DNA of 64,000 nucleotides. Source: Acidobacteriota bacterium. GTDB taxonomy: Bacteria; Acidobacteriota; UBA6911; RPQK01; JADFOI01. This document shows positions 1 through 64,000 of the stretch, one piece after another. The stretch is from positions 2,912,001-2,976,000 of the forward strand of contig OY760074.1 of the NCBI GenBank assembly GCA_963663035.1. The letters are read 5' to 3'. Made by a program: the position numbers and the translations under genes. Position 1 is the first letter of the stretch; each line of letters begins with the position of its first letter. The notes below the pieces were generated by a model that was given only the letters and a program-made list of their open reading frames with translations, had not been told where the DNA came from and searched no databases.

Positions 1-314
1 TGAATAAGGGCCGGGCCCAGCAGATTGATCCCGACACGGGAAGCGATGGGAGGCGCGTGGATGGTCTCGGCGGCGAAGATGGCCTGCTCGACCACCGTGA
101 GACCCCGGCCCCCCCATTGCTTGGGCCAGTGGATACCCAGGTAGCCGGCCTCATTGAGCTTGCCCTGCCAGCTGCGGCGAATATCGAAAAGCTTCTTTTC
201 GTCATTGTTCGGATCACGAAGCTCTTCTATCCAGGGACGTTCCAGATTGTCCTGGAGCCAATCGCGCAACTGGGCCCGAAACTGCCGCTGCTCTTCACTG
301 AAGTGGAGATCCAC
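1..314 (-). CDS. Acyl-CoA dehydrogenase family protein, N-terminal part (runs off the window edge)
   Basis: Manual translation from GTG at 314 (SD GAAGGAG upstream): MDLHFSEEQRQFRAQLRDWL...WQGKLNEAGYLGIHWPKQWGGRGLT, a typical ACAD N-terminus. Not in the ORF track. Confidence 0.85.
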   Translation of the reverse strand, partial: MDLHFSEEQRQFRAQLRDWLQDNLERPWIEELRDPNNDEKKLFDIRRSWQGKLNEAGYLGIHWPKQWGGRGLTVVEQAIFAAETIHAPPIASRVGINLLGPALI

Positions 315-443
315 GAATTGACTCCTTCAAAGAAGCATACCAATTATTCACAGCTCCGGGACTCCGTCAAGCGCATATTCCCAAGCGCCCGTTATGGTGG
401 CTCTTTCTTGACTTTCTGTGAGTCGGCATGCAAGATGACGCCC

Positions 444-1892
444 ATGTTGAACTGCCAGAATTATATTGGGGGTAAGTGGATACCATCCTCCAACGGCGAA
501 ACCATAGAGTCTACCAATCCTGCCACGGGAGACCTGGTCTGCACCGCTCCCAACGCCAGCCTGGATGAGGTCAAGGAGGCCATCAGTACAGCCCGCAGGG
601 CCTTCGAAAGTTCGACTTGGTCCGAAGACTCTAACATGAGAGCAAGAGTCTTATATCGCTGGGCTCAGGAGATGAGAAACCGAATGGATGAGCTTGCCCG
701 GCTGTTGACTGATGAGAATGGCAAGACCCTGGCAGACGCAAAGGGGGAATTGGAGAGAGGCATAGGAATCCTCGAGTATTATGCTGGCCTGGCCCAAAAT
801 GTCTTCGGAAAAACTTCTATTTCCTCACCCAATTATTACAGCTTTGTTATGAGAGAACCGATGGGGGTTGTTGGAGCCATTGTTCCCTGGAACTTTCCTG
901 CTGTGTTGATGCTCAGGGCCGTTTCCCCGGCCCTGGCAGCCGGCAATGCGGTGATCGCGAAACCCGCCAGCTATACTCCAGGTATCAACTACGCCATGAT
1001 CAAAATCTTCTCGGAGATAGAGGAGGTTCCTGATGGGATCTTGAGTTTCGTCTCAGGCACCGGATCCATCGTGGGAGCCGAACTCGCCAGAAGCCGAGAC
1101 GTGGATATGATCGCTCTCACGGGATCCTCCGAGACAGGAAAGCGGGTGATGCAAGCGGCCTCCGAAACCCTGAAGAAGGTCTCTCTGGAATTAGGAGGAA
1201 AGTCTCCCAATATTGTACTAGACGATGCCAACTTCGATAAAGCAATCCGGTATGCCTTGAAAGGTGCCTGGATGTCCTTCGGCTGCCAGGTTTGCTATGC
1301 CGGCACCCGGATCTTGCTGGACAATGCCATTCATGACAGGTTCGTTGAAGCCCTCAAAGAACAGGCTGAAAGTATGAAGCTGGGATATGGGGCTAACCAG
1401 GGAGTGGATATTGGACCGGTCATCTCCCAGGACCAGGTGGACATCATCATGGACTACATCGACATCGGCAACCAGGATGCCAAACTGGTGACGGGGGGCT
1501 TCAGGGCCGACAGCGGTGACCTGGCCAAAGGTTTCTTTGTTGCTCCCACGGTCTTTGACGATGTCCCTGTCGAATCCAGACTGAGTCAGGAGGAGGTCTT
1601 TGGGCCGGTTCTGTCGGTCTTTCGCTTTGACGATGTAGAGGAAGCTGCAGAAATTGCCAACAACTCACAGTTTGGCCTGGCCGCAGCCGTTTGGACCCAG
1701 GACATCAACAAGGCCTTGCGATTGGCTCGAACGCTCAGGGCGGGAACGGTTTGGGTCAACACCTACGGCAGGCTCCCCTACCAGGCGGAGATGGGGGGAC
1801 AAAAAGAAAGCGGCATCGGCATCCAATATGGGGAAGAAGGACTGAACGAGTTTACCCAACTGAAACACATCGGGATAGATATCGGAGACTGA
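444..1892 (+). CDS. NAD-dependent aldehyde dehydrogenase, probably vanillin/hydroxybenzaldehyde dehydrogenase by context
   Basis: Motifs PWNFP, TGSSETG, LELGGKSP, catalytic Cys (GCQVC) and EEVFGP. Start moved to ATG 444 (or 435) because the ORF-track extension overlaps the divergent ACAD. Confidence 0.9.
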   Translation: MLNCQNYIGGKWIPSSNGETIESTNPATGDLVCTAPNASLDEVKEAISTARRAFESSTWSEDSNMRARVLYRWAQEMRNRMDELARLLTDENGKTLADAKGELERGIGILEYYAGLAQNVFGKTSISSPNYYSFVMREPMGVVGAIVPWNFPAVLMLRAVSPALAAGNAVIAKPASYTPGINYAMIKIFSEIEEVPDGILSFVSGTGSIVGAELARSRDVDMIALTGSSETGKRVMQAASETLKKVSLELGGKSPNIVLDDANFDKAIRYALKGAWMSFGCQVCYAGTRILLDNAIHDRFVEALKEQAESMKLGYGANQGVDIGPVISQDQVDIIMDYIDIGNQDAKLVTGGFRADSGDLAKGFFVAPTVFDDVPVESRLSQEEVFGPVLSVFRFDDVEEAAEIANNSQFGLAAAVWTQDINKALRLARTLRAGTVWVNTYGRLPYQAEMGGQKESGIGIQYGEEGLNEFTQLKHIGIDIGD

Positions 1893-1930
1893 TCCCACCG
1901 CATTTGCCGGCTCTGGGGAGGGAAAATCCA

Positions 1931-2761
1931 ATGACAGCTCGAGAGTATCAAACCGTGAAGGTTGAGCGTGAGGAGGGAGTGGCCTGGATGATCCTCAACC
2001 GACCGGAGAAGCGCAATGCCATGAATCCTCAGATGCATTATGAGATGGAGGAGGTGCTCAACGAGCTGTCCCTGGACCCTGAGATTCAGGTGCTGGTCCT
2101 CACGGGAGAAGGTGAGGCGTTTTGTGCCGGCATGGACCTCAAGGAGTACTTCCGAGACCTTGATAACGACCCCGCCGAACAGATCAAAGTTCGGTGGGCC
2201 ATGCGCAATTGGCAATATTTCAGGCTTCGCATGTGTCCCAAGCCCACCATAGCGGCAGTGAATGGATGGTGCTTTGGAGGAGCATTCACTCCCTTGATTT
2301 CATGTGACCTGGCCATCGCCGCCGATGAAGCGGTCTTCGGCCTGTCCGAAGTCAATTGGGGAATCCTGCCGGGAGGATTCGTCACCCGTGATGTGGCCAT
2401 GGTGATGAGCTACCGGGATGCCCTCTATTACATCATTACGGGCAAGACCTTTGATGGGAAAAAAGCGGCCGAGCTGCGGCTGGTGAATGAATCCGTGCCG
2501 CGATCTGAGCTGCGCTCTCGGGTCATGGCCCTGGCCCAGGATCTCAAGAAGATGAATCCTCACACGCTGCGCTATGCCAAAGATGCCTTCAAGATGTCCC
2601 GAGACATGGACTTTGAGCAGGCTTACGACTACCTGGCTGCCAAAAACGATCAGCTTCAGTTTCGGGATCCTGAGAAGGCACGGGACAAGGGCATCGAACA
2701 GTTTATCGACGACAAGACTTACAGACCCGGACTCAGTCCTTTGAAACGCTCCAAGGGCTAA
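1931..2761 (+). CDS. ech: p-Hydroxycinnamoyl-CoA (feruloyl-CoA) hydratase/lyase, crotonase family
   Basis: HCHL-like segments NRPEKRNAM, AGMDLKEYFR, VNGWCFGG, FGLSEVNWGI and C-terminal YRPGL. ATG 1931 follows GGGAGG. Confidence 0.88.
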   Translation: MTAREYQTVKVEREEGVAWMILNRPEKRNAMNPQMHYEMEEVLNELSLDPEIQVLVLTGEGEAFCAGMDLKEYFRDLDNDPAEQIKVRWAMRNWQYFRLRMCPKPTIAAVNGWCFGGAFTPLISCDLAIAADEAVFGLSEVNWGILPGGFVTRDVAMVMSYRDALYYIITGKTFDGKKAAELRLVNESVPRSELRSRVMALAQDLKKMNPHTLRYAKDAFKMSRDMDFEQAYDYLAAKNDQLQFRDPEKARDKGIEQFIDDKTYRPGLSPLKRSKG

Positions 2762-4878
2762 TGCGTGATCTCCGACCACTGCTGGCGCCAACCAGCGTAG
2801 CCATTGTGGGCGCCTCGAGTCGCCTCAATTCCGTGGCAGCCCGGCCCCTGAACAACCTCCAGGAAATGGAGTATGGGGGAGCCATCTATCCGATTAATCC
2901 CCACAGCAGTGAAATTGCCGGTATCCCTTGTTACCCCAATCTGGAAGAGCTGCCTGAGGTGCCCGAACTCGCTTTGCTGGTGTTACCGGCCAAGCACGTC
3001 ATGGCGACTCTGGAAAGTTGTGCCAGCCGCCAGGTTCGAGCGGCCATTGTGATCAGTGCAGGGTTTGCCGAGAGGGACCCGGAGGGGGCTCAAGCTCAAG
3101 CCAGGATGGGGGAGCTGGCCCGGGAAAGCGGAATGGTGATTTGTGGACCAAACAGCTTGGGTGTCCTGAATTTTGTGGATCGGATTCCCTTGACCTTTGG
3201 TTCAGTCGTCGACATGAAACACTTTCCAGGTGGCCGCGTGGGCCTGGTCTCGCAGAGCGGAGGAGTTCTGGTGGGACTGGCCAACCGGGCCTTTGATGCC
3301 GGCGTCAACATCAGCTACGCCGTGGCTACCGGAAACGAAGCGGATCTCGAGCTAAGCGAGACCGTTGAGTATCTCGCAGAAAATCCAGGCACGGACGTGG
3401 TGGTGGCCATCGTGGAAGCCATTCGCGACGGTCCCCGTTTCCTCTCCCTGTGCGATCGCCTGCTGGAACTGGGAAAGCCCTTGATTGTCTACAAGGTTGG
3501 CCGCTCGGAAGTGGGCAAAGCCGCTGCCCGTTCTCACACGGGAGCCCTGGCAGGCTCCTACCCGGTGCTGCAAGCGGTCCTTCACCAGCGGGGAGTCATA
3601 GAAGCCGAGGAGATCGACGATTTGTTCGCGCTGGCTGGGGCTTGTGCCGGCGGACGTTTTCCCACGGTTCCGGGTCTGGGGGTGATTACCGAATCAGGTG
3701 GGGCGGGTGCCATGGCAGCTGACAAGGCCGATGAGCTGGGTCTCACGGTAGCCACCATCGGCGAGGAGACAGGACAGCGACTGAAAGAGTTCGTTCCCAA
3801 GTTCGCCAGTAGTCAAGTCACAAATCCATTCGATGTGACCTCGGTGATTGCCGAAAACCCGGCCTCGGTGGGAAACATGGCCGAGGCCTTCTTCGAGGAC
3901 CCGGCAGTGGGCGGCTTACTGGTGATCACGGCTGGCAGCGGTGAGCCGGGGAAGGCACGCATGCAGGCCTTGCTTGATCACGCTGACACCTCCCAAAAAC
4001 CGGTCTTCGGGGTAATCCTGGCTGGCTCAAGTGCCACACCCTCCTACCAACTCCTGAGGTCGGGCAATATACCGGCCTTCCACTCTCCAGGTAAGGCAGT
4101 GGCTTCCATGGCCGCGCTGTGGCATTTCACCGAAGCGCGGAAACGGCACAAGGCACGTTCCAGAGCCGCCAAAGAACCGGTGGCTTCTGCTACCCCTTTC
4201 AAGGATGCATTGGCGGGACTCGGAAGAGCACCAACGGAGTTCGATGCCAAATGCTTCCTCAAGCAGTGTGGTCTACTGGTGGTTGAAGAGCTGCTGGCCA
4301 GCTCAGTGAGCAAAGCGATTGAGCATGCAGAGACTCTTGGATACCCGGTTGCACTCAAGATTCAATCCCCGCAGATTGCCCATAAGACCGAGGTGGGTGG
4401 GATTCGCCTGAATCTGAATGACCGACAGGCCGTAGAGACAGCTTACCAGGAGATTTTGGAGCGGGCACAAGACACCAAGCCCACAGCTGACATCGTTGGA
4501 ATGCTAGTCTCCCAAATGGTTCCGACACCGCTGGAGCTTGTTGCCGGAATGCACGTGGACCCGACCTTTGGTCCACTTATTCTTTTTGGTCTGGGCGGTA
4601 TTTGGGTCGAGGTCTTTGATGAAGCTTCCATGTGTCCGGCGCCGCTCACACCGGAAGACACCCTGGAGATGGTGACTCAGCTGCGCGGTGCCTCTCTCTT
4701 GCAGGGAGCCCGAAATATGCCACCAGTCAGACCAGAGGAAATCCAGTCACTTCTTTTGACACTTTCAGGAATCGCCATGGCGGCTCAGGGTCTCCTGGGG
4801 GGAATTGATATCAATCCCCTGGTCCCCACCTCAGATGGCCGTCTGATGATACTGGATGCCAGCCTCTACCTTATCTGA
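2761..4878 (+). CDS. ADP-forming acyl-CoA synthetase (fused alpha/beta), likely feruloyl-CoA synthetase of the FerA type
   Basis: CoA-binding N-terminus (AIVGAS, GPNSLG), SQSGG, phospho-His motif SHTGALAG, ATP-grasp HKTEVGG. Overlaps the ech stop. Confidence 0.85.
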   Translation: MRDLRPLLAPTSVAIVGASSRLNSVAARPLNNLQEMEYGGAIYPINPHSSEIAGIPCYPNLEELPEVPELALLVLPAKHVMATLESCASRQVRAAIVISAGFAERDPEGAQAQARMGELARESGMVICGPNSLGVLNFVDRIPLTFGSVVDMKHFPGGRVGLVSQSGGVLVGLANRAFDAGVNISYAVATGNEADLELSETVEYLAENPGTDVVVAIVEAIRDGPRFLSLCDRLLELGKPLIVYKVGRSEVGKAAARSHTGALAGSYPVLQAVLHQRGVIEAEEIDDLFALAGACAGGRFPTVPGLGVITESGGAGAMAADKADELGLTVATIGEETGQRLKEFVPKFASSQVTNPFDVTSVIAENPASVGNMAEAFFEDPAVGGLLVITAGSGEPGKARMQALLDHADTSQKPVFGVILAGSSATPSYQLLRSGNIPAFHSPGKAVASMAALWHFTEARKRHKARSRAAKEPVASATPFKDALAGLGRAPTEFDAKCFLKQCGLLVVEELLASSVSKAIEHAETLGYPVALKIQSPQIAHKTEVGGIRLNLNDRQAVETAYQEILERAQDTKPTADIVGMLVSQMVPTPLELVAGMHVDPTFGPLILFGLGGIWVEVFDEASMCPAPLTPEDTLEMVTQLRGASLLQGARNMPPVRPEEIQSLLLTLSGIAMAAQGLLGGIDINPLVPTSDGRLMILDASLYLI

Positions 4879-4887
4879 CACTCTAAG

Positions 4888-5062
4888 CCCGCATTATGCA
4901 TAGGTTTTCGTAGCGAAGTGGCGCAGGTGCCGCGATGACAAGGCGTGTGACGAAGCGCCCCGCAGGCGTACTCTTGCAGTACGCCGAGGAGCGCAAGGAA
5001 ACACAACGCAGTCAGCGCGGATGATTGCGACGCTGTAGTAGAAAATCTATGCATGATGCGGG
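4888..5062 (+). mobile_element. Structured MITE-like element, type A (IS1380-like ends), 175 bp
   Basis: TIR CCCGCATTATGCATA/TATGCATGATGCGGG, flanks TAAG/CTAG. Contains the GCAGGCGTACT..AGTACGCCGAGGA hairpin. Confidence 0.85.
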
Positions 5063-5143
5063 CTAGTCGTATATGCTCTGGGGACCGCCTGCTCGTGGGC
5101 AGATGGATAACAAGCACAATTGCTCAAAAAAACAGGAGGATTG

Positions 5144-6811
5144 ATGATGAACCCGATACGGTTCTCAATAACCTTGTTCCTTGCATTCTCAGCACTGCCT
5201 CTGGCTGCTTGCAGCGGAGTCATGGGGGATCAGGCCTTCTCGGAAGAAGAGTTGGCCTGTCTGGCACTCACCGGTGTCCGCAATCTCACCATTACCTCAG
5301 CCCGGTTGGTCCCGGCCGCCGATGAGACGCCCCAATATTGCTACGTCAAAGGAGTGATCGCACCGGCCATAAGCTATCATGTCCAGCTTCCCTTGCCGGA
5401 AAACTGGAACGGCCGATTCCTCAAGTGGGGAGATGGCGGCAAGGACGGGGACCTGGATTTCGCGAATCACCGGGTGGCCGAAGGATACGCGGTTGCCAAC
5501 AGCAACATGGGGCACGACAGTGGAGCGGAACCAGGCTCAGCCTTTGGCTATGACAACCGGCAGGCGGAGATCGACTTTGGCTACCGGGCCGTGCATCTCA
5601 CCGCCAACGCGGCCAAGACGATGATCCGGCAGTATTACGATCAGGCTCCCGAATATTCCTATTTCGAGGGTTGCTCGACAGGTGGCAGGGAAGGTCTGAT
5701 GGAAGCACAACGCTATCCCTACGACTTTGACGGGATTGTGGCTGGTGCTCCCGTGATTCACTATCAGACAACGAATGTGAGCCATGCCTGGATGCTGCAA
5801 AAGGTCTTCCAGAACGACTTCGCGGATAACCTGGCCTTTGACACCGACGGAGATGGCTCCTTCGACAGTTTGAAAAAAGTGAAGATGCTGGAGGACGCGG
5901 TACTGGCCAAATGCGATGCCAATGATGGGATCACCGACGGAATCATTGATAATCCCCTCGCCTGCGAATTCGCCCCAGACTTGGATCTGGCTGAGATGAT
6001 GTGCAGTGGGAATGTGAATGCCGACGATTGTTTCACCACCGGTCAGCTGCAAAATATAAAAGATTTCTACGCGGGCCCTTACGACAGCAAGGGAGTTTCC
6101 ATCTTAAAAGGGAAAGCCTTTGGCTCGGAATGGGCCTGGCCCAATAGCAACATACCCCATGAAGGAAACTCCCTGTTCCCAGGCAATTTAGGGTATGTGA
6201 GAAACCACTTCAACGCTATCTTTTACGAGGAGGATCCAGGTGTGGCCCCGCCGGATATCACTGACCTCTCCTACCAGCTGGATAAGAGAGCCATACCACC
6301 GGAATGGGCCTGGTGGGAATTTAATGTTGACGATGTCACGGCAGGTCGAGGCGACTTGATGATGTCAATCATCGATGCGACGGATCCGGACTTGACCCGA
6401 TTCCTCATCCAAAACGAAGGAAAGATCATCCTCTACCACGGCTGGGCTGATTTTTCTCCTCCTCCTGAACCCAGCGTGGATTACTACAATGCAATGGTGG
6501 ACGCCACTTTCGGGGGTGATCTAGAGGAGGCCAGAAATCAAGCCAGATTGTTCATGGTGCCCGGGATGGGTCACTGCCGGGGTGGGCCCGGACCCAACAC
6601 CTGGGACAAACTACCAGCGCTGGTGGATTGGGTTGAGAACGGAAATGCACCGGACTCCCTCATCGCCACCCACAGCACGGATGGAGTGGTCGATAACGAA
6701 CGGCCCCTTTGCCCCTATCCGGAACAAGCCGTTTACAGCGGCCCTTCCGGCGGCGAAAACGACGCCGCTAACTGGGTGGCCAGCAACTTCATATGCCAGG
6801 AAGTGAGATAA
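5144..6811 (+). CDS. Tannase/feruloyl esterase family alpha/beta hydrolase, predicted lipoprotein
   Basis: GCSTGG nucleophile elbow, HGWAD and GMGHC (CS-D-HC motif), lipobox LAAC, SD GGAGGA before ATG 5144. Confidence 0.9.
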   Translation: MMNPIRFSITLFLAFSALPLAACSGVMGDQAFSEEELACLALTGVRNLTITSARLVPAADETPQYCYVKGVIAPAISYHVQLPLPENWNGRFLKWGDGGKDGDLDFANHRVAEGYAVANSNMGHDSGAEPGSAFGYDNRQAEIDFGYRAVHLTANAAKTMIRQYYDQAPEYSYFEGCSTGGREGLMEAQRYPYDFDGIVAGAPVIHYQTTNVSHAWMLQKVFQNDFADNLAFDTDGDGSFDSLKKVKMLEDAVLAKCDANDGITDGIIDNPLACEFAPDLDLAEMMCSGNVNADDCFTTGQLQNIKDFYAGPYDSKGVSILKGKAFGSEWAWPNSNIPHEGNSLFPGNLGYVRNHFNAIFYEEDPGVAPPDITDLSYQLDKRAIPPEWAWWEFNVDDVTAGRGDLMMSIIDATDPDLTRFLIQNEGKIILYHGWADFSPPPEPSVDYYNAMVDATFGGDLEEARNQARLFMVPGMGHCRGGPGPNTWDKLPALVDWVENGNAPDSLIATHSTDGVVDNERPLCPYPEQAVYSGPSGGENDAANWVASNFICQEVR

Positions 6812-6823
6812 GAACCATCAGAC

Positions 6824-9097
6824 TCACTCGTCTGACTGTCTGAGACGAAGGCTGTTGGCTACCACAGTAACGCTACTGAAGGCCATGGCCAAGGCGGCTA
6901 GAATGGGATGTAAGGATCGAAGTGCGCTGGGGAAAATGGCGAAAGGATAGAGAACCCCGGCCGCCAATGGAATGAGGATCACGTTGTAGAAAAAGGCCCA
7001 GAAGAGATTCTGTTTGATGGTCCGCAGGGTGGCCTTGCTGAGAGCAATGGATTGCGGAACGGAGCGAAGGTCACCTCTCATGAGAGTCACATCAGCCGTT
7101 TCCATGGCCACGTCGGTACCCGTTCCTATAGCGATTCCCACATCCGCCTGAGCCAGAGCGGGGGCGTCATTGATTCCATCTCCCACCATCGCCACCAATC
7201 CCACTCCCTCGCTTTGCAGCTTCTGAATGTGGGCCGCCTTCTCGCCAGGAAGCACCTCCGCCAGGACCCGGTCGATCCCCACTTCTCCAGCTATAGCCTG
7301 GGCTGTGGCCGTATTGTCGCCCGTCATCATGACCACCGTCAGGCCCAGTTGTTGAAGCTCCCCAACAGCCTCCCTGGAGCCTGGCTTCAAGGTGTCCGCA
7401 ATGCCCAAAAGGCCCACAGCCTTCTCGTCAACCGCCACCCAGACTACGGTTTTTGCTTCCGATTGCAGGCGTTTGGCTTCGGCTTCCAGCCCGTTGAGTT
7501 GAACTGAGCTCTCCATCATCATCTTGAGGTTACCCAGAGCCACGCGGCGCCCCTCAACCCGGGCAACCACTCCCTGGCCCGATTGAGCTTCAAATTGATC
7601 GGGTTGGCTCAAGGGGAGCCCCCGCTCTTGAGCGGCTCCTACAATCGCTTCCCCCAAGGGATGTTCACTCCCCCTTTCCACCGATGCAGCCAGTGACAGC
7701 AGTTCAGCTCCTTCCTGGCCTGTTTTCAGGTTCTGCTCTGGGACCCAGATATCGGTGACGGAAGGCTTACCCAATGTGAGGGTCCCGGTTTTATCCAGCA
7801 CAATCACCTTGAGTGAATGGGCATTCTCCAATGCCTGGCTGCTCTTGAAGAGAATGCCATTTTGGGCCCCCCTACCCGTAGCCACCATAATGGCGGTGGG
7901 TGTGGCGAGTCCCAGAGCACAAGGGCAGGCGATGACCAGCACTGCCACCATCCGAATCATGGCCGGGGTCAAACCTTGCTGGGCGATCACCCACCAAACC
8001 AGAAAGGTGACCGCGGCCACAAGAATCACGATGGGCACAAAGACACCGGCCACCTGATCGGCCAGGCGCTGAATCGGGGCCCGGCTTCCTTGAGCCTCCT
8101 GCACCAGACGAATGATCTGTGCCAGGGCAGTCTCGGCTCCCACACGCCGGGCCTCGAACAGGAGTCTCCCCTGCTGGTTGATGGAACCGCCGATCACCTC
8201 TTCACCTGTCTGCTTGGTGACGGGGAGACTCTCACCCGTCATCATACTCTCGTCTACTCCTGATCGACCTTCGGTGACGATACCGTCCACGGGAATCCTC
8301 TCCCCGGGACGGACAACGACGATGTCACCTAGGGCAACTTCTGCAACCGGGATATCCACTTCCTGATTGTCTCTGACCACGCGGGCCGTCTTTGGGCGCA
8401 GACCCATCAGCTTTTTAATGGCCGCGCTGGTTTTACCTTTGGCTCGAGCCTCCAGAAGCTTTCCCAGTTTGATCAGAGTGATGATGACGGCTGCGGTCTC
8501 ATAGTAAACATGCGTTCCCAGAGCGGGACTCCCAAGAGTCAGTGCCACAGTCACAGGAATACTGTAGAAGTAGGCGGCTGAGGAGCCCATCGCAATCAAC
8601 ACGTCCATATTGGCCGAGCGGTTGCGCAGGGAGTTCCAGCCACCGACATAGTAGTCCCAGCCCACGTAAAATTGCACAGGCGTCCCCAAAGCGAGCATCA
8701 GCCAATTCACCCAGGCAGCGTAAGACCAGGCTCCCAGAAGACCAAAGTCGCGTGACATGCTGAGTAAAAACAGGGGTAGCGAGAGGCTCACACCGATCCA
8801 GAACTTGCGGGCCAGAGTCTCAATCTCAGCCTGGCGGGCAGCTCCTTCGCTGTCTTCCAGCAGGTCAGGCCCAGATTCTGCCGCTGAGTAGCCGACTCGC
8901 TCGATGGCTGCCACCAGGTCGTGGGGGCTCACCTGATCCGGGAGGTACACCACCTGAGCTTTCTCGCTGGCAAAGTTGACATTCGCTCCCACCACACCGG
9001 CGACCTTCTTTTCCAGCGTCCGCTGGATCGTAGCGGCACAGTTGGCGCAGGTCATCCCGGTGATGGCCAGGGTGATCTGTTCCTCATTGGGGCTCAC
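6824..9097 (-). CDS. copA: Cu(I)-translocating P1B-type ATPase
   Basis: GMTCANC metal-binding domain, TGES, CPC, DKTGT, SEHP, GDGIND, YN and MAFSS motifs. Confidence 0.95.
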
Positions 9098-9306
9098 TCA
9101 TCCTCCGCTGGATAATTGATCTCCTGCAACAAATGACGCACCTGCTCCCAACTCAGGGAACTCTCGTCCCAGTCGAGAGTGACCATCTTAGTTGGATCGT
9201 CGGCCTGAACCGAGGTGACGCCCTCCAGCTCACTCAATTCTTGCCGAATGGTCATGACACAGTGACCACAACTAATGTTCGGTACTCGAAACGTCTTTGT
9301 CTTCAT
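9094..9306 (-). CDS. copZ: Copper chaperone, HMA domain
   Basis: 70 aa with an ISCGHC motif, overlapping the copA start. Confidence 0.9.
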
Positions 9307-9362
9307 GTCTCTCTCCTCCCCCTCTCATCCGCAAACATTACCCTATTTCTCAAAAGGTGTAC

Positions 9363-9641
9363 CTAGCGCTTTCCCGTGGTCTTGAAGACGTCCAGAATTT
9401 CTCCAATGACACGCTCCCGCTCGTCTGGATTGTCCCCTCGAATCGCGGTAGTGGCACAGGTGTGCAGATGCCGGTCCAGTACCAGGGTATTCACTTTCTC
9501 GAGCGCCCGCTGTACTGCCACTATCTGGTTCACGATATCGATACAATAGGCGTCACTTTCCACCATGCGGGCGATGCCTCCAACGTGTCCTTCAGCGCTC
9601 TTTAACCGCTTTAAGATATCGGATGTGACTTTCTGACTCAT
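9363..9641 (-). CDS. csoR: Copper-sensing repressor of the CsoR/RcnR family
   Basis: RLKSAEGHVGGI, YCIDI and HLHTC ligands. First gene of the cop operon. Confidence 0.92.
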   Translation of the reverse strand: MSQKVTSDILKRLKSAEGHVGGIARMVESDAYCIDIVNQIVAVQRALEKVNTLVLDRHLHTCATTAIRGDNPDERERVIGEILDVFKTTGKR

Positions 9642-9661
9642 TGTTTTCCCGGCCCTTTCGG

Positions 9662-9724
9662 CCCACCCCCCCAGGGGCTGGGGTACTCTTCCCTATTATG
9701 AGCATTAAGAACAACTCTTGTCAA
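9662..9724 (-). promoter_or_regulatory. Putative csoR promoter with a G/C-tract CsoR operator
   Basis: On the minus strand: TTGACA (9719-9724), 18 bp spacer, CATAAT (9695-9700), then TACCCCAGCCCCTGGGGGGGTGGG, resembling C-tract/G-tract CsoR operators. Confidence 0.55.
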
Positions 9725-9739
9725 CTTCAGGAATGGAGA

Positions 9740-10639
9740 TTAATCGATGGCCTGGTCTGAGAGAACGGCTATCAAAGAGAGAGGGTCAATCCGGCTTCCA
9801 TTGAGACGAACACTCCAGTGAAGGTGGGGGCCGGTGACACGACCTGTAGCTCCCACGTAGCCGATCTGCTCTCCGGGTGAGACCAGATCCCCCTCTGCTA
9901 CGGCGAAGCGGGACAGATGGCCGAAGTAGGAATAGAGTCCCTGTCCGTGGTCCACGATAATGGTGTTACCAGAGAAGTAGAGATTTGAAACCAGAACGGC
10001 TTTCCCGCTATTGGGGGATCTCACGGGAGTTCCCTCATCGGCATCAAAATCTGTTCCGCTGTGAGGGCTGCGCGGCTGCCCGTTCAGGATACTGCGTTTG
10101 CCAAACCCACTGGTGGCCGCGCCTGGGACCGGTGACAGAAAGGATCTCTCCCAGAGTTTCCGCGGGTTGATGGTGGCGAAGATCGCCCCGACTCTCTGGG
10201 ACTCCTCCTGGATGCGCTCCGACTCTTCCTGGGGAGGATTGACGAATCTCTCCTCTACAGTGAGCCGGCGAGTGGGGAAGTCTTTCCCCCCAACCTGGAG
10301 TTCATATCTGGCTTCGACTGAAGAACCGCTCTCGGTTGCTCCCTTGAGACTGACCGGGTAATTACCAGGGGATGTTTCCAGATCAATGCCGATAAGACCT
10401 TGCCACTTTCTTCCATCCCCGCTGGGAGAGAAGAGGACGGTTTTTTCAAAAGCTTCTCCCTGCATGCTTTCCAAAGGGACAGTGCTTTCAGCCCTGATCA
10501 GGACAACTTCTCCCGGCTGCAGTGAGCGGGCCAGATGGGAAACTTCCAGCTTGGAAGGTGTCAACTGATTGGCAGCACCCATCAAGGCAGGCAAGACCAG
10601 GAGTAACCACAAAAGAATCTGAAAAAACGACTTTTTCAT
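9740..10639 (-). CDS. M23 family metallopeptidase, exported
   Basis: Signal peptide; HSGTD (HxxxD) and HLH zinc motifs; TGRVTGPHLHW. Confidence 0.92.
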   Translation of the reverse strand: MKKSFFQILLWLLLVLPALMGAANQLTPSKLEVSHLARSLQPGEVVLIRAESTVPLESMQGEAFEKTVLFSPSGDGRKWQGLIGIDLETSPGNYPVSLKGATESGSSVEARYELQVGGKDFPTRRLTVEERFVNPPQEESERIQEESQRVGAIFATINPRKLWERSFLSPVPGAATSGFGKRSILNGQPRSPHSGTDFDADEGTPVRSPNSGKAVLVSNLYFSGNTIIVDHGQGLYSYFGHLSRFAVAEGDLVSPGEQIGYVGATGRVTGPHLHWSVRLNGSRIDPLSLIAVLSDQAID

Positions 10640-10707
10640 GAGCTTCGATTATATAGTAGAACCGTGTTGAAAAGCATTCGACTATACTAGCGGGCTAGGC
10701 CTGAACG

Positions 10708-11346
10708 ATGAAGTGTATTCTTTGCGGAAAGAGGAAGGGGAAGCGATTCTGTCCCGCCAAGAACACTTCGATCTGTGCTCAGTGTTGCGGTGAAAAGCGG
10801 GTTGTCGAAATCCCTTGCCCATCGGATTGCGTTTTTCTCAGGACCGGTCACAGCTACCAGTCGATCAAAAAATACACGTCGCAACTCCGCCATGAGGAAG
10901 ATCCCCTCCGGCGCAGAAAACTCTACGAGACCGGCCAACAGTTTGGCCCTCTTTTTGGTGAGCTTGAAAGGACGATCATCGGTTACGCAGCCGATCTGAG
11001 AACCCTCACCGACCAGCATATTCTGGAGGCCGTGAGCTTGTTGAAGAAGACCTATCGGACCGAGCGAAAGGGTGTGATTTATGAGCACGACTCCACCAAT
11101 CCACTCGTGCAAGCTTTGTCTCGGGATCTAAGAGTTTCTCTGGAAAAGATCAGAACGGGACAGGAGGGTCAGTCGCCGAGCCTGAAGACGACTGATTTGT
11201 TGGACTGCCTGGAGGTTGTGGAGCACGACATCGGCTATCATCTCGAGGGGCTGATTGAACGAGGAAGTTACCTGGAATTTATTAAAAAGAATCATCCTGA
11301 AATTGCATCCAAAGCGGCCTCCAAAGGCAGCCTGATTCAGCCCTGA
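10708..11346 (+). CDS. Conserved hypothetical protein with a Cys-rich N-terminal zinc-finger-like region
   Basis: CxxC..CPA..ICxxCC..CPxxC pattern. Confidence 0.7.
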   Translation: MKCILCGKRKGKRFCPAKNTSICAQCCGEKRVVEIPCPSDCVFLRTGHSYQSIKKYTSQLRHEEDPLRRRKLYETGQQFGPLFGELERTIIGYAADLRTLTDQHILEAVSLLKKTYRTERKGVIYEHDSTNPLVQALSRDLRVSLEKIRTGQEGQSPSLKTTDLLDCLEVVEHDIGYHLEGLIERGSYLEFIKKNHPEIASKAASKGSLIQP

Positions 11347-11373
11347 GCCGAAGCTGATGCAACGAGGTTCAAC

Positions 11374-11844
11374 ATGCGATGCTATCTCGTCCAGCATGGA
11401 AAGTCGCAATCCAAGGCAGAGGATCCCTCACGATCACTGACAAAGGAAGGAATCGTTGAATCGACTCGCACCAGTGAGTTTCTCTCCCACATCGGCCTTT
11501 CTGTTTCTCTCATCCAGCACAGCGGCAAAGCTCGAGCCCAGCAAACGGCAACCATCCTGGCACGGGGCGTCAGGGGCCGGTCCGAACAGATCAAGGGCCT
11601 CGCTCCCCTGGACGATCCTGAACTCATGGCCGACTTGCTGGGCGGAACGTCTCATGATGTAATGCTGGTTGGACATCTCCCCCACCTGGAAAGCCTTGCT
11701 TCGATCCTCTTAACAGGGAGAGCCGACCAAAAGCCGGTCAGATTTCAAAACAGTGGTGTCCTGTGCCTGGAGAGGAACGAGGATAAGACCTGGTCTCTGG
11801 TGTGGCTGATCACTCCAGAACTTGTGGACGCGTCTGACTTCTAG
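11374..11844 (+). CDS. sixA: Phosphohistidine phosphatase SixA family
   Basis: YLVQHG, SGKARAQQTA and MLVGHLP motifs. Confidence 0.85.
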   Translation: MRCYLVQHGKSQSKAEDPSRSLTKEGIVESTRTSEFLSHIGLSVSLIQHSGKARAQQTATILARGVRGRSEQIKGLAPLDDPELMADLLGGTSHDVMLVGHLPHLESLASILLTGRADQKPVRFQNSGVLCLERNEDKTWSLVWLITPELVDASDF

Positions 11845-11847
11845 GAA

Positions 11848-12186
11848 TCAGACTCCAGCGGTGTAGGCACGGTCGATCTTTGCCGCCAGGATGAAGTCAC
11901 CTTCACTGAGGCCGTTTATTTTGTGGGTCCAGATCTTGACCTCGACCTTTCCCCAGGCCAGATAGAGGTCGGGATGGTGCCCCTCCTTTTCGGCAATCTC
12001 CCCCACCTGATTCAGAAAGTGGAGAGCGGTCTTGAAGTCTTTGGATTTGAAGGTCTTTTGAATATGATGATTCTCAAGCACTTCCCAGTCACTGACCTGT
12101 TCTGCAAGGGGTCTGATTTCCTCAGCGGTGAGAGGTGGAGTCCCTCCCCGGCAGGGCACACATTTTTTCTCGGCCAGCTCTGTCAT
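11848..12186 (-). CDS. phhB: Pterin-4a-carbinolamine dehydratase
   Basis: LAEKKCVPC, EGHHPDL, WTHKINGLSEGDFILAAKID. Start set at ATG 12186. Confidence 0.9.
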   Translation of the reverse strand: MTELAEKKCVPCRGGTPPLTAEEIRPLAEQVSDWEVLENHHIQKTFKSKDFKTALHFLNQVGEIAEKEGHHPDLYLAWGKVEVKIWTHKINGLSEGDFILAAKIDRAYTAGV

Positions 12187-12195
12187 TGGTTCTGA

Positions 12196-12321
12196 TGGCG
12201 GGTGTTCAGGCAGGTCTAGATCGAGGCCGCACAAGCCCTTCGACCGCAGGCGTAGCCGGAGCTACGTTGAGGATCGAAGGGCGCGGAGAACGAAGAGCTT
12301 GGCCTTCCTGGACAGCCGCCA
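12196..12321 (+). repeat. Rod-shaped palindromic element, type C, with the same core as the MITE family
   Basis: Ends TGGCGGGTGTTCAGG/CCTGGACAGCCGCCA, inner stem CCCTTCGA/TCGAAGGG, apical GCAGGCGTAGC-CGGA-GCTACGTTGAGGA. Confidence 0.7.
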
Positions 12322-12322
12322 C

Positions 12323-14332
12323 CTAGGGGGCTGTCAGGTCTACCAGATCGTTCTTGCTCTTCTTCTGAAGGACCATCTCTTCATAGTACTCACGAACCAT
12401 GGCCTCCTCTTTGGCTGCCTTCCTGCGCGCCATCTTCTCATCTCGCGCGGTTTGCGGTCGGTCGCCCTTATCTTTCATCCGGCTCGCATCCTTCGCATTG
12501 ATCTTCAGGGCGTGCTCGTAAGTGTCGAGGTCGACATCTTTGCCGCCGGCAAAGATCTCGTGACGACCTTGTTCCTTGTACCAGTTCGCGACGGTGGCAT
12601 TCATGTGCATGTGCTCAATGATGTTTCGCCATCCGTGGCCCGTATTATAGGCGCAGAAGGAAATTTCGCCTTCCTGGGTTGCATAGGGAATGATGCACAT
12701 CTCGGTACGGCGAAAGTCGTAATTGAACAAATCCTGAAACCACATACCGGCGACAAAGAGAAAGTTCCAGCGATCGTCACGACGATCCTTGGCCGCTGTG
12801 CCATAGTCCTTGCCCGACAAACCAAAGCTCTTATCAAACTTCTTGAGGAGATCCAGCAGGGTCAGCTGGGAAGGCGCTTGAAATGGTTTGTAGTTCTTGA
12901 GCAAGGCCAATCCCATCATGAGGTTGGAAAACCAGGTTTCTCGCCCCGCATCGGTGATCCCCTGCATATCCTTGACCAGTCCCGGGATATTGAGGAATTG
13001 TGGTACAGGGGCTGCTTCTTTGGTTTCCTTGTCAATCATCATGGCCGTACCGATGCCGCAGTTGGGATGGCAGCCACAGCTCACCTGGCCCCACTTGGCT
13101 GACGGTCCGTGCGCCTGATCCGCAAAATCAGCAAAGGCACCCATCAGGGACAGGGGGAACCAGTCTCTGGTGGGTTCGGTCAATCCAACCTGCGTTTTGA
13201 CATCCCTGGCCAGGTGGGACAAGGTATAACGCTGTCGGAGCCTTCGCTCGTCCGTGATTTCCTCATCCCGCCCGGTAAAGGACACCGGTTGAAAGGCAAT
13301 GAAAGCGATCTTCTTGGGGTTGTCCATCGCGAAGCGGATAATGGGTCCCACCTGATCATTGTTCACGTCGTTGACCAGGGTGATCACCAGGATGATCTCG
13401 ATTCCCGCTTCGTGGATGTTATTTATGGCACGCAGCTTGACATCGAACAGGTTGCCGATGTGGCGATGGCTGTTGGCATCGTTCCCAATCCCATCAAACT
13501 GCAGGTAGGCATAACGCAATCCCGCCTCGGCTGCTTTGCGGGCAAAGGTCTTGCTTTTGGCAAACTCAATTCCGTTGGTAGCAGCTTGCACGCTGTTGTA
13601 GCCGATTTTACGGGCATACTTGATGGCTCGGAAAAAGTGCGGGGAGATGGAAGGCTCACCACCTGAGAACTGCACCGACATCTGCCGTCTTGGTTTGATC
13701 TTCATGGAGTTGTCGAGTATCTCTTTGATTTCGCCCCACTCCAGTTCATGGACAAAACCCACCTGGTTGGCATCCATGAAGCAGGGATCGCACATCATAT
13801 TACAGCGGTTGGTCAGATCGACCGTGAGCACCGAACCGCGTCCATGCTTGATGGTACTGGACCCGTGGTCGTGCAGATCTTTGTCATTGTGAGTCCGAAT
13901 ATCGCGACCGGGAAAGTTTTCCTCAATCCAGCTCAAGAATTTGGTATCGATGGCCATCAAGTCTTCAAACTTTCCGTGCTGAGGACACTCTTTGATCATC
14001 CACACCTCTCCATCACGATCCACAATCTGGGCCTTGATTTCACCGACTTTCTCATCGATGAGGATCCGATAATCTTCTTCTCCGCTCAGAATCCTCTCAC
14101 GCGCTTCCACCACACACTTGGGACAGAGTGAATCCGTCTCACGCGGCCAACCCAGCTTGGGCTTGGTTTTCTCCCAGGATTTCAGCAAAGGTTTATCGGA
14201 CCATTTCGGGGTAAAGGAGGGTCTGGGTTTATATTTGTTGAAGAATTGAATGGAGTTGAAAGAAACTCGTGCCCCAAAACAGAGGGCCGTATCCATACAC
14301 TTCAACGCGTTTGTGGTTAAACTTGCTGGCAT
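12323..14332 (-). CDS. Radical SAM enzyme, homolog of tetraether lipid synthase (Tes/GDGT-MAS)
   Basis: N-terminal CPKC...CPQH metal site, CNMMCDPC radical SAM motif, FSGGEP, YLQFDG, FQPVSFTGR, CHPNC and CIIPY..FCAYN auxiliary-cluster cysteines. Confidence 0.85.
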   Translation of the reverse strand: MPASLTTNALKCMDTALCFGARVSFNSIQFFNKYKPRPSFTPKWSDKPLLKSWEKTKPKLGWPRETDSLCPKCVVEARERILSGEEDYRILIDEKVGEIKAQIVDRDGEVWMIKECPQHGKFEDLMAIDTKFLSWIEENFPGRDIRTHNDKDLHDHGSSTIKHGRGSVLTVDLTNRCNMMCDPCFMDANQVGFVHELEWGEIKEILDNSMKIKPRRQMSVQFSGGEPSISPHFFRAIKYARKIGYNSVQAATNGIEFAKSKTFARKAAEAGLRYAYLQFDGIGNDANSHRHIGNLFDVKLRAINNIHEAGIEIILVITLVNDVNNDQVGPIIRFAMDNPKKIAFIAFQPVSFTGRDEEITDERRLRQRYTLSHLARDVKTQVGLTEPTRDWFPLSLMGAFADFADQAHGPSAKWGQVSCGCHPNCGIGTAMMIDKETKEAAPVPQFLNIPGLVKDMQGITDAGRETWFSNLMMGLALLKNYKPFQAPSQLTLLDLLKKFDKSFGLSGKDYGTAAKDRRDDRWNFLFVAGMWFQDLFNYDFRRTEMCIIPYATQEGEISFCAYNTGHGWRNIIEHMHMNATVANWYKEQGRHEIFAGGKDVDLDTYEHALKINAKDASRMKDKGDRPQTARDEKMARRKAAKEEAMVREYYEEMVLQKKSKNDLVDLTAP

Positions 14333-14582
14333 AAGTCAAGATCCTTTCTCTTTTATACCTTATTAATCAGCGAGCATCTACTTCAAGTGAGCACAATACA
14401 CTCATGGAAGATACAAGTATGTTGTGGTTGCCAGGGATCGTCAACCCTGGTGAGGGGCAGGGGGTGGTCCAGTCTACTTTTTTTGGAAAAATTGATCCCA
14501 TCCCAAAAAACCGCACTTAAAAGAACAATTTGGTGTAAAATCAGGTGATCAAGCACCATTAACAGAAGGAGACCGAATTAGG

Positions 14583-15179
14583 ATGCTGACTTTAACCGAT
14601 ACAGCCAAAGAGCAGATCTCATCCTCCCTTGCCCAACAGGAGGATAAAACCGCCCTGCGGGTGGAGGCTAACACCAATGGTACCAGTGAGTTCTCGTACG
14701 GCATGAAGCTTATCGGCCAGGAAGACAGGACCCCTGAAGATATCATTGTGGAAGGCCAAGAGTTCCAGATTGTCATTGACCCCAAGAGTGCGGAGTACTT
14801 GAAAGGGGCGACCATTGATTACGAAGACAAGATCGTTAAGAGCGGCTTCAAGTTTCAGAACCCCAACAAGCCGGAGGTCCCCAAGTTAGGTGACGGTCCT
14901 CGAAGTGACCTCACTGGACCCGTCGCAGAAAAGGTACAGAGATTGCTCGATTCCGAGCTGAATCCGGCTGTGGCCGCCCATGGCGGAAAGATTCAGTTGG
15001 TGGGAATTCGGGACAACAAGGTCTACTTGAGTTTCGGAGGCGGTTGCCACGGTTGCGGTATGGTGGACGTCACTCTCAAGCAGGGTGTCGAGCAAAGACT
15101 GAGAGATCTCATCCCTGAAATTGAGGAAGTGGTCGACACGACCGACCACAGCACCGGCGAGAATCCCTTCTACACTTGA
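14583..15179 (+). CDS. nfuA: Fe-S cluster carrier, NfuA type (degenerate HesB/IscA domain plus NifU C-terminal domain)
   Basis: GFKFQNPN; LNPAVAAHGG, GGCHGC and TLKQGVE motifs. Confidence 0.85.
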   Translation: MLTLTDTAKEQISSSLAQQEDKTALRVEANTNGTSEFSYGMKLIGQEDRTPEDIIVEGQEFQIVIDPKSAEYLKGATIDYEDKIVKSGFKFQNPNKPEVPKLGDGPRSDLTGPVAEKVQRLLDSELNPAVAAHGGKIQLVGIRDNKVYLSFGGGCHGCGMVDVTLKQGVEQRLRDLIPEIEEVVDTTDHSTGENPFYT

Positions 15180-15266
15180 GCTGGACTTTTTTCACTCAAT
15201 GGATAGAAATCTTGTCTTGACAGCTGTGTTTTGATATAAATCCAAGCTTCTGAGGTCCAGCCCATA

Positions 15267-16439
15267 ATGAATAGAAAACCACTTTTGCTCGTTCTTTTAC
15301 TTCCTTTTTTGTTCCTTTCGGCCTGTGGCGGCGAAGCCACAACGGCAACTTTTAATCGTATTGCGAATAATCGAACTGTCACCATTGGCTCAGTGCCCTT
15401 CGAAGCACCGTTACTGTATCAAGATGGCCAGAACTGGGTGGGACCGGATGCTGAGTTGGGTTGGCTGATCGTGGAAAGGATACGAGAAGATGTTGACGGG
15501 GGAGAAAATGCGGCCGAGATTGAAGGCCGGTTTATCGGCATGCAGCACGAAACTCTGGCCACCGCGTTAGAGGGTTCAGAGGTGGATATGGTTCTGGGTG
15601 TCTTTGGAATCACAGAGGAGCGAAAAGAGAAAGTTTTATTCTCCGAACCTTATCACAGCTTGGAACTCGTTCTCAGCATCAACCCTGTCTACAGCGACCT
15701 GAGTCCCGATTCCCTGGCCGGGGAGGATATTGGAGTTCGGCAGGGAACTGCCGTCGAGCAATTTGTGGAGGGGAAGTACCAGGATAGTACTATCGTTCCC
15801 TTCAAAACCCTTGACGACGCCATTTTAGCCCTCAGGAGGGGCGAGATCAGTGGAGTGATTGATGATCAGTACATGTCCGCTTATTCCCTGGATACGGTGC
15901 CCGGTGTATCTCACCTGGAACTCCTCCCGACAATAGTCGGGACAGTGGATTGTGCGGTTGCTGTGCAAAAAAAAGATACCCGTCTGCTGGAAATGGTGAA
16001 TGAAGTCATTGCCCAACTGCAGGCTGACGAGACCTATTCACAGTTGCTTGAGGGGGAACCTGAGGCTCAGTTAGCTCGGGTAATAGAGCGCCGTCCGGAG
16101 CGAGTGGAAAACGAGCGCCTGGCGGTGGAGCCCCGCAGCCTGGTCATCCAGATTAGCAAGGATGACAACTACGATTTTGACATCTATCGAATGGCCAACT
16201 TGAATATCACTCTCACCGAACAGGAAACTGGTCAGTCATTCACTTCCTCCCGGATCGATTTTCAGAGTAGCACGGGAGTCAGCGGCATCAAGGTTCCACC
16301 GGGCAGTTATAAGCTCGTGATCCCTAGAATGAACAACTGGTCTCCCGGCATAGTTGTCGTTCAGCCCTCCGATCCGAATCGGTTGACCATCCGCATTCGG
16401 CTGCAAATGGGAGGACAAGTGAGGATGACCAGAAGCTAG
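15267..16439 (+). CDS. Polar amino-acid ABC-type substrate-binding lipoprotein (family 3) with a C-terminal extension
   Basis: Lipobox LSAC, GITEERKEKVLFSEPY and IGVRQGT. About 110 extra C-terminal aa; no cognate permease nearby. Confidence 0.75.
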   Translation: MNRKPLLLVLLLPFLFLSACGGEATTATFNRIANNRTVTIGSVPFEAPLLYQDGQNWVGPDAELGWLIVERIREDVDGGENAAEIEGRFIGMQHETLATALEGSEVDMVLGVFGITEERKEKVLFSEPYHSLELVLSINPVYSDLSPDSLAGEDIGVRQGTAVEQFVEGKYQDSTIVPFKTLDDAILALRRGEISGVIDDQYMSAYSLDTVPGVSHLELLPTIVGTVDCAVAVQKKDTRLLEMVNEVIAQLQADETYSQLLEGEPEAQLARVIERRPERVENERLAVEPRSLVIQISKDDNYDFDIYRMANLNITLTEQETGQSFTSSRIDFQSSTGVSGIKVPPGSYKLVIPRMNNWSPGIVVVQPSDPNRLTIRIRLQMGGQVRMTRS

Positions 16440-16449
16440 TTAATCTTAG

Positions 16450-16705
16450 CCCGCACTTCTCACACCCGCTCTACTACAGCGTCGCAATGATCCGACCTGA
16501 CTGCGTTGCACGACCCGCAAGCGGGTACCCCTCACCTCCTCAACGTACTCAAGAGTACGTTTGCGGGGGGCCGACCCGTGGCGGGTACCCCTCGCGCGCC
16601 AGTCGGAGCCGCAGGCTTTAGCCTGCGGGCCCGTGGGCTAAAGCCCACGGCTCTGTTTTCCGGCCCTTCCGCCGCTTCGTGACGACCTGGTGTGAGAACC
16701 GCGGG
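16450..16705 (-). mobile_element. Structured MITE-like element, type B, 256 bp, with a nested REP doublet
   Basis: TIR CCCGCACTTCTCACACC/GGTGTGAGAACCGCGGG, flanks TTAG/CTTG. Core shared with type A. Confidence 0.8.
16605..16654. repeat. Inverted pair of REP-like palindromes (REPIN-like)
   Basis: GGAG-CCGCAGGC-TTTA-GCCTGCGG, and on the opposite strand AGAG-CCGTGGGC-TTTA-GCCCACGG. Confidence 0.7.
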
Positions 16706-16709
16706 CTTG

Positions 16710-16735
16710 CCCGCACTTCTCACACCCGCTCTACT
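16710..16735 (-). repeat. Truncated tandem copy of the type B end
   Basis: CCCGCACTTCTCACACCCGCTCTACT is identical to 16450-16475 and lies 4 bp after the full copy. Confidence 0.75.
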
Positions 16736-16760
16736 TCCTTTCTGATACACTTTTCTTAAG

Positions 16761-16905
16761 CCGGGATTATTCATAGGTTTTCGTGACGAAGTGCCGCAGG
16801 CGCCGCGATGACAAGGCGTGCAAGGAGTACCCGCTTGCGGGTCGCACAACGTAGCCAGCGTGGATGATTGCGGCACTGCAGTAGAAAACTTATGCATAAT
16901 ACCGG
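16761..16905 (+). mobile_element. Structured MITE-like element, type A, 145 bp
   Basis: TIR CCGGGATTATTCATA/TATGCATAATACCGG, flanks TAAG/CTAG. Confidence 0.85.
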
Positions 16906-16920
16906 CTAGAGGACTGACTG

Positions 16921-16948
16921 GGAACTTTTTCCTTCCCGGGAAATCTAA
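16921..16948 (+). promoter_or_regulatory. ECF sigma (RpoE-type) promoter, probably autoregulatory
   Basis: GGAACT-N17-TCTAA directly upstream of the ECF sigma gene. Confidence 0.65.
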
Positions 16949-16984
16949 TTAAAGGTAAGAACCGAAACCAAGCAGGGCTGTTTC

Positions 16985-17611
16985 ATGGCTGAACTGACTC
17001 GTTCCATCCATCCAAGGGCAGGATTTGAGGAAGCAGAAGGTCTCGTCCTGCGTTTGAAGGAAAGGGACGAGGCAGCTTTCGAGGAAGTGTTTCTGCTGTA
17101 CAAGGATCTGATCTTCAATCTCTCTTTCAGCATGTTGGCAGATAAGTCTGAAGCGATGGACATCACCCAGGAAGTCTTTCTCACCCTTTACCGGAAAATT
17201 CACCGATTCCGTGGAGAGTGCAGTTTGAAGACATGGCTTTATCGCGTTGCTCTCAACCAGGTCGCTAATCGCAATCGGTGGTGGAGACGGCGCTTTCGAC
17301 ATCGAACGATCTCCTTGGACTTGAACCCAACGCTTGAGCAGCAAAAGAGTGTAGATCCGATTTCGGATGGTCCCGGGCCGGACCGGCGGCTACTCTCTGT
17401 GGAAGTGAGAAAGGCCCTTCGAGAGGGCTTGGATCAGCTTCCATTTGACCAGCGAGCCGCCGTGACCTTGCGGGACATGCATGGATTGAGGTACCAGGAG
17501 ATCGCTGACGTAATGGGAGCCAACATGGGAACCGTGAAATCACGCATTGTTCGTGGTCGAGGGACACTGAGGGAGTTCTTGAAACCCTATTGGGGAAGAG
17601 GGGCTGTATGA
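16985..17611 (+). CDS. ECF RNA polymerase sigma factor
   Basis: Region 2 (DITQEVF, KTWLYRVALN) and region 4 (YQEIADVMGANMGTVKSRI). Confidence 0.93.
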   Translation: MAELTRSIHPRAGFEEAEGLVLRLKERDEAAFEEVFLLYKDLIFNLSFSMLADKSEAMDITQEVFLTLYRKIHRFRGECSLKTWLYRVALNQVANRNRWWRRRFRHRTISLDLNPTLEQQKSVDPISDGPGPDRRLLSVEVRKALREGLDQLPFDQRAAVTLRDMHGLRYQEIADVMGANMGTVKSRIVRGRGTLREFLKPYWGRGAV

Positions 17612-18339
17612 CCTGTCGAGAATTACGCCAAAGGATTCACGAGTTTCTGGATGGCGAGTTGCCGCCCAAAGACTTCGCTGTCTTGAACGAGCATCTTCAG
17701 CAATGTGCCGGGTGCCAGCGGTACCACGATGAGTTCACTTGGGTCACAGAAGCCCTCTCCTTCGAACGCCTACCCCAGTCGGTACAAGAGGCACTCTGGA
17801 AACGTGTCAAGAGCCGGGCTGAGGCCAATTTTAAAACACGAATTTGGGGACTTTGGGACGACTTCCGCACTTTCTGGCGTGACCTGGATCGCAGCCTCTT
17901 GTGGTCGAAACTGACAGCTGCACCGGTCACTTTGGCATTCTTTGTGGCCATTTTGACCCAGTTTGGACAGGTCGATTTTCAGGACTGGACCTATCCAATG
18001 ATGGCCACTGTTTCGCCCTCCTCAAGTCCTGTCTCGGGACCGAAGATTATTCAGGTTTCCGTTCGCTATAGGGGTACGGAAATAGAAGAGCTCATGAGCG
18101 CAGTGTGGAAGATGCCCTTCGAGGACTCCTTGTCTTTGGTGGCCGCAATCACACCAGAAGGCTTCGCTGAAGTTGGAGATGTTTTGGAATACCCAAAGAG
18201 TCAGGAGCTTCTCAGAGCCATTTCTCTGACTCTCCGGGGCAGCCAGTTTCAGCCGGCAGGCGGGCAGAGTCTCGACCACCCTTTTGTGATTTATTCCTTC
18301 CAGAAAGTCGACGTTTACGAAGATTACAGAGGGCTTTGA
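17608..18339 (+). CDS. Anti-sigma factor with a zf-HC2 domain and a transmembrane segment
   Basis: MTC...HLQQCAGC (HxxxCxxC). ATGA overlap with the sigma stop. Confidence 0.88.
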   Translation: MTCRELRQRIHEFLDGELPPKDFAVLNEHLQQCAGCQRYHDEFTWVTEALSFERLPQSVQEALWKRVKSRAEANFKTRIWGLWDDFRTFWRDLDRSLLWSKLTAAPVTLAFFVAILTQFGQVDFQDWTYPMMATVSPSSSPVSGPKIIQVSVRYRGTEIEELMSAVWKMPFEDSLSLVAAITPEGFAEVGDVLEYPKSQELLRAISLTLRGSQFQPAGGQSLDHPFVIYSFQKVDVYEDYRGL

Positions 18340-20539
18340 TTACCGGATTGATACGGTTGTCTTGCTGGTCGCAATGTTGCCCACAGAGTCGACTACGCGC
18401 AGGGTGATGGCATGCTCACCTGGCTCCAGGCTGGCAATCCCAACCGTATACTCTTCGGAATCACTATCAGCGATTCCATCTTCCGGGAAGAGAATGTTCC
18501 ACTCTCCCGCATCGACTGAATACTCGGCTTGGTAGATGACACTTCCGCTGGTGTGAGCACTGAATTGCAAGGTAGCCTGAGTTCCCTCCACTTGAGGGGG
18601 GCTCAGTTCCAGGGCCGGGGACGCATTGGCGATCACAAAGGACTTGCTGACCAGTTCACCTTCCAATGCTTGTGCTGCCGGGTTACTGGCACGGTCCGAG
18701 ACCACGACTTTGACGAAGTAAACTCCATCGGGAAAGCTCACTCCATCGAAGGTGTAGTAGGCCGCATACAGGCCTTCTTCTAAAAGCTTCCATGTGTTCT
18801 CGTCCCGGCTACGATAAGAAAGAGAGTAGGTGAGGTCATCACCGTTCAGGTCTTCTGCAGTCCAGGAGATACTCTGGGCACCTGCAGAAAAGACCTGACG
18901 AGGGGGTAGCTGATCTGCTGGCGTGCCTAAATCACGGACCGCTCGGGGCAGCGAGCGAAGGTGCGCTTGGCCGGGACCACCGGGGGAAACTCCACCAGCA
19001 GGATTGGGGATGACTGTTCGGATAAAAGCCACTCCAGGGGCATGAATGGTAAGAGAGGTGAGTTGAGGAGACCTGTTGCGCTGGATATAACTGACTGTCA
19101 CTGATTCAACGGCATTGCGCTGCGACGTCAAGGCTGTGGCCTCTCCCTCTTGGAGGAATTCCATTTTCCACTGCAGGAATCGAGCCGGAACACTTTCAAT
19201 GTGGCTCCCAGCGGGGTCACTGGTAGGAAGCACTCCAGTCGCTCCAGGTCTGGTCCGGAACTTCGGTATTGCCCGAGCGGGTGTAGACTTTGACGGCTCG
19301 ATAAGTGGAATTGCTCATCCGCCACTCAATCACTCCCCACGAGGCAAGCATGGTGGCGTCCAGGACTTTCGACTCGTACACACCATCGCTCGAGGTGCGG
19401 GACAGCAATTGGAACACCCGGCCCAGATTGCTGGTTGCGGCGTAGATTGTCCCCTGCCACTCGAGCAGTTGAGTGACCTGTTCCTCCGAAGTCTGGGTCA
19501 GAAAGGTTACGAATTTTCGGGGGTCAATCGAGATGATTCGTCCCTTGTTTCCCGTGCCCACCAGCAAATTGCCATTGTCTCGCATGAGCAAATCAAAGGC
19601 CAGTTCATCATTGGAAGCGTAGAGAAGATCAACCAAACCTCCCTTATCAACCTTATAAATCTCCAGCACTGACCCATTTTCCGTCCCCGAAATTTTCAGT
19701 GTGACCTCTCCAGCAGCTGTCCGGGATAACTACCGTGATGTCTGAGCAGGGGACTGAAGGACAGCCTCATTGTCCCCGTCCTCTGGCCTCGAGACTGCAG
19801 CTGCATAGATATTTCCATACCGATCCACTGTAAGGGCTTTGATCTCCTGGAGAGGTGAGTCGTAGATCACGAAGGGCGATCCGTTGGAGGAAATGCGAAA
19901 CAGTAAACCTCCCGGGGCAGTTCCCGCCAAAAGCTTTCCCTCCAGATCCCACTCCAGAGCGGTAATGTGGGTCTGCCCGCTGTCGTAGAAAACACCGCCC
20001 TCTCCCTGTGGATTGACCTTGTAGATCACTCCTGCGGGTCCGGTTCCAACGAAGAGATTATTCTGAGCATCCATGGCCAGAGTCCAAATGTACTTTTCGC
20101 CTGGATCAAAGAAGACTTGAGCTTCTCCTCGATCGTTCACTCGGTACACTTTGCCATCAGGTCCAGCCCCAGCATAAATTCGGTCCGTGGAGTCAACTGC
20201 CAAGGCATAGACCCCAGGATATTCCAGCCGGGCCCATTCTGCTCCACGCCCGCTGGAATCGACACGAAAGATCTTTCCATTATTCCCGCTACCCAGATAG
20301 AGGTTACCGGCCTTATCCATGACTGCAGAATAGATGAAGGCTTCTTCACTATCGAGCACCTGTTCAATGGCTGGTGCCAAAATCAGTTTTCCGTCGCTGG
20401 TGACGGAAACTCCATTTAATTCACCCTGGAGAAATTCACTCTGTTGGGAGGTCGTCCAGCGGACGGGCTGAGTGGCTTCCAGGAGAAGACCCGAAACAAG
20501 CAAGAAGGTCGCAAATCCTAGAAGACGTCTGTAATTCAT
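18340..20539 (-). pseudogene. Exported beta-propeller/Ig-like protein (usual partner of SpoIVB S55), disrupted
   Basis: Three consecutive ORF pieces. An in-frame TAG at 19730-19732 is followed by continued coding, and there is a +1 frameshift near 19221 (TAC C AGT GAC). Confidence 0.8.
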
Positions 20540-20567
20540 CTCTTTAAAGTGTTTGGAAGATTCGTGT

Positions 20568-22376
20568 CTACTGGACGTTCACGCTGATCTCCTGCCATCC
20601 ATTCAGAACGAAATCTGTGGCCGGCAGCTCGTGTTCAACGTATATCACCCTACTGATCGGCAAAACGTCGCCAGAGGTCTTCTCAGAACCGTAGAGTGCC
20701 AGTAGGGAGGGAGGAAGGTCAGGCATTCCCTCTCCCGCAATCACTGATCCTGATTGCTCACGCGTCAAGCGGATATACAGACGATCGTTCTTCTTCAAGT
20801 TGTTAATCGCTTTAATCAGCTGCTGCAAGCTCTCCGGGACAAACTCGCCCCGGCCGTCACCGGCATCCTTTCGAGCCAGTGACAAGCCATCGGCGACCAC
20901 GACCCTCAGAGGACCGGCGCCGACTTCCTCGGGAATCTTCAGCGGGTATTTCTCGATCATTGTCTCGCCATTGGATTGGCGCAAAAACACCGTCAGATTG
21001 ACTTCCTCTCCCGGGTCTGCTTCCAACTGGTCCAGCCACACCTTTTCCAATGTGGCTTCTCGAGTCTGTTCGACCGCTGTGATTTCGATATTGATTTTCT
21101 CCATGACCAGGTCCTCAAATCCACTGGTCAACAGAAAGTTCACCGGAGTAGCTGCGGCCAGTGCAGCGACAACGGAACCGCTCATCAGATCGGAAACACT
21201 GCTCTCGAACTTGATATCCTGTTGCCCTTTTACCGATATGGTGCATTTGACTTGCAGAGTCTGTCCGCCAATGGATCGTTCTGAGGAAACGATGCTGCTG
21301 TGGACCGCAAAGCTCATCAGAAAAGGAGTGAGAAAGGCGTCCGTTACGACTTCGAAATTCAACTGTTTGAGTTCATTCCGGCTGGTGTGGAGCTTCAAAT
21401 CAACCGGTATGAGTTGAGGCCTCTCTCCGGCCACACCCATAATTCCCGTGGCACGATCCTGTTTGATACTCCCGATGAATCCGATCGGCGCCGAGACCTT
21501 CTGGCTGGTCATCAAACTGGGAATAATGGTCAGTACGGCCGCCTGACTCAGAGGTAAGTCCGTGTAACCGATGCTCAGAAAAGGGTGACCAAAAGCATAG
21601 ATCTTGGACCCATCGATGAAGGTAACAGTGCCACTGGCACTGACATCCACGTCTCCCCTGACCAGCTGGACGCTGATTGTCGAACCGGCCTGCAGAGGAA
21701 CATTCTCAAAGTCTTCCATTCTGGCACTACCCATACCCCCCACCGGGACCAGACCCAGGGACTCCAGCTGAGAGGCAAAGGGCTCAATGGAGCTGGCCGA
21801 AAAGCCAGAGAGATTTAAGGGCGTAGCGATCGGCTGCAGCCTTCCAAAGTTCCGTCCACGAGTGACTGCAGGATCTACGAAAAATCGGGGGTTTTCAAAG
21901 TGAGAGAAAAAGGACGGCGACTGTGCCACCTGATACATTTCCTGAGGATTGACACTTCGGAGAATCCGAGGGCGGGCTCCAGGATTTTCCTTGAAGATGT
22001 CAAGCATTTCACGGATGGGAGTGATGCCGACAATGGGTTCTTTGGCGAAGGGAAAGGAGAAGGCAACCGCTCCAATCAACTTGTCCTCAATGTAGACGGG
22101 GCTTCCACTCATTCTGGCAAACACTCCCGTGGAGTCAATCGATGCACCCGCCAGCCGCGCCAAAATCATATTGTGTTTCGGCCCGACGTTCTCCAGAACA
22201 CCCAGAATTTCAACCTGGAAAGTTTCTACCCGGGTCCCTTTGAAGACTGTCTTTCCGTATCCCTCTTGCCCCGACTTGATCGATTCCAGAGGATAGAAGT
22301 CAGCCGACTGGCCAGTCAGGGGAATGCTAGCCAGGAACGATAGGGCCAAGATCTGACCCAGTTGCCGAAAACTCAT
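20568..22376 (-). CDS. SpoIVB peptidase S55 domain protein, exported
   Basis: Signal peptide from ATG 22376; MSGSPVY, AFGHPF and QDRATGI motifs. Confidence 0.88.
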   Translation of the reverse strand: MSFRQLGQILALSFLASIPLTGQSADFYPLESIKSGQEGYGKTVFKGTRVETFQVEILGVLENVGPKHNMILARLAGASIDSTGVFARMSGSPVYIEDKLIGAVAFSFPFAKEPIVGITPIREMLDIFKENPGARPRILRSVNPQEMYQVAQSPSFFSHFENPRFFVDPAVTRGRNFGRLQPIATPLNLSGFSASSIEPFASQLESLGLVPVGGMGSARMEDFENVPLQAGSTISVQLVRGDVDVSASGTVTFIDGSKIYAFGHPFLSIGYTDLPLSQAAVLTIIPSLMTSQKVSAPIGFIGSIKQDRATGIMGVAGERPQLIPVDLKLHTSRNELKQLNFEVVTDAFLTPFLMSFAVHSSIVSSERSIGGQTLQVKCTISVKGQQDIKFESSVSDLMSGSVVAALAAATPVNFLLTSGFEDLVMEKINIEITAVEQTREATLEKVWLDQLEADPGEEVNLTVFLRQSNGETMIEKYPLKIPEEVGAGPLRVVVADGLSLARKDAGDGRGEFVPESLQQLIKAINNLKKNDRLYIRLTREQSGSVIAGEGMPDLPPSLLALYGSEKTSGDVLPISRVIYVEHELPATDFVLNGWQEISVNVQ

Positions 22377-22550
22377 TTTGGAAGAACCTCTCTGCTCTGG
22401 GCTGTCGCTCCACCAGAATACCGAGTGAGAATTCTCCGGGTCAATGATTCTGGCACTCAGAGGCACTTTGTCAGTGTCGCCTGTCAAAATTAGTCCACAT
22501 GTTTTCTCCACAGACAGTCTTGCCTAGCCTGATGTCAGACGGAAGTCTCA

Positions 22551-25500
22551 ATGCTTAGACTTGATCGGCTGGAACTAACTGGATTTAAATCGTTTGCGGA
22601 GAAAACCTCCATTCAGTTCGAGGGGGGAATCAGCAGCATCGTCGGACCCAACGGCTGTGGCAAGTCCAACCTGGCAGATGCCATCGGTTGGGTGCTGGGT
22701 AGTGGGAGCGCTCAAAGCCTTCGGGGCCAGAGAATGGATGATGTGATCTTCAGCGGAACCCGCAAACGCCGACCCTCCGGGCTGGTAGACGCAACCCTGG
22801 TCTTTTCTCGAGACGACAACAAGCCAATCGTTCTGAAAGAAACGGAGTTTTCCGGTGAAATCCTGGAGATTGGCCGCAAGCTTTATCGTTCCGGGGAAAG
22901 TGTCTACACAGTGAACCAGCGGCGTTGTCGGCTCAAAGACATCCATTCAGTGCTGGAAGAGGCAGGGCTCGGTTTCGCCTCTTACGCCCTCATTGCCCAA
23001 GGGAAGATTGGTTGGTTCCTGCGCGCCAAACCGGTGGAGCGACGTTCGGTCATTGAAGAGGCTGCCTGCATCACGGGATATAAGAGCAGACGGCGCAGTG
23101 CCGAAGTGAAGTTGGAACTGGCACAGCAGAACCTGCTGCGTGTGAACGATATCATTAGCGAGATAGAACGCCGACTCCGCTCGCTCAAGCGTCAGGCCGC
23201 CCAAGCCCGAAGCTACAAAAGAGTGAAGGAAGAATTCCGCCAGGTCCAGCGCCAGAAGTTTGTGCTGGAAGCACATCAGTTGAGAGTGGGTCTCCAGAGT
23301 CTGGACCGGGAGTTGGACCAGCTCAAAAAATCTGACGAAAATCTGAGCAAGGAACTGGTTCAAGGCGAGGAAGCTCATCGCGAGACTTTGAACAAGAGAG
23401 AACAACTGGAATCAGGACTTTCTCAGCTACGACAGACTTCATCAGAAACTCGACTGGAAACAGATCGGACTGAGAATTCAATTCAGTACCATGGTGAGCA
23501 AATCGAGGCCAGCCGAAAATCTCTGGAAATCAATGCCTCAGAACAACAAACGATTGCACAATCCCTGGAAAAGGTTGGGGAGGAGTTAACGCGTTTTCTC
23601 TCCGAGTGTATTACCTTGGAGAAAGAAGAGGAACAGATTGAAGCGGCCATCAACGAACAGACTGAAGTGGTTAACCGACATGAAGCTGAGGTGAAAGAAG
23701 CCGAGGGTCGGGCCCTGGAGCTTCAAACCCGGCTGCCTCGTCTGTCAGCCGAGACAGCCTCCTTCAACAACCTCAAGGGACAACTTGAGCAGCGGCTCCA
23801 GGCCGCTCACTCCAACCGCGAGCGTCTGGAGAGGGCACGAGCCAGTTCTTTGTTGAAGTTGAAAGAGAGCACGGCTTCCTTGACAACGACAAGGAGCAGC
23901 CTTGCAAAGAAGAAATCAGAGACAACTCTGCTGGCTCAGCGCTTGGATGAGCAAGAGACCCAGAAGCTGAATCTCCAACGGCAGTTGGAGGAAACCAAGG
24001 GGGAAGCAGAGGAGGCCCACCAGAAATTCATCGCCCAACGGGAACGACTTCACTCCCTTCAAGAGCTCCAGCTCAGTCATGCCCAGTACAGCGATGGAGT
24101 ACAGAGTATCCTGAAACACCTCAAGGCCACCGAAAGCGTAAGAACTGGGGGTACCCTGGCTGAATGCATTGAGACCAGTCCGCGCTATGAAAAGATGGTG
24201 GAAAAGTTTCTCGAAGAGGAGCTGGAATATATTCTTGTGGATTCCCTGGATGAGGCGCTCGTTGGAATCTCAGAGTTGAGAACACTGAAAAGCGGACGGT
24301 GTACTTTCCTGGCTCTTTCTTCATCCAATGGTTTTCAAAAAAGTAATTCCCACAACCCCATAGTTGGAGCTTCATCAGGTAACGGTGTTCACGGAATGCT
24401 GAGCGACTTGTTGCAGATGAACCCTGAAATCAAGAAGGCTTTTAACCGCGCCTTACCCCAGAGAGCAGAAGCTATCGTGGTTTCCAACCTGGAGAAAGCT
24501 CTTGAACTCGCTCCCCAAAATCCTGAGCGCACTTTTATCACCTTGGACGGGGAATCCCTCACTCCCCGCGGATTGCTGTCGGCAAGTGCCGTCCAGGAGC
24601 AAGAACTGGGGCTGCTGAGTCTGAAGAGACAGAAAAGAGACCTGGAAAATACGATTCTGGAGGTCCAGAAGAGAAGCCAAACGCTTCGAGAGAAACAGGA
24701 ACAACAGCAAGAACAGCTACGCGAGACTCTAAAGTTCTTTACAGACAAGGAAGAATCCCTTCGCCAGTTGGAAAGGGAAATGATCGGCTTGACTCACCTG
24801 GAAGAACAGTGGGAAAGGGAACAAACACTACAAGAGCAGGCGCTGAAGGTCATTGAAGGTGAGATGGCCCAGCTACTGCTTGAACAAGAGCAGCATGCCA
24901 GGGAGATCACAGAAGTCGAAGAGCAATTAGCCGAAAAGAAAGGCCAGCAGGCCTCAAAGGAGAAGCTGCTGTCGCAGACTCAGGACTCCTTGCAACAGCT
25001 CAGGGTAGAGCTCGGGCGGATTCGCGAGCAGCTTCATTCGCGCTCCTCTGATCACAAGGTCTTGGGTGAACGGCGCCTGGCACTCGACCGAGCCGTGGAA
25101 CGGCTAGAGGAACAACGACAAGCTTTTGAGGTTCGCAAAGAAATCACCCAAACAACTCAGCAACAACATGAAGAACGATTGGAGAAGATGACGGCAGCTC
25201 TTGAAACCTTGAGGGCAGACTTCTCCCGCTACCAGAAAGAAGCAGCGCAACTGGCTTCCACTCTCCAGGAGCGGGAAGAGGAATATGAGAGGTGGAAAGA
25301 AGATTATCCGAAGACAGAGGAGGGGTTGGTCGCTTCTCGAGGACGCAAGGCTGAGTTGCAGGAAGAGCGGGCTCAGGTGGATGTCCAGCGGGCACGGGTG
25401 GAGACTCAACTCCAACACATCAACCAGCAGGTCTTGGAGCAACTTCAAATGTCTCTGGATGAGGCTGCTGAAGGAATCGATCCGAAGCAGGTGAGTGAAG

Positions 25501-26135
25501 AGGTTGGCCAGCAACACAGTGATCTCAAGGTGCGCCTGGATCGGTTCGGTCCAATCAATATGGCCGCCTTGCAGGAATACCAGGACATTGAAAAGCGTTT
25601 CAATTTTCTCGACTCACAGCGCCAAGACATTGAGAAATCGATTGCTGACACCACACGGGCGATCCAGGAAATCAATCGACGAAGCCGAGAAAAGTTCAGC
25701 CATGCCTTTGAAGCGATCAATTCACACTTCAACGAGATTTTTCAAAAGCTCTTTGGAGGTGGCGAATGTGGGATGCGGCTCTTGGACGAAGAAGATCTTC
25801 TGGAGAGCGGTCTGGATATCTATGCCCAGCCTCCTGGGAAGAAACTTCAAAACGTCAGGCTTCTCTCAGGCGGAGAAGAGGCGCTGACGGTGTTTGCCCT
25901 TCTGATGGCCATTTTCACTCACCGCCCCAGCCGCTTTTGTGTCCTCGATGAAGTGGACGCACCTCTTGACGATGCCAATGTTGTCCGTTTCACAAACCTT
26001 ATTCAGCAGATGAGCGAGCAAACTCAGTTCATTGTCATTACTCATAACAAGCACACAATGAAGTCGGCCAATGCTCTTTACGGTATCACCATGGAGGAAG
26101 CGGGCGTTTCTCAGGTGGTGTCGGTAAAACTTTAG
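22551..26135 (+). CDS. smc: Chromosome segregation protein SMC
   Basis: GFKSFA, Walker A GPNGCGKSN, long coiled coils with a hinge, LSGGE signature, LDEVDAPLD and ITH. Confidence 0.95.
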   Translation: MLRLDRLELTGFKSFAEKTSIQFEGGISSIVGPNGCGKSNLADAIGWVLGSGSAQSLRGQRMDDVIFSGTRKRRPSGLVDATLVFSRDDNKPIVLKETEFSGEILEIGRKLYRSGESVYTVNQRRCRLKDIHSVLEEAGLGFASYALIAQGKIGWFLRAKPVERRSVIEEAACITGYKSRRRSAEVKLELAQQNLLRVNDIISEIERRLRSLKRQAAQARSYKRVKEEFRQVQRQKFVLEAHQLRVGLQSLDRELDQLKKSDENLSKELVQGEEAHRETLNKREQLESGLSQLRQTSSETRLETDRTENSIQYHGEQIEASRKSLEINASEQQTIAQSLEKVGEELTRFLSECITLEKEEEQIEAAINEQTEVVNRHEAEVKEAEGRALELQTRLPRLSAETASFNNLKGQLEQRLQAAHSNRERLERARASSLLKLKESTASLTTTRSSLAKKKSETTLLAQRLDEQETQKLNLQRQLEETKGEAEEAHQKFIAQRERLHSLQELQLSHAQYSDGVQSILKHLKATESVRTGGTLAECIETSPRYEKMVEKFLEEELEYILVDSLDEALVGISELRTLKSGRCTFLALSSSNGFQKSNSHNPIVGASSGNGVHGMLSDLLQMNPEIKKAFNRALPQRAEAIVVSNLEKALELAPQNPERTFITLDGESLTPRGLLSASAVQEQELGLLSLKRQKRDLENTILEVQKRSQTLREKQEQQQEQLRETLKFFTDKEESLRQLEREMIGLTHLEEQWEREQTLQEQALKVIEGEMAQLLLEQEQHAREITEVEEQLAEKKGQQASKEKLLSQTQDSLQQLRVELGRIREQLHSRSSDHKVLGERRLALDRAVERLEEQRQAFEVRKEITQTTQQQHEERLEKMTAALETLRADFSRYQKEAAQLASTLQEREEEYERWKEDYPKTEEGLVASRGRKAELQEERAQVDVQRARVETQLQHINQQVLEQLQMSLDEAAEGIDPKQVSEEVGQQHSDLKVRLDRFGPINMAALQEYQDIEKRFNFLDSQRQDIEKSIADTTRAIQEINRRSREKFSHAFEAINSHFNEIFQKLFGGGECGMRLLDEEDLLESGLDIYAQPPGKKLQNVRLLSGGEEALTVFALLMAIFTHRPSRFCVLDEVDAPLDDANVVRFTNLIQQMSEQTQFIVITHNKHTMKSANALYGITMEEAGVSQVVSVKL

Positions 26136-26281
26136 CCGAGATTATTCATAAGTTATCTACTGCAGTGCCGCAATCATCCACGCTGACTGCGTAGTGCGAC
26201 CCGCAAAGCGGGTACCCCTCGCACGCCTTGTCATCTCGGCGCCTGCGGCACTTCGTCACGAAAACCTATGAATAATCTCGG
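26136..26281 (-). mobile_element. Structured MITE-like element, type A, 146 bp, exactly between two convergent TAG stops
   Basis: Perfect TIR CCGAGATTATTCATA/TATGAATAATCTCGG, flanks TTAG/CTAG. Confidence 0.88.
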
Positions 26282-26518
26282 CTAGCCTCTTCCCTTCTTC
26301 TCGATTCCGTGTTCCCGGATTTTCTTGGAGAGCGTATTTCGATGAACGCCCATGGTTTCGGCTGCGCGGCTCAGGCTTCCATTCGTTTCCTTCAGGACGC
26401 GCAGGATAAAGAGCTTTTCGAACTGGGAAACGGCTTCAGACCAGTAAATTCCCTTGGTCACCATCTCATCAATGAGCTTCTCGAGTACCTGTTTGATTTT
26501 GGTCTGTTCGGCGCTCAT
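26282..26518 (-). CDS. Small Fis-type (HTH_8) DNA-binding protein
   Basis: FEKLFILRVLKETNGSLSRAAETMGVHRNTLSKKI. Confidence 0.85.
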   Translation of the reverse strand: MSAEQTKIKQVLEKLIDEMVTKGIYWSEAVSQFEKLFILRVLKETNGSLSRAAETMGVHRNTLSKKIREHGIEKKGRG

Positions 26519-27420
26519 AGCACTTCATCCAAGTTTCTGCCCGTCAGGCGAAAATAAGCTTCCAAGTAGCGCCTTGAGGTGGCTTCCACGATAGACTCGG
26601 GAAGCTCCGGGCCGGGAGGGGTTTTGTCCCAATCAAGCGTCTCTACAAAATCGCGAATGAATTGTTTGTCGAAGGAAGGCTGAGATTTTCCCGGTTCAAA
26701 TCCATCAGCCGGCCAGAATCGGGAGGAGTCCGGTGTGAGAGCCTCATCGATGAGGAGCAGGCGTGAGCCCTCCATACCGAATTCAAACTTGGTATCGCAA
26801 ATGATAATGCCTCTCTGAAAGGCAAGTTTTCGGGCTCGCTTGTAGAGTCGAAGGCTCAGGTCTCGTACCTGTTCCGCCAAGTCAGGTCCAATGATCTCGG
26901 CAGCACGCTCAAAGCTGATATTCTCGTCATGGCCCGTTTTCGCCTTGGTGGACGGAGTAAAAATCGGTTCAGGAAGCTCTTCTGACTCGCGCAGTCCCTT
27001 GGGCAACTGCTCTCCACAAATCGTTCCACTCTGGCGATATTCTTTCCAGCCCGACCCGGCCAGGTAACCCCGCACCACACACTCGATAGGAAGAGGACTA
27101 CACCTTCGAACCAGCATGGAACGACCTGCCAACTGCTCCCTGAAGGCACTCAGGGAAGCTGGAAACTCTTCCACCCGGACAGAGATGAGGTGATGAGGGA
27201 CAATCCCTTCCAGTTGCTCAAACCAAAAGGCAGAAAGTTGGGTCAAAACCTTCCCTTTCTGAGGGATCGCATCGGGCAATATCACGTCAAAGGCCGAAAT
27301 TCGATCAGTTGCAACCATGAGAAGCTGGTCGTCCAGCGAAAACATCTCCCTGACCTTTCCTTGGCAAACTTTGGGAATTCCAGGCAGTTCCTGCGTCTTG
27401 ATAGCTGTTTCTCGTCCCAC
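26515..27420 (-). CDS. purC: Phosphoribosylaminoimidazole-succinocarboxamide synthase
   Basis: GKVRE, TDRISAFD, ECVVRGYLAGSG, DTKFEFG and TPDSSRFW. GTG start at 27420 with SD GGAGG. Confidence 0.96.
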   Translation of the reverse strand: MGRETAIKTQELPGIPKVCQGKVREMFSLDDQLLMVATDRISAFDVILPDAIPQKGKVLTQLSAFWFEQLEGIVPHHLISVRVEEFPASLSAFREQLAGRSMLVRRCSPLPIECVVRGYLAGSGWKEYRQSGTICGEQLPKGLRESEELPEPIFTPSTKAKTGHDENISFERAAEIIGPDLAEQVRDLSLRLYKRARKLAFQRGIIICDTKFEFGMEGSRLLLIDEALTPDSSRFWPADGFEPGKSQPSFDKQFIRDFVETLDWDKTPPGPELPESIVEATSRRYLEAYFRLTGRNLDEVL

Positions 27421-27439
27421 TGGCCTCTCTCCTCCCAAG

Positions 27440-27647
27440 CCGGCATCATGCATAAGTCATCTACTGCAGGGCCGCAATCATCCACGCTGACTGCGTTGTG
27501 CGACCCGCAAAGCGGGTACCCCTTGGGCTCCTCGGCGTACTGCATGAGTACGCCTGCGGGGCCCGACCCGCAAGCGGGTACCCCTCGCACGCCTTGTCAT
27601 CGCAGCGCCTGCGACCCTCCGTCACGATGACCTATGCATAATCCCGG
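27440..27647 (-). mobile_element. Structured MITE-like element, type A, long form of 208 bp, just upstream of the purC RBS
   Basis: TIR CCGGCATCATGCATA/TATGCATAATCCCGG, flanks CAAG/CTAG. Two GGGGTACCCGC..GCGGGTC modules surround the inner hairpin. Confidence 0.85.
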
Positions 27648-27718
27648 CTAGTGATTCTATATGGAAGATGGGCAACAGGAAAACTTCCATCAGAAAAAGG
27701 GTTAAGTTTTCTAATCGC

Positions 27719-27774
27719 TTGACAGCCTGAAAAATCTGTTGCTATAGTTAGCAGTCAATCAAGGGGAGTGCTAA
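27719..27774 (+). promoter_or_regulatory. groESL sigma70 promoter and CIRCE operator (HrcA)
   Basis: TTGACA-N18-TATAGT followed by TTAGCAGTC-N9-GAGTGCTAA (27748-27774). Confidence 0.92.
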
Positions 27775-27866
27775 ACAGACAACGTAATTACCTGTGGAAG
27801 CTGGTGTTTCTCAAGCTTCCACATTTTTTTGAACCTAAAGATTAGCAAGAAAGGAGCATACAGCTG

Positions 27867-28187
27867 ATGAAGATCAAGCCTTTACATGATCGAGTTTTAG
27901 TCAAGCGACTGGGCAACGACGAGGAGGAGATTCGAGGTGGAATTGTCATTCCTGATACGGCCAAGGAAAAACCTCAAGAGGGAGAGGTCGCGGCTGTCGG
28001 GGATGGGAAGGTCCTGGACAGTGGAGACACGGTCAAACCGTCGGTGAAAGAAGGAGACCGGATCCTGTTTGGGAAATATTCGGGGACAGAAGTAAAGATC
28101 GACGATGAAGACTTCCTGATCATGCGCGAGGACGAAATTCTGGGAATTTTGCTCTCCAAGAAAGTCAAGGTCAAGGTTCAGGCATAA
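27867..28187 (+). CDS. groES: Co-chaperonin GroES
   Basis: [26 protein letters not shown] and FGKYSGTE. Confidence 0.98.
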
Positions 28188-28236
28188 AGAAGACAAGGAC
28201 TTAGATAACGACTTAAGAAAGTCTTACCCGGTTTAA

Positions 28237-29901
<1,665 letters not shown>

Positions 29902-29909
29902 TCTAAGGC

Positions 29910-29971
29910 GTCCGCTCTGAGAGCGGACAAGAGAATACTGCAGCAGCGCCCGCTTTTAGAGCGGGCGCTGC
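29910..29971 (+). terminator. Two GC-rich hairpins after groEL (terminator or REP-like)
   Basis: GTCCGCTCTGAGAGCGGAC and GCAGCGCCCGCT-TTTAG-AGCGGGCGCTGC. The T-rich tract lies about 20 bp further on. Confidence 0.5.
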
Positions 29972-30029
29972 ACACTCCTACCGGGTTTTCCCCTTTTTTC
30001 TTTTTTCTTTTTTCTGCACAATAGCGCCC

Positions 30030-31631
30030 GTGACTCAAAAATGGTCTGTGGCGTTGTTTTGTGGCAGCGTCATCTACCTGACGCTTTTTTATCAGCTGGG
30101 CAACCTGGCCTTTCTCGGTGCGGATGAGCCCCGTTACGCCCGCATTGGCGAGGAAATGAACCTGCGGGACAGCTATATCACTCCAACCCTGAATTTTCGA
30201 CCTTGGCTAGAGAAACCCCCCTTACTGTTCTGGCTGGAGGCGGGTAGTTTCCAACTTTTCGGAGTTCACGAATGGTCGGCCCGACTGCCGGTGGGAATCG
30301 TGGCCCTGCTGTCACTGCTCATGATGGCCCTACTGGCCTTTAAGCTTGCAGGTCCTCGCGTCGCCATTCTCACTGTCTTGATCTTATCCACTTCAATGCT
30401 CTTCGTTGCCTTTGCCCGGGCTGCCAGCACCGATACGCTCCTGGTTGCGCTGCTCAGCGCGGCTATGGTTTGTGGCTTTCAAGCCACCCGCGGCAGCTCC
30501 ATCCTGTGGGCAGGCAGCGCCGGGGTGGCACTAGGTCTTTCCGTGTTGGCCAAAGGACCTGTGGCGGTGGTTCTCTTCGCCGGCATCTTTGGACTTTACT
30601 TTCTGCTTGAACAAGAAATCGGTTGGACCGCGCTACAGATCGCCGTGGCAGCGAGCCTCTTTTTGGTGACGAGTGTTCCCTGGTTTTGGCAGGTTTGGGT
30701 GGAGAATGGATACGATTTCATAGCCACCTTCTGGCTCAATCATCACCTGGCACGCTTTTTCACCGATATCCACCATCACTCCCAACCCTTCTGGTATTAC
30801 CTGGCTGTGGTGGCCTTAGGTTTCTTCCCCTGGGTTTGCTTCCTCGGTTCCGCCTCCTTACGCACCTGGCGGCGGGGCAGGCATCTTCTCAGTTCCGCCT
30901 ACCGCCCTGAACTCTTTCTATGGCTGTGGGTGGGAGTGCCCTTTGTTTTCTTTTCACTCAGTGAGAGCAAACTGGCGGGTTATATTCTGCCAGTGTTCCC
31001 ACCACTGGCTGTGATTGTTGCCATGGAGTGGGAACACTGGCTCAAAGGTGATCTGATTAGCCATCGCCTGATGCCTGCCCAACTCCTGGCGCTGGTAGGA
31101 TATGGCCTGGTTGTGGCTGTTTCATTGATCTGGGGTTCTTACTCGGCATACGGTGCGCTGGGTCTCGGCATCCTTTTGGCCTTACCGATTTTAGGAGGGA
31201 TCACCTGGGCTTACCTTAAGTTCCGGCAACATCGTCCTCTGGCTATCTTCTTGTCCCTGGTGGCAGCTATGACCTTATTTACGGCACTCACCTTTTGGAG
31301 GGCGGCCCCGGTGGTTGATGATTACCACTCCGCTCGAGATCTCAGCCAGCTCATCCTTCCTGAAATCTCCGCCAACGAGCCCTTGCTTCTTTACCGATAT
31401 TTTCATCACACCGCTCATTACTATACGAACTATCAAACTGCCCAGGAATCGTTATCAGATCTGGCAGGACTTCAAGACTACTTTCAAAACCATCCCCAGA
31501 GTCGATATTACATCCTCACTCAGGAATCAGGCTGGCGCCAGCTTCAGCAGCTCGAGCTCAGTCTGGTTCGACATCAGGGTAATCTCTACCTGCTTGAAAT
31601 CACTCCCCCAGTTCCGGAGGAAAACCATTAG
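30030..31631 (+). CDS. ArnT/PMT-family (GT83/GT39) membrane glycosyltransferase
   Basis: DEPRYA, EKPPL, AKGP and SKLAGYILP motifs; many transmembrane segments. Confidence 0.9.
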   Translation: MTQKWSVALFCGSVIYLTLFYQLGNLAFLGADEPRYARIGEEMNLRDSYITPTLNFRPWLEKPPLLFWLEAGSFQLFGVHEWSARLPVGIVALLSLLMMALLAFKLAGPRVAILTVLILSTSMLFVAFARAASTDTLLVALLSAAMVCGFQATRGSSILWAGSAGVALGLSVLAKGPVAVVLFAGIFGLYFLLEQEIGWTALQIAVAASLFLVTSVPWFWQVWVENGYDFIATFWLNHHLARFFTDIHHHSQPFWYYLAVVALGFFPWVCFLGSASLRTWRRGRHLLSSAYRPELFLWLWVGVPFVFFSLSESKLAGYILPVFPPLAVIVAMEWEHWLKGDLISHRLMPAQLLALVGYGLVVAVSLIWGSYSAYGALGLGILLALPILGGITWAYLKFRQHRPLAIFLSLVAAMTLFTALTFWRAAPVVDDYHSARDLSQLILPEISANEPLLLYRYFHHTAHYYTNYQTAQESLSDLAGLQDYFQNHPQSRYYILTQESGWRQLQQLELSLVRHQGNLYLLEITPPVPEENH

Positions 31632-31777
31632 CCCGCAATTCTCACACCCGCTCTACTGCATCGACGCAAGGACCGACCTGACGGTGTTGCGCGACCCGCA
31701 CAAGCGGGTACCCCTCGCGCGCCTTGTCAGGCCGGTCCTTGCGCCGCTTCGCGACGACCTGGTGTGAGAAATGCGGG
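31632..31777 (-). mobile_element. Structured MITE-like element, type B, 146 bp
   Basis: TIR CCCGCAATTCTCACACC/GGTGTGAGAAATGCGGG. Begins right after the TAG stop of the glycosyltransferase. Confidence 0.8.
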
Positions 31778-31820
31778 CGACCAGGGCCCAACATGTTAAG
31801 ATAAGCACTTTACGGTAGGT

Positions 31821-33218
31821 TTGGCCTTAAAACTCCACAACACACTGACATCCGAACTTGAGGAACTGAAGCCTCTGGACGGGAAGACTGTCCGCATGTA
31901 TACGTGCGGGCCCACAGTCTATGATTTTGTCCACATCGGAAATTTCCGAACTTTTGTTTTTCAGGACCTCCTGCGACGCTACATCAAGTACAAGGGTTTT
32001 CCTCTTTTGCATGTCATGAACATTACCGATGTGGATGACAAGATTATCCAAAACGCAAGAGAAGCGGATGTGCCCATCTCGGAGTATACGACTCGCTACG
32101 TTGAGGCCTTCTTCAAAGACATGGAAACACTTCACATCCAGAAGCCCGATGTCACACCTTGTGCGACAGAACATATCGACGACATGGTGGAACTGGTTCT
32201 CAAGCTGCGCGAGAAGGGCCATACCTATGAAAGGGATGGCTCGATTTACTATCGGATCAGCACCTTTGGGGATTACGGGAAACTCTCCCGTGTGGATCTG
32301 TCCGACACCCAGCCAGAGGATCGCGTTGATGCCGACGAATATTCCAAGGAGAATCCTCGAGATTTTGTATTGTGGAAAGCCAGAAAAGAGGGTGAAGCCT
32401 ACTGGGATACACCGTTGGGACAGGGGCGCCCCGGGTGGCACCTGGAATGCTCCACCATGAGCATGAAATATCTGGGAGACAGTTTTGACATCCACTGCGG
32501 AGGAGTTGATCTGATCTTTCCACATCACGAGAATGAGATCGCTCAAAGTGAAGCAGCCACCAGCAAGCCCTTCGTGCGCCACTGGATCCACTCTGAATTC
32601 CTCCTGGTCGAGAGTAATAAAATGTCCAAATCCGAGGGCAACCAGTACACTCTGAAAGATCTCATAGAACGAGGCTGTGATCCCCTGGCCATCCGCTATC
32701 TTCTCCAGTCAGTCCACTATCGCAAGCAGTTGAATTTCACCTTTGCCGGGGTGGAACAGGCCCGCTCTGCGCTCCGCCGGATTCATGATTTCCTGTCGCG
32801 AGTGGGTGAGGTACCCGACGATCGGCCCGAAAACTCTGACCTGTCCCAGAGAGTGGCCCAGACTCGCAGCGACTTTCTCGCCGGGTTGGATGAAGATTTG
32901 AACACCTCACTTGCCCTGGGTGCTCTGTTTGAATTGATCAAAGACACCAACATCCTGTTGGAGCGTCAAGAAGTAGGAACGGTCAACCGAGAACAGATCC
33001 TCGCTCTTTTTGCCGATGCAAATCAGGTATTTGCTGTCTTTGAAACCGAAGAGAGCCAGAGTGAAGACCAGGAGATTGCGAAATTGATTCAAGATCGCGA
33101 GGAGGCCCGTCGGCAGCGTGATTTTCAACGAGCCGATGAACTCCGTGACCTGTTGGCTAGCCAAGGGATTATTCTGGAGGATACGAAGGCAGGAACACGA
33201 TGGAAAAGAGGCGGTTAA
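31821..33218 (+). CDS. cysS: Cysteine--tRNA ligase
   Basis: CGPTVY, HIGN, PGWHLEC, FPHHENE and KMSKS. Confidence 0.98.
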   Translation: MALKLHNTLTSELEELKPLDGKTVRMYTCGPTVYDFVHIGNFRTFVFQDLLRRYIKYKGFPLLHVMNITDVDDKIIQNAREADVPISEYTTRYVEAFFKDMETLHIQKPDVTPCATEHIDDMVELVLKLREKGHTYERDGSIYYRISTFGDYGKLSRVDLSDTQPEDRVDADEYSKENPRDFVLWKARKEGEAYWDTPLGQGRPGWHLECSTMSMKYLGDSFDIHCGGVDLIFPHHENEIAQSEAATSKPFVRHWIHSEFLLVESNKMSKSEGNQYTLKDLIERGCDPLAIRYLLQSVHYRKQLNFTFAGVEQARSALRRIHDFLSRVGEVPDDRPENSDLSQRVAQTRSDFLAGLDEDLNTSLALGALFELIKDTNILLERQEVGTVNREQILALFADANQVFAVFETEESQSEDQEIAKLIQDREEARRQRDFQRADELRDLLASQGIILEDTKAGTRWKRGG

Positions 33219-34531
33219 GAATCGAAGCTGCCCGAGTACACCCCTTGATAGCCGACTCTATGCCAATCGAGGTGCTCGATGTCGTAGTGGATTTCGAAAA
33301 GAGTCACGGCGCCCACCTTTACGATGCGAAAACGGATCAATTCTTCCTCGACTTTCTATCCTTTTTCGCCACCCTTCCCCTGGGGTTTAATCATCCCCGT
33401 TTGACCTCCCCGGAAGTGGTTGAAGAACTCGGTCGGGTCGCCATTCACAAGCCCTCCAACTCAGACATCTATTCGCGGGAAATGGCGGAGTTCCTGGATG
33501 TCTTCGCTCGCAATGCCAAGCCTGACTTCATGAAATATGCTTTCTTCATCGAAGGAGGAGCACAGGCTGTCGAAAACGCGCTGAAAACGGCTTTTGATTG
33601 GAAAGTGCGGAAAAACCTGGCCCGCGGCTCCAAGAAAGAACGAGGTTACAAAGTCATCCATTTCCAGGAGTCCTTTCATGGGCGCTCCGGTTACACGCTT
33701 TCTCTCACCAATACTTCCGATGTTCGAAAGACACAGTATTTCCCGAAGTTTGATTGGCCTCGCATCGTCAATCCCAAATGTATCTTTCCCCTGGAAGGTG
33801 AAAACCTCCAAAAGGTCGAGAAGATCGAAGCAAAGGCCTTAGCTCAGATTCAGACGTTGCTGGCCAAGGACTCCGAGGACATCTGTGCCCTGATCCTGGA
33901 GCCGATTCAGGGGGAAGGTGGAGACAACCACTTCCGACCTGAATTTCATGCGGAGCTGCGACGCATTTGTGACGAGAATGACATTCTGTTGATTTACGAC
34001 GAAGTCCAGACCGGTTTTGGTGCCACCGGCCGAATGTGGGCCTTTGAACATTACGTTCGCCCCGATATCCTGGCTTTCGGCAAGAAGTTTCAGGTTTGTG
34101 GAATCCTGACCAGTGACAGAGTGGATGAGGTTAGCAACAACGTCTTTCATGTCCCCAGCCGGATTAATTCCACGTGGGGCGGAAACTTGATTGATATGGT
34201 GCGCTGTCGGCTCTACCTGGAGATCTTCGAAGAAGAAAAGGTGTTGGAGCATACCCGCCGCATGGGAGAAGTTCTCCTTGCAGAACTGCGCCAACTGGAA
34301 GAGGAATTTCCCTCGAAGGTTTCCAACTCTCGGGGGATCGGCTTGTTCTGTGCTTTCGATCTTCCCGACGCGGAGTTCCGAACCCAGTTCCAACAAAAAC
34401 TCTTCGAGAATCGCCTGCTCATTCTGCCTTGTGGAGAGCACTCGATCCGCTTTCGAACCGCCCTGAATATCAGCCAAGAAGAACTCCTCAAAGGGCTCCG
34501 TATCATTCGCGAAGTCCTGCACGAATTGTAA
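33200..34531 (+). CDS. lat: L-lysine 6-aminotransferase (class III PLP enzyme)
   Basis: KPSNSD, VENALKTAFDWK, FHGRSGY, EPIQGEGGD, DEVQTG, FGKK and RINSTWGG. Confidence 0.92.
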   Translation: MEKRRLRIEAARVHPLIADSMPIEVLDVVVDFEKSHGAHLYDAKTDQFFLDFLSFFATLPLGFNHPRLTSPEVVEELGRVAIHKPSNSDIYSREMAEFLDVFARNAKPDFMKYAFFIEGGAQAVENALKTAFDWKVRKNLARGSKKERGYKVIHFQESFHGRSGYTLSLTNTSDVRKTQYFPKFDWPRIVNPKCIFPLEGENLQKVEKIEAKALAQIQTLLAKDSEDICALILEPIQGEGGDNHFRPEFHAELRRICDENDILLIYDEVQTGFGATGRMWAFEHYVRPDILAFGKKFQVCGILTSDRVDEVSNNVFHVPSRINSTWGGNLIDMVRCRLYLEIFEEEKVLEHTRRMGEVLLAELRQLEEEFPSKVSNSRGIGLFCAFDLPDAEFRTQFQQKLFENRLLILPCGEHSIRFRTALNISQEELLKGLRIIREVLHEL

Positions 34532-34549
34532 GCTCGGGGAGAAGTCTAG

Positions 34550-34740
34550 CCCGAATTATGCATAAAGTTTCTGCTACAGTGGCGCAATCATCCACGCTGA
34601 CGGCGTTGTGTTTCCTTGCGCTCCTCGACGTACTGCATGAGTACGTCTGCGGGGCGCGACCCGCAAGCGGGTACCCCTCACCCGCCTTGTCATCGCGGCG
34701 CTTGCGCCACTTCGCTACGAAAACCTATGCATAATTCGGG
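34550..34740 (-). mobile_element. Structured MITE-like element, type A, 191 bp
   Basis: Perfect TIR CCCGAATTATGCATA/TATGCATAATTCGGG, flanks CTAG/CTTC. Confidence 0.85.
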
Positions 34741-34743
34741 CTT

Positions 34744-35103
34744 CTAGGATTTGTAGTGGCGGAGAACGAACTCTCTCAGGTCCGCAGTTTCCACCGCAAT
34801 GACATCGATGCGGACTGGCGTTTCGGCAAGCTCATGCCGCAGGAGAAAATCAAAGGCTAACTCATCGAGTTTCTTCTCCTTTTTCCAGTCCACACTCTCC
34901 TCCGGTGGCCACGAGGTGGGAGAATGTCGGGTCTTCACTTCTACGAAGACCAGAGAGGGTCCATCATAGGCAATCAGATCAACCTCTCCCTGAGAGCCTT
35001 TCCAGTTTCTGGCGATGATGTCCCACCCTAACTGCCGGAGATGTTTTAAGGCAATCCACTCACCCCACCTCCCAAATTCTCTTGACGCACTCTGATGTGG
35101 CAT
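34744..35103 (-). CDS. yraN: YraN/UPF0102 family putative endonuclease
   Basis: GRWGE, ARNW, GEVDLIA, FVEVKTR and RIDVIAV. Start set at ATG 35103. Confidence 0.88.
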   Translation of the reverse strand: MPHQSASREFGRWGEWIALKHLRQLGWDIIARNWKGSQGEVDLIAYDGPSLVFVEVKTRHSPTSWPPEESVDWKKEKKLDELAFDFLLRHELAETPVRIDVIAVETADLREFVLRHYKS

Positions 35104-35223
35104 TTCCCTCCTGCCAACTAATACGTTCAAGAGTATGAAAACTACGAGATTGACTGACCGGGGAGGGGGTGGGGCCACGTTGACAATCAGAGAAGGTGAT
35201 TTTATGATAATTTCAGTCATAGA

Positions 35224-35298
<75 letters not shown>

Positions 35299-35306
35299 TT
35301 CTTTTT

Positions 35307-36604
35307 TGGTGCATTCCGGACACATAGGTTACAGTTTATTCCGAAGACATAGGTAACACCTTTGCACCAAAAGGGTTATTTATAGGTTCAAACCTTCTAC
35401 TGTCTTCGTCAAAGTAACCGAGGTCGTATTCCATAAACGACACCAGCCAAATTTTCTCTTTGACCTCTTTGATTCCAACATCTTGACCAGCAAACACCGT
35501 GCTGAAGTTGATCTTTTGACTTTTCATACAGATTCTGCCGCAGCTGGTGACGGTCACGGTGCGATCGTGCATGGGGTACTCGACGCGCCCGATTCCTCGG
35601 TAGGGACAAGATGCGGGAGTATAGACCTCGGACGGAAACTTCATGCCCAGGGCCTCATGAGGTCTCTCAGTATTGTATTCCGCCTGAAAGGCATTAAACC
35701 TCTCTTGCTGCTGAAGAAGGTTGTGGGCAGCGGGAACGACTGTGGCCTTCTTGAGGGTGAGATGAAGGCGCTCATGCCTTCCGTTCTGCTCGGGATGGCC
35801 GGGCTTGATCCTCTCGATTCGGATTCCTAGCCTAAGCCACCAGACGGCCAGTCGACTGAGTCCAAACAATCCGTTGGGTGATGCAAAAGGGACTCCGTTG
35901 TCCGTGCGGATCGCTTCCGGCAAACCTAACTCTTGAAAGGTTCTCTCGAATACGGGGAAAGCACCTCTTTCCTTAACACTGTCGAGAGCCTCGATGGCGA
36001 GCAGATAACGGCTGGCGTGATCGCTCACGGTGAGAGGATAACAGTACCGTTTGTCTCCCAGCATGAACTCTCCTTTGAAGTCGGCAGACCAAAGGTCATT
36101 GGGATTCTGGCTGCTGGACAATCGAGTCCCCTCTGCCTTGAACCGTCGCCGTTTTCTACAGTTCACCAGGCCGTTGCGATCCAGAACCGCGTGAACTGTG
36201 CTCACCGCAGGCGGCCGTACATTCGGAAACCTACGAATCAGGAGCGCCCGAATCTTGGGAGCTCCCCAATACGGCTTCTCTCGCTTTAGCCTGACCAGGG
36301 TCCGTTCCACCTGTTCGGGCAGTTGGTTTCCGTAACGATGCGGCTTGCGGCTCCGATCCACCAGGGCGTAAGCGCCGGTGTTTTGATAGCGGTTCCAAAT
36401 CTTGTAGCCCGTCTTTCTGGATATCCCAAACTCCTCACACAGACGGCTCATGGACTCCCCATCCAACAGCTTCGCTATAAATCTCATTCTCTCGTCCATC
36501 ACACAGATCTCCTTCCATGGCATCTCTGGGCACCTCCCAGAAGAAGCCTATAAGTGTTACCCATGTGTCCGGTATAATTTGTTACCCATCTTTCGGAATG
36601 GGCA
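35307..36604 (-). mobile_element. IS481-family insertion sequence
   Basis: Both ends carry two copies of a CCGRAVAYATRGGTWACA-like binding repeat and TG..CA termini. T-rich flanks; exact left end is uncertain by about 3 bp. Confidence 0.85.
35336..36523 (-). CDS. IS481-family transposase (rve DDE integrase core)
   Basis: MPWKE, FGISRKTGYK HTH, WSADFKG, RTDNG and PEQNGRHER. Confidence 0.95.
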   Translation of the reverse strand: MPWKEICVMDERMRFIAKLLDGESMSRLCEEFGISRKTGYKIWNRYQNTGAYALVDRSRKPHRYGNQLPEQVERTLVRLKREKPYWGAPKIRALLIRRFPNVRPPAVSTVHAVLDRNGLVNCRKRRRFKAEGTRLSSSQNPNDLWSADFKGEFMLGDKRYCYPLTVSDHASRYLLAIEALDSVKERGAFPVFERTFQELGLPEAIRTDNGVPFASPNGLFGLSRLAVWWLRLGIRIERIKPGHPEQNGRHERLHLTLKKATVVPAAHNLLQQQERFNAFQAEYNTERPHEALGMKFPSEVYTPASCPYRGIGRVEYPMHDRTVTVTSCGRICMKSQKINFSTVFAGQDVGIKEVKEKIWLVSFMEYDLGYFDEDSRRFEPINNPFGAKVLPMSSE

Positions 36605-36635
36605 TTTTTTACTTCTCAGCGGAAAGGGGTGGGGT

Positions 36636-36911
36636 ATGAAGCTCAATATTAAGGCACTGTCTCTGACTGTCGCAATCGTGTGGGGAGGCAGCATTCTACT
36701 GATTGGTTTGGGCAACTTGATGGCTAACACCTACGGAGGGGCCTTCCTGGAAGTGGTTGCTTCGATTTATCCAGGATACCAGGCCACCTCCTCCTTTGGG
36801 GACGTCATCGTGGGGACACTTTACGGTCTGGTGGATGGATTGATCGGTGGTCTGCTCATCGGGTGGGTGTACAATAAGCTGGTCCCGGAGAGTTCAGTGT
36901 CATCAGCCTAG
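36636..36911 (+). CDS. Small two-TM membrane protein (YPGY motif, holin-like family)
   Basis: MKLNIKALSLTVAIVWGG..SIYPGY..GLVDGLIGGLLIGWVYN. Its TAG stop is part of the IS1380 target CTAG. Confidence 0.75.
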   Translation: MKLNIKALSLTVAIVWGGSILLIGLGNLMANTYGGAFLEVVASIYPGYQATSSFGDVIVGTLYGLVDGLIGGLLIGWVYNKLVPESSVSSA

Positions 36912-38550
36912 CCGCAATTATTCATAAGTTTGGGGTGAGTGTCGATTTTCTGCGGAAGTTCAGGGCTGAGAGTGTGTTCAGGTGCGATTACAAGGCGTCC
37001 AAGCTTGTTGAGCCGAATAGAGATGAAGCGAGAGCCCCTTCCGGAAACAGCTCGGCCCGCAGGGGGCTGTATATCTGTGTTGGCGCAGGGAGTCAGGGGA
37101 CCGTCAGGTGGGACACAGACGGTGCATCAGTAATGCGAAGAGCTTTTGTTCGGGATAAGACGATGCCAGGTGCACCCAGATGCGACGAGAAGTTTCCCGA
37201 ACCCGGGCACCGATTTTGAACAGGCGGCGGCGGAGCGTCTCAATCTCCAGGTTGTGCCAGGGAGTCCCGCACAGGTAATCCCGCAGGCGCAGGATTAAGA
37301 CATAGGCCAGGGCGTGGATGAAGAGTCGGAACTGGTTGGCCAGGAAACGGTGGCAGCTCAAGCGATCCATGGCCAGATCTTTTTTGAAAGCTTTCACGAA
37401 GTTCTCGCACTGGCCCCGTCCGATGTAGTGGTCATACAGCTGCCCGGCCGTGAGATCCTGGCGGTTGGTGACCACAAAGCGACGGTTGAACCCGCGCTCG
37501 CTCACTTCCACCTTGGCCACCATGCGCCGCTCCCGGTCCCAACTGTCGGCCTGATAGACGAGCTCGGTGAACTGGCGTTGCTTTTCTCCTGAGTCGTCAT
37601 AGTCTGCTTGCACCTGCTCAACCAAGGGCTCGACGGTGGCCGCCAGCCGGGAGTTGCGGGCAAAGCCCACCACATACTGCAGTTTTTCCTCCTCACAGAA
37701 CTCGTACAGTGCCGGCGTCGCAAAGCCACTGTCGGCTCGCACTTCGATCGGAACATCGGATCCCAGAACCTGGCGCATCCGGGCCACCACCCGTTTGAGA
37801 ACCGCCACCGCGTGGGCGGCCGCCCCCTGGTTGCCGGGCCGCAGTAGCGCACATACCAGATCGCCCGTCTCGCCATCGAATAGCAACAGCGGATGATACA
37901 TGTGCTCGCGATAATAGCCGTGGTAAAAGCTGAACTCCTGCTGCCCATGCGTGACGTCATCCGTGCTGTCGATGTCCAGGATGATCTTCTCGGGCCGGCT
38001 CTTCTTGCGGTGCTTCAAGTAGGTCTCCAGCAGCCACTGTCCCAGGCGAGTGAGATCCTTCGAGTCCACCGAGTTCTCCAGTCGCGACAGCGTGGGTTGA
38101 GAAGCCAGATCCGGATCGCTTTCCGGCAGCCGATCACACACGGTCTTGAAGATGGGATCCGAGCGCAAGCTGTCGGCATCGTTGCAGTCCTCATAGCCGG
38201 CCACGATCTGAAAGCTGCGCTGGGTGAGCAGTTCGCGAATCTGGTGGCGGACGTAGCGGCTATCTCGAGCGTCCTTCAGGCAGGAGGCAAAGCCAGCCGT
38301 CAGTCCGTGCTGTTGATCCAGGGCGTACAGACACAGCAGCCCGGCATCGGAGGAGAGCCGGCCTCCATCGAATCGAGCCACCACTTTTCTGTCAGGGTGA
38401 GATGGCAAGTTGATCTGGCAGACTGATGCATCGCTGGGTCGTACCTTTTTGGTTTGGAGTTGTTTCATAACCCCTTTTATATCAAAGAGGTACGGCATCT
38501 TTTTGTGCCCTCGATCAGACCCCTTCTTCAGAATTTATGAATAATCCGGG
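36912..38550 (-). mobile_element. IS1380-family element, copy 1 (1639 bp)
   Basis: IRs CCCGGATTATTCATAAATT / CCGCAATTATTCATAAGTT, with a CTAG duplication on both sides. Confidence 0.95.
37104..38498 (-). CDS. IS1380-family transposase
   Basis: FDGGRLSSDAG, GYEDCND, LASQPTLSRLEN, LDIDST, RADSGF and RGQCEN. Confidence 0.95.
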   Translation of the reverse strand: MPYLFDIKGVMKQLQTKKVRPSDASVCQINLPSHPDRKVVARFDGGRLSSDAGLLCLYALDQQHGLTAGFASCLKDARDSRYVRHQIRELLTQRSFQIVAGYEDCNDADSLRSDPIFKTVCDRLPESDPDLASQPTLSRLENSVDSKDLTRLGQWLLETYLKHRKKSRPEKIILDIDSTDDVTHGQQEFSFYHGYYREHMYHPLLLFDGETGDLVCALLRPGNQGAAAHAVAVLKRVVARMRQVLGSDVPIEVRADSGFATPALYEFCEEEKLQYVVGFARNSRLAATVEPLVEQVQADYDDSGEKQRQFTELVYQADSWDRERRMVAKVEVSERGFNRRFVVTNRQDLTAGQLYDHYIGRGQCENFVKAFKKDLAMDRLSCHRFLANQFRLFIHALAYVLILRLRDYLCGTPWHNLEIETLRRRLFKIGARVRETSRRIWVHLASSYPEQKLFALLMHRLCPT

Positions 38551-38579
38551 CTAGGGCGGGCATCCAGGCGGCGCAGAGG

Positions 38580-39619
38580 TCAGCTGCCTTTGCAGTCCGT
38601 TTCGAGCCTCTTCAGGTCAGGAGTTCTTCCGATGACCACCAGAGTGTCGTTGGTCGCAAGCTTTGTGGAGGCTTCCGGATTGAAAGCCATTTCTCCGTTT
38701 GCCTGTTTAATAGCCACGACGACCACGCCGTAGCGGCTTCTAATTTCAGACTTGGCAAGGGTGAGATTCTGAAGGCGTGATCCCTCGCAAGCCGTGATTT
38801 CCTCCATGCTGAGTTGAAGATGTTCGCGATGGGTGACCAGCTCCAAAAAGTCGCCGACGGTGGGCTTGGTGGCAGCATCAAGAATACGCGCATAGGCTGT
38901 CTTATAAAGGGAGATCACCCTATCTGCTCCGCTTCGCTCGAGTCTTCGTTCGGCCTTCTCATCAGAAGCTCTGGCAATCACCGTAACCTCGGGATTCAGC
39001 TCCTTGGCAGTGATAGTCAGGTACAAGTTGTCCGCGTCGGAGCCAAGCAGGGCCAGAACCACCTTTGCCCTCTCGATGCCCGCTGCCATCAGCACCGATT
39101 CATCGGTAGGGTCACCGATGACGTAGAGTTGCTGAGCAGTCTGCATTTCTGTCTCTCGATCGAGATCACTCTCTACGATGCACAACGGGTAGCCTTCCTT
39201 CTCCAGGTCTTTAGCGACGGGCTTTCCGAGCCTGCCCAGGCCACAGAGACGATATAATGATCCTTTAAGTTCGCTACGTCCTTATTCATCCTTTTCCTTC
39301 CCATCACACCCTGAAGTTCGCCCTCCAGAAGAACCTGGCCCAATCTCGTGAAAGTGTAAATGGCCGTTCCGATACCGGTAACGATCAAGAAACTTGCGAA
39401 CACTCGACCCTCATAAGACAGTGGGTGTGTTTCGCCAAAGCCGACTGTAGAAATAGTGATGATGGTCATGTAAAAAGAGTCAAAGAATGACCAACCCTCA
39501 ATCAGGTTGAAGCCCAAGGTACCCAATATTGTCCAAAAGCCCAGTAGGGCGACCCCCAGCACAACGCTGGTTTGTTGTCTTCTTAAAGGAACCGGCAGGT
39601 AAGCCTTCTGTCCTGTCAT
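38580..39619 (-). pseudogene. Potassium channel with TrkA-N/TrkA-C (RCK) domains, frameshifted
   Basis: TISTVGFGE filter. Removing 2 nt at GTCTCTGT (about 39245) restores IVCGLGRLG and joins the frame of the 38580-39185 ORF. Confidence 0.85.
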
Positions 39620-39829
39620 AAGGGGCTTAACACCATTAGTGGATTCTAGCCCTTTTGCCAATGGAGGGGAACCAGCGGCTCCCAGGGGAGCGTTCTTTCT
39701 TTCACTGTCGGACTTTCAACATCTCTCTGTTCGGATAGACCAATTTGTCACAGCATGTGGATAGAATTGGGCATACTATTTAAAATGCACCAGCAGAAAA
39801 AGCTGTGAAACCACGCCAAAACTGAGTCC

Positions 39830-39967
39830 ATGAGGGGGAGCTTGCGGAGGAACAGGCCTGGGAAGCGGCTCAACAAAAAAGGAAGGGCGAGGCAGACGTT
39901 CATCCTTCTTCTTATGATTATCTCAGTGGTCATTGTGGCCCTGTTGATAGCACGTTTCCCTGTCTGA
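39830..39967 (+). CDS. Possible small membrane protein (45 aa)
   Basis: MRGSLRRNRPGKRLNKKGRARQTFILLLMIISVVIVALLIARFPV: basic N-terminus plus one TM helix. Confidence 0.45.
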   Translation: MRGSLRRNRPGKRLNKKGRARQTFILLLMIISVVIVALLIARFPV

Positions 39968-39982
39968 TTCAGAGCCAGGATT

Positions 39983-40270
39983 ATGGAAGACCGCAGACGA
40001 AATGAGGCCGCCATAGCTGAGAGGGTCCGTGAGTTGGCACAAAGCTATTGCATCCAGGTCGAACAGGTGTCTTATAGTCCCGTCGACAATCCGCTCAACC
40101 AGGAAACCGAACTGACTGTCTCATTTGATGTGGGTAACAGAAAGCGACCAGGTGAGATTAAGATTCCCGTAAAGGATGTTGATGACTATCAAAGTGGCTC
40201 TGATGCGAGAATGCGGTTGGACAGAAAGATAGAGTCTGTCTTGGGCACCATCGACTCCCGCTCGGGCTAG
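39983..40270 (+). CDS. Hypothetical protein (95 aa)
   Basis: ORF with AGGA upstream and plausible composition; no recognised motif. Confidence 0.55.
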   Translation: MEDRRRNEAAIAERVRELAQSYCIQVEQVSYSPVDNPLNQETELTVSFDVGNRKRPGEIKIPVKDVDDYQSGSDARMRLDRKIESVLGTIDSRSG

Positions 40271-40416
40271 CCGGGATCATGCATAGATTTTCGTGACAAA
40301 GTGCCGCAGGCGGCGCGATGACAAGGAGCCCAAGGGGTACCCGCTTTGCGGGTCGCACAACGCAGTCAGCGTGGATGATTGCGGCACTGCAGTAGAAAAT
40401 TTATGCATGATCCCGG
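40271..40416 (+). mobile_element. Structured MITE-like element, type A, 146 bp
   Basis: Perfect TIR CCGGGATCATGCATA/TATGCATGATCCCGG with a CTAG duplication. Confidence 0.9.
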
Positions 40417-40457
40417 CTAGAAAAACACATGAGGATTCCTGGCCTGGGCGTTCTTGC

Positions 40458-40577
40458 TTAGACCCGTCGCTCCGGCGGGAAGATCAGAGGCTGGTCAATG
40501 GGGCACCAAGCCATCAGTAAGGCCGCACTGACTAACAAGAGAATCATCAGAACAATGATCAGCGTTTTTTGGTTCAC
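40458..40577 (-). CDS. Possible small membrane peptide (39 aa)
   Basis: MNQKTLIIVLMILLLVSAALLMAWCPIDQPLIFPPERRV from a GTG start. Confidence 0.4.
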   Translation of the reverse strand: MNQKTLIIVLMILLLVSAALLMAWCPIDQPLIFPPERRV

Positions 40578-40618
40578 TGCTCTTCTTCAGGGTAGAACGA
40601 TTCGCCAGTTAACGCGTA

Positions 40619-41065
40619 CTACTCTGAAGCTTCCTTCCACTTGAGTGTCCACTGCCCTGAGGACCAGACCGGTACCAGGTCAGTCGGGGAGACAGAGTCA
40701 TCCTCGGTCTGAACGCTGACCCACCTTCCTGCGAACCACCTGGAACTGCGTCCAGACTTTATCCGCTGGCCAGGCATTCTAACCACCTTGAAACCGCGGG
40801 AAACATTGCGGGGACGCCAGTGGAAAAATTGAAAATTGAGAACGAACCCATGAGGAGAATGGAGAGATGCCTGGAGATGGAATAGCTGATGGTGAAGCTG
40901 TTGATGGAGATGAAAGAGTTGATGATGGCCTTGCAAATGGGCTAAGTCGAGCTGTTGAGGCTGCACCTTAGGGACAATCTTGTAGCGGCGGACTTCTCCC
41001 AAGAGCCACACCGACGTTCCCAGGTATAAGAAGAATAAGACTAGAATCGCCTTTTGGATCATCAT
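40619..41065 (-). CDS. Hypothetical exported or membrane-anchored protein with a His-rich repeat
   Basis: SD GGGAGG, hydrophobic N-terminus, HHQLFHLHQQLHHQLFHL. Confidence 0.55.
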   Translation of the reverse strand: MMIQKAILVLFFLYLGTSVWLLGEVRRYKIVPKVQPQQLDLAHLQGHHQLFHLHQQLHHQLFHLQASLHSPHGFVLNFQFFHWRPRNVSRGFKVVRMPGQRIKSGRSSRWFAGRWVSVQTEDDSVSPTDLVPVWSSGQWTLKWKEASE

Positions 41066-41249
41066 TACCTCCCTGCTACTTTAGATTTGTACCTAGTATA
41101 CTCCCTCTACCGCAATGGAGCGAGTGAGTGAAATCCCCCACTCACTGGGACCTTTGCCCTTATTCTAGCTCTCCTCACCCTTGCCTCTCCTGGCCCTGAA
41201 TAGCGGTAAGTTGCTTTTCAATCAGTGAGTTGCACGAGATGCGGGAGAA

Positions 41250-41265
41250 CGGCACGGAAATTGCT
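41250..41265 (+). promoter_or_regulatory. Sigma54 -24/-12 promoter
   Basis: CGGCACGGAAATTGCT matches YGGCACG-N4-TTGCW. An IHF-like AATCAGTGAGTTG lies at 41220-41232. Confidence 0.65.
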
Positions 41266-41302
41266 ATCTAAGAGAGCAGGGTGGGTAGGGACAAGTGCCT
41301 AG

Positions 41303-42941
41303 CCCGGATTATTCATAAATTCTGAAGAAGGGGTCTGATCGAGGGCACAAAAAGATGCCGTACCTCTTTGATATAAAAGGGGTTATGAAACAACTCCAAA
41401 CCAAAAAGGTACGGCCCAGCGATGCATCAGTCTGCCAGATCAACTTGCCATCTCACCCTGACAGAAAAGTGGTGGCTCGATTCGATGGAGGCCGGCTCTC
41501 CTCCGATGCCGGGCTGCTGTGTCTGTACGCCCTGGATCAACAGCACGGACTGACGGCTGGCTTTGCCTCCTGCCTGAAGGACGCTCGAGATAGCCGCTAC
41601 GTCCGCCACCAGATTCGCGAACTGCTCACCCAGCGCAGCTTTCAGATCGTGGCCGGCTATGAGGACTGCAACGATGCCGACAGCTTGCGCTCGGATCCCA
41701 TCTTCAAGACCGTGTGTGATCGGCTGCCGGAAAGCGATCCGGATCTGGCTTCTCAACCCACGCTGTCGCGACTGGAGAACTCGGTGGACTCGAAGGATCT
41801 CACTCGCCTGGGACAGTGGCTGCTGGAGACCTACTTGAAGCACCGCAAGAAGAGCCGGCCCGAGAAGATCATCCTGGACATCGACAGCACGGATGACGTC
41901 ACGCATGGGCAGCAGGAGTTCAGCTTTTACCACGGCTATTATCGCGAGCACATGTATCATCCGCTGTTGCTATTCGATGGCGAGACGGGCGATCTGGTAT
42001 GTGCGCTACTGCGGCCCGGCAACCAGGGGGCGGCCGCCCACGCGGTGGCGGTTCTCAAACGGGTGGTGGCCCGGATGCGCCAGGTTCTGGGATCCGATGT
42101 TCCGATCGAAGTGCGAGCCGACAGTGGCTTTGCGACGCCGGCACTGTACGAGTTCTGTGAGGAGGAAAAACTGCAGTATGTGGTGGGCTTTGCCCGCAAC
42201 TCCCGGCTGGCGGCCACCGTCGAGCCCTTGGTTGAGCAGGTGCAAGCAGACTATGACGACTCAGGAGAAAAGCAACGCCAGTTCACCGAGCTCGTCTATC
42301 AGGCCGACAGTTGGGACCGGGAGCGGCGCATGGTGGCCAAGGTGGAAGTGAGCGAGCGCGGGTTCAACCGTCGCTTTGTGGTCACCAACCGCCAGGATCT
42401 CACGGCCGGGCAGCTGTATGACCACTACATCGGACGGGGCCAGTGCGAGAACTTCGTGAAAGCTTTCAAAAAAGATCTGGCCATGGATCGCTTGAGCTGC
42501 CACCGTTTCCTGGCCAACCAGTTCCGACTCTTCATCCACGCCCTGGCCTATGTCTTAATCCTGCGCCTGCGGGATTACCTGTGCGGGACTCCCTGGCACA
42601 ACCTGGAGATTGAGACGCTCCGCCGCCGCCTGTTCAAAATCGGTGCCCGGGTTCGGGAAACTTCTCGTCGCATCTGGGTGCACCTGGCATCGTCTTATCC
42701 CGAACAAAAGCTCTTCGCATTACTGATGCACCGTCTGTGTCCCACCTGACGGTCCCCTGACTCCCTGCGCCAACACAGATATACAGCCCCCTGCGGGCCG
42801 AGCTGTTTCCGGAAGGGGCTCTCGCTTCATCTCTATTCGGCTCAACAAGCTTGGACGCCTTGTAATCGCACCTGAACACACTCTCAGCCCTGAACTTCCG
42901 CAGAAAATCGACACTCACCCCAAACTTATGAATAATTGCGG
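41303..42941 (+). mobile_element. IS1380-family element, copy 2 (1639 bp)
   Basis: Reverse complement of copy 1, with a CTAG duplication. Confidence 0.95.
41355..42749 (+). CDS. IS1380-family transposase
   Basis: Protein identical to that of 37104-38498. Confidence 0.95.
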   Translation: MPYLFDIKGVMKQLQTKKVRPSDASVCQINLPSHPDRKVVARFDGGRLSSDAGLLCLYALDQQHGLTAGFASCLKDARDSRYVRHQIRELLTQRSFQIVAGYEDCNDADSLRSDPIFKTVCDRLPESDPDLASQPTLSRLENSVDSKDLTRLGQWLLETYLKHRKKSRPEKIILDIDSTDDVTHGQQEFSFYHGYYREHMYHPLLLFDGETGDLVCALLRPGNQGAAAHAVAVLKRVVARMRQVLGSDVPIEVRADSGFATPALYEFCEEEKLQYVVGFARNSRLAATVEPLVEQVQADYDDSGEKQRQFTELVYQADSWDRERRMVAKVEVSERGFNRRFVVTNRQDLTAGQLYDHYIGRGQCENFVKAFKKDLAMDRLSCHRFLANQFRLFIHALAYVLILRLRDYLCGTPWHNLEIETLRRRLFKIGARVRETSRRIWVHLASSYPEQKLFALLMHRLCPT

Positions 42942-43010
42942 CTAGTTCTCTCCCTCAATGTGTGGGCTACGCATAACCTGCCCTTCCCACCTTTCCACTC
43001 TTTTAGGAAG

Positions 43011-44021
43011 TTATCCGCCTATATACGACATTTCGACCTTGGGAAGGGCCGAGGTTTCCGAGGCGCGGATTTCGGAATAGCGGTCCATGCGAGTCCCCCA
43101 GATCGAGGCCACAACCTGGGAAATCTCTTCATCGGAAGTCCCACTCCGGAGCAGTTTCCTCAGGTCGTGTCCCTTGGTGGCGAAAAGACACGTATAAAGA
43201 AAGCCGTCTGCCGAGAGCCGGGCCCGAGTACAGTCCCTGCAGAAGGGTTGGGTCACTGAGGAGATGAGGCCGATCTCGCCACTTCCATCCCGGTATCGCC
43301 ACCTCCTGGCCACTTCTCCTCGATAGGCTGAGTCAATAGGCTCCAGCGGCAGTTCCTTATCAATCTTTTTGATGATCTGGAAGCCAGGAACCACATCATC
43401 AAGACACCAGCCGTTGGTGGTGCCAACATCCATGTACTCGACAAAACGCAAAATGAGCCCGCTATCTCGGAAGTGCTTCGCCATGGGTAAAATGCTGGCC
43501 TCATTGACGCCCCGTTTGACCACCATGTTGACCTTGATGGGAGCAAGTCCGGCATCCTTGGCGGCTTCAATTCCCTCCAGCACTCTTTCCACAGGAAAGT
43601 TCACGCCGTTCATGGAAGCGAAGATCTCGTTATCGAGCGAGTCAAGGCTGACGGTGACCCGCTTCAGCCCGGCCTTCTTCAGCCCCTGGGCTTTCTCAGC
43701 CAGCAGCCCACCGTTGGTGGTCAGGGCCAACTCCAGGCCCGGCATTCCGGCCAGTTTCTCGACCAACTTTTCGAGTTCACGGCGCAGCAGCGGCTCGCCT
43801 CCGGTGAGACGAATCTTCTTCACGCCGTGCTCCACAAAGACGCGGGCCAGGCGATCGATCTCTTCAAAGCTCAGGAGTTCCTCCCGTTTCAGGAACTCAT
43901 AGTCGCGGCCGAAAATCTCCTGAGGCATGCAATAACTACAGCGAAAACTACAGCGATCGGTTACTGAGACGCGGAGATCATGCAGCGGGCGATCCAGTGT
44001 GTCGTTGATCTTCAAACTCAT
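43011..44021 (-). CDS. moaA: GTP 3',8-cyclase (molybdenum cofactor biosynthesis)
   Basis: [31 protein letters not shown] and a C-terminal IGG. Confidence 0.97.
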
Positions 44022-44074
44022 CTGCAATCCAGTATACTTCCCCTGCCTCCGATTTGGCGAGTAGTCTAGACGCG

Positions 44075-44797
44075 ATGATTGGCTTTAGAGAAGTCCTCTT
44101 GATCCTGGTGGTTCTCCTTGTGGTGCTCTATTCTCGAGCTTTCCGCGTAGTGGGAATTAGGAAGTCACTTGGATTGGAACCCACGACACAAAAGGACGAG
44201 ATCCGAGTGGGAGCATCCTGGCTTTCGGACATGGCAAAACAACAAACCATTGAACCGGAAGTGGACGCACGAGTCGCCAACATCTTGAGCAAGTTCAAAG
44301 CGACTAACTATCTGACATTTAAGAAGTATAAGGTCTTCCGTCTGGATTCAGTGGAGATCAACGCCATGGCATTACCCGGTGCTCACATCCTGCTCACCAA
44401 GGGTTTAATGAATCTGCAGACAGCTTCAGAGGAGCAACTGGCGGGAATTTTAGCCCATGAAATTGGGCACGTAGAATTGGGGCATTGCCGGAAGGCCTTG
44501 ATTCGAAAGAATCGCACCAAGGCGTTACAGCTCGTCCTATCTCTGGCCAACCGGAGCCCCGGCACCACCGCCTTAATCGTCGAGCATTTGGCAAAGCTCG
44601 GTATCAGCAGAGAAGCCGAACTGGAAGCGGATGACTTTGCTGTGGACTTGCTCTTGAAATCCCGTTATTCCCCTTCAGGCTTAATGCAGTTTCTGGAAAG
44701 AGCAAAACAAATGAACCGCATTCCCGAGTGGCTGACCTTTCTCAGTACCCATCCCGGGACTGAGGAGAGGATTGAAAGACTGGGCCGAAAACTCTAA
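44075..44797 (+). CDS. M48 family zinc metallopeptidase
   Basis: [18 protein letters not shown] and STHP motifs; N-terminal TM segment. Confidence 0.9.
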
Positions 44798-44852
44798 CTC
44801 ATGAGCGGAAGAAAAGAGGGGTAGTCCCGTGGGGCCCCGTCCTTTTCTTTCC

Positions 44853-44884
44853 TTGACAGGAAACTATAAATACTATTATAGTTT
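44853..44884 (+). promoter_or_regulatory. Promoter with an overlapping palindromic TetR operator
   Basis: TTGACA-N18-TATAGT. Inverted repeat AAACTATAA-N6-TTATAGTTT at 44861-44884. Confidence 0.75.
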
Positions 44885-44895
44885 TATTAGTTTAC

Positions 44896-45510
44896 ATGGC
44901 CAGCGCTGTTGAAGTCCGAAATCGCATCTTGGAAGTGGCACGAGAACAGTTTTTCAGTCTCGGTTTCACGAAGGTCACCATGGATGAAATTGCTCACGAA
45001 CTGGGGATGAGCAAGAGAACCCTTTACCAGCACTTCCCGGGGAAAAAGGACTTGCTGCGCAAGGCCTTACTCAACAAGGCCCAACGGATCTCAGAAGGTT
45101 TGGGGAAGATCATTGATGGTGATCAGGCCCATTTCGGCAGGAAGCTGGAGCAGGCATTGACCTTCGTGGCCACAGAAATGCCGCATCTCAGCCCCATCTT
45201 TCTTCGTGATATTCAGCGGCACGCCCCCGACGTGTGGCAGGAACTGGATCAGCGCAGACAGGAGACCATCCGCACTCGCTTCGGCAAACTGATCAGGGAA
45301 GGCATCAAAGCAGGATTCCTCAGAAAGGACATCGAGGCTGAGCTGCTGGTTCTTTTATTCTCGACCTTGGTCCAAAACGTCATGAATCCACAAACCCTGT
45401 CGCGGCTTCCACTGACCGCTTCCCAGGCCTTTGCAGTCATCAGTGGGGTTTTATTCGAAGGTATTCTCACGGATAAGGGACGAGCAAGATCTCGGGAGAA
45501 GGAGTCTTAA
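44896..45510 (+). CDS. TetR/AcrR family regulator
   Basis: HTH VTMDEIAHELGMSKRTLYQHFPGK. Confidence 0.95.
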   Translation: MASAVEVRNRILEVAREQFFSLGFTKVTMDEIAHELGMSKRTLYQHFPGKKDLLRKALLNKAQRISEGLGKIIDGDQAHFGRKLEQALTFVATEMPHLSPIFLRDIQRHAPDVWQELDQRRQETIRTRFGKLIREGIKAGFLRKDIEAELLVLLFSTLVQNVMNPQTLSRLPLTASQAFAVISGVLFEGILTDKGRARSREKES

Positions 45511-46836
45511 ATGCGGAGTCTGCGCTTGATTCTGGTCCTGGCAGGCATCTGGAGCATCTCAAACAGTCCGGTAAGGGCTTCTGATCTCGCCCTCAGCCTC
45601 AAGGAAGCCGTTGAGTGGGCGCTCTCTGGAGAGGGCAGTGCCGACGTACAAATGGCCCAGGAGCTCATTCTTGAGATTGAGGCTCGTTCCAGGCAATCAC
45701 GGGCGGAACTGCTCCCCCATCTGGAGGCTTCCATCGGGCAGCAGGAGCAAACTCGTAATCTGGAGGCCATCGGCCTGCGCGCCTCCAACAACTTTCGGCC
45801 CCCCACCCTGGTGGGTCCCTTTTCGACCTTTGATGCGCGAGCCAGTCTGACTCAATCGATCTTCAATCTCAGTTCAACCCGTCGCTTTCAGGCTTCAAGA
45901 TCGGCTGTCCTAGCTGCAAAAAGCGAAGAGGAAAACGTCCAGGATAAGGTAGCATCTCAGGTGGCTCGATCCTATCTGGAGGCGCTTCGCAACCGGGCCC
46001 GACTGGATGCAGCCAGAGCCAACCTTGATTTGGCCGTTGCACTGGCTAATCTGGCGGAAAGTCAGAGGGCGGCCGGTACCGGGACTAGAATCGAGGTGAC
46101 GCGAGCACAGGTTCAACTCTCGAATGAACAGCAACAGGCCCTGGCGGCTGAGCACGCCTACCAACAATCTTTGTTGAGGCTTGTGAAGCTGATCGGACTC
46201 CCCATGGATGTGAACCTGACCTTGACCGAGAGTTTGAGCTATCTGCTCGTTGAGATTGAAAGTCCGAGCGAGGCCATAGCCATCGCTCTTCGCTCCCGTC
46301 CCGATCTGCGAGCCCGCCAACAGAGAGAACAACAAGCCACTCTCAACGACCGCGCCACCCAGTCGGAACGATTTCCCTCCATCTCGGGTTTTGCCGGTTA
46401 CGGGACGATCGGTTCCAGCATCAGCAATACCATCCCGACATGGGATCTGGGCATCTCCCTTCAGCTGCCCCTTTTTGATGGGGGAGGGTTTAACGCCCGT
46501 CGAGCCGAATCTTCGTCGAAACTTCGGCAGGAGCGGATTGAAGGGCAGGACCTGAGCCGTCAGATCGAACTGGAGGTTCGCCTGGCCCTGGCCGGTCTCC
46601 GTCTGGCCGAGGAGCAAATCAAAGTAGCAGAAGAGGGCTTGCAACTGGCCCAGCAGGAACTGGAGCAGGGCCGTCGTCGATATCAGTCCGGCATCACCAC
46701 CAATATTGAGGTCACCGACGCGCAGGCCCGTTTGGCCCGAGCCAAGGAAAACCAGATCTCCGCTTCGTACAACCACAACTTTGAACGGGTCAACCTGGCT
46801 GAGGCCATGGGCACGATACGGAGCATGATCCAATGA
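45511..46836 (+). CDS. TolC family outer membrane efflux protein
   Basis: Signal peptide, two OEP repeats, LPLFDGG. Confidence 0.92.
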   Translation: MRSLRLILVLAGIWSISNSPVRASDLALSLKEAVEWALSGEGSADVQMAQELILEIEARSRQSRAELLPHLEASIGQQEQTRNLEAIGLRASNNFRPPTLVGPFSTFDARASLTQSIFNLSSTRRFQASRSAVLAAKSEEENVQDKVASQVARSYLEALRNRARLDAARANLDLAVALANLAESQRAAGTGTRIEVTRAQVQLSNEQQQALAAEHAYQQSLLRLVKLIGLPMDVNLTLTESLSYLLVEIESPSEAIAIALRSRPDLRARQQREQQATLNDRATQSERFPSISGFAGYGTIGSSISNTIPTWDLGISLQLPLFDGGGFNARRAESSSKLRQERIEGQDLSRQIELEVRLALAGLRLAEEQIKVAEEGLQLAQQELEQGRRRYQSGITTNIEVTDAQARLARAKENQISASYNHNFERVNLAEAMGTIRSMIQ

Positions 46837-48035
46837 TGTCTCAAACAAAGAAAAGAGTCCTTCCGATCCTCTTGCTGATGGTGGTCTTGGGACTGGTTTC
46901 CTTCCTGTGGTGGGATGGGACCGGGGAAGAGGGGCCTGACATCTTCCTCTCTGGAAACATCGAGCTCACCACAATGAAGCTGGCCTTCACCGTTCCCGGG
47001 AGGCTGATCGAACTGAACGTTGAGGAGGGCAACGCAGTGAAGAAAGGAATGATCATTGCTCGCCTTGAACAACAACAGTTACTCCGCCAACGCGAGCAAG
47101 CTCTAGCCGCACTCGCCTCCGCCCAGTCACGGCTGGCAGAGCTGGAAGCCTTCCTTCAGTATCAGACGGAAAACGTCGAAGCTCAGATCGAGCAGCGGCG
47201 TGCCGAATTGATGCTGGCCCGCGCTACCCTGGAAGAAGTCCTCTCGGGGTCCAGAGTGCAGGAGATCGCCGAGGCGCGGGCGGTGCTTGAGCGGGTCCAG
47301 ACAGAACAGGAAAAAGCCAGGCGAGACTGGGAAAGGGCGGAAACTCTTTATGAGAAGGAAGACATCTCCACTTCACAATATGACCAGTACCAAGCCGCTT
47401 TTGAAGCCGCTGGCGCCTCGGTGAGGCAGGCTGAACAACGTCTGGCCCTCCTCATTGAGGGTCCTCGTCAAGAGAACATTCAAGCTGCCCGCGCCCAAGT
47501 GGCTCGAGCCGAGGCCGGACTGAGGCTAGCCGAGTCTCTCCGTCTGGATATCCAGAGAAACCGACAGGGGCTCGAGACGGCCCGGGCTGAGATCCAGGGA
47601 TCCAACGCCCAGGTCGGTTTCATTGACGCTCAACTGGAAGAAATGGTCGCTGTATCTCCTATTGATGGTGTCGTTTTTGTAAAGACAGCCGAAGTCGGCG
47701 AGGTGCTGGCAGCCGGGACTCCCGTGGTTGAGATTGGAGACCTGGATCATCCCTGGCTGCGAGGCTATATCGGTGAAGAGGACTTGGGCCGGGTCAAACT
47801 CGACGCCCAGGTGAAGGTCACCACCGATTCTTTTCCGGGTAAGGTCTATCCAGGTCGGGTCTCTTTTATCTCCTCGGAGGCCGAATTCACACCCAAGCAG
47901 ATTCAGACCACCAGCGAGCGGGTCAAATTGGTCTACCGCATCAAGATAGAAGTCTCCAATCCCGATCACGAACTGAAGCTCAACATGCCATCGGATGCCG
48001 AAATCCTGCTGCAAGAGACTGGAGCAGGGGAATGA
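46833..48035 (+). CDS. HlyD/YbhG-like membrane fusion protein
   Basis: N-terminal TM, lipoyl halves, SPIDG and AEFTPKQIQT. Confidence 0.92.
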   Translation: MMSQTKKRVLPILLLMVVLGLVSFLWWDGTGEEGPDIFLSGNIELTTMKLAFTVPGRLIELNVEEGNAVKKGMIIARLEQQQLLRQREQALAALASAQSRLAELEAFLQYQTENVEAQIEQRRAELMLARATLEEVLSGSRVQEIAEARAVLERVQTEQEKARRDWERAETLYEKEDISTSQYDQYQAAFEAAGASVRQAEQRLALLIEGPRQENIQAARAQVARAEAGLRLAESLRLDIQRNRQGLETARAEIQGSNAQVGFIDAQLEEMVAVSPIDGVVFVKTAEVGEVLAAGTPVVEIGDLDHPWLRGYIGEEDLGRVKLDAQVKVTTDSFPGKVYPGRVSFISSEAEFTPKQIQTTSERVKLVYRIKIEVSNPDHELKLNMPSDAEILLQETGAGE

Positions 48036-48976
48036 ACAGAGAACCGCTCATCGCCTGTACCGAAAACCTCACATGCCGCTTCCAGACCCTCACGGCTGTC
48101 GATCGACTCAACCTGAGCATTTCTCGCGGTGAGATCTTTGGATTGGTTGGCCCCGACGGTGCCGGGAAAACAACGACTCTGCGTCTCCTGTGCGGTCTGA
48201 TCGAGCCAACCGAAGGCACCGCCCAGGTGGTGGGCTACGATGTTTCACGGAATCCAGAGAAAATCAGAGACCGGATTGGCTACATGGCCCAGCGCTTCGG
48301 TCTTTATCAGGATCTGACCGTCCAGGAGAACATGGTTTTCTATGCTGATCTCTATGGTCTAGCCCGGGATCAGCGCCAGCAGCTGATGGAGTTGCTGCTC
48401 AAAATGACCCGAATGGAACCTTTCCGGAAAAGACAGGCAGGGAAGCTTTCCGGTGGCATGAAACAGAAACTTGCTCTCATGTGCACACTACTGCATCAGC
48501 CGGAAATTCTCTTTCTGGATGAGCCGACCACCGGGCTCGATCCGGTGTCACGCCGTGATCTTTGGGAGATCCTCTATCAGCTGGTCAAGGATGGAGTGAC
48601 GATTTTCGTCACCACTGCCTATCTGGACGAGGCGGAGCGCTGTAATCGGGTGGGACTGATGTACAAGGGAAAGCTGATCCGGTGCGATGCACCCGAGGCC
48701 TTACAGACAGAACTCCAGGAGGTCTGCTATGCAGTGCACTCTTCCAACCCAAGGGCGGCCAGAAAGTTTCTCTCAACCTCCAGAGGTGTCTTGAGCGTGG
48801 AGTTTGCGGGAGCAGTCCTGCATCTTTTCCTCTCGCCCTCCAGTGTGTCACCGGCAGAGCTTGAAAAGTCGCTGGAGGAAGCCGGCTGCGGGCCAGCCCA
48901 GCTCACACCCATTAAACCCTCCCTGGAAGATGTCTATATCGCACTGGTCCGGAAGCAGTCCCGGGAGGCCGCATGA
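48032..48976 (+). CDS. ABC transporter ATP-binding protein (YbhF-like, first NBD)
   Basis: GPDGAGKT, LSGGMKQ and LDEPT. Confidence 0.94.
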   Translation: MNREPLIACTENLTCRFQTLTAVDRLNLSISRGEIFGLVGPDGAGKTTTLRLLCGLIEPTEGTAQVVGYDVSRNPEKIRDRIGYMAQRFGLYQDLTVQENMVFYADLYGLARDQRQQLMELLLKMTRMEPFRKRQAGKLSGGMKQKLALMCTLLHQPEILFLDEPTTGLDPVSRRDLWEILYQLVKDGVTIFVTTAYLDEAERCNRVGLMYKGKLIRCDAPEALQTELQEVCYAVHSSNPRAARKFLSTSRGVLSVEFAGAVLHLFLSPSSVSPAELEKSLEEAGCGPAQLTPIKPSLEDVYIALVRKQSREAA

Positions 48977-49716
48977 GTGCTCAGCTCAGCGTGCAAGTGG
49001 ACAATCTCATGAAGAGATTCGGTGACTTTGTGGCGGTGGACCATATCACCTTCAAGGTAGAAAAGGGTGAGATCTTTGGCTTTTTAGGTTCCAATGGTGC
49101 CGGTAAATCCACCACCATTCGAATGCTCTGTGGATTACTGCGTCCATCTGGAGGAAGCGCCTGGGTGGAAGGATTCGACGTGTTTACACAGAGCGAGGAC
49201 ATAAAGCAAAACATCGGCTACATGTCCCAACGGTTTTCTCTTTATGATGAATTAACGGTTGAAGAGAACATCGACTTTTTCAGCGGAATTTACGGCACGC
49301 CCAGAGGCTCACGCCGACAGCTCAAGCAAGAGGTGCTGGAAATGGCAGGGCTTGAGAAACAACAGAAAACCATGACCCATCTGCTGCCGGGTGGTTGGAA
49401 GCAGCGCTTGGCCTTGGGCTGTGCAATTTTACATCGGCCACCGATTTTGTTCCTGGATGAACCGACTTCAGGAGTCGACCCCATCGCCCGCCGCCAGTTT
49501 TGGGAACTGATCTACCAGCTCTCCGAGAGTGGGCACACCATATTCGTCACCACCCACTACATGGATGAGGCTGAGTACTGCCATCGTCTGGCCCTGATGC
49601 ATGAGGGCCGAATTGTCGCCCTGGACACTCCCAGAGCTCTCCGCAAGGCTTACCGATCACAAAGCCTGGATGACGTCTTTGCCGCTATGATCAAAGAACA
49701 GGAGCAAGAGTCTTGA
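48973..49716 (+). CDS. ABC transporter ATP-binding protein (YbhF-like, second NBD)
   Basis: GSNGAGKS, LPGGWKQ and LDEPT. Confidence 0.94.
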   Translation: MSAQLSVQVDNLMKRFGDFVAVDHITFKVEKGEIFGFLGSNGAGKSTTIRMLCGLLRPSGGSAWVEGFDVFTQSEDIKQNIGYMSQRFSLYDELTVEENIDFFSGIYGTPRGSRRQLKQEVLEMAGLEKQQKTMTHLLPGGWKQRLALGCAILHRPPILFLDEPTSGVDPIARRQFWELIYQLSESGHTIFVTTHYMDEAEYCHRLALMHEGRIVALDTPRALRKAYRSQSLDDVFAAMIKEQEQES

Positions 49717-50834
49717 GTTTAGTTCGCATCCGCGCGGTGGCTCGCAAGGAGCTTCTCCACATCTGGCGGGATGTGCGCAGTCTGATCATCTCTCTACTGT
49801 TGCCGGTCTTGATGCTTCTGCTGTTCGGATACGCCCTCAACCTCGATGTGGACCAGATCCCTACTCTGATTTACGATTCCGATGAAAGTCCGCAAAGCCG
49901 AGCGCTTATCGCACGCTTTGAGGGGTCCCGATATTTTCAAGTCTTGGGTTCAGTGGAAGATTACCAAACCATAGAAGACTGGATCGACCGTGATGAATGT
50001 TTGATCGGTGTGGTGATCCCCAAGGATTTCGCCCGCAACCTCCTCACGGGAAGACAGGCCCAGGTACAGTTGTTGGTCGATGGCAGCGACTCCAACACCG
50101 CCTCAATAGGCCTTGGATATGCTGAGGCCATCTTGGCCAATCATGCCTCGGCTCTGCAAAGCCAAAGGAGTGGAGAGGCCCTTTCCCTGCCAGTAGAAGC
50201 TCGGTTGCGCGTGTGGTACAACAGCGACCTGGAATCCAAGAACTACATCGTCCCGGGACTGCTGGCGGTCATTCTGATGATCATCTCCGCCTTGCTCACC
50301 TCCCTGACGATTGCCCGAGAGTGGGAAATGGGAACCATGGAGCAGCTGCTCTCCACCCCCCTGAGACCGGCTGAGCTGGTATTGGGCAAAATGTCCGCCT
50401 ATTTTGCTGTCGGCGCAATCGATACCGCGGTCGTCATTGTGGTCGCGGTGACCATTTTCCAGGTTCCGCTGAGGGGAAGTGTGTTCTTCCTGGCTGCCAC
50501 ATGTTTTGTGTTCCTCTTTGGGGCTCTTTGCTGGGGGATTTTGCTTTCTGCCATGGCCAGTTCCCAGTTAATGGCCTATCAGCTGGGCATGACGACATCC
50601 TTTCTGCCCACTTTCCTCCTCTCGGGCTTTATTTACGCTATCGAGAACATGCCCGTGCCCATTCAGCTCTTTACCTATCTGGTGCCTGCGCGCTACTTCA
50701 TCAACATTTTGAGGGGAATCTTTCTCAAAGGGATTGGTTTTGAATTCCTGGCGGTGGAGGTGGTCTTTCTCACGGCCTTTGCCACCCTGGTTTTTCTGGC
50801 GGCAACACGGAAAGTTAAGCGGAAGGTAGCTTAG
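49713..50834 (+). CDS. ABC-2 type permease (YbhS-like)
   Basis: IAREWEMGTMEQLLSTP and LLSGF. Confidence 0.92.
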   Translation: MSLVRIRAVARKELLHIWRDVRSLIISLLLPVLMLLLFGYALNLDVDQIPTLIYDSDESPQSRALIARFEGSRYFQVLGSVEDYQTIEDWIDRDECLIGVVIPKDFARNLLTGRQAQVQLLVDGSDSNTASIGLGYAEAILANHASALQSQRSGEALSLPVEARLRVWYNSDLESKNYIVPGLLAVILMIISALLTSLTIAREWEMGTMEQLLSTPLRPAELVLGKMSAYFAVGAIDTAVVIVVAVTIFQVPLRGSVFFLAATCFVFLFGALCWGILLSAMASSQLMAYQLGMTTSFLPTFLLSGFIYAIENMPVPIQLFTYLVPARYFINILRGIFLKGIGFEFLAVEVVFLTAFATLVFLAATRKVKRKVA

Positions 50835-52003
50835 TGCCTCGCTTCAAAAATAAGATGTGGAGACGTATTCGCGAAATTGTCAGGAAAGAAATCCTTCAGA
50901 CCTTGAGAGAGCCCCGGATGCGTGTTCTCCTCTTCTTGCCACCCATCCTTCAGCTGATCATCTTCGGTTACGCGGTGAACCTGGACGTGGAAAACAGTCC
51001 GATCGCCTGGATGGATCAGGACCGTACGCCAGAGAGCCGGGAACTGCTGTCTGACTTCGAGGGATCACGCCATTTCCGAGTGACCCGAACCCCCAGTCGG
51101 GAGGACGAGGTTCAGGAGCTGCTGGACCGAGCAGAGGTCCAGGCAGTCGTCCGCGTCTTTCCGGGCTTCGGTCGGGATATCCGCCGGGGAGAAAGGACGC
51201 ATGTCCAGATTCTGGTTGACGGCACAAATTCCAACAGCGCCTCCATCGTCTCCAACTCAGCCACCCAGGTTGTGGCCCGCTATGCTGCCCGCATCCAGGG
51301 AGAGCGCCGAAAAGTCCAGTTCACGGCATCTCGCGCCAGTCCGGCCGGTCTGAAGGGTCCTCTCTTATCGGTCCAGAGTCGGATCTGGTTTAACGTTGAT
51401 TTGCGAAGTCAGAATTATTACGTCCCAGGTGTGGTTGTGAACATCATCGCCCTGGTGACCTTGATGCTCACGGCTATGGCCATCGTTCGCGAGAAGGAGA
51501 TTGGCACCATGGAACAGCTCATGGTCACGCCCATTCGACCCGTTGAACTAATACTGGGCAAGACGCTTCCTTTTGCTGCCATTGGACTCCTGGAGGTCGT
51601 CCTGGTGACAAGTGCAGCCTTGTTGATCTTTAAGATACCCTTTCGAGGAAGCTTTGTGCTGCTACTGGGGTGTGCAGCCGCATTCTTGTTGAGCTCCTTG
51701 GGTACCGGTCTATTGATCTCAACTGTTTCCAAAACTCAACAGCAGGCCATGATGGCATCGTTTTTCTTTTTCATGCCCGCCTTCATGCTCAGCGGCTTCG
51801 CCTTTCCCATTCGTAATATGCCACTGGCAGTTCAGTACCTGACTTACCTGAATCCGGTGCGCTACTTCATGGAGATTGTGCGTGGCATCTTCCTCAAGGG
51901 CATCGGGCTGGCTGTCCTTTGGCCTCAGATCCTGGCCTTACTCCTGTTAGGCACTGCTCTGGTTGGCCTGAGCGTCCTTCGCTTTCAAAAGCGCCTCGAC
52001 TAG
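50834..52003 (+). CDS. ABC-2 type permease (YbhR-like)
   Basis: IVREKEIGTMEQLMVTP and MLSGF. Start could be ATG 50855. Confidence 0.92.
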   Translation: MPRFKNKMWRRIREIVRKEILQTLREPRMRVLLFLPPILQLIIFGYAVNLDVENSPIAWMDQDRTPESRELLSDFEGSRHFRVTRTPSREDEVQELLDRAEVQAVVRVFPGFGRDIRRGERTHVQILVDGTNSNSASIVSNSATQVVARYAARIQGERRKVQFTASRASPAGLKGPLLSVQSRIWFNVDLRSQNYYVPGVVVNIIALVTLMLTAMAIVREKEIGTMEQLMVTPIRPVELILGKTLPFAAIGLLEVVLVTSAALLIFKIPFRGSFVLLLGCAAAFLLSSLGTGLLISTVSKTQQQAMMASFFFFMPAFMLSGFAFPIRNMPLAVQYLTYLNPVRYFMEIVRGIFLKGIGLAVLWPQILALLLLGTALVGLSVLRFQKRLD

Positions 52004-52148
52004 CCGGTATTATGCATAAATTATCTACTGCAGTGCCGCAATCATCCACGCTGACTGCGTTGTGCGACCCGCAAGCGGGTACCCCTCGCACGCCTTGTCA
52101 TCGCGGCGCCTGCGGCACTTCGTCACGAAAATCTACACATAATACCGG
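52004..52148 (-). mobile_element. Structured MITE-like element, type A, 145 bp
   Basis: TIR CCGGTATTATG/CATAATACCGG with a CTAG duplication. Starts right after the permease TAG. Confidence 0.9.
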
Positions 52149-52163
52149 CTAGACTTTAGGAGC

Positions 52164-53762
52164 ATGAACGAGAAGACTCTCGCACAGCACATTCAACGGC
52201 TGGCCTCGGATGCGTTTGAGGGCCGGTTCCCCGGTTCCATAGGGGAGGAACTGACCGTCGAGTATCTGATCCAGCAATTTGAAAGTCTGGGCTTGCAACC
52301 CGGTGACCCGGCCGGGAGCTATCTCCAGAAGGTCCCGCTTATCGGGATCACGGCAGCCTCCGAGCTGGAACTTGCCTTCAGGAGAGGGGCAGAAAAGATA
52401 TCGCTTCAGTCTGGCGATCAGTTCGTAGCCTGGAGCAAACAGGCGGTTCAAGAAGCATCCATCCAGGATTCGGATGTCATCTTCGCTGGCTATGGCGTGG
52501 TGGCACCCGAGTACAACTGGGATGACTACAAAGACGTGGACGTGAAGGACAAGACAGTCGTCGTGCTGGTGAGTGATCCACCGGTACCCGATCCGGATGA
52601 CCCTTCAAAGCTGGATGAGAAGCTTTTCAAGGGAAAGGCCATGACCTATTACGGGCGCTGGACCTACAAGCTCGAACAGGCCGCTCAAAAAGGCGCCAGA
52701 GCGTGCTTCATAATTCATGAGCCAGGGCCTGCCGGTTATCCCTGGGAAGTCGTGCAAGACAGCTGGAGCGGAGAACTGTTCGATCTGGTGACAACGGACA
52801 GGGAGATACCACACTGTGCCCTGGAAGGCTGGTTCACCAATGAGAGCACCCGCTCATTGTTTCAACTGGCAGGTCATGACCTGGAGACATTGAAAGAAGC
52901 CGCTGTCCGTCGGGATTTCAAACCCCTACCACTGGACCTCAAGGCCTCCCTGTCGATCGAAAATACCTTCCGGCGTCTCGACTCACAAAATGTCATTGCC
53001 AAGCTGGAGGGAAGCGACCCCAAGTTAAAGGAGCAATACGTCATCTATATGGCCCACTGGGATCACCTGGGCAAGAAAACAACTCCTAAAGGGGACCAGA
53101 TTTACTACGGAGCCGTGGATAACGCCAGTGGCATAGCCGGGTTGCTGGAGATGGCAAAGGGATTCACTCAATTGCAAACGCCTCCCCGCCGGTCCCTGCT
53201 GTTTCTCGCCGTGACGGCGGAAGAACAGGGACTCCTGGGTTCCACCTATTACAGTGAGAACCCACTCTATCCTTTAGTGAACACAACGGCGGCCCTGAAT
53301 ATGGATGGGATGAATGTGCTGGGCCCGACAAGTGACGTCACAATCACAGGTCTGGGAAACTCCACGCTGGAAGATCTGGTTCAAGCAGTTTGCAGCGAGC
53401 AGGGCAGGGTTATGCAACCCGATCCGCAACCGGAGAAAGGACTTTTTTATCGCTCCGATCACTTCAGTTTCGCCAAACAGGGCGTGCCTGCACTTTCCCT
53501 GAACCCCGGCATCGACTACCTGAACAAGCCCGAAGGTTGGGGATTGAAAGCTCGAGAGGAGTACACTCGTCGGCACTACCACAAACCATCAGACCAGTAC
53601 GATCCGGCCTGGGACTTGAGTGGAATGGCCCAGGACTTGGAGCTTCTCTTCCAGGTGGGCTATCGGGTGGCCAATCAGGACCGATATCCAACCTGGAAGC
53701 CGACCTCTGAGTTCAGAGAGCGCCGCCGGCAAATGCTCATGGAGGCGGGCCTGCCAGAGTAG
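52164..53762 (+). CDS. M28 family aminopeptidase with a PA domain
   Basis: AHWDHLG, GAVDNASG, TAEEQGLLGS, NMDG, RSDH and YHKPSD. Confidence 0.92.
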   Translation: MNEKTLAQHIQRLASDAFEGRFPGSIGEELTVEYLIQQFESLGLQPGDPAGSYLQKVPLIGITAASELELAFRRGAEKISLQSGDQFVAWSKQAVQEASIQDSDVIFAGYGVVAPEYNWDDYKDVDVKDKTVVVLVSDPPVPDPDDPSKLDEKLFKGKAMTYYGRWTYKLEQAAQKGARACFIIHEPGPAGYPWEVVQDSWSGELFDLVTTDREIPHCALEGWFTNESTRSLFQLAGHDLETLKEAAVRRDFKPLPLDLKASLSIENTFRRLDSQNVIAKLEGSDPKLKEQYVIYMAHWDHLGKKTTPKGDQIYYGAVDNASGIAGLLEMAKGFTQLQTPPRRSLLFLAVTAEEQGLLGSTYYSENPLYPLVNTTAALNMDGMNVLGPTSDVTITGLGNSTLEDLVQAVCSEQGRVMQPDPQPEKGLFYRSDHFSFAKQGVPALSLNPGIDYLNKPEGWGLKAREEYTRRHYHKPSDQYDPAWDLSGMAQDLELLFQVGYRVANQDRYPTWKPTSEFRERRRQMLMEAGLPE

Positions 53763-53841
53763 GAACGAACGATCAGCTGTGTTTGCGATTCGTTTCTCCC
53801 TTTCGCTATAATTCATTCATACTGTCAGGCTGTGTCTGTCA

Positions 53842-53915
53842 GGCGGTGTACCCAAGTGGTCTAAGGGAGAGGTCTGCAAAACCTTTATTCGTCGGTTCGA
53901 ATCCGACCGCCGCCT
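53842..53915 (+). tRNA. tRNA-Cys (GCA)
   Basis: GGCGGTG/CGCCGCC acceptor, anticodon loop CTGCAAA, TTCGAAT T-loop, U73 discriminator; CCA not encoded. Confidence 0.95.
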
Positions 53916-53932
53916 CTTTTTGCTTTCTTCTA

Positions 53933-54055
53933 CATATCTACAAAAATCCTTTTAAAACTGATTGCTTTAAATGCATCTCAAGTATTAGCATTGAGCCACA
54001 ACTGCATTGCGGTGAGGGGGAGTTTCGTGCTCGGCAAGACCATCTCACATTACAA
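53933..54055 (+). repeat. Direct repeat copy 1 (kinase upstream region, RBS and first 10 codons)
   Basis: Near-identical to 59367-59487. Confidence 0.92.
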
Positions 54056-56700
54056 AGTCTTAGAAAAAATCGGCCAAGGGGGCATGGGTGAGGTCTACCG
54101 TGCTACCGATACCAAGCTGAACCGGGACGTGGCACTGAAGATCCTGCCCGAGCAGTTTGCCTCGGATTCGCAGAGGATGGGAAGGTTCCAGCGAGAAGCA
54201 AAGGTCCTGGCCTCCCTGGATCATCCCAACATTGGGCAGATTTACGGGATTGAAGAAGCTGGCCAGACCAAGGCCCTGGTTCTCCAGCTCATCGCAGGCC
54301 CCACCCTGGCGGAAAGAATTGCCCAGGGACCGATCCCGGTGGAGGAAGCCCTCAAGATCGCCCTGCAGATGGCGGAGGGTTTGGAGGCGGCGCATGAAAA
54401 GGGGGTGATCCACAGGGATCTCAAGCCTGCCAACATCAAGATTACCCCGGAAGGCCAGGTGAAGATTCTGGATTTTGGTCTGGCCAAAGCACTGGAAGGG
54501 GAAACACCAGTCGCGGATTTCTCGCAATCGCCTACGCTCACTGATGTCGCCACCCAGGCTGGGGCCATTCTGGGTACGGCTGCCTACATGAGTCCTGAAC
54601 AGGCTCGTGGAGAAGCGACCGACCAAAGAGCGGATATCTGGGCATTCGGTTGTGTCCTTTTCGAGATGCTGACAGGACAAGCGGCATTTGCACAGCCGAC
54701 GTTGAGCGAAACACTGGTCAAGGTGCTTGAGAGCGATCCGGACCTTGCCGCTTTGCCTCCCGTGTCTCCACTCATCCGGCGCCTGGTCATCCGGTGTCTG
54801 GAGAAAACCCCCAGGGATCGACTCCAGCACATCGGTGATGGGCGCATCGATATCCGAGATTCGTTGGAGGGGCCGGCGCTTGAGGTCGTCGGCACGACGT
54901 CGGCTCCGGGGCTTTCAACCGTCCGCCTGACGTTCGTGTGGGCGGGCGTCGGCACCATTGTTTGCCTGGCCTTGCTGGCCGGATGGTTCGCAGCGACTCG
55001 GTCAGGGGGAGACCCGCCGCCTCAGGTCGTGCGCTTGGATGTTACGCCGATGACGCCGCTCACAACCACCGCACTGAATAGGGTGATCGCCATTTCACCC
55101 GATGGCAGGCACATCGCCTATTCAACCACCGGCCCCCTGGTGATCCGCTCCCTGGAACGATCGGACACTGTTTCAGTCAATAGTGGAGCGAGTCCTTTCG
55201 TCTCACCGGACGGCGAGTGGGTGGCTTTCTTTAGTGGGGTATCGGGAAATCTGGAGCGTGTGCCCGTAGGTGGAGGAACCCCGAGTCTTGTTACCTCTGT
55301 GCCTATCAGGCCGCTGGGTGGGAGCTGGGGCACCAATGACAGGATCGTATTCGCAAACAACGTGGGTCTGTTTCGAGTGCCCGCGGAGAGTGGGGAACCG
55401 GAGTTGCTTATCCGTCCGGATCCGGAACAGGGCGAGCTTTTCTACGCGTGGCCTGAGATTCTTCCAGGAGACCACAGTGCTTTATTCACCATCGTCCCGG
55501 AGGCACCGACTGCGGGCTTGCAGATTGCCGTCCTCGACCTGGAAACGCTCGAGTACAGAATTCTCCTGAGGGGGGGGGAGCGCTGCCCAGTATGCACCGA
55601 CCGGACATCTGATCTACGCGGACGAGGGAAGGCTGCAGGCCGTGCCGTTCGACCTCGATACTCTGGAGGTCATGGGTGACCCGGTGACATTGACTGAAGC
55701 GGCGGTTGCAGTGAAGCGGGCGGGCGGCGCCGAGTTCGACCTTTCGATGGCGGGAACGCTGGTCTACCTGCCGGCGCGTTCTGAAGGGATCTACACACTG
55801 GTCTGGGTCGATCGCGAGGGCCGCGAGGAAGCATTGGGAGCACCGGCACTGGGCTACATCTACCCCCGAATTTCGCCCGACGGGACACGCCTGGCCGTCG
55901 ACATGAGGCGTGGCGGTAACCGGGACATCTACATCTGGGATTTCGAACGCGAGAACATGACGCGCCTGACCAATCATCCGACGGAGGACTTGTTTGCTGT
56001 TTGGAGCCGGGACGCTCAACGTATCTTTTTTTCCTCCAACCGGAATGGTATCTTCAACGTGTTTTCCCGAGCGGCCGATGGCGCCGGCCCGGCCGAACTC
56101 ATCCTTGAGAGCCCACGCGTCCACATGCTGAATTCCTTGACCCCGGACGGATCCCGGCTTGTGATCGCCGAGGAGGTGTCGGCAACCGGCGGCGACGGCT
56201 TTGATATCGTTGCCCTCACTGTCGGCGAACCCCGGACGATCGAACCGGTTCTGGCGACGACATACACAGAGTACGGCGGCGAAGTCTCTCCCGACGGAAA
56301 CTGGCTGGCCTACCAGTCAGACGATAATGGTCAGATGGAGGTGTGGGTGCGGCCGTTTGCGGACGTGAACCGGCGACGCATTAAGATATCTGTCACGGGC
56401 GGCTTGCAGCCGATGTGGGGACCCGACGGCAACGAACTGTTTTATCGAAACCTGGCAGGCGACATGATGGCCGTGCCCGTGCAGTTTCTGCCCGACTTTA
56501 CCCATGGAGCGGTCAGGGAAGCTTTTCCGAAAAGGGGGTTCACGATCTCCACTGCCGGAGGTCGCCACTACGATATATCCCCAATCGATGGCCGCTTCTT
56601 GATAAGAAAGCCGGTGGAGGATTCCAGTGGAGCAGGCGAGAACATCGCAGTTGTCCTGAATTGGTTCGAGGAACTGAAGGAACGGGTGCCCAGGCCATGA
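54027..56700 (+). pseudogene. Hanks-type Ser/Thr kinase with TM and TolB/PD40 beta-propellers, frameshifted in a G9 run
   Basis: GQGGMGEV, VALK, HRDLKPAN, DFG and YMSPE. G9 at 55570-55578; G8 would read LRGGSAAQYAPTGHLIY into the 55642-56700 ORF. Confidence 0.85.
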
Positions 56701-56959
56701 TCGGCAAGACACTTTCCCATTACAAGATCATTGAAAAGCTGGGAGCTGGAGGCTGACCCGCTATATAGAAGAAGCGAACCGGGGCGAAAACGTCACTCCG
56801 ACACACATGGCCAGGGCGCATGGATATCTGGGAGAGAGGGATCAGGCTTTCGAATGGTTGGAACAAGGCTATGATACACGGGAGGGCGGTCTATGGTCTC
56901 TCAAGGTAATGCCCTGGTTTGACCCCCTTCGCCACGACCCTCGCTTCCCTAGCCTTTAG
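56697..56959 (+). pseudogene. Internally deleted kinase-TPR gene remnant
   Basis: MIGKTLSHYKIIEKLGAGG* (56697-56756) is followed at once by the typical C-terminal tail GYLGERDQAFEWLEQGY..WFDPLRHDPRF (56807-56959). Confidence 0.8.
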
Positions 56960-57022
56960 AGCAAAGCAGGTTTATCATTGTTCAAAGCGCAACGTATTCA
57001 GTCTCTCCATAGGAGGTGTCCT

Positions 57023-57508
57023 GTGCCCGCCAGAATAATGATCGCCATGTTAGTGGCACTGCTCATTCCGCTTGTCGCCTGTACGCAGGAGGCTGATTCA
57101 GAGTTGAGCGAAGTCATACCGCAACAAGCAATACCTTCCGAGGAGATGCCTTGGGAGAGCAACGAGGACGCAGGACTGGAGGCACTCGAGCAAGGCCAGT
57201 ATTTGGAAGCAGAGGAGCTGCTCTTAGCCGCACTCAAGCAAGCCGAAAAGTTCGGAGACCAAGACACCCGTCTGGTCACTAGCCTGAATAACCTGGCCAA
57301 CCTATACCGCGCCCAAGGCAAGCACTCCGAGGTGGAACCGCTGCTCCAGAGAGCCTTGGCCATCTACGAAAAGACGCTGGGGCCGGAGCATCCCTATGTG
57401 GCCTTAGGCCTGGAGAACTACGCCGCCTTCCTACGAGAGATGGATCGCAATGCGGAGGCGGATAAGCTGGAAGAACGTGCCCAAGCGATTTGGGCTATAG
57501 CGCGGTAA
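57023..57508 (+). CDS. TPR-repeat lipoprotein
   Basis: SD AGGAGG, lipobox LVAC, kinesin-light-chain-type TPR SLNNLANLYRAQGK..LGPEHP. Confidence 0.85.
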   Translation: MPARIMIAMLVALLIPLVACTQEADSELSEVIPQQAIPSEEMPWESNEDAGLEALEQGQYLEAEELLLAALKQAEKFGDQDTRLVTSLNNLANLYRAQGKHSEVEPLLQRALAIYEKTLGPEHPYVALGLENYAAFLREMDRNAEADKLEERAQAIWAIAR

Positions 57509-57551
57509 GGGATAGAAGTTTTTCAAGAATTGCTTTGCCAAAAGCGGCCCT

Positions 57552-58711
57552 TTATCTGACCTGGATTTCTCTTTCAAAAATTCGGTAATTCCCATGACTG
57601 TCGTTGGGTAATTCGATTTGTTCTCGCCGCCACTGTTCCAGAAAGAAGTAATCGGCTGTGACTTTCAAAGTATATGGGCCATCGTCATTCACAGAAAACT
57701 CAAAATGAAAGACCTTGGTTTTTTGAAATTCCAAACGTGTATCACTCCATTCAAAGGGGAAGGGTCGCCATAGAATTCTGCGAATCAATCTTTCCTCTTG
57801 AGATTTCAAGACCCTTTTCTTTTATCCAAAAGGCTCATCTTCAGTAAAATATGCCGATCAGGAGTACCCGTGGGCAATTTATGATGGGTTCCCACGTTAG
57901 TGGTCTTGATTTCATATTCAAATCGATTCCCATTTTCTGATTCTTTCTGAATTTCTACTTGGAGAGCCTGAGTCACCATTTCCGGTGAATGCCCACCACG
58001 CCATAAATGTTTTCTTCCCGGTCGCTCTGGAAATCCCTGAACGAGCGGACGAATGGTCTCCGGCATATGACAACCAATACAATCGGGTTCAATGTTATGA
58101 GCTTCGATGTCATCTATGGTGCTACAGATATTCAAGGTTCCCATCGAGAATGAAAAGGAACTTTTAATGACATGGCAACGACTACACACTTGCCACCCCG
58201 AAGTCATCTCTGGGTTAACTTTGACCGGATGAGGAGCTAATGTAGTTCCAAAAGGTCCAATGATTTGCCCCTCTTAGACATGGCAACTGGCACAAGTAAC
58301 CCCTTCCTTCTGAAATTCAGCATCAAAGTCCGGATTCTTTTCCAGTATTGGATCCCAAGGGTCATTATTCGTAAATCCCAACACCAGTTGTTCTTGTTGA
58401 TTCTGAAAAGGCGTATGACAATTCAAGCAATTTTGCTTTTGCTTATCAAAATGCCAATCTATTTGAAAATAATCATCGGTCCATGCCCGGGCATGAACCG
58501 TCGCTTTCCATTCTTCATAGATTCCTTTATGGCACACTCCACAATCTTCAGCTTTCAAGCTCACTAACCCTGCAGGAACCGACTCCTTGATAGGCAAGGC
58601 AATTTCATCGGTACTGAAATAGGTTTCAAGATCTCTAGTGAAAAAATAGACAGAGCCACCCAGTAGAAATAAGAAAGAAATACACTATCCAAATATCTTC
58701 TTCTTTCTCAC
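57552..58711 (-). pseudogene. Membrane-anchored multiheme c-type cytochrome (5 CxxCH), disrupted
   Basis: CGVCH, CLNCH, CASCH, CSRCH and CIGCH in one frame. In-frame TAG (58685-58687) and TAA (58274-58276), plus a frameshift near 57815. Visibly AT-rich. Confidence 0.85.
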
Positions 58712-58762
58712 TCTTTCACTTCTTGCTTTGACAAATCTAACTGCGGGGACCCATTTTGACAG

Positions 58763-59203
58763 CTATGCCTGGGGCCGGATCGACCCTTCGCTCGGTCGAT
58801 TCAACTTCTCAACGACTTCCTGACCTTCTTTCTTCCAATCCCTAATCCCGCAAACTTGACCCGCTTTGTAGCCTGCTTTGATAAATTTTTCAGCAGCACG
58901 CGACGCGCGCCCTGAAGCCTCTCAGTAGAAAACGAGCTCGATATCCCTGGGGATGTCCTTCATCCGTTTGTCGAGCTCTGCCATCGGAATGTGGATGCCG
59001 CCGGGAATTGCGCCGTCCCTTTCCAGCTCACAGTCCTCGCGGACATCGATCAAGAGAAATCGCTCGCCACTGTCAAGCTTTTCCTTCAGCTCCGAAATGG
59101 AGATGTGTTTCTTCTTCTTTTGCCAAGCCCATGTCGCAAGCGCCGCTAACATCAGAGCAATGACAAACGCCACCACCACAATCACCACCAGTCCTCCGGA
59201 CAT
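58763..59203 (-). CDS. Membrane-anchored rhodanese-domain protein, probable selenoprotein (UGA at 58922-58924)
   Basis: LIDVRE..GAIPGGIHIP..LVFY-UGA-EASGRASRAAEKF..GIRDWKKEG. The frame stays open to TAG 58763-58765, and a SECIS-like hairpin follows the UGA. Confidence 0.82.
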
Positions 59204-59366
59204 CTGTACCTCCTCCACGATTCAAGATTCTCACAAACTTTCCATGGATACTCATCATTCTAAGTGCCGAAGATACGAATTTCAAAGGAAAGCATCTGAT
59301 TCGGGGTTAGCGGGCAGGAAATGAAGTTTCTAATATTCCCCTCGAACAGACGGTCAACGCACTCGC

Positions 59367-59487
59367 CATATCTACAAAAATCTTTTTAAACTGATTGCTT
59401 TAAATGCATCTCAAGATTAGCATTGAGCCACAACTGCATTGCAGTGAGGGGGAGTTTCGTGCTCGGCAAGACCATCTCGCACTACAA
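59367..59487 (+). repeat. Direct repeat copy 2 (kinase upstream region plus MLGKTISHYK stub)
   Basis: Near-identical to 53933-54055. Kinase homology stops after about 12 codons. Confidence 0.92.
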
Positions 59488-59591
59488 GATCATCGATTGT
59501 CTCAGGGAAGACCCCTCATCCCGACGTCACCGGCGCTTACCCTCTACAAAGGGGAATCAACTCTCCTCACCTTCATCGTGAAATAGCACCC

Positions 59592-61031
59592 ATGCCCAAG
59601 AAAGATCGCAAAGTTACCGAGGATTTAAACTTACAAAACATCGTTGCCGCGCAGTTTGATGAAGCGGCCGCCCTGATCCAACAACCTCGAGGACTGCTGG
59701 AACAGATCAAGAGGTGCGACAATGTGTTTCAAGTGAATTTCCCCGTAAAGCTTGGTCAGAAACTTCACTATTTTTCGGGCTGGCGAGCTGAGCACTCCCA
59801 CCACCGTAAGCCCTTGAAAGGGGGAACGCGCTTTAACCCCATGGTCAACCAGGACGAGATCATGGCCCTGGCCGCCTTGATGACCTACAAGTGCGCCGTC
59901 GTTGATGTGCCTTTTGGCGGGTCAAAGGGAGGAATCGCAATCAATCCGAAGGATTTCAGCGAAGATGAGCTGGAAAAGATCACACGCAGGTATACTGCGG
60001 AGCTCATTCAAAAGAATTTTCTAGGACCGGGAATCAATGTTCCAGCTCCCGATATGGGAACAGGGGAGCGGGAGATGGCCTGGATCTACAGTACCTATGA
60101 CGCCTTTTATCCTGGGGGGATCGACAATCTGGCTTGCGTCACGGGCAAGCCGGTCACCCAGGGTGGGATCCGTGGTCGTCGGGAAGCCACCGGTCGTGGG
60201 GTCCAGTTTGGAATTCGCCAAGCCTTTCGCCACCCCGAAGACATCAAAGCCACCGGACTCGAGCCAGGCCTGGCAGGCAAGCGAATAGCCATCCAGGGAT
60301 TTGGAAACGTGGGCTACCACTGTGCCCAATTTCTTTGGGAGCAAGATGATTGCAAGATTGTCGCAGTCGGCGAACAGAATGGCACGGTCTGGAATCCGGC
60401 AGGTCTGAACATCGCCGAACTTGGCAGACACCAAGAAAAGAGGGGCACGATTTTGGAGTTCCCGGGGGCGACCGGAAGTGTGAAGGATCCAAAAGCCGTA
60501 CTGACCTTTGATTGTGACATTCTCATCCCGGCTGCTATTGAGAATCAGATCACCCTCTCCAATGTGTCCGAGATTCGAGCCAGGATCTTAGCTGAAGCCG
60601 CCAACGGTCCGGTGACCCCCGCTGCCGAGAGAGAGTTGCTGAAACGGGGCGTGCTCCTGATCCCGGATATCTTCCTGAATGCTGGTGGTGTCACAGTTTC
60701 TTACTTCGAGTGGATCAAGAGTCTGGCACATATTCGTTATGGCCGGTTACAAACTCGCCTGGACGAGCTTCGCGGGGAAAGTCTAGTGCTCCATCTGGAA
60801 AAAAGCAGCGGGCAGCCAGTGTCTCCTGACGTTCGGAAAGTTCTGCAGCACGGGGCCAGTGAAATTGACTTGGTCAATTCCGGACTGGAAGGAACAATGG
60901 CCAACGCTTACCTGGAAGTAAGAAATGTTTTCAAGCGCCGGAAGCGCATCCCCAGCTTAAGGACCGCCGCCTATATCGTTGCCATCGAAAAGATCGCCAG
61001 GTCCTACCGGGAATTGGGCTTCTTTCCCTGA
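59592..61031 (+). CDS. gdhA: Glutamate dehydrogenase (Glu/Leu/Phe/Val family)
   Basis: KGG, MTYKCA, FGGSKGG, VPAPD, GFGNVG, EAANGP and NAGGVTVSYFEW. Confidence 0.93.
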   Translation: MPKKDRKVTEDLNLQNIVAAQFDEAAALIQQPRGLLEQIKRCDNVFQVNFPVKLGQKLHYFSGWRAEHSHHRKPLKGGTRFNPMVNQDEIMALAALMTYKCAVVDVPFGGSKGGIAINPKDFSEDELEKITRRYTAELIQKNFLGPGINVPAPDMGTGEREMAWIYSTYDAFYPGGIDNLACVTGKPVTQGGIRGRREATGRGVQFGIRQAFRHPEDIKATGLEPGLAGKRIAIQGFGNVGYHCAQFLWEQDDCKIVAVGEQNGTVWNPAGLNIAELGRHQEKRGTILEFPGATGSVKDPKAVLTFDCDILIPAAIENQITLSNVSEIRARILAEAANGPVTPAAERELLKRGVLLIPDIFLNAGGVTVSYFEWIKSLAHIRYGRLQTRLDELRGESLVLHLEKSSGQPVSPDVRKVLQHGASEIDLVNSGLEGTMANAYLEVRNVFKRRKRIPSLRTAAYIVAIEKIARSYRELGFFP

Positions 61032-61046
61032 GCCTTGTCGAGGCGG

Positions 61047-61586
61047 ATGAACCAAGAGCAATACCAAGTTGATATCCTGCGTGCGTTTCGCAGACTGAAG
61101 AAGCATAGCGACGCAGCCATGGCTCAAGTTTCGGATGAGGACTTCTTCAAGGCTCTGGACGAGAACAGCAATAGCATTGCGTTGATAGTCAAACACATCA
61201 GCGGCAACCTGCATTCACGCTGGGAAGACTTTCTGACCACTGATGGAGAGGCCCCAGGCCGTCATCGCGACCAAGAGTTTATTGTTGCCCCCAGCGATTC
61301 CAGGATCAGTCTTCTTGAGCAGTGGGAACGAGGGTGGCGTTACCTATTCGATACCATCTCTGCTCTCCAGGCCACTGACTTCACCGCTACAGTGTCAATC
61401 CGCAAAGAGCCGCATTCGGTCGTCCAAGCTATTAATCGTTCACTGGTCCATTGTGCAGGTCACGTTGGGCAAATAATCTTTCTTGCCAAGCATCTCGCCG
61501 GTGAGCGCTGGCAGACTTTGACCATTCCTCTTGGAAGGTCAGAAGAGTTCAACGCAACCGGGAAACCCTTCTTGCAGGATGACTAG
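61047..61586 (+). CDS. DinB-like/DUF1572 family protein
   Basis: NSIALIVKHISGNLHSRWEDFLTTDGE..RDQEF and HVGQI. Confidence 0.85.
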   Translation: MNQEQYQVDILRAFRRLKKHSDAAMAQVSDEDFFKALDENSNSIALIVKHISGNLHSRWEDFLTTDGEAPGRHRDQEFIVAPSDSRISLLEQWERGWRYLFDTISALQATDFTATVSIRKEPHSVVQAINRSLVHCAGHVGQIIFLAKHLAGERWQTLTIPLGRSEEFNATGKPFLQDD

Positions 61587-61615
61587 GTAGCACTCTCCCC
61601 GCCTTCCCTTCGCTG

Positions 61616-62662
61616 TTACTCAGTAGCACCTGCTTCTGTGAGTAGCTGAGCCACTTCAACATGGTCTTTGCTGGTTGCCCACTTTAAGGCTGTCCAGCCA
61701 TCGACGTCCTGGGTATTCACGCTGGCCCTTTTGTCCAGCAGAACTTGAACCAGATCGGTATGACCTCCCATGGCGGCCCATGTCAGCGCCGTCTTCTCGG
61801 TGTTACCCAGAGCATTGATGTCTGCGCCTTTCGATAACAGCAGTCCTACCGTCTCAATGTGGCCATTCTCGGAGGCACGGATCAAGGCTGTTCGGTTGGC
61901 CTTGTCTCTTGAACCTATGGCTGCACCTTGATCAAGCAAGACCTGTACGCTTCTCGAATGGCCATTCTGGGCAGCACGTATTAAAGCGTTTTGTCCGTCA
62001 TCAGGGGAGGCGTGGATGCTCGCATCCTTTTCCAGCAGTAGTTGAACGACTTCGGCATGCCCATTTTCAGCCGCATAGAGTAATGCCGTGCCATTATCAT
62101 AGTCTCTGGCATCCACTTCTGCACCACCGTCGAGCAGAAGCTGAGCTACATCGGTGTGGTTCTTCTCTGCCGCATAGGTCAATGCGGTCCGCTTTGTCAC
62201 GTCCTGGACGTTCACGTCAACAGCTTCTTCAAGGAGCAGCTCTATGATCTCAACAATTCCGTTCTCCGCGGCGAAACTCAGGGAGGTACGCCCGCTCGAA
62301 GCTTGCCCGTCTGGGTCGGCACCTGCATCAAAAAGTAATCGCCATGCTTCTCGATGTCCCTCCTTGGCCGCATAGAGCAGGGCGCTAAAGCCATCACGGT
62401 CTTTCTCCCTGACCTCGGCCCCCTTGTCCAGCAACAGGCGCACGATCTCAGGGTCTCCTTTCTCGGCCGCTAACATCAAAATGGTCTTGCGGTTTCCCAG
62501 CCCAAGATTCACGTCCGCTCCCTCCTCAAGGAGGGCTTCGAAGGTCGAGACATCACCCCCCTCCACTGCCCCGATCAACTCTCCTTCCGTGTCCCCACCG
62601 CAGCTCATCAATAGAGCCAGGTGCGTGACAGCCAATAAAGACAAAATTCGTCTCAATCGCAT
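61616..62662 (-). CDS. Ankyrin-repeat lipoprotein
   Basis: Lipobox LMSC and about nine ankyrin repeats (TALxxAAxxGH..LLxxGADVN). Start set at ATG 62662. Confidence 0.92.
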   Translation of the reverse strand: MRLRRILSLLAVTHLALLMSCGGDTEGELIGAVEGGDVSTFEALLEEGADVNLGLGNRKTILMLAAEKGDPEIVRLLLDKGAEVREKDRDGFSALLYAAKEGHREAWRLLFDAGADPDGQASSGRTSLSFAAENGIVEIIELLLEEAVDVNVQDVTKRTALTYAAEKNHTDVAQLLLDGGAEVDARDYDNGTALLYAAENGHAEVVQLLLEKDASIHASPDDGQNALIRAAQNGHSRSVQVLLDQGAAIGSRDKANRTALIRASENGHIETVGLLLSKGADINALGNTEKTALTWAAMGGHTDLVQVLLDKRASVNTQDVDGWTALKWATSKDHVEVAQLLTEAGATE

Positions 62663-62877
62663 AATTCCCCCCCCCTTTTTGTTATTGAGATTGAGGTCCG
62701 TTAGATGACCCGGAAATAACCAAAACAGCCATCTGGCCACTGGAAGCCTCCCGAAGGTCAATTCTCTTCTGACTGTGAGTCGATTACCCCTAGGTTAGCA
62801 CTGGAGCCAACAGATTCCTACCCATTTCTCCATTTGTGAGTCGAAATCTGTGATTGGTGATTGGTGAGAGGCAGCTC

Positions 62878-63327
62878 TTACGCTTTTTCGCTCTCGAGGC
62901 GAAAGACCGGGTGCCGCTCACTGATGCCCTGGAAGGCCTCCTGATCCGAGCCAGCCGGCACGGTGAAATATCGCTGCACCGTCGTCCGGTAGCGCTCCAG
63001 GTACTCCTTCAGCAGAACCGGTCTTTCAGGCGCTGACAGTTCCTTCACCAGAAAATGTTCACGCCGGAAACCTTTCTTGAGCCACACTTCACCCGCAGCC
63101 CGAGCATTTCGAACCCAGTGGGCCTCGCCCCGCGGCGCCACAAGATACCTTTCCCCATCGACAGACAGGAGGTTGACGGGCGTCGAGTACAGCCGTCCTG
63201 TCTTTCGTCCACGTACCTGAAGCAGGTAGTTATGAGAAAGACCAAGACCCAGCCCCACCAAGAATCCGAAAACCCGGTTAACCAGCCGCTCAATCGCACT
63301 CGGCTTCTGGAAGGAAGACACGCTCAT
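62878..63327 (-). CDS. Deazaflavin-dependent nitroreductase-like (DDN family) protein
   Basis: LQVRGRKTGRLYSTPV, WVRNARAAG and HPVFRL. Confidence 0.8.
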   Translation of the reverse strand: MSVSSFQKPSAIERLVNRVFGFLVGLGLGLSHNYLLQVRGRKTGRLYSTPVNLLSVDGERYLVAPRGEAHWVRNARAAGEVWLKKGFRREHFLVKELSAPERPVLLKEYLERYRTTVQRYFTVPAGSDQEAFQGISERHPVFRLESEKA

Positions 63328-63472
63328 GGCACCCTCTTTAGCAAAGGAATTTCGGAGGGCATCAATTCTAGCACGCATGAAGAACCCACTACAGCCAATT
63401 CATTTGTGAGATACTATCTTCGGTCAAATTCTACCTATTTCGACTGGTGACTCAGATGGGAGGAACGAGAAG

Positions 63473-63925
63473 ATGAGCTACCACAACTCTTTTATCTTGG
63501 CACTTCTGCTCTGTCTCTTGTCCAGTAGCTTACCAGCAGCACCTCAGTCGTCCCAGGATCTGAATCTCGATGAAGAAGCATCCTTAGATGGCACAGCCTG
63601 GAGGAGCATCACAGAAATAGGTCAGGAAAGGGCAGAAATCGCCAAGCAATACTACCTGAAGGGACTGCTTGAAGGCTTACAAATGGGCCTTGCCTTCACT
63701 TCAGAAGAGGGTTTAAAACAAGTCTATTACTTTGATACCAGCAGAGAGCATTTAGTGACAGCGCTTGACCAGTTCTACCAGGATTACAGAAATGAACAGA
63801 TCCCTGCAATCCAGGCTCTACAGATCATAGCGATGGAACTCAGAGGCGACACAGAGGAAGAGATAGATTCAGAATTGAGAAGAATGAGAAGAGGAGTCGC
63901 AGATATCCTGAAGAGAGAGGAGTAA
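63473..63925 (+). CDS. Hypothetical exported protein
   Basis: SD GGAGG, signal peptide, YLKGLLEG..LDQFYQDYRN helical domain. Confidence 0.7.
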   Translation: MSYHNSFILALLLCLLSSSLPAAPQSSQDLNLDEEASLDGTAWRSITEIGQERAEIAKQYYLKGLLEGLQMGLAFTSEEGLKQVYYFDTSREHLVTALDQFYQDYRNEQIPAIQALQIIAMELRGDTEEEIDSELRRMRRGVADILKREE

Positions 63926-64000
63926 TTTGTGATCTTACTTCTTCTTACTCGCCTGCTTGAGCAAGTCGACAACTTCTCTGTGCCCGTTCCTTGACGCCAC

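Follow-up and report, generated by a model that had tools for sequence, protein, structure and literature searches.

The question raised by this locus is what the long imperfect hairpins between its genes are, and what keeps their two arms complementary. The window, which is the whole stretch of 64,000 nucleotides analysed, holds such rods of three types, A, B and C. The preliminary description counted ten, and all ten are present, with starts within 1-3 nt of those it gave; in a repeat search of the window they fall into repeat families D1-D7. Rod boundaries are set here at the first G and the last C, the strand is the canonical one, which is the better-folding strand, and H1 and M2 are small hairpins at the apex.

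4887..5063, plus strand: type A rod, 177 nt, apex of M2 only
12197..12320, plus strand: type C rod, 124 nt; ends specific to this type (GGCGGGTGTTCAGG..), apex hairpin M2-like, GTAGC/GCTAC variant
16449..16706, minus strand: type B rod, long form, 258 nt, H1-M2-H1 and an extra hairpin block
16709..16738, plus strand: lone copy of the type B left end (repeat family D4), immediately after the B rod 16449..16706
16760..16906, plus strand: type A rod, short form, 147 nt, apex of H1
26135..26282, minus strand: type A rod, short form, 148 nt
27439..27648, minus strand: type A rod, long form, 210 nt, H1-M2-H1
31631..31778, minus strand: type B rod, short form, 148 nt, apex of H1
34549..34741, minus strand: type A rod, 193 nt, one H1 and M2
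36911..38551, minus strand: IS1380-family insertion sequence (IS), 1641 bp, transposase ORF 37104-38498 on the minus strand, CTAG on both sides, ends resembling type A ends
40270..40417, plus strand: type A rod, short form, 148 nt, between two inverted IS copies
41302..42942, plus strand: second IS copy, inverted, transposase ORF 41355-42749 on the plus strand
52003..52149, minus strand: type A rod, short form, 147 nt

The short A and B forms are of equal length, as had been stated (147-148 nt when counted G to C, equivalent to 145-146 nt when counted CC to GG), M2 (GCARRCGTA-loop-TACGYYGAGGA) is present in the five copies named, at 4888, 12196, 16450, 27440 and 34550, and every covarying stem that was quoted is found in the window. 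The 3.59 Mb genome contains a family of about 200 members, with 130 type A pairs and 53 type B pairs by end-motif pairing and about 25 type C copies. BLAST searches of the whole genome with the ten elements give 2232 HSPs, which merge into 278 intervals. Genome-wide pairing of end motifs yields just two mixed A/B pairs, both from neighbouring elements. Rods measure 124-267 nt, have no coding capacity and reach high copy number, which agrees with the size and copy number of MITEs. They also have terminal inverted repeats (TIRs): in almost every one of 129 A copies the ends pair in a stem of about 23 bp, and B and C have inverted ends of their own.

Types A and B have the entire interior in common and also their first seven bases, which in one A subfamily are GCCCGCA. 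The two align over their full length except for about 14 subterminal bases per arm, which correspond to one swapped stem segment. They also display an identical series of apex architectures. The apex is assembled from the small hairpin cassettes H1 and M2, whose combinations account for the size classes: a rod with H1 alone has about 147 nt and one with H1-M2-H1 has about 209 nt, the gap of 62 nt being one H1+M2 unit. Variants of M2 covary (AA:TT, GG:CC and GA:TC). All 166 copies of H1 in this genome lie inside rods: 116 belong to type A and 40 to type B, and degenerate copies hold the other 10. B-type rods without H1 are found in another family of the order, and the B rods of genome G029 have M2 and lack H1. 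The M2-tipped B rods of this other family suggest that arms and M2 are the older scaffold, to which H1 was added in the present family. Full-length alignment, a single swapped stem and the B-type rods without H1 in the other family are explained by common descent, and A and B can be regarded as sister lineages differing by one swapped stem.

The idea of one core with three borrowed ends stands in one respect, as H1 sits on many different outer sequences. It does not hold for A and B, which are full-length homologues apart from the swapped stem, nor for C, where the whole core had been claimed and the common ground with A and B is an M2-type apex hairpin only. Type C appears to be a separate MITE that shares just this tip.

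The two arms of the rods co-vary. The long form with its flanks (27438-27651, 214 nt) is predicted to fold at -124.5 kcal/mol, against -88 +/- 4.4 kcal/mol for 200 shuffled sequences, none of which is as good; the z-score is -8.3 for RNA of the canonical strand, -6.3 for the other strand and -6.4 for DNA. RNAalifold places 57 pairs in the five short copies of the window, 15 of them with changes on both sides. Comparison of nearest-neighbour copies (117 comparisons) gives 63 double changes from one Watson-Crick pair to another, versus 0-7 after shifting the partner by 1-3 columns, which bears out the view that the stems covary and that something beyond descent maintains the hairpin. Single changes in the same comparisons lead to or from G:T in 197 cases versus 82 for A:C. 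Across 50 pairs in 129 A copies there are 5396 Watson-Crick cells, 580 G:T, 120 A:C and 344 others, and the excess of G:T over A:C (580 vs 120) holds for one strand, the same on which a CUUG-type loop caps H1 and some M2.

The compensatory doubles are concentrated at the ends, with 53 of the 63 in the terminal 23 bp, over 16 columns, and half of those 53 are transversion-type; a transposase reading the end sequence does not predict this concentration. Arm complementarity could instead be unselected and the product of a mechanical process, either correction between the arms of an extruded hairpin or fold-back synthesis that copies one arm from the other, which fits the position of these doubles in a perfectly paired stem and the 26 empty 24-bp palindromes that likewise carry symmetric private changes. 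However, most copies retain the same mismatches, bulges and G:T pairs (G:T at two adjacent positions, in 108/129 and 94/129), which contradicts general correction, since correction would erase them, and A and B have conserved the same asymmetric internal loops. Mechanical restoration is regarded as distinctly improbable.

The ends of type A lead to the IS. Its transposase matches PF13701 with 505.9 bits (cut-off 34.7; E 7.7e-152) and NF033539 with 399.7 bits (cut-off 180). The IS has 29 copies in the genome, two of them in the window, and 28 of the 29 have the flanks CTAG-CC..GG-CTAG, in agreement with the IS1380 family as defined in ISfinder, whose ends start with CC and which makes a duplication of 4-5 bp. 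IS1380-family copies in genomes G003 and G026 have ends that read GCCCGGATTATGCATAA after cTA and are identical to the type A end over 20 bases. As judged by sequence comparison, type A has the TIRs of an IS1380-family clade in the same CTAG context. The mapping of end classes to transposons succeeds in this way for A and fails for B and C, which gave no match, and no autonomous partner IS for either was found in this genome.

Common ends and target, together with one weak subterminal match, could make the rods plain, neutrally decaying deletion derivatives of the IS. Their interior is unrelated to it, as the preliminary description had maintained, the sole similarity being a match of 15-20 nt that six of the seven type A rods in the window show at E 0.011-0.23; the covariation is strong, and the internal motifs are conserved in A, in B and in rods of another family of the order. 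This origin is contradicted by the non-IS interior and by the 63 vs 0-7 double changes, and is scarcely credible.

With moderate confidence, the rods are taken to be a superfamily of non-autonomous hairpin-shaped MITEs, of which type A is probably moved by an IS1380-family transposase and whose arms are probably kept by selection. The transposase would act on type A in trans, by cut-and-paste into YTAG, and type B may be mobilised likewise, since its ends also begin with CC after CTAG. The best-surviving copies would be those in which the whole element folds back as a single strand; if survival depends on fold-back, selection would maintain arm complementarity and tolerate G:T on one strand. 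Genome G005, 93% complete in 10 contigs, contains 43 H1 matches, B-type ends and rod-like matches but nothing that matches this transposase at E<=1e-20, which counts against the transposase model. The fragmented MAGs G001, G002 and G006 likewise have no match to it at E<=1e-20.

The bases next to type A rods fit the same target, position -1 being A in 122/130 copies and position +1 being T in 123/130. Intact TA stands on both sides of only 46/130 A rods, which counts against the model, and of 19/53 B rods; over 94% of copies retain the inner A and T and about 68% the outer bases. Rods are clustered at gene 3' ends, with gene and stop positions taken from crude in-house ORF calling, with no annotation. 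The rod end overlaps a predicted stop codon in 50/130 A and 21/53 B rods, and in all 71/183 rods adjoin a TAG stop. Another 28 A and 19 B rods are no more than 20 nt away from a stop. In the window, the rod at 4887..5063 begins 8 nt past the stop of an acyl-CoA synthetase-like ORF (2761-4878), that at 12197..12320 lies 2 nt from the stop of a minus-strand radical-SAM ORF (12323-14332), and that at 16449..16706 begins 9 nt past the TAG stop of ORF 15267-16439. The first G of the rod at 26135..26282 is the final base of the TAG stop of an smc-like ORF (22551-26135), and the rods at 31631..31778 and 52003..52149 adjoin the TAG stops of ORF 30030-31631 and of an ABC-2 permease ORF (50834-52003), respectively. 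CTAG is rare in the genome (0.21 of expectation), so TAG stop codons would supply many of the targets and the rods would become 3'-UTR hairpins.

The same placement could mean that the host uses the rods as structured RNA at gene 3' ends, as terminators or barriers to 3'-exonucleases, mobility being mere delivery. Altogether 78/130 A and 40/53 B rods have a predicted stop no more than 20 nt away, and B rods occur between convergent genes in 29/53 cases and between divergent genes in 0/53. The surplus of G:T over A:C and the CUUG-type loop on the same strand also suit an RNA. Four genus relatives carry a different, AT-rich palindromic element at two window sites (26135 and 34549), and rod-like pieces with 3-8 differences are present in contigs of three metatranscriptome runs, from which transcript ends and strand are not readable and in which DNA is possibly included. 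Against such a role, the rods favour neither orientation with respect to the upstream gene (the canonical strand of A is transcribed in 28 cases vs 35 for the other strand, p 0.45; for B 13 vs 14) and no T-run follows the hairpins in the window rods inspected. Rfam gives no match, in keeping with the preliminary description: a search of the window at the gathering threshold and at E<=5 returns just two tRNAs and a chance ArcZ match elsewhere. Furthermore, the rods are insertion-polymorphic between genus relatives. That at 27440 (type A) is absent in 6/6 relatives and that at 31632 (type B) in 5/5 with both flanks located, although the intergenic DNA has diverged as well, so that the junctions do not read as clean insertions. 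All relatives examined lack a rod at these two sites, so their genes manage without one. A host role at 3' ends is considered unlikely.

The canonical strand of type A lies on lagging-strand sequence in 84/130 copies (Fisher p 0.0015), for which the transposase model offers no account. An orientation that flips with the replichore, together with terminal stems that covary copy by copy, would be compatible with mobilisation of the rods by an HUH (Y1) enzyme as hairpins of single-stranded DNA, as in REP/REPIN-RAYT systems, with the structure recognised and not the end sequence. Two Y1_Tnp genes are present in the genome, one of them with 70.8 bits on the model of the REP-associated tyrosine transposase (cut-off 80). 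However, no rods flank either gene, one locus (L001) having unrelated REPs and the other (L002) lying between 40-bp direct repeats; the ends and CTAG flanks belong to an IS1380-family IS, and type B has no replichore bias (27 vs 26). This route is held to be very improbable. As described in passages of PMC3733652 and PMC3116915, REPs and REPINs are, like the rods, intergenic hairpin repeats whose structure is kept as the sequence drifts, and the REP definition given in PMC3733652 is a hairpin of 20-40 nt that carries GTAG or CGTC as an unpaired tag. By comparison, the rods are longer by a factor of 5-10, have TIRs and CTAG flanks, and are not adjacent to the Y1 genes. Membership in REP/REPIN-RAYT was rejected: neither Y1 gene is rod-flanked, the rods have 124-267 nt and TIRs, and H1 has no GTAG or CGTC tag.

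Under the preferred reading as MITEs, the closest known systems are bacterial MITEs that fold into long stem-loops, of which passages of PMC3184786 and PMC3733652 describe ERIC, Correia/NEMIS, RUP, Nezha and Chunjie. The rods resemble these families, as described there, in length (100-300 bp), TIRs, TA-containing flanks, high copy number, placement at the 3' ends of genes and, probably, dependence on a transposase in trans, and co-transcription is reported for known families. They differ in their IS1380-family ends, in TIRs that covary copy by copy and in a tip that is a cassette array common to families with different ends. The sources retrieved by a literature search on IS1380 and MITEs report no such MITE family in the parts consulted.

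The earlier claim that the core stands on foreign outer sequences is confirmed as regards H1. This 20-nt apex hairpin is found in at least 111 genome-contig stretches from about ten phyla, counted from record titles, and is a high-copy repeat across phyla in unrelated contexts. No match to it was found in Rfam, a phage collection or a plasmid collection. At some Planctomycetia loci H1 tips palindromes whose terminal bases are CTAC, complementary to the GTAG tag. Around Y1 genes, H1 shows no enrichment (one loose match in 24 loci, 76 kb).

The nearest precedent for H1 may be the small dispersed repeats (SDR) of cyanobacteria, with a resemblance in kind only. SDR5 of heterocystous cyanobacteria (Elhai et al. 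2008) is presented in passages of PMC4390886, PMC13756078 and PMC3116915 as a repeat of 21 nt and unknown function, whose insertion point lies between bases 3 and 4 of HIP1. H1 is like it, by description and not by sequence, in its size of about 21 nt, far below that of transposons, and in precise insertion into other sequence; unlike these repeats of a few cyanobacteria, it occurs in about ten phyla by record title and in frame inside conserved genes. Rickettsia palindromic elements, described from Rickettsia with about 105-146 bp in passages of PMC3733652 and PMC3184786, are also palindromic repeats in frame within genes that probably still work, whereas H1 makes a net insertion of 15 nt and crosses phyla. 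Such in-frame +15-nt insertions are present in leuS, dnaX and a cysteine desulfurase gene. H1 is found even inside essential genes.

All ten hairpin-shaped elements (rods) of types A, B and C that the preliminary description had placed in the window are present, with starts off by 1-3 nt at most when read at all ten places, and a repeat search of the window recovers them as repeat families D1-D7. The genome under study (G000) is a single contig of 3.59 Mb with 54.4% G+C, and the collection of its copies by BLAST, suggested in the same description, gives 2232 HSPs and 278 merged intervals for the ten elements. End motifs at most 400 nt apart form 130 type A and 53 type B pairs in G000; only two pairs mix A and B ends, and both are neighbouring elements. 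Type A falls into length classes of 147-149 (41 copies), 176-177, 191-194, 206-211 and 256-267 nt, and type B into classes of ~148, 198, 206-208 and 257-259 nt. Type C is found as 12 compact copies of ~130 nt and 10 copies split by ~280 nt, and further as one copy split by an IS3-family element and two fragments; four tandem type C units with a period of 168 nt lie at G000:C1:662819-663452 (L162). Rods are also found in MAGs with the record titles Acidobacteria or Acidobacteriota, a long rod has no blastn match in the phage collection or the plasmid collection, and in the proposed comparison with Rfam the rods match nothing, whether the cut-off is the gathering threshold or E<=5. Most of the relatives used below are fragmented MAGs, whose assemblies often miss IS copies and repeats.

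Two window ORFs of 464 aa are IS1380-family transposases (E 7.7e-152 against PF13701; 399.7 bits against NF033539, cut-off 180), and belong to a 1641-bp insertion sequence (IS) present twice in the window.

IS1380-family features of the window
36911-38551, minus strand: IS copy of 1641 bp
37104-38498, minus strand: transposase ORF
41302-42942, plus strand: IS copy of 1641 bp
41355-42749, plus strand: transposase ORF

These two inverted copies (36911-42942) bracket 38552-41301, including rod A40271, which gives the segment the look of a composite transposon. G000 holds 29 end-to-end IS copies, all 1641 bp long except one of 1619 bp, and CTAG stands outside the CC...GG ends (CTAG/CC...GG/CTAG) at 28 of the 29. 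Every one of the 34 PF13701 matches in G000 is this IS type or its fragments; across genomes, IS1380 homologues are counted in 17 of 40, with G017 left out. The ends of the resident IS are similar to type A ends, while related IS copies in a member of the same genus (G003, 72-74% protein identity) and in another family of the order (G026) end in GCCCGGATTATGCATAA after cTA, which is the type A end itself. Of the 130 type A copies, 122 are preceded by A (-1) and 123 followed by T (+1); the outer T is kept in 87, the outer A in 92, and 46 have TA on both sides. G000 also contains 26 "empty" palindromes of 24 bp (e.g. 834147-834170) that consist of two A ends alone, perfect or near-perfect, mostly between TA and TAG, some with symmetric private changes.

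Of the proposed mapping of end classes to transposons, only that of type A succeeds, with ends that are IS1380-family ends in G003 and G026; for types B and C no parent IS was found in G000. Unpaired B ends in G000 bracket no gene, the sole C copy with 1.5 kb inside (L160) carries an inserted IS3-family element, which is not a parent, and in G029, from another family of the order, B ends judged by eye are not near IS1380 homologues among the matches listed. REP-associated tyrosine transposases (RAYT, Y1) are rejected as mobilisers of rods, as the Y1 loci of G000 have no flanking rods. As a separate observation, a 150-aa IS200-like Y1 gene at G000:C1:344884-348228 (L001) lies between its own REP-type repeats (..GGAGCCCCGAAGGGGCGACAGGAAATAGCCCAGGGCGCAGCC..), unrelated to rods, and a 246-aa RAYT-like gene at G000:C1:2323222-2326542 (L002) has 40-bp direct repeats on either side, a duplication of the 3' end of a Mg-chelatase/ComM-like ORF, and looks like an integrated unit. 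The claim that the core does not derive from an IS by deletion is borne out: six of the seven type A copies in the window resemble the IS in their interior, and only over 15-20 nt (rod ~47-66, IS 74-93; E 0.011-0.23). The rods fit best among the MITEs of an IS1380-family clade, and what is unusual for MITEs is the copy-by-copy covariation of their terminal repeats and their modular tip.

Types A and B can be aligned over their full length, with ~14 subterminal bases swapped in both arms together; they have in common the arm motifs ..TCGTSRCGAAG.., ..CTGACAAGGCG.., ..CAACRC.GTCAG.. and ..GCAGTAGA.., and also the tip hairpin H1. The tip is built from two small hairpin cassettes, H1 and M2. A tip of H1 only is found in 38 A and 7 B copies of ~150 nt, H1-M2-H1 in 31 A and 9 B copies, and H1-M2, M2-H1 and M2 alone are present in both types. 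One H1+M2 unit measures 62 nt, exactly what separates the 209-nt from the 147-nt form, so we infer that the size classes can arise by loss or gain between two direct H1 copies. Type C shares with A and B only the M2-type hairpin, in its GTAGC/GCTAC variant, and not the whole core. The picture of a selected, structured module carried on interchangeable ends survives in spirit for H1 and less so for M2, but fails for the entire A/B core. In ten C copies there is another ~280-nt MITE with its own inverted ends inside the loop of the tip hairpin.

Composite of type C and the ~280-nt MITE, repeated ~10 times
G000:C1:497850-498340 (L161), and nine similar places

B ends with at most one mismatch occur in 19 of 41 genomes searched (18 of 40 with G017 left out), including all six genus relatives and, further out in the order, G018 with 175 copies and G029 with 36, which belong to other families and in both of which H1 is absent. 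Five rods fetched from G029 all keep the arm motifs, four have CTAG-type flanks, four carry an M2-type tip (one degenerate) and one a different tip, and none carries H1. The M2 scaffold is thus the wider form, and, judged from this distribution, the M2-bearing scaffold is probably also the older one.

The strand that reads "..TTCGTGACGAAG.." first (e.g. 16760-16906, plus strand) is called canonical here because it folds better, at -85.9 vs -71.7 kcal/mol for the short consensus. The 214 nt at 27438-27651 (long form with flanks) are predicted to fold into a single continuous rod, tipped by M2, with the two H1 copies paired to one another.

Predicted folds of 27438-27651 (214 nt, long form with flanks)
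Canonical strand as RNA: -124.5 kcal/mol, z -8.3
Other strand as RNA: -106.7 kcal/mol, z -6.3
Canonical strand as DNA: -63.7 kcal/mol, z -6.4

Among 129 A copies and 50 predicted pairs, 5396 cells are Watson-Crick, 580 G:T, 120 A:C and 344 other. Because subfamilies inherit differences, each unique copy was compared with its closest copy (n=117, mean of 8 differences), which is not a phylogenetic test. In these 117 comparisons 63 double changes stay Watson-Crick, a number that falls to 0-7 when the partner is slid by 1-3 columns, and one-sided changes to or from G:T outnumber those involving A:C (197 vs 82). Of the 63 doubles, 53 fall in the terminal 23 bp, where they occupy 16 columns and 27 are of transversion type; the middle stems hold nine and the inner stems one. 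For five short window copies RNAalifold predicts 57 pairs, and 15 of these have changes on both sides. These counts support the covariation claimed earlier and a fold that is maintained. With ~200 rods, their subfamilies and relatives, the family is a natural data set on what the persistence of a MITE needs, for which the end sequence, a folded single strand, or both are candidates.

All six genus relatives share the 11 kb of window 25000-36000 in synteny, with 78-93% identity. None of the six has a rod at the site of A27440, where 46-119 nt of unrelated sequence stand instead, and the rod B31632 is absent from all five relatives with both flanks; the intergenic DNA of these empty sites has diverged, and no clean insertion junction can be drawn. 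At the sites of A26136 and A34550, four relatives each carry, as judged by eye, a different, AT-rich palindromic element with ..AAATCCTAAATC.. arms and CTCTAAGAG/CTCTTAG ends.

Loci with the AT-rich element
Site of A26136: L130, L134, L143, L149
Site of A34550: L126, L127, L128, L131

With gene positions from our own rough codon-usage ORF caller (3000 calls, 87% coverage), a rod end overlaps a stop codon in 50 of 130 A and 21 of 53 B copies, and 28 more A and 19 more B copies lie at most 20 nt from a stop without overlap; in the window the overlapped stops belong to smc-like, PMT-like and ABC-2 ORFs. CTAG reaches 0.21 of the frequency that the base composition of G000 predicts, TTAG and CTAA ~0.3, and TAG is the stop of 918 of the 3000 called genes. 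A preference for YTAG alone would suffice to explain rods at gene ends: it makes stop codons landing pads and can by itself mimic a 3'-UTR device. Type B lies between convergent genes in 29 of 53 cases and between divergent genes in none of the 53. The orientation of rods towards the gene whose stop precedes them shows no bias (A 28 vs 35, p 0.45; B 13 vs 14), and is likewise unbiased in tandem gene pairs. In 84 of 130 type A copies the canonical strand coincides with the lagging-strand sequence, and its orientation changes with the replichore (23:39 vs 45:23, Fisher p 0.0015), with origin and terminus placed roughly, by cumulative GC skew only; this bias is absent from type B (27 of 53). Rod-like pieces with 3-8 differences are found in Logan contigs of three metatranscriptome runs, contigs that carry no strand, end or level, and in a DNA run the contigs break at every rod. 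Beside the rods, an ORF with rve, HTH and IS481 leucine-zipper domains (35336-36523, minus strand) adjoins a tRNA (35224-35295), and the repeat around 35221-36523 has at least 12 copies in the genome at 97-100% identity.

H1, C-GACCCGCAAGCGGGTRCCCC-G, is a tip hairpin of 20-22 nt that reaches far beyond the rods. G000 has 166 copies with at most one mismatch, all inside rods; each of the six genus relatives has 32-56 copies, four of eight other genomes of the family have H1 too, and no copy turned up in the 26 genomes that represent the remaining 15 families of the order. The exact 20-mer occurs in at least 111 stretches of public species genomes (L013-L123), from about ten phyla by record title.

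H1 stretches by record title (a sample, among the matches listed)
Planctomycetota groups: at least 39
Acidobacteriota: at least 29
Syntrophorhabdales, Syntrophus or "delta proteobacterium": at least 18
Chloroflexota: at least 12
Ca. Saccharibacteria: at least 2
Verrucomicrobiaceae, Gemmatimonadota, Abditibacteriaceae: at least 1 each
Ca. Staskawiczbacteria, a Thermosynechococcaceae cyanobacterium, WOR-3: at least 1 each
Unlabelled: at least 5

Whole-genome counts in five genomes (G041-G045) are 186, 56, 35, 13 and 2, with no copy of the reversed pattern in any of the five; the titles of the MAGs counted (2-186 copies) are Planctomycetia, Gemmataceae, Chloroflexota, Syntrophorhabdales and Staskawiczbacteria (candidate phyla radiation). 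An M2-like hairpin occurs ten times in the Syntrophorhabdales genome (G044), where it tips unrelated rods of ~200 nt, and not in the other four. Flanks of H1 outside Acidobacteriota are unrelated to rods, several copies in Planctomycetia form the tip of palindromes ending in ..CTAC, and six copies among the matches listed are nested in a second, partial H1. H1 tips a contiguous flanking stem of at least 5 bp in 14 of 113 contexts vs 4.8% of controls, a modest enrichment. Of 73 H1 copies in contexts other than rod-like or nested, 60 are followed by G and 47 preceded by C, and no direct-repeat signal of a target-site duplication appears for k=2-5.

Open frames of 380-970 codons cross H1 in genes with recognisable products, and in all three genes compared with homologues (leuS, cysteine desulfurase and dnaX) the gain is five codons, which sets the net insertion at 15 nt. 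The leuS of a cyanobacterium (L107) has ten residues between anchors, where 15 of 18 other homologues listed have five. The cysteine desulfurase gene of a Saccharibacteria MAG (L112) has eight vs three in all 21 homologues listed, and its H1 peptide is found in one of 60 anchored sequences, the query itself. For dnaX of a Saccharibacteria MAG (L108), two homologues as close as 94-95% identity have no insert; of 119 homologues, 104 have an anchor spacing of 27 and seven one of 32, and several homologues hold decayed versions of the H1 peptide.

It is possible, although we hold it only tentatively, that H1 spreads independently, as an insertion that adds a net 15 nt, and that it entered hairpin tips, REP-like palindromes, MITEs and, in frame, essential genes in ~ten phyla with no transposase visibly attached, and here hitch-hiked on IS1380-type MITEs, which then amplified it to 166 copies. 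If so, H1 would rank with the smallest known mobile DNA elements and be the first one seen across phyla, and its mechanism would be new. We know of no transposition mechanism that easily accounts for a cross-phylum, in-frame H1; microhomology-guided templated insertion at stalled forks is a speculative candidate. RAYT is unsupported as the mobiliser of H1: the 24 Y1 loci in G041 and G042 contain one loose match, and G043 has 35 H1 copies and no Y1 match. Exact H1 is found in one stretch of viral contigs, so phages are not an obvious carrier. The nearest precedent found is the small dispersed repeats of cyanobacteria, as described in passages that cite them.

Alternatively, H1 may be part of an already described Planctomycetes REP family. 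A full-text literature search with three 13-mers (DNA, RNA, complement) did not find its sequence in print. H1 makes the spread of very small repeats directly testable by filled vs empty sites in thousands of genomes. Inside the H1 22-mer, CCCG recurs 15 nt apart. In the window, apart from rods and H1, a stretch of 122 nt occurs twice, at 53943-54064 and 59376-59496, 5.4 kb apart and with 91-93% identity, and both copies (repeat families D8 and D9) lie at the start of a long ORF.
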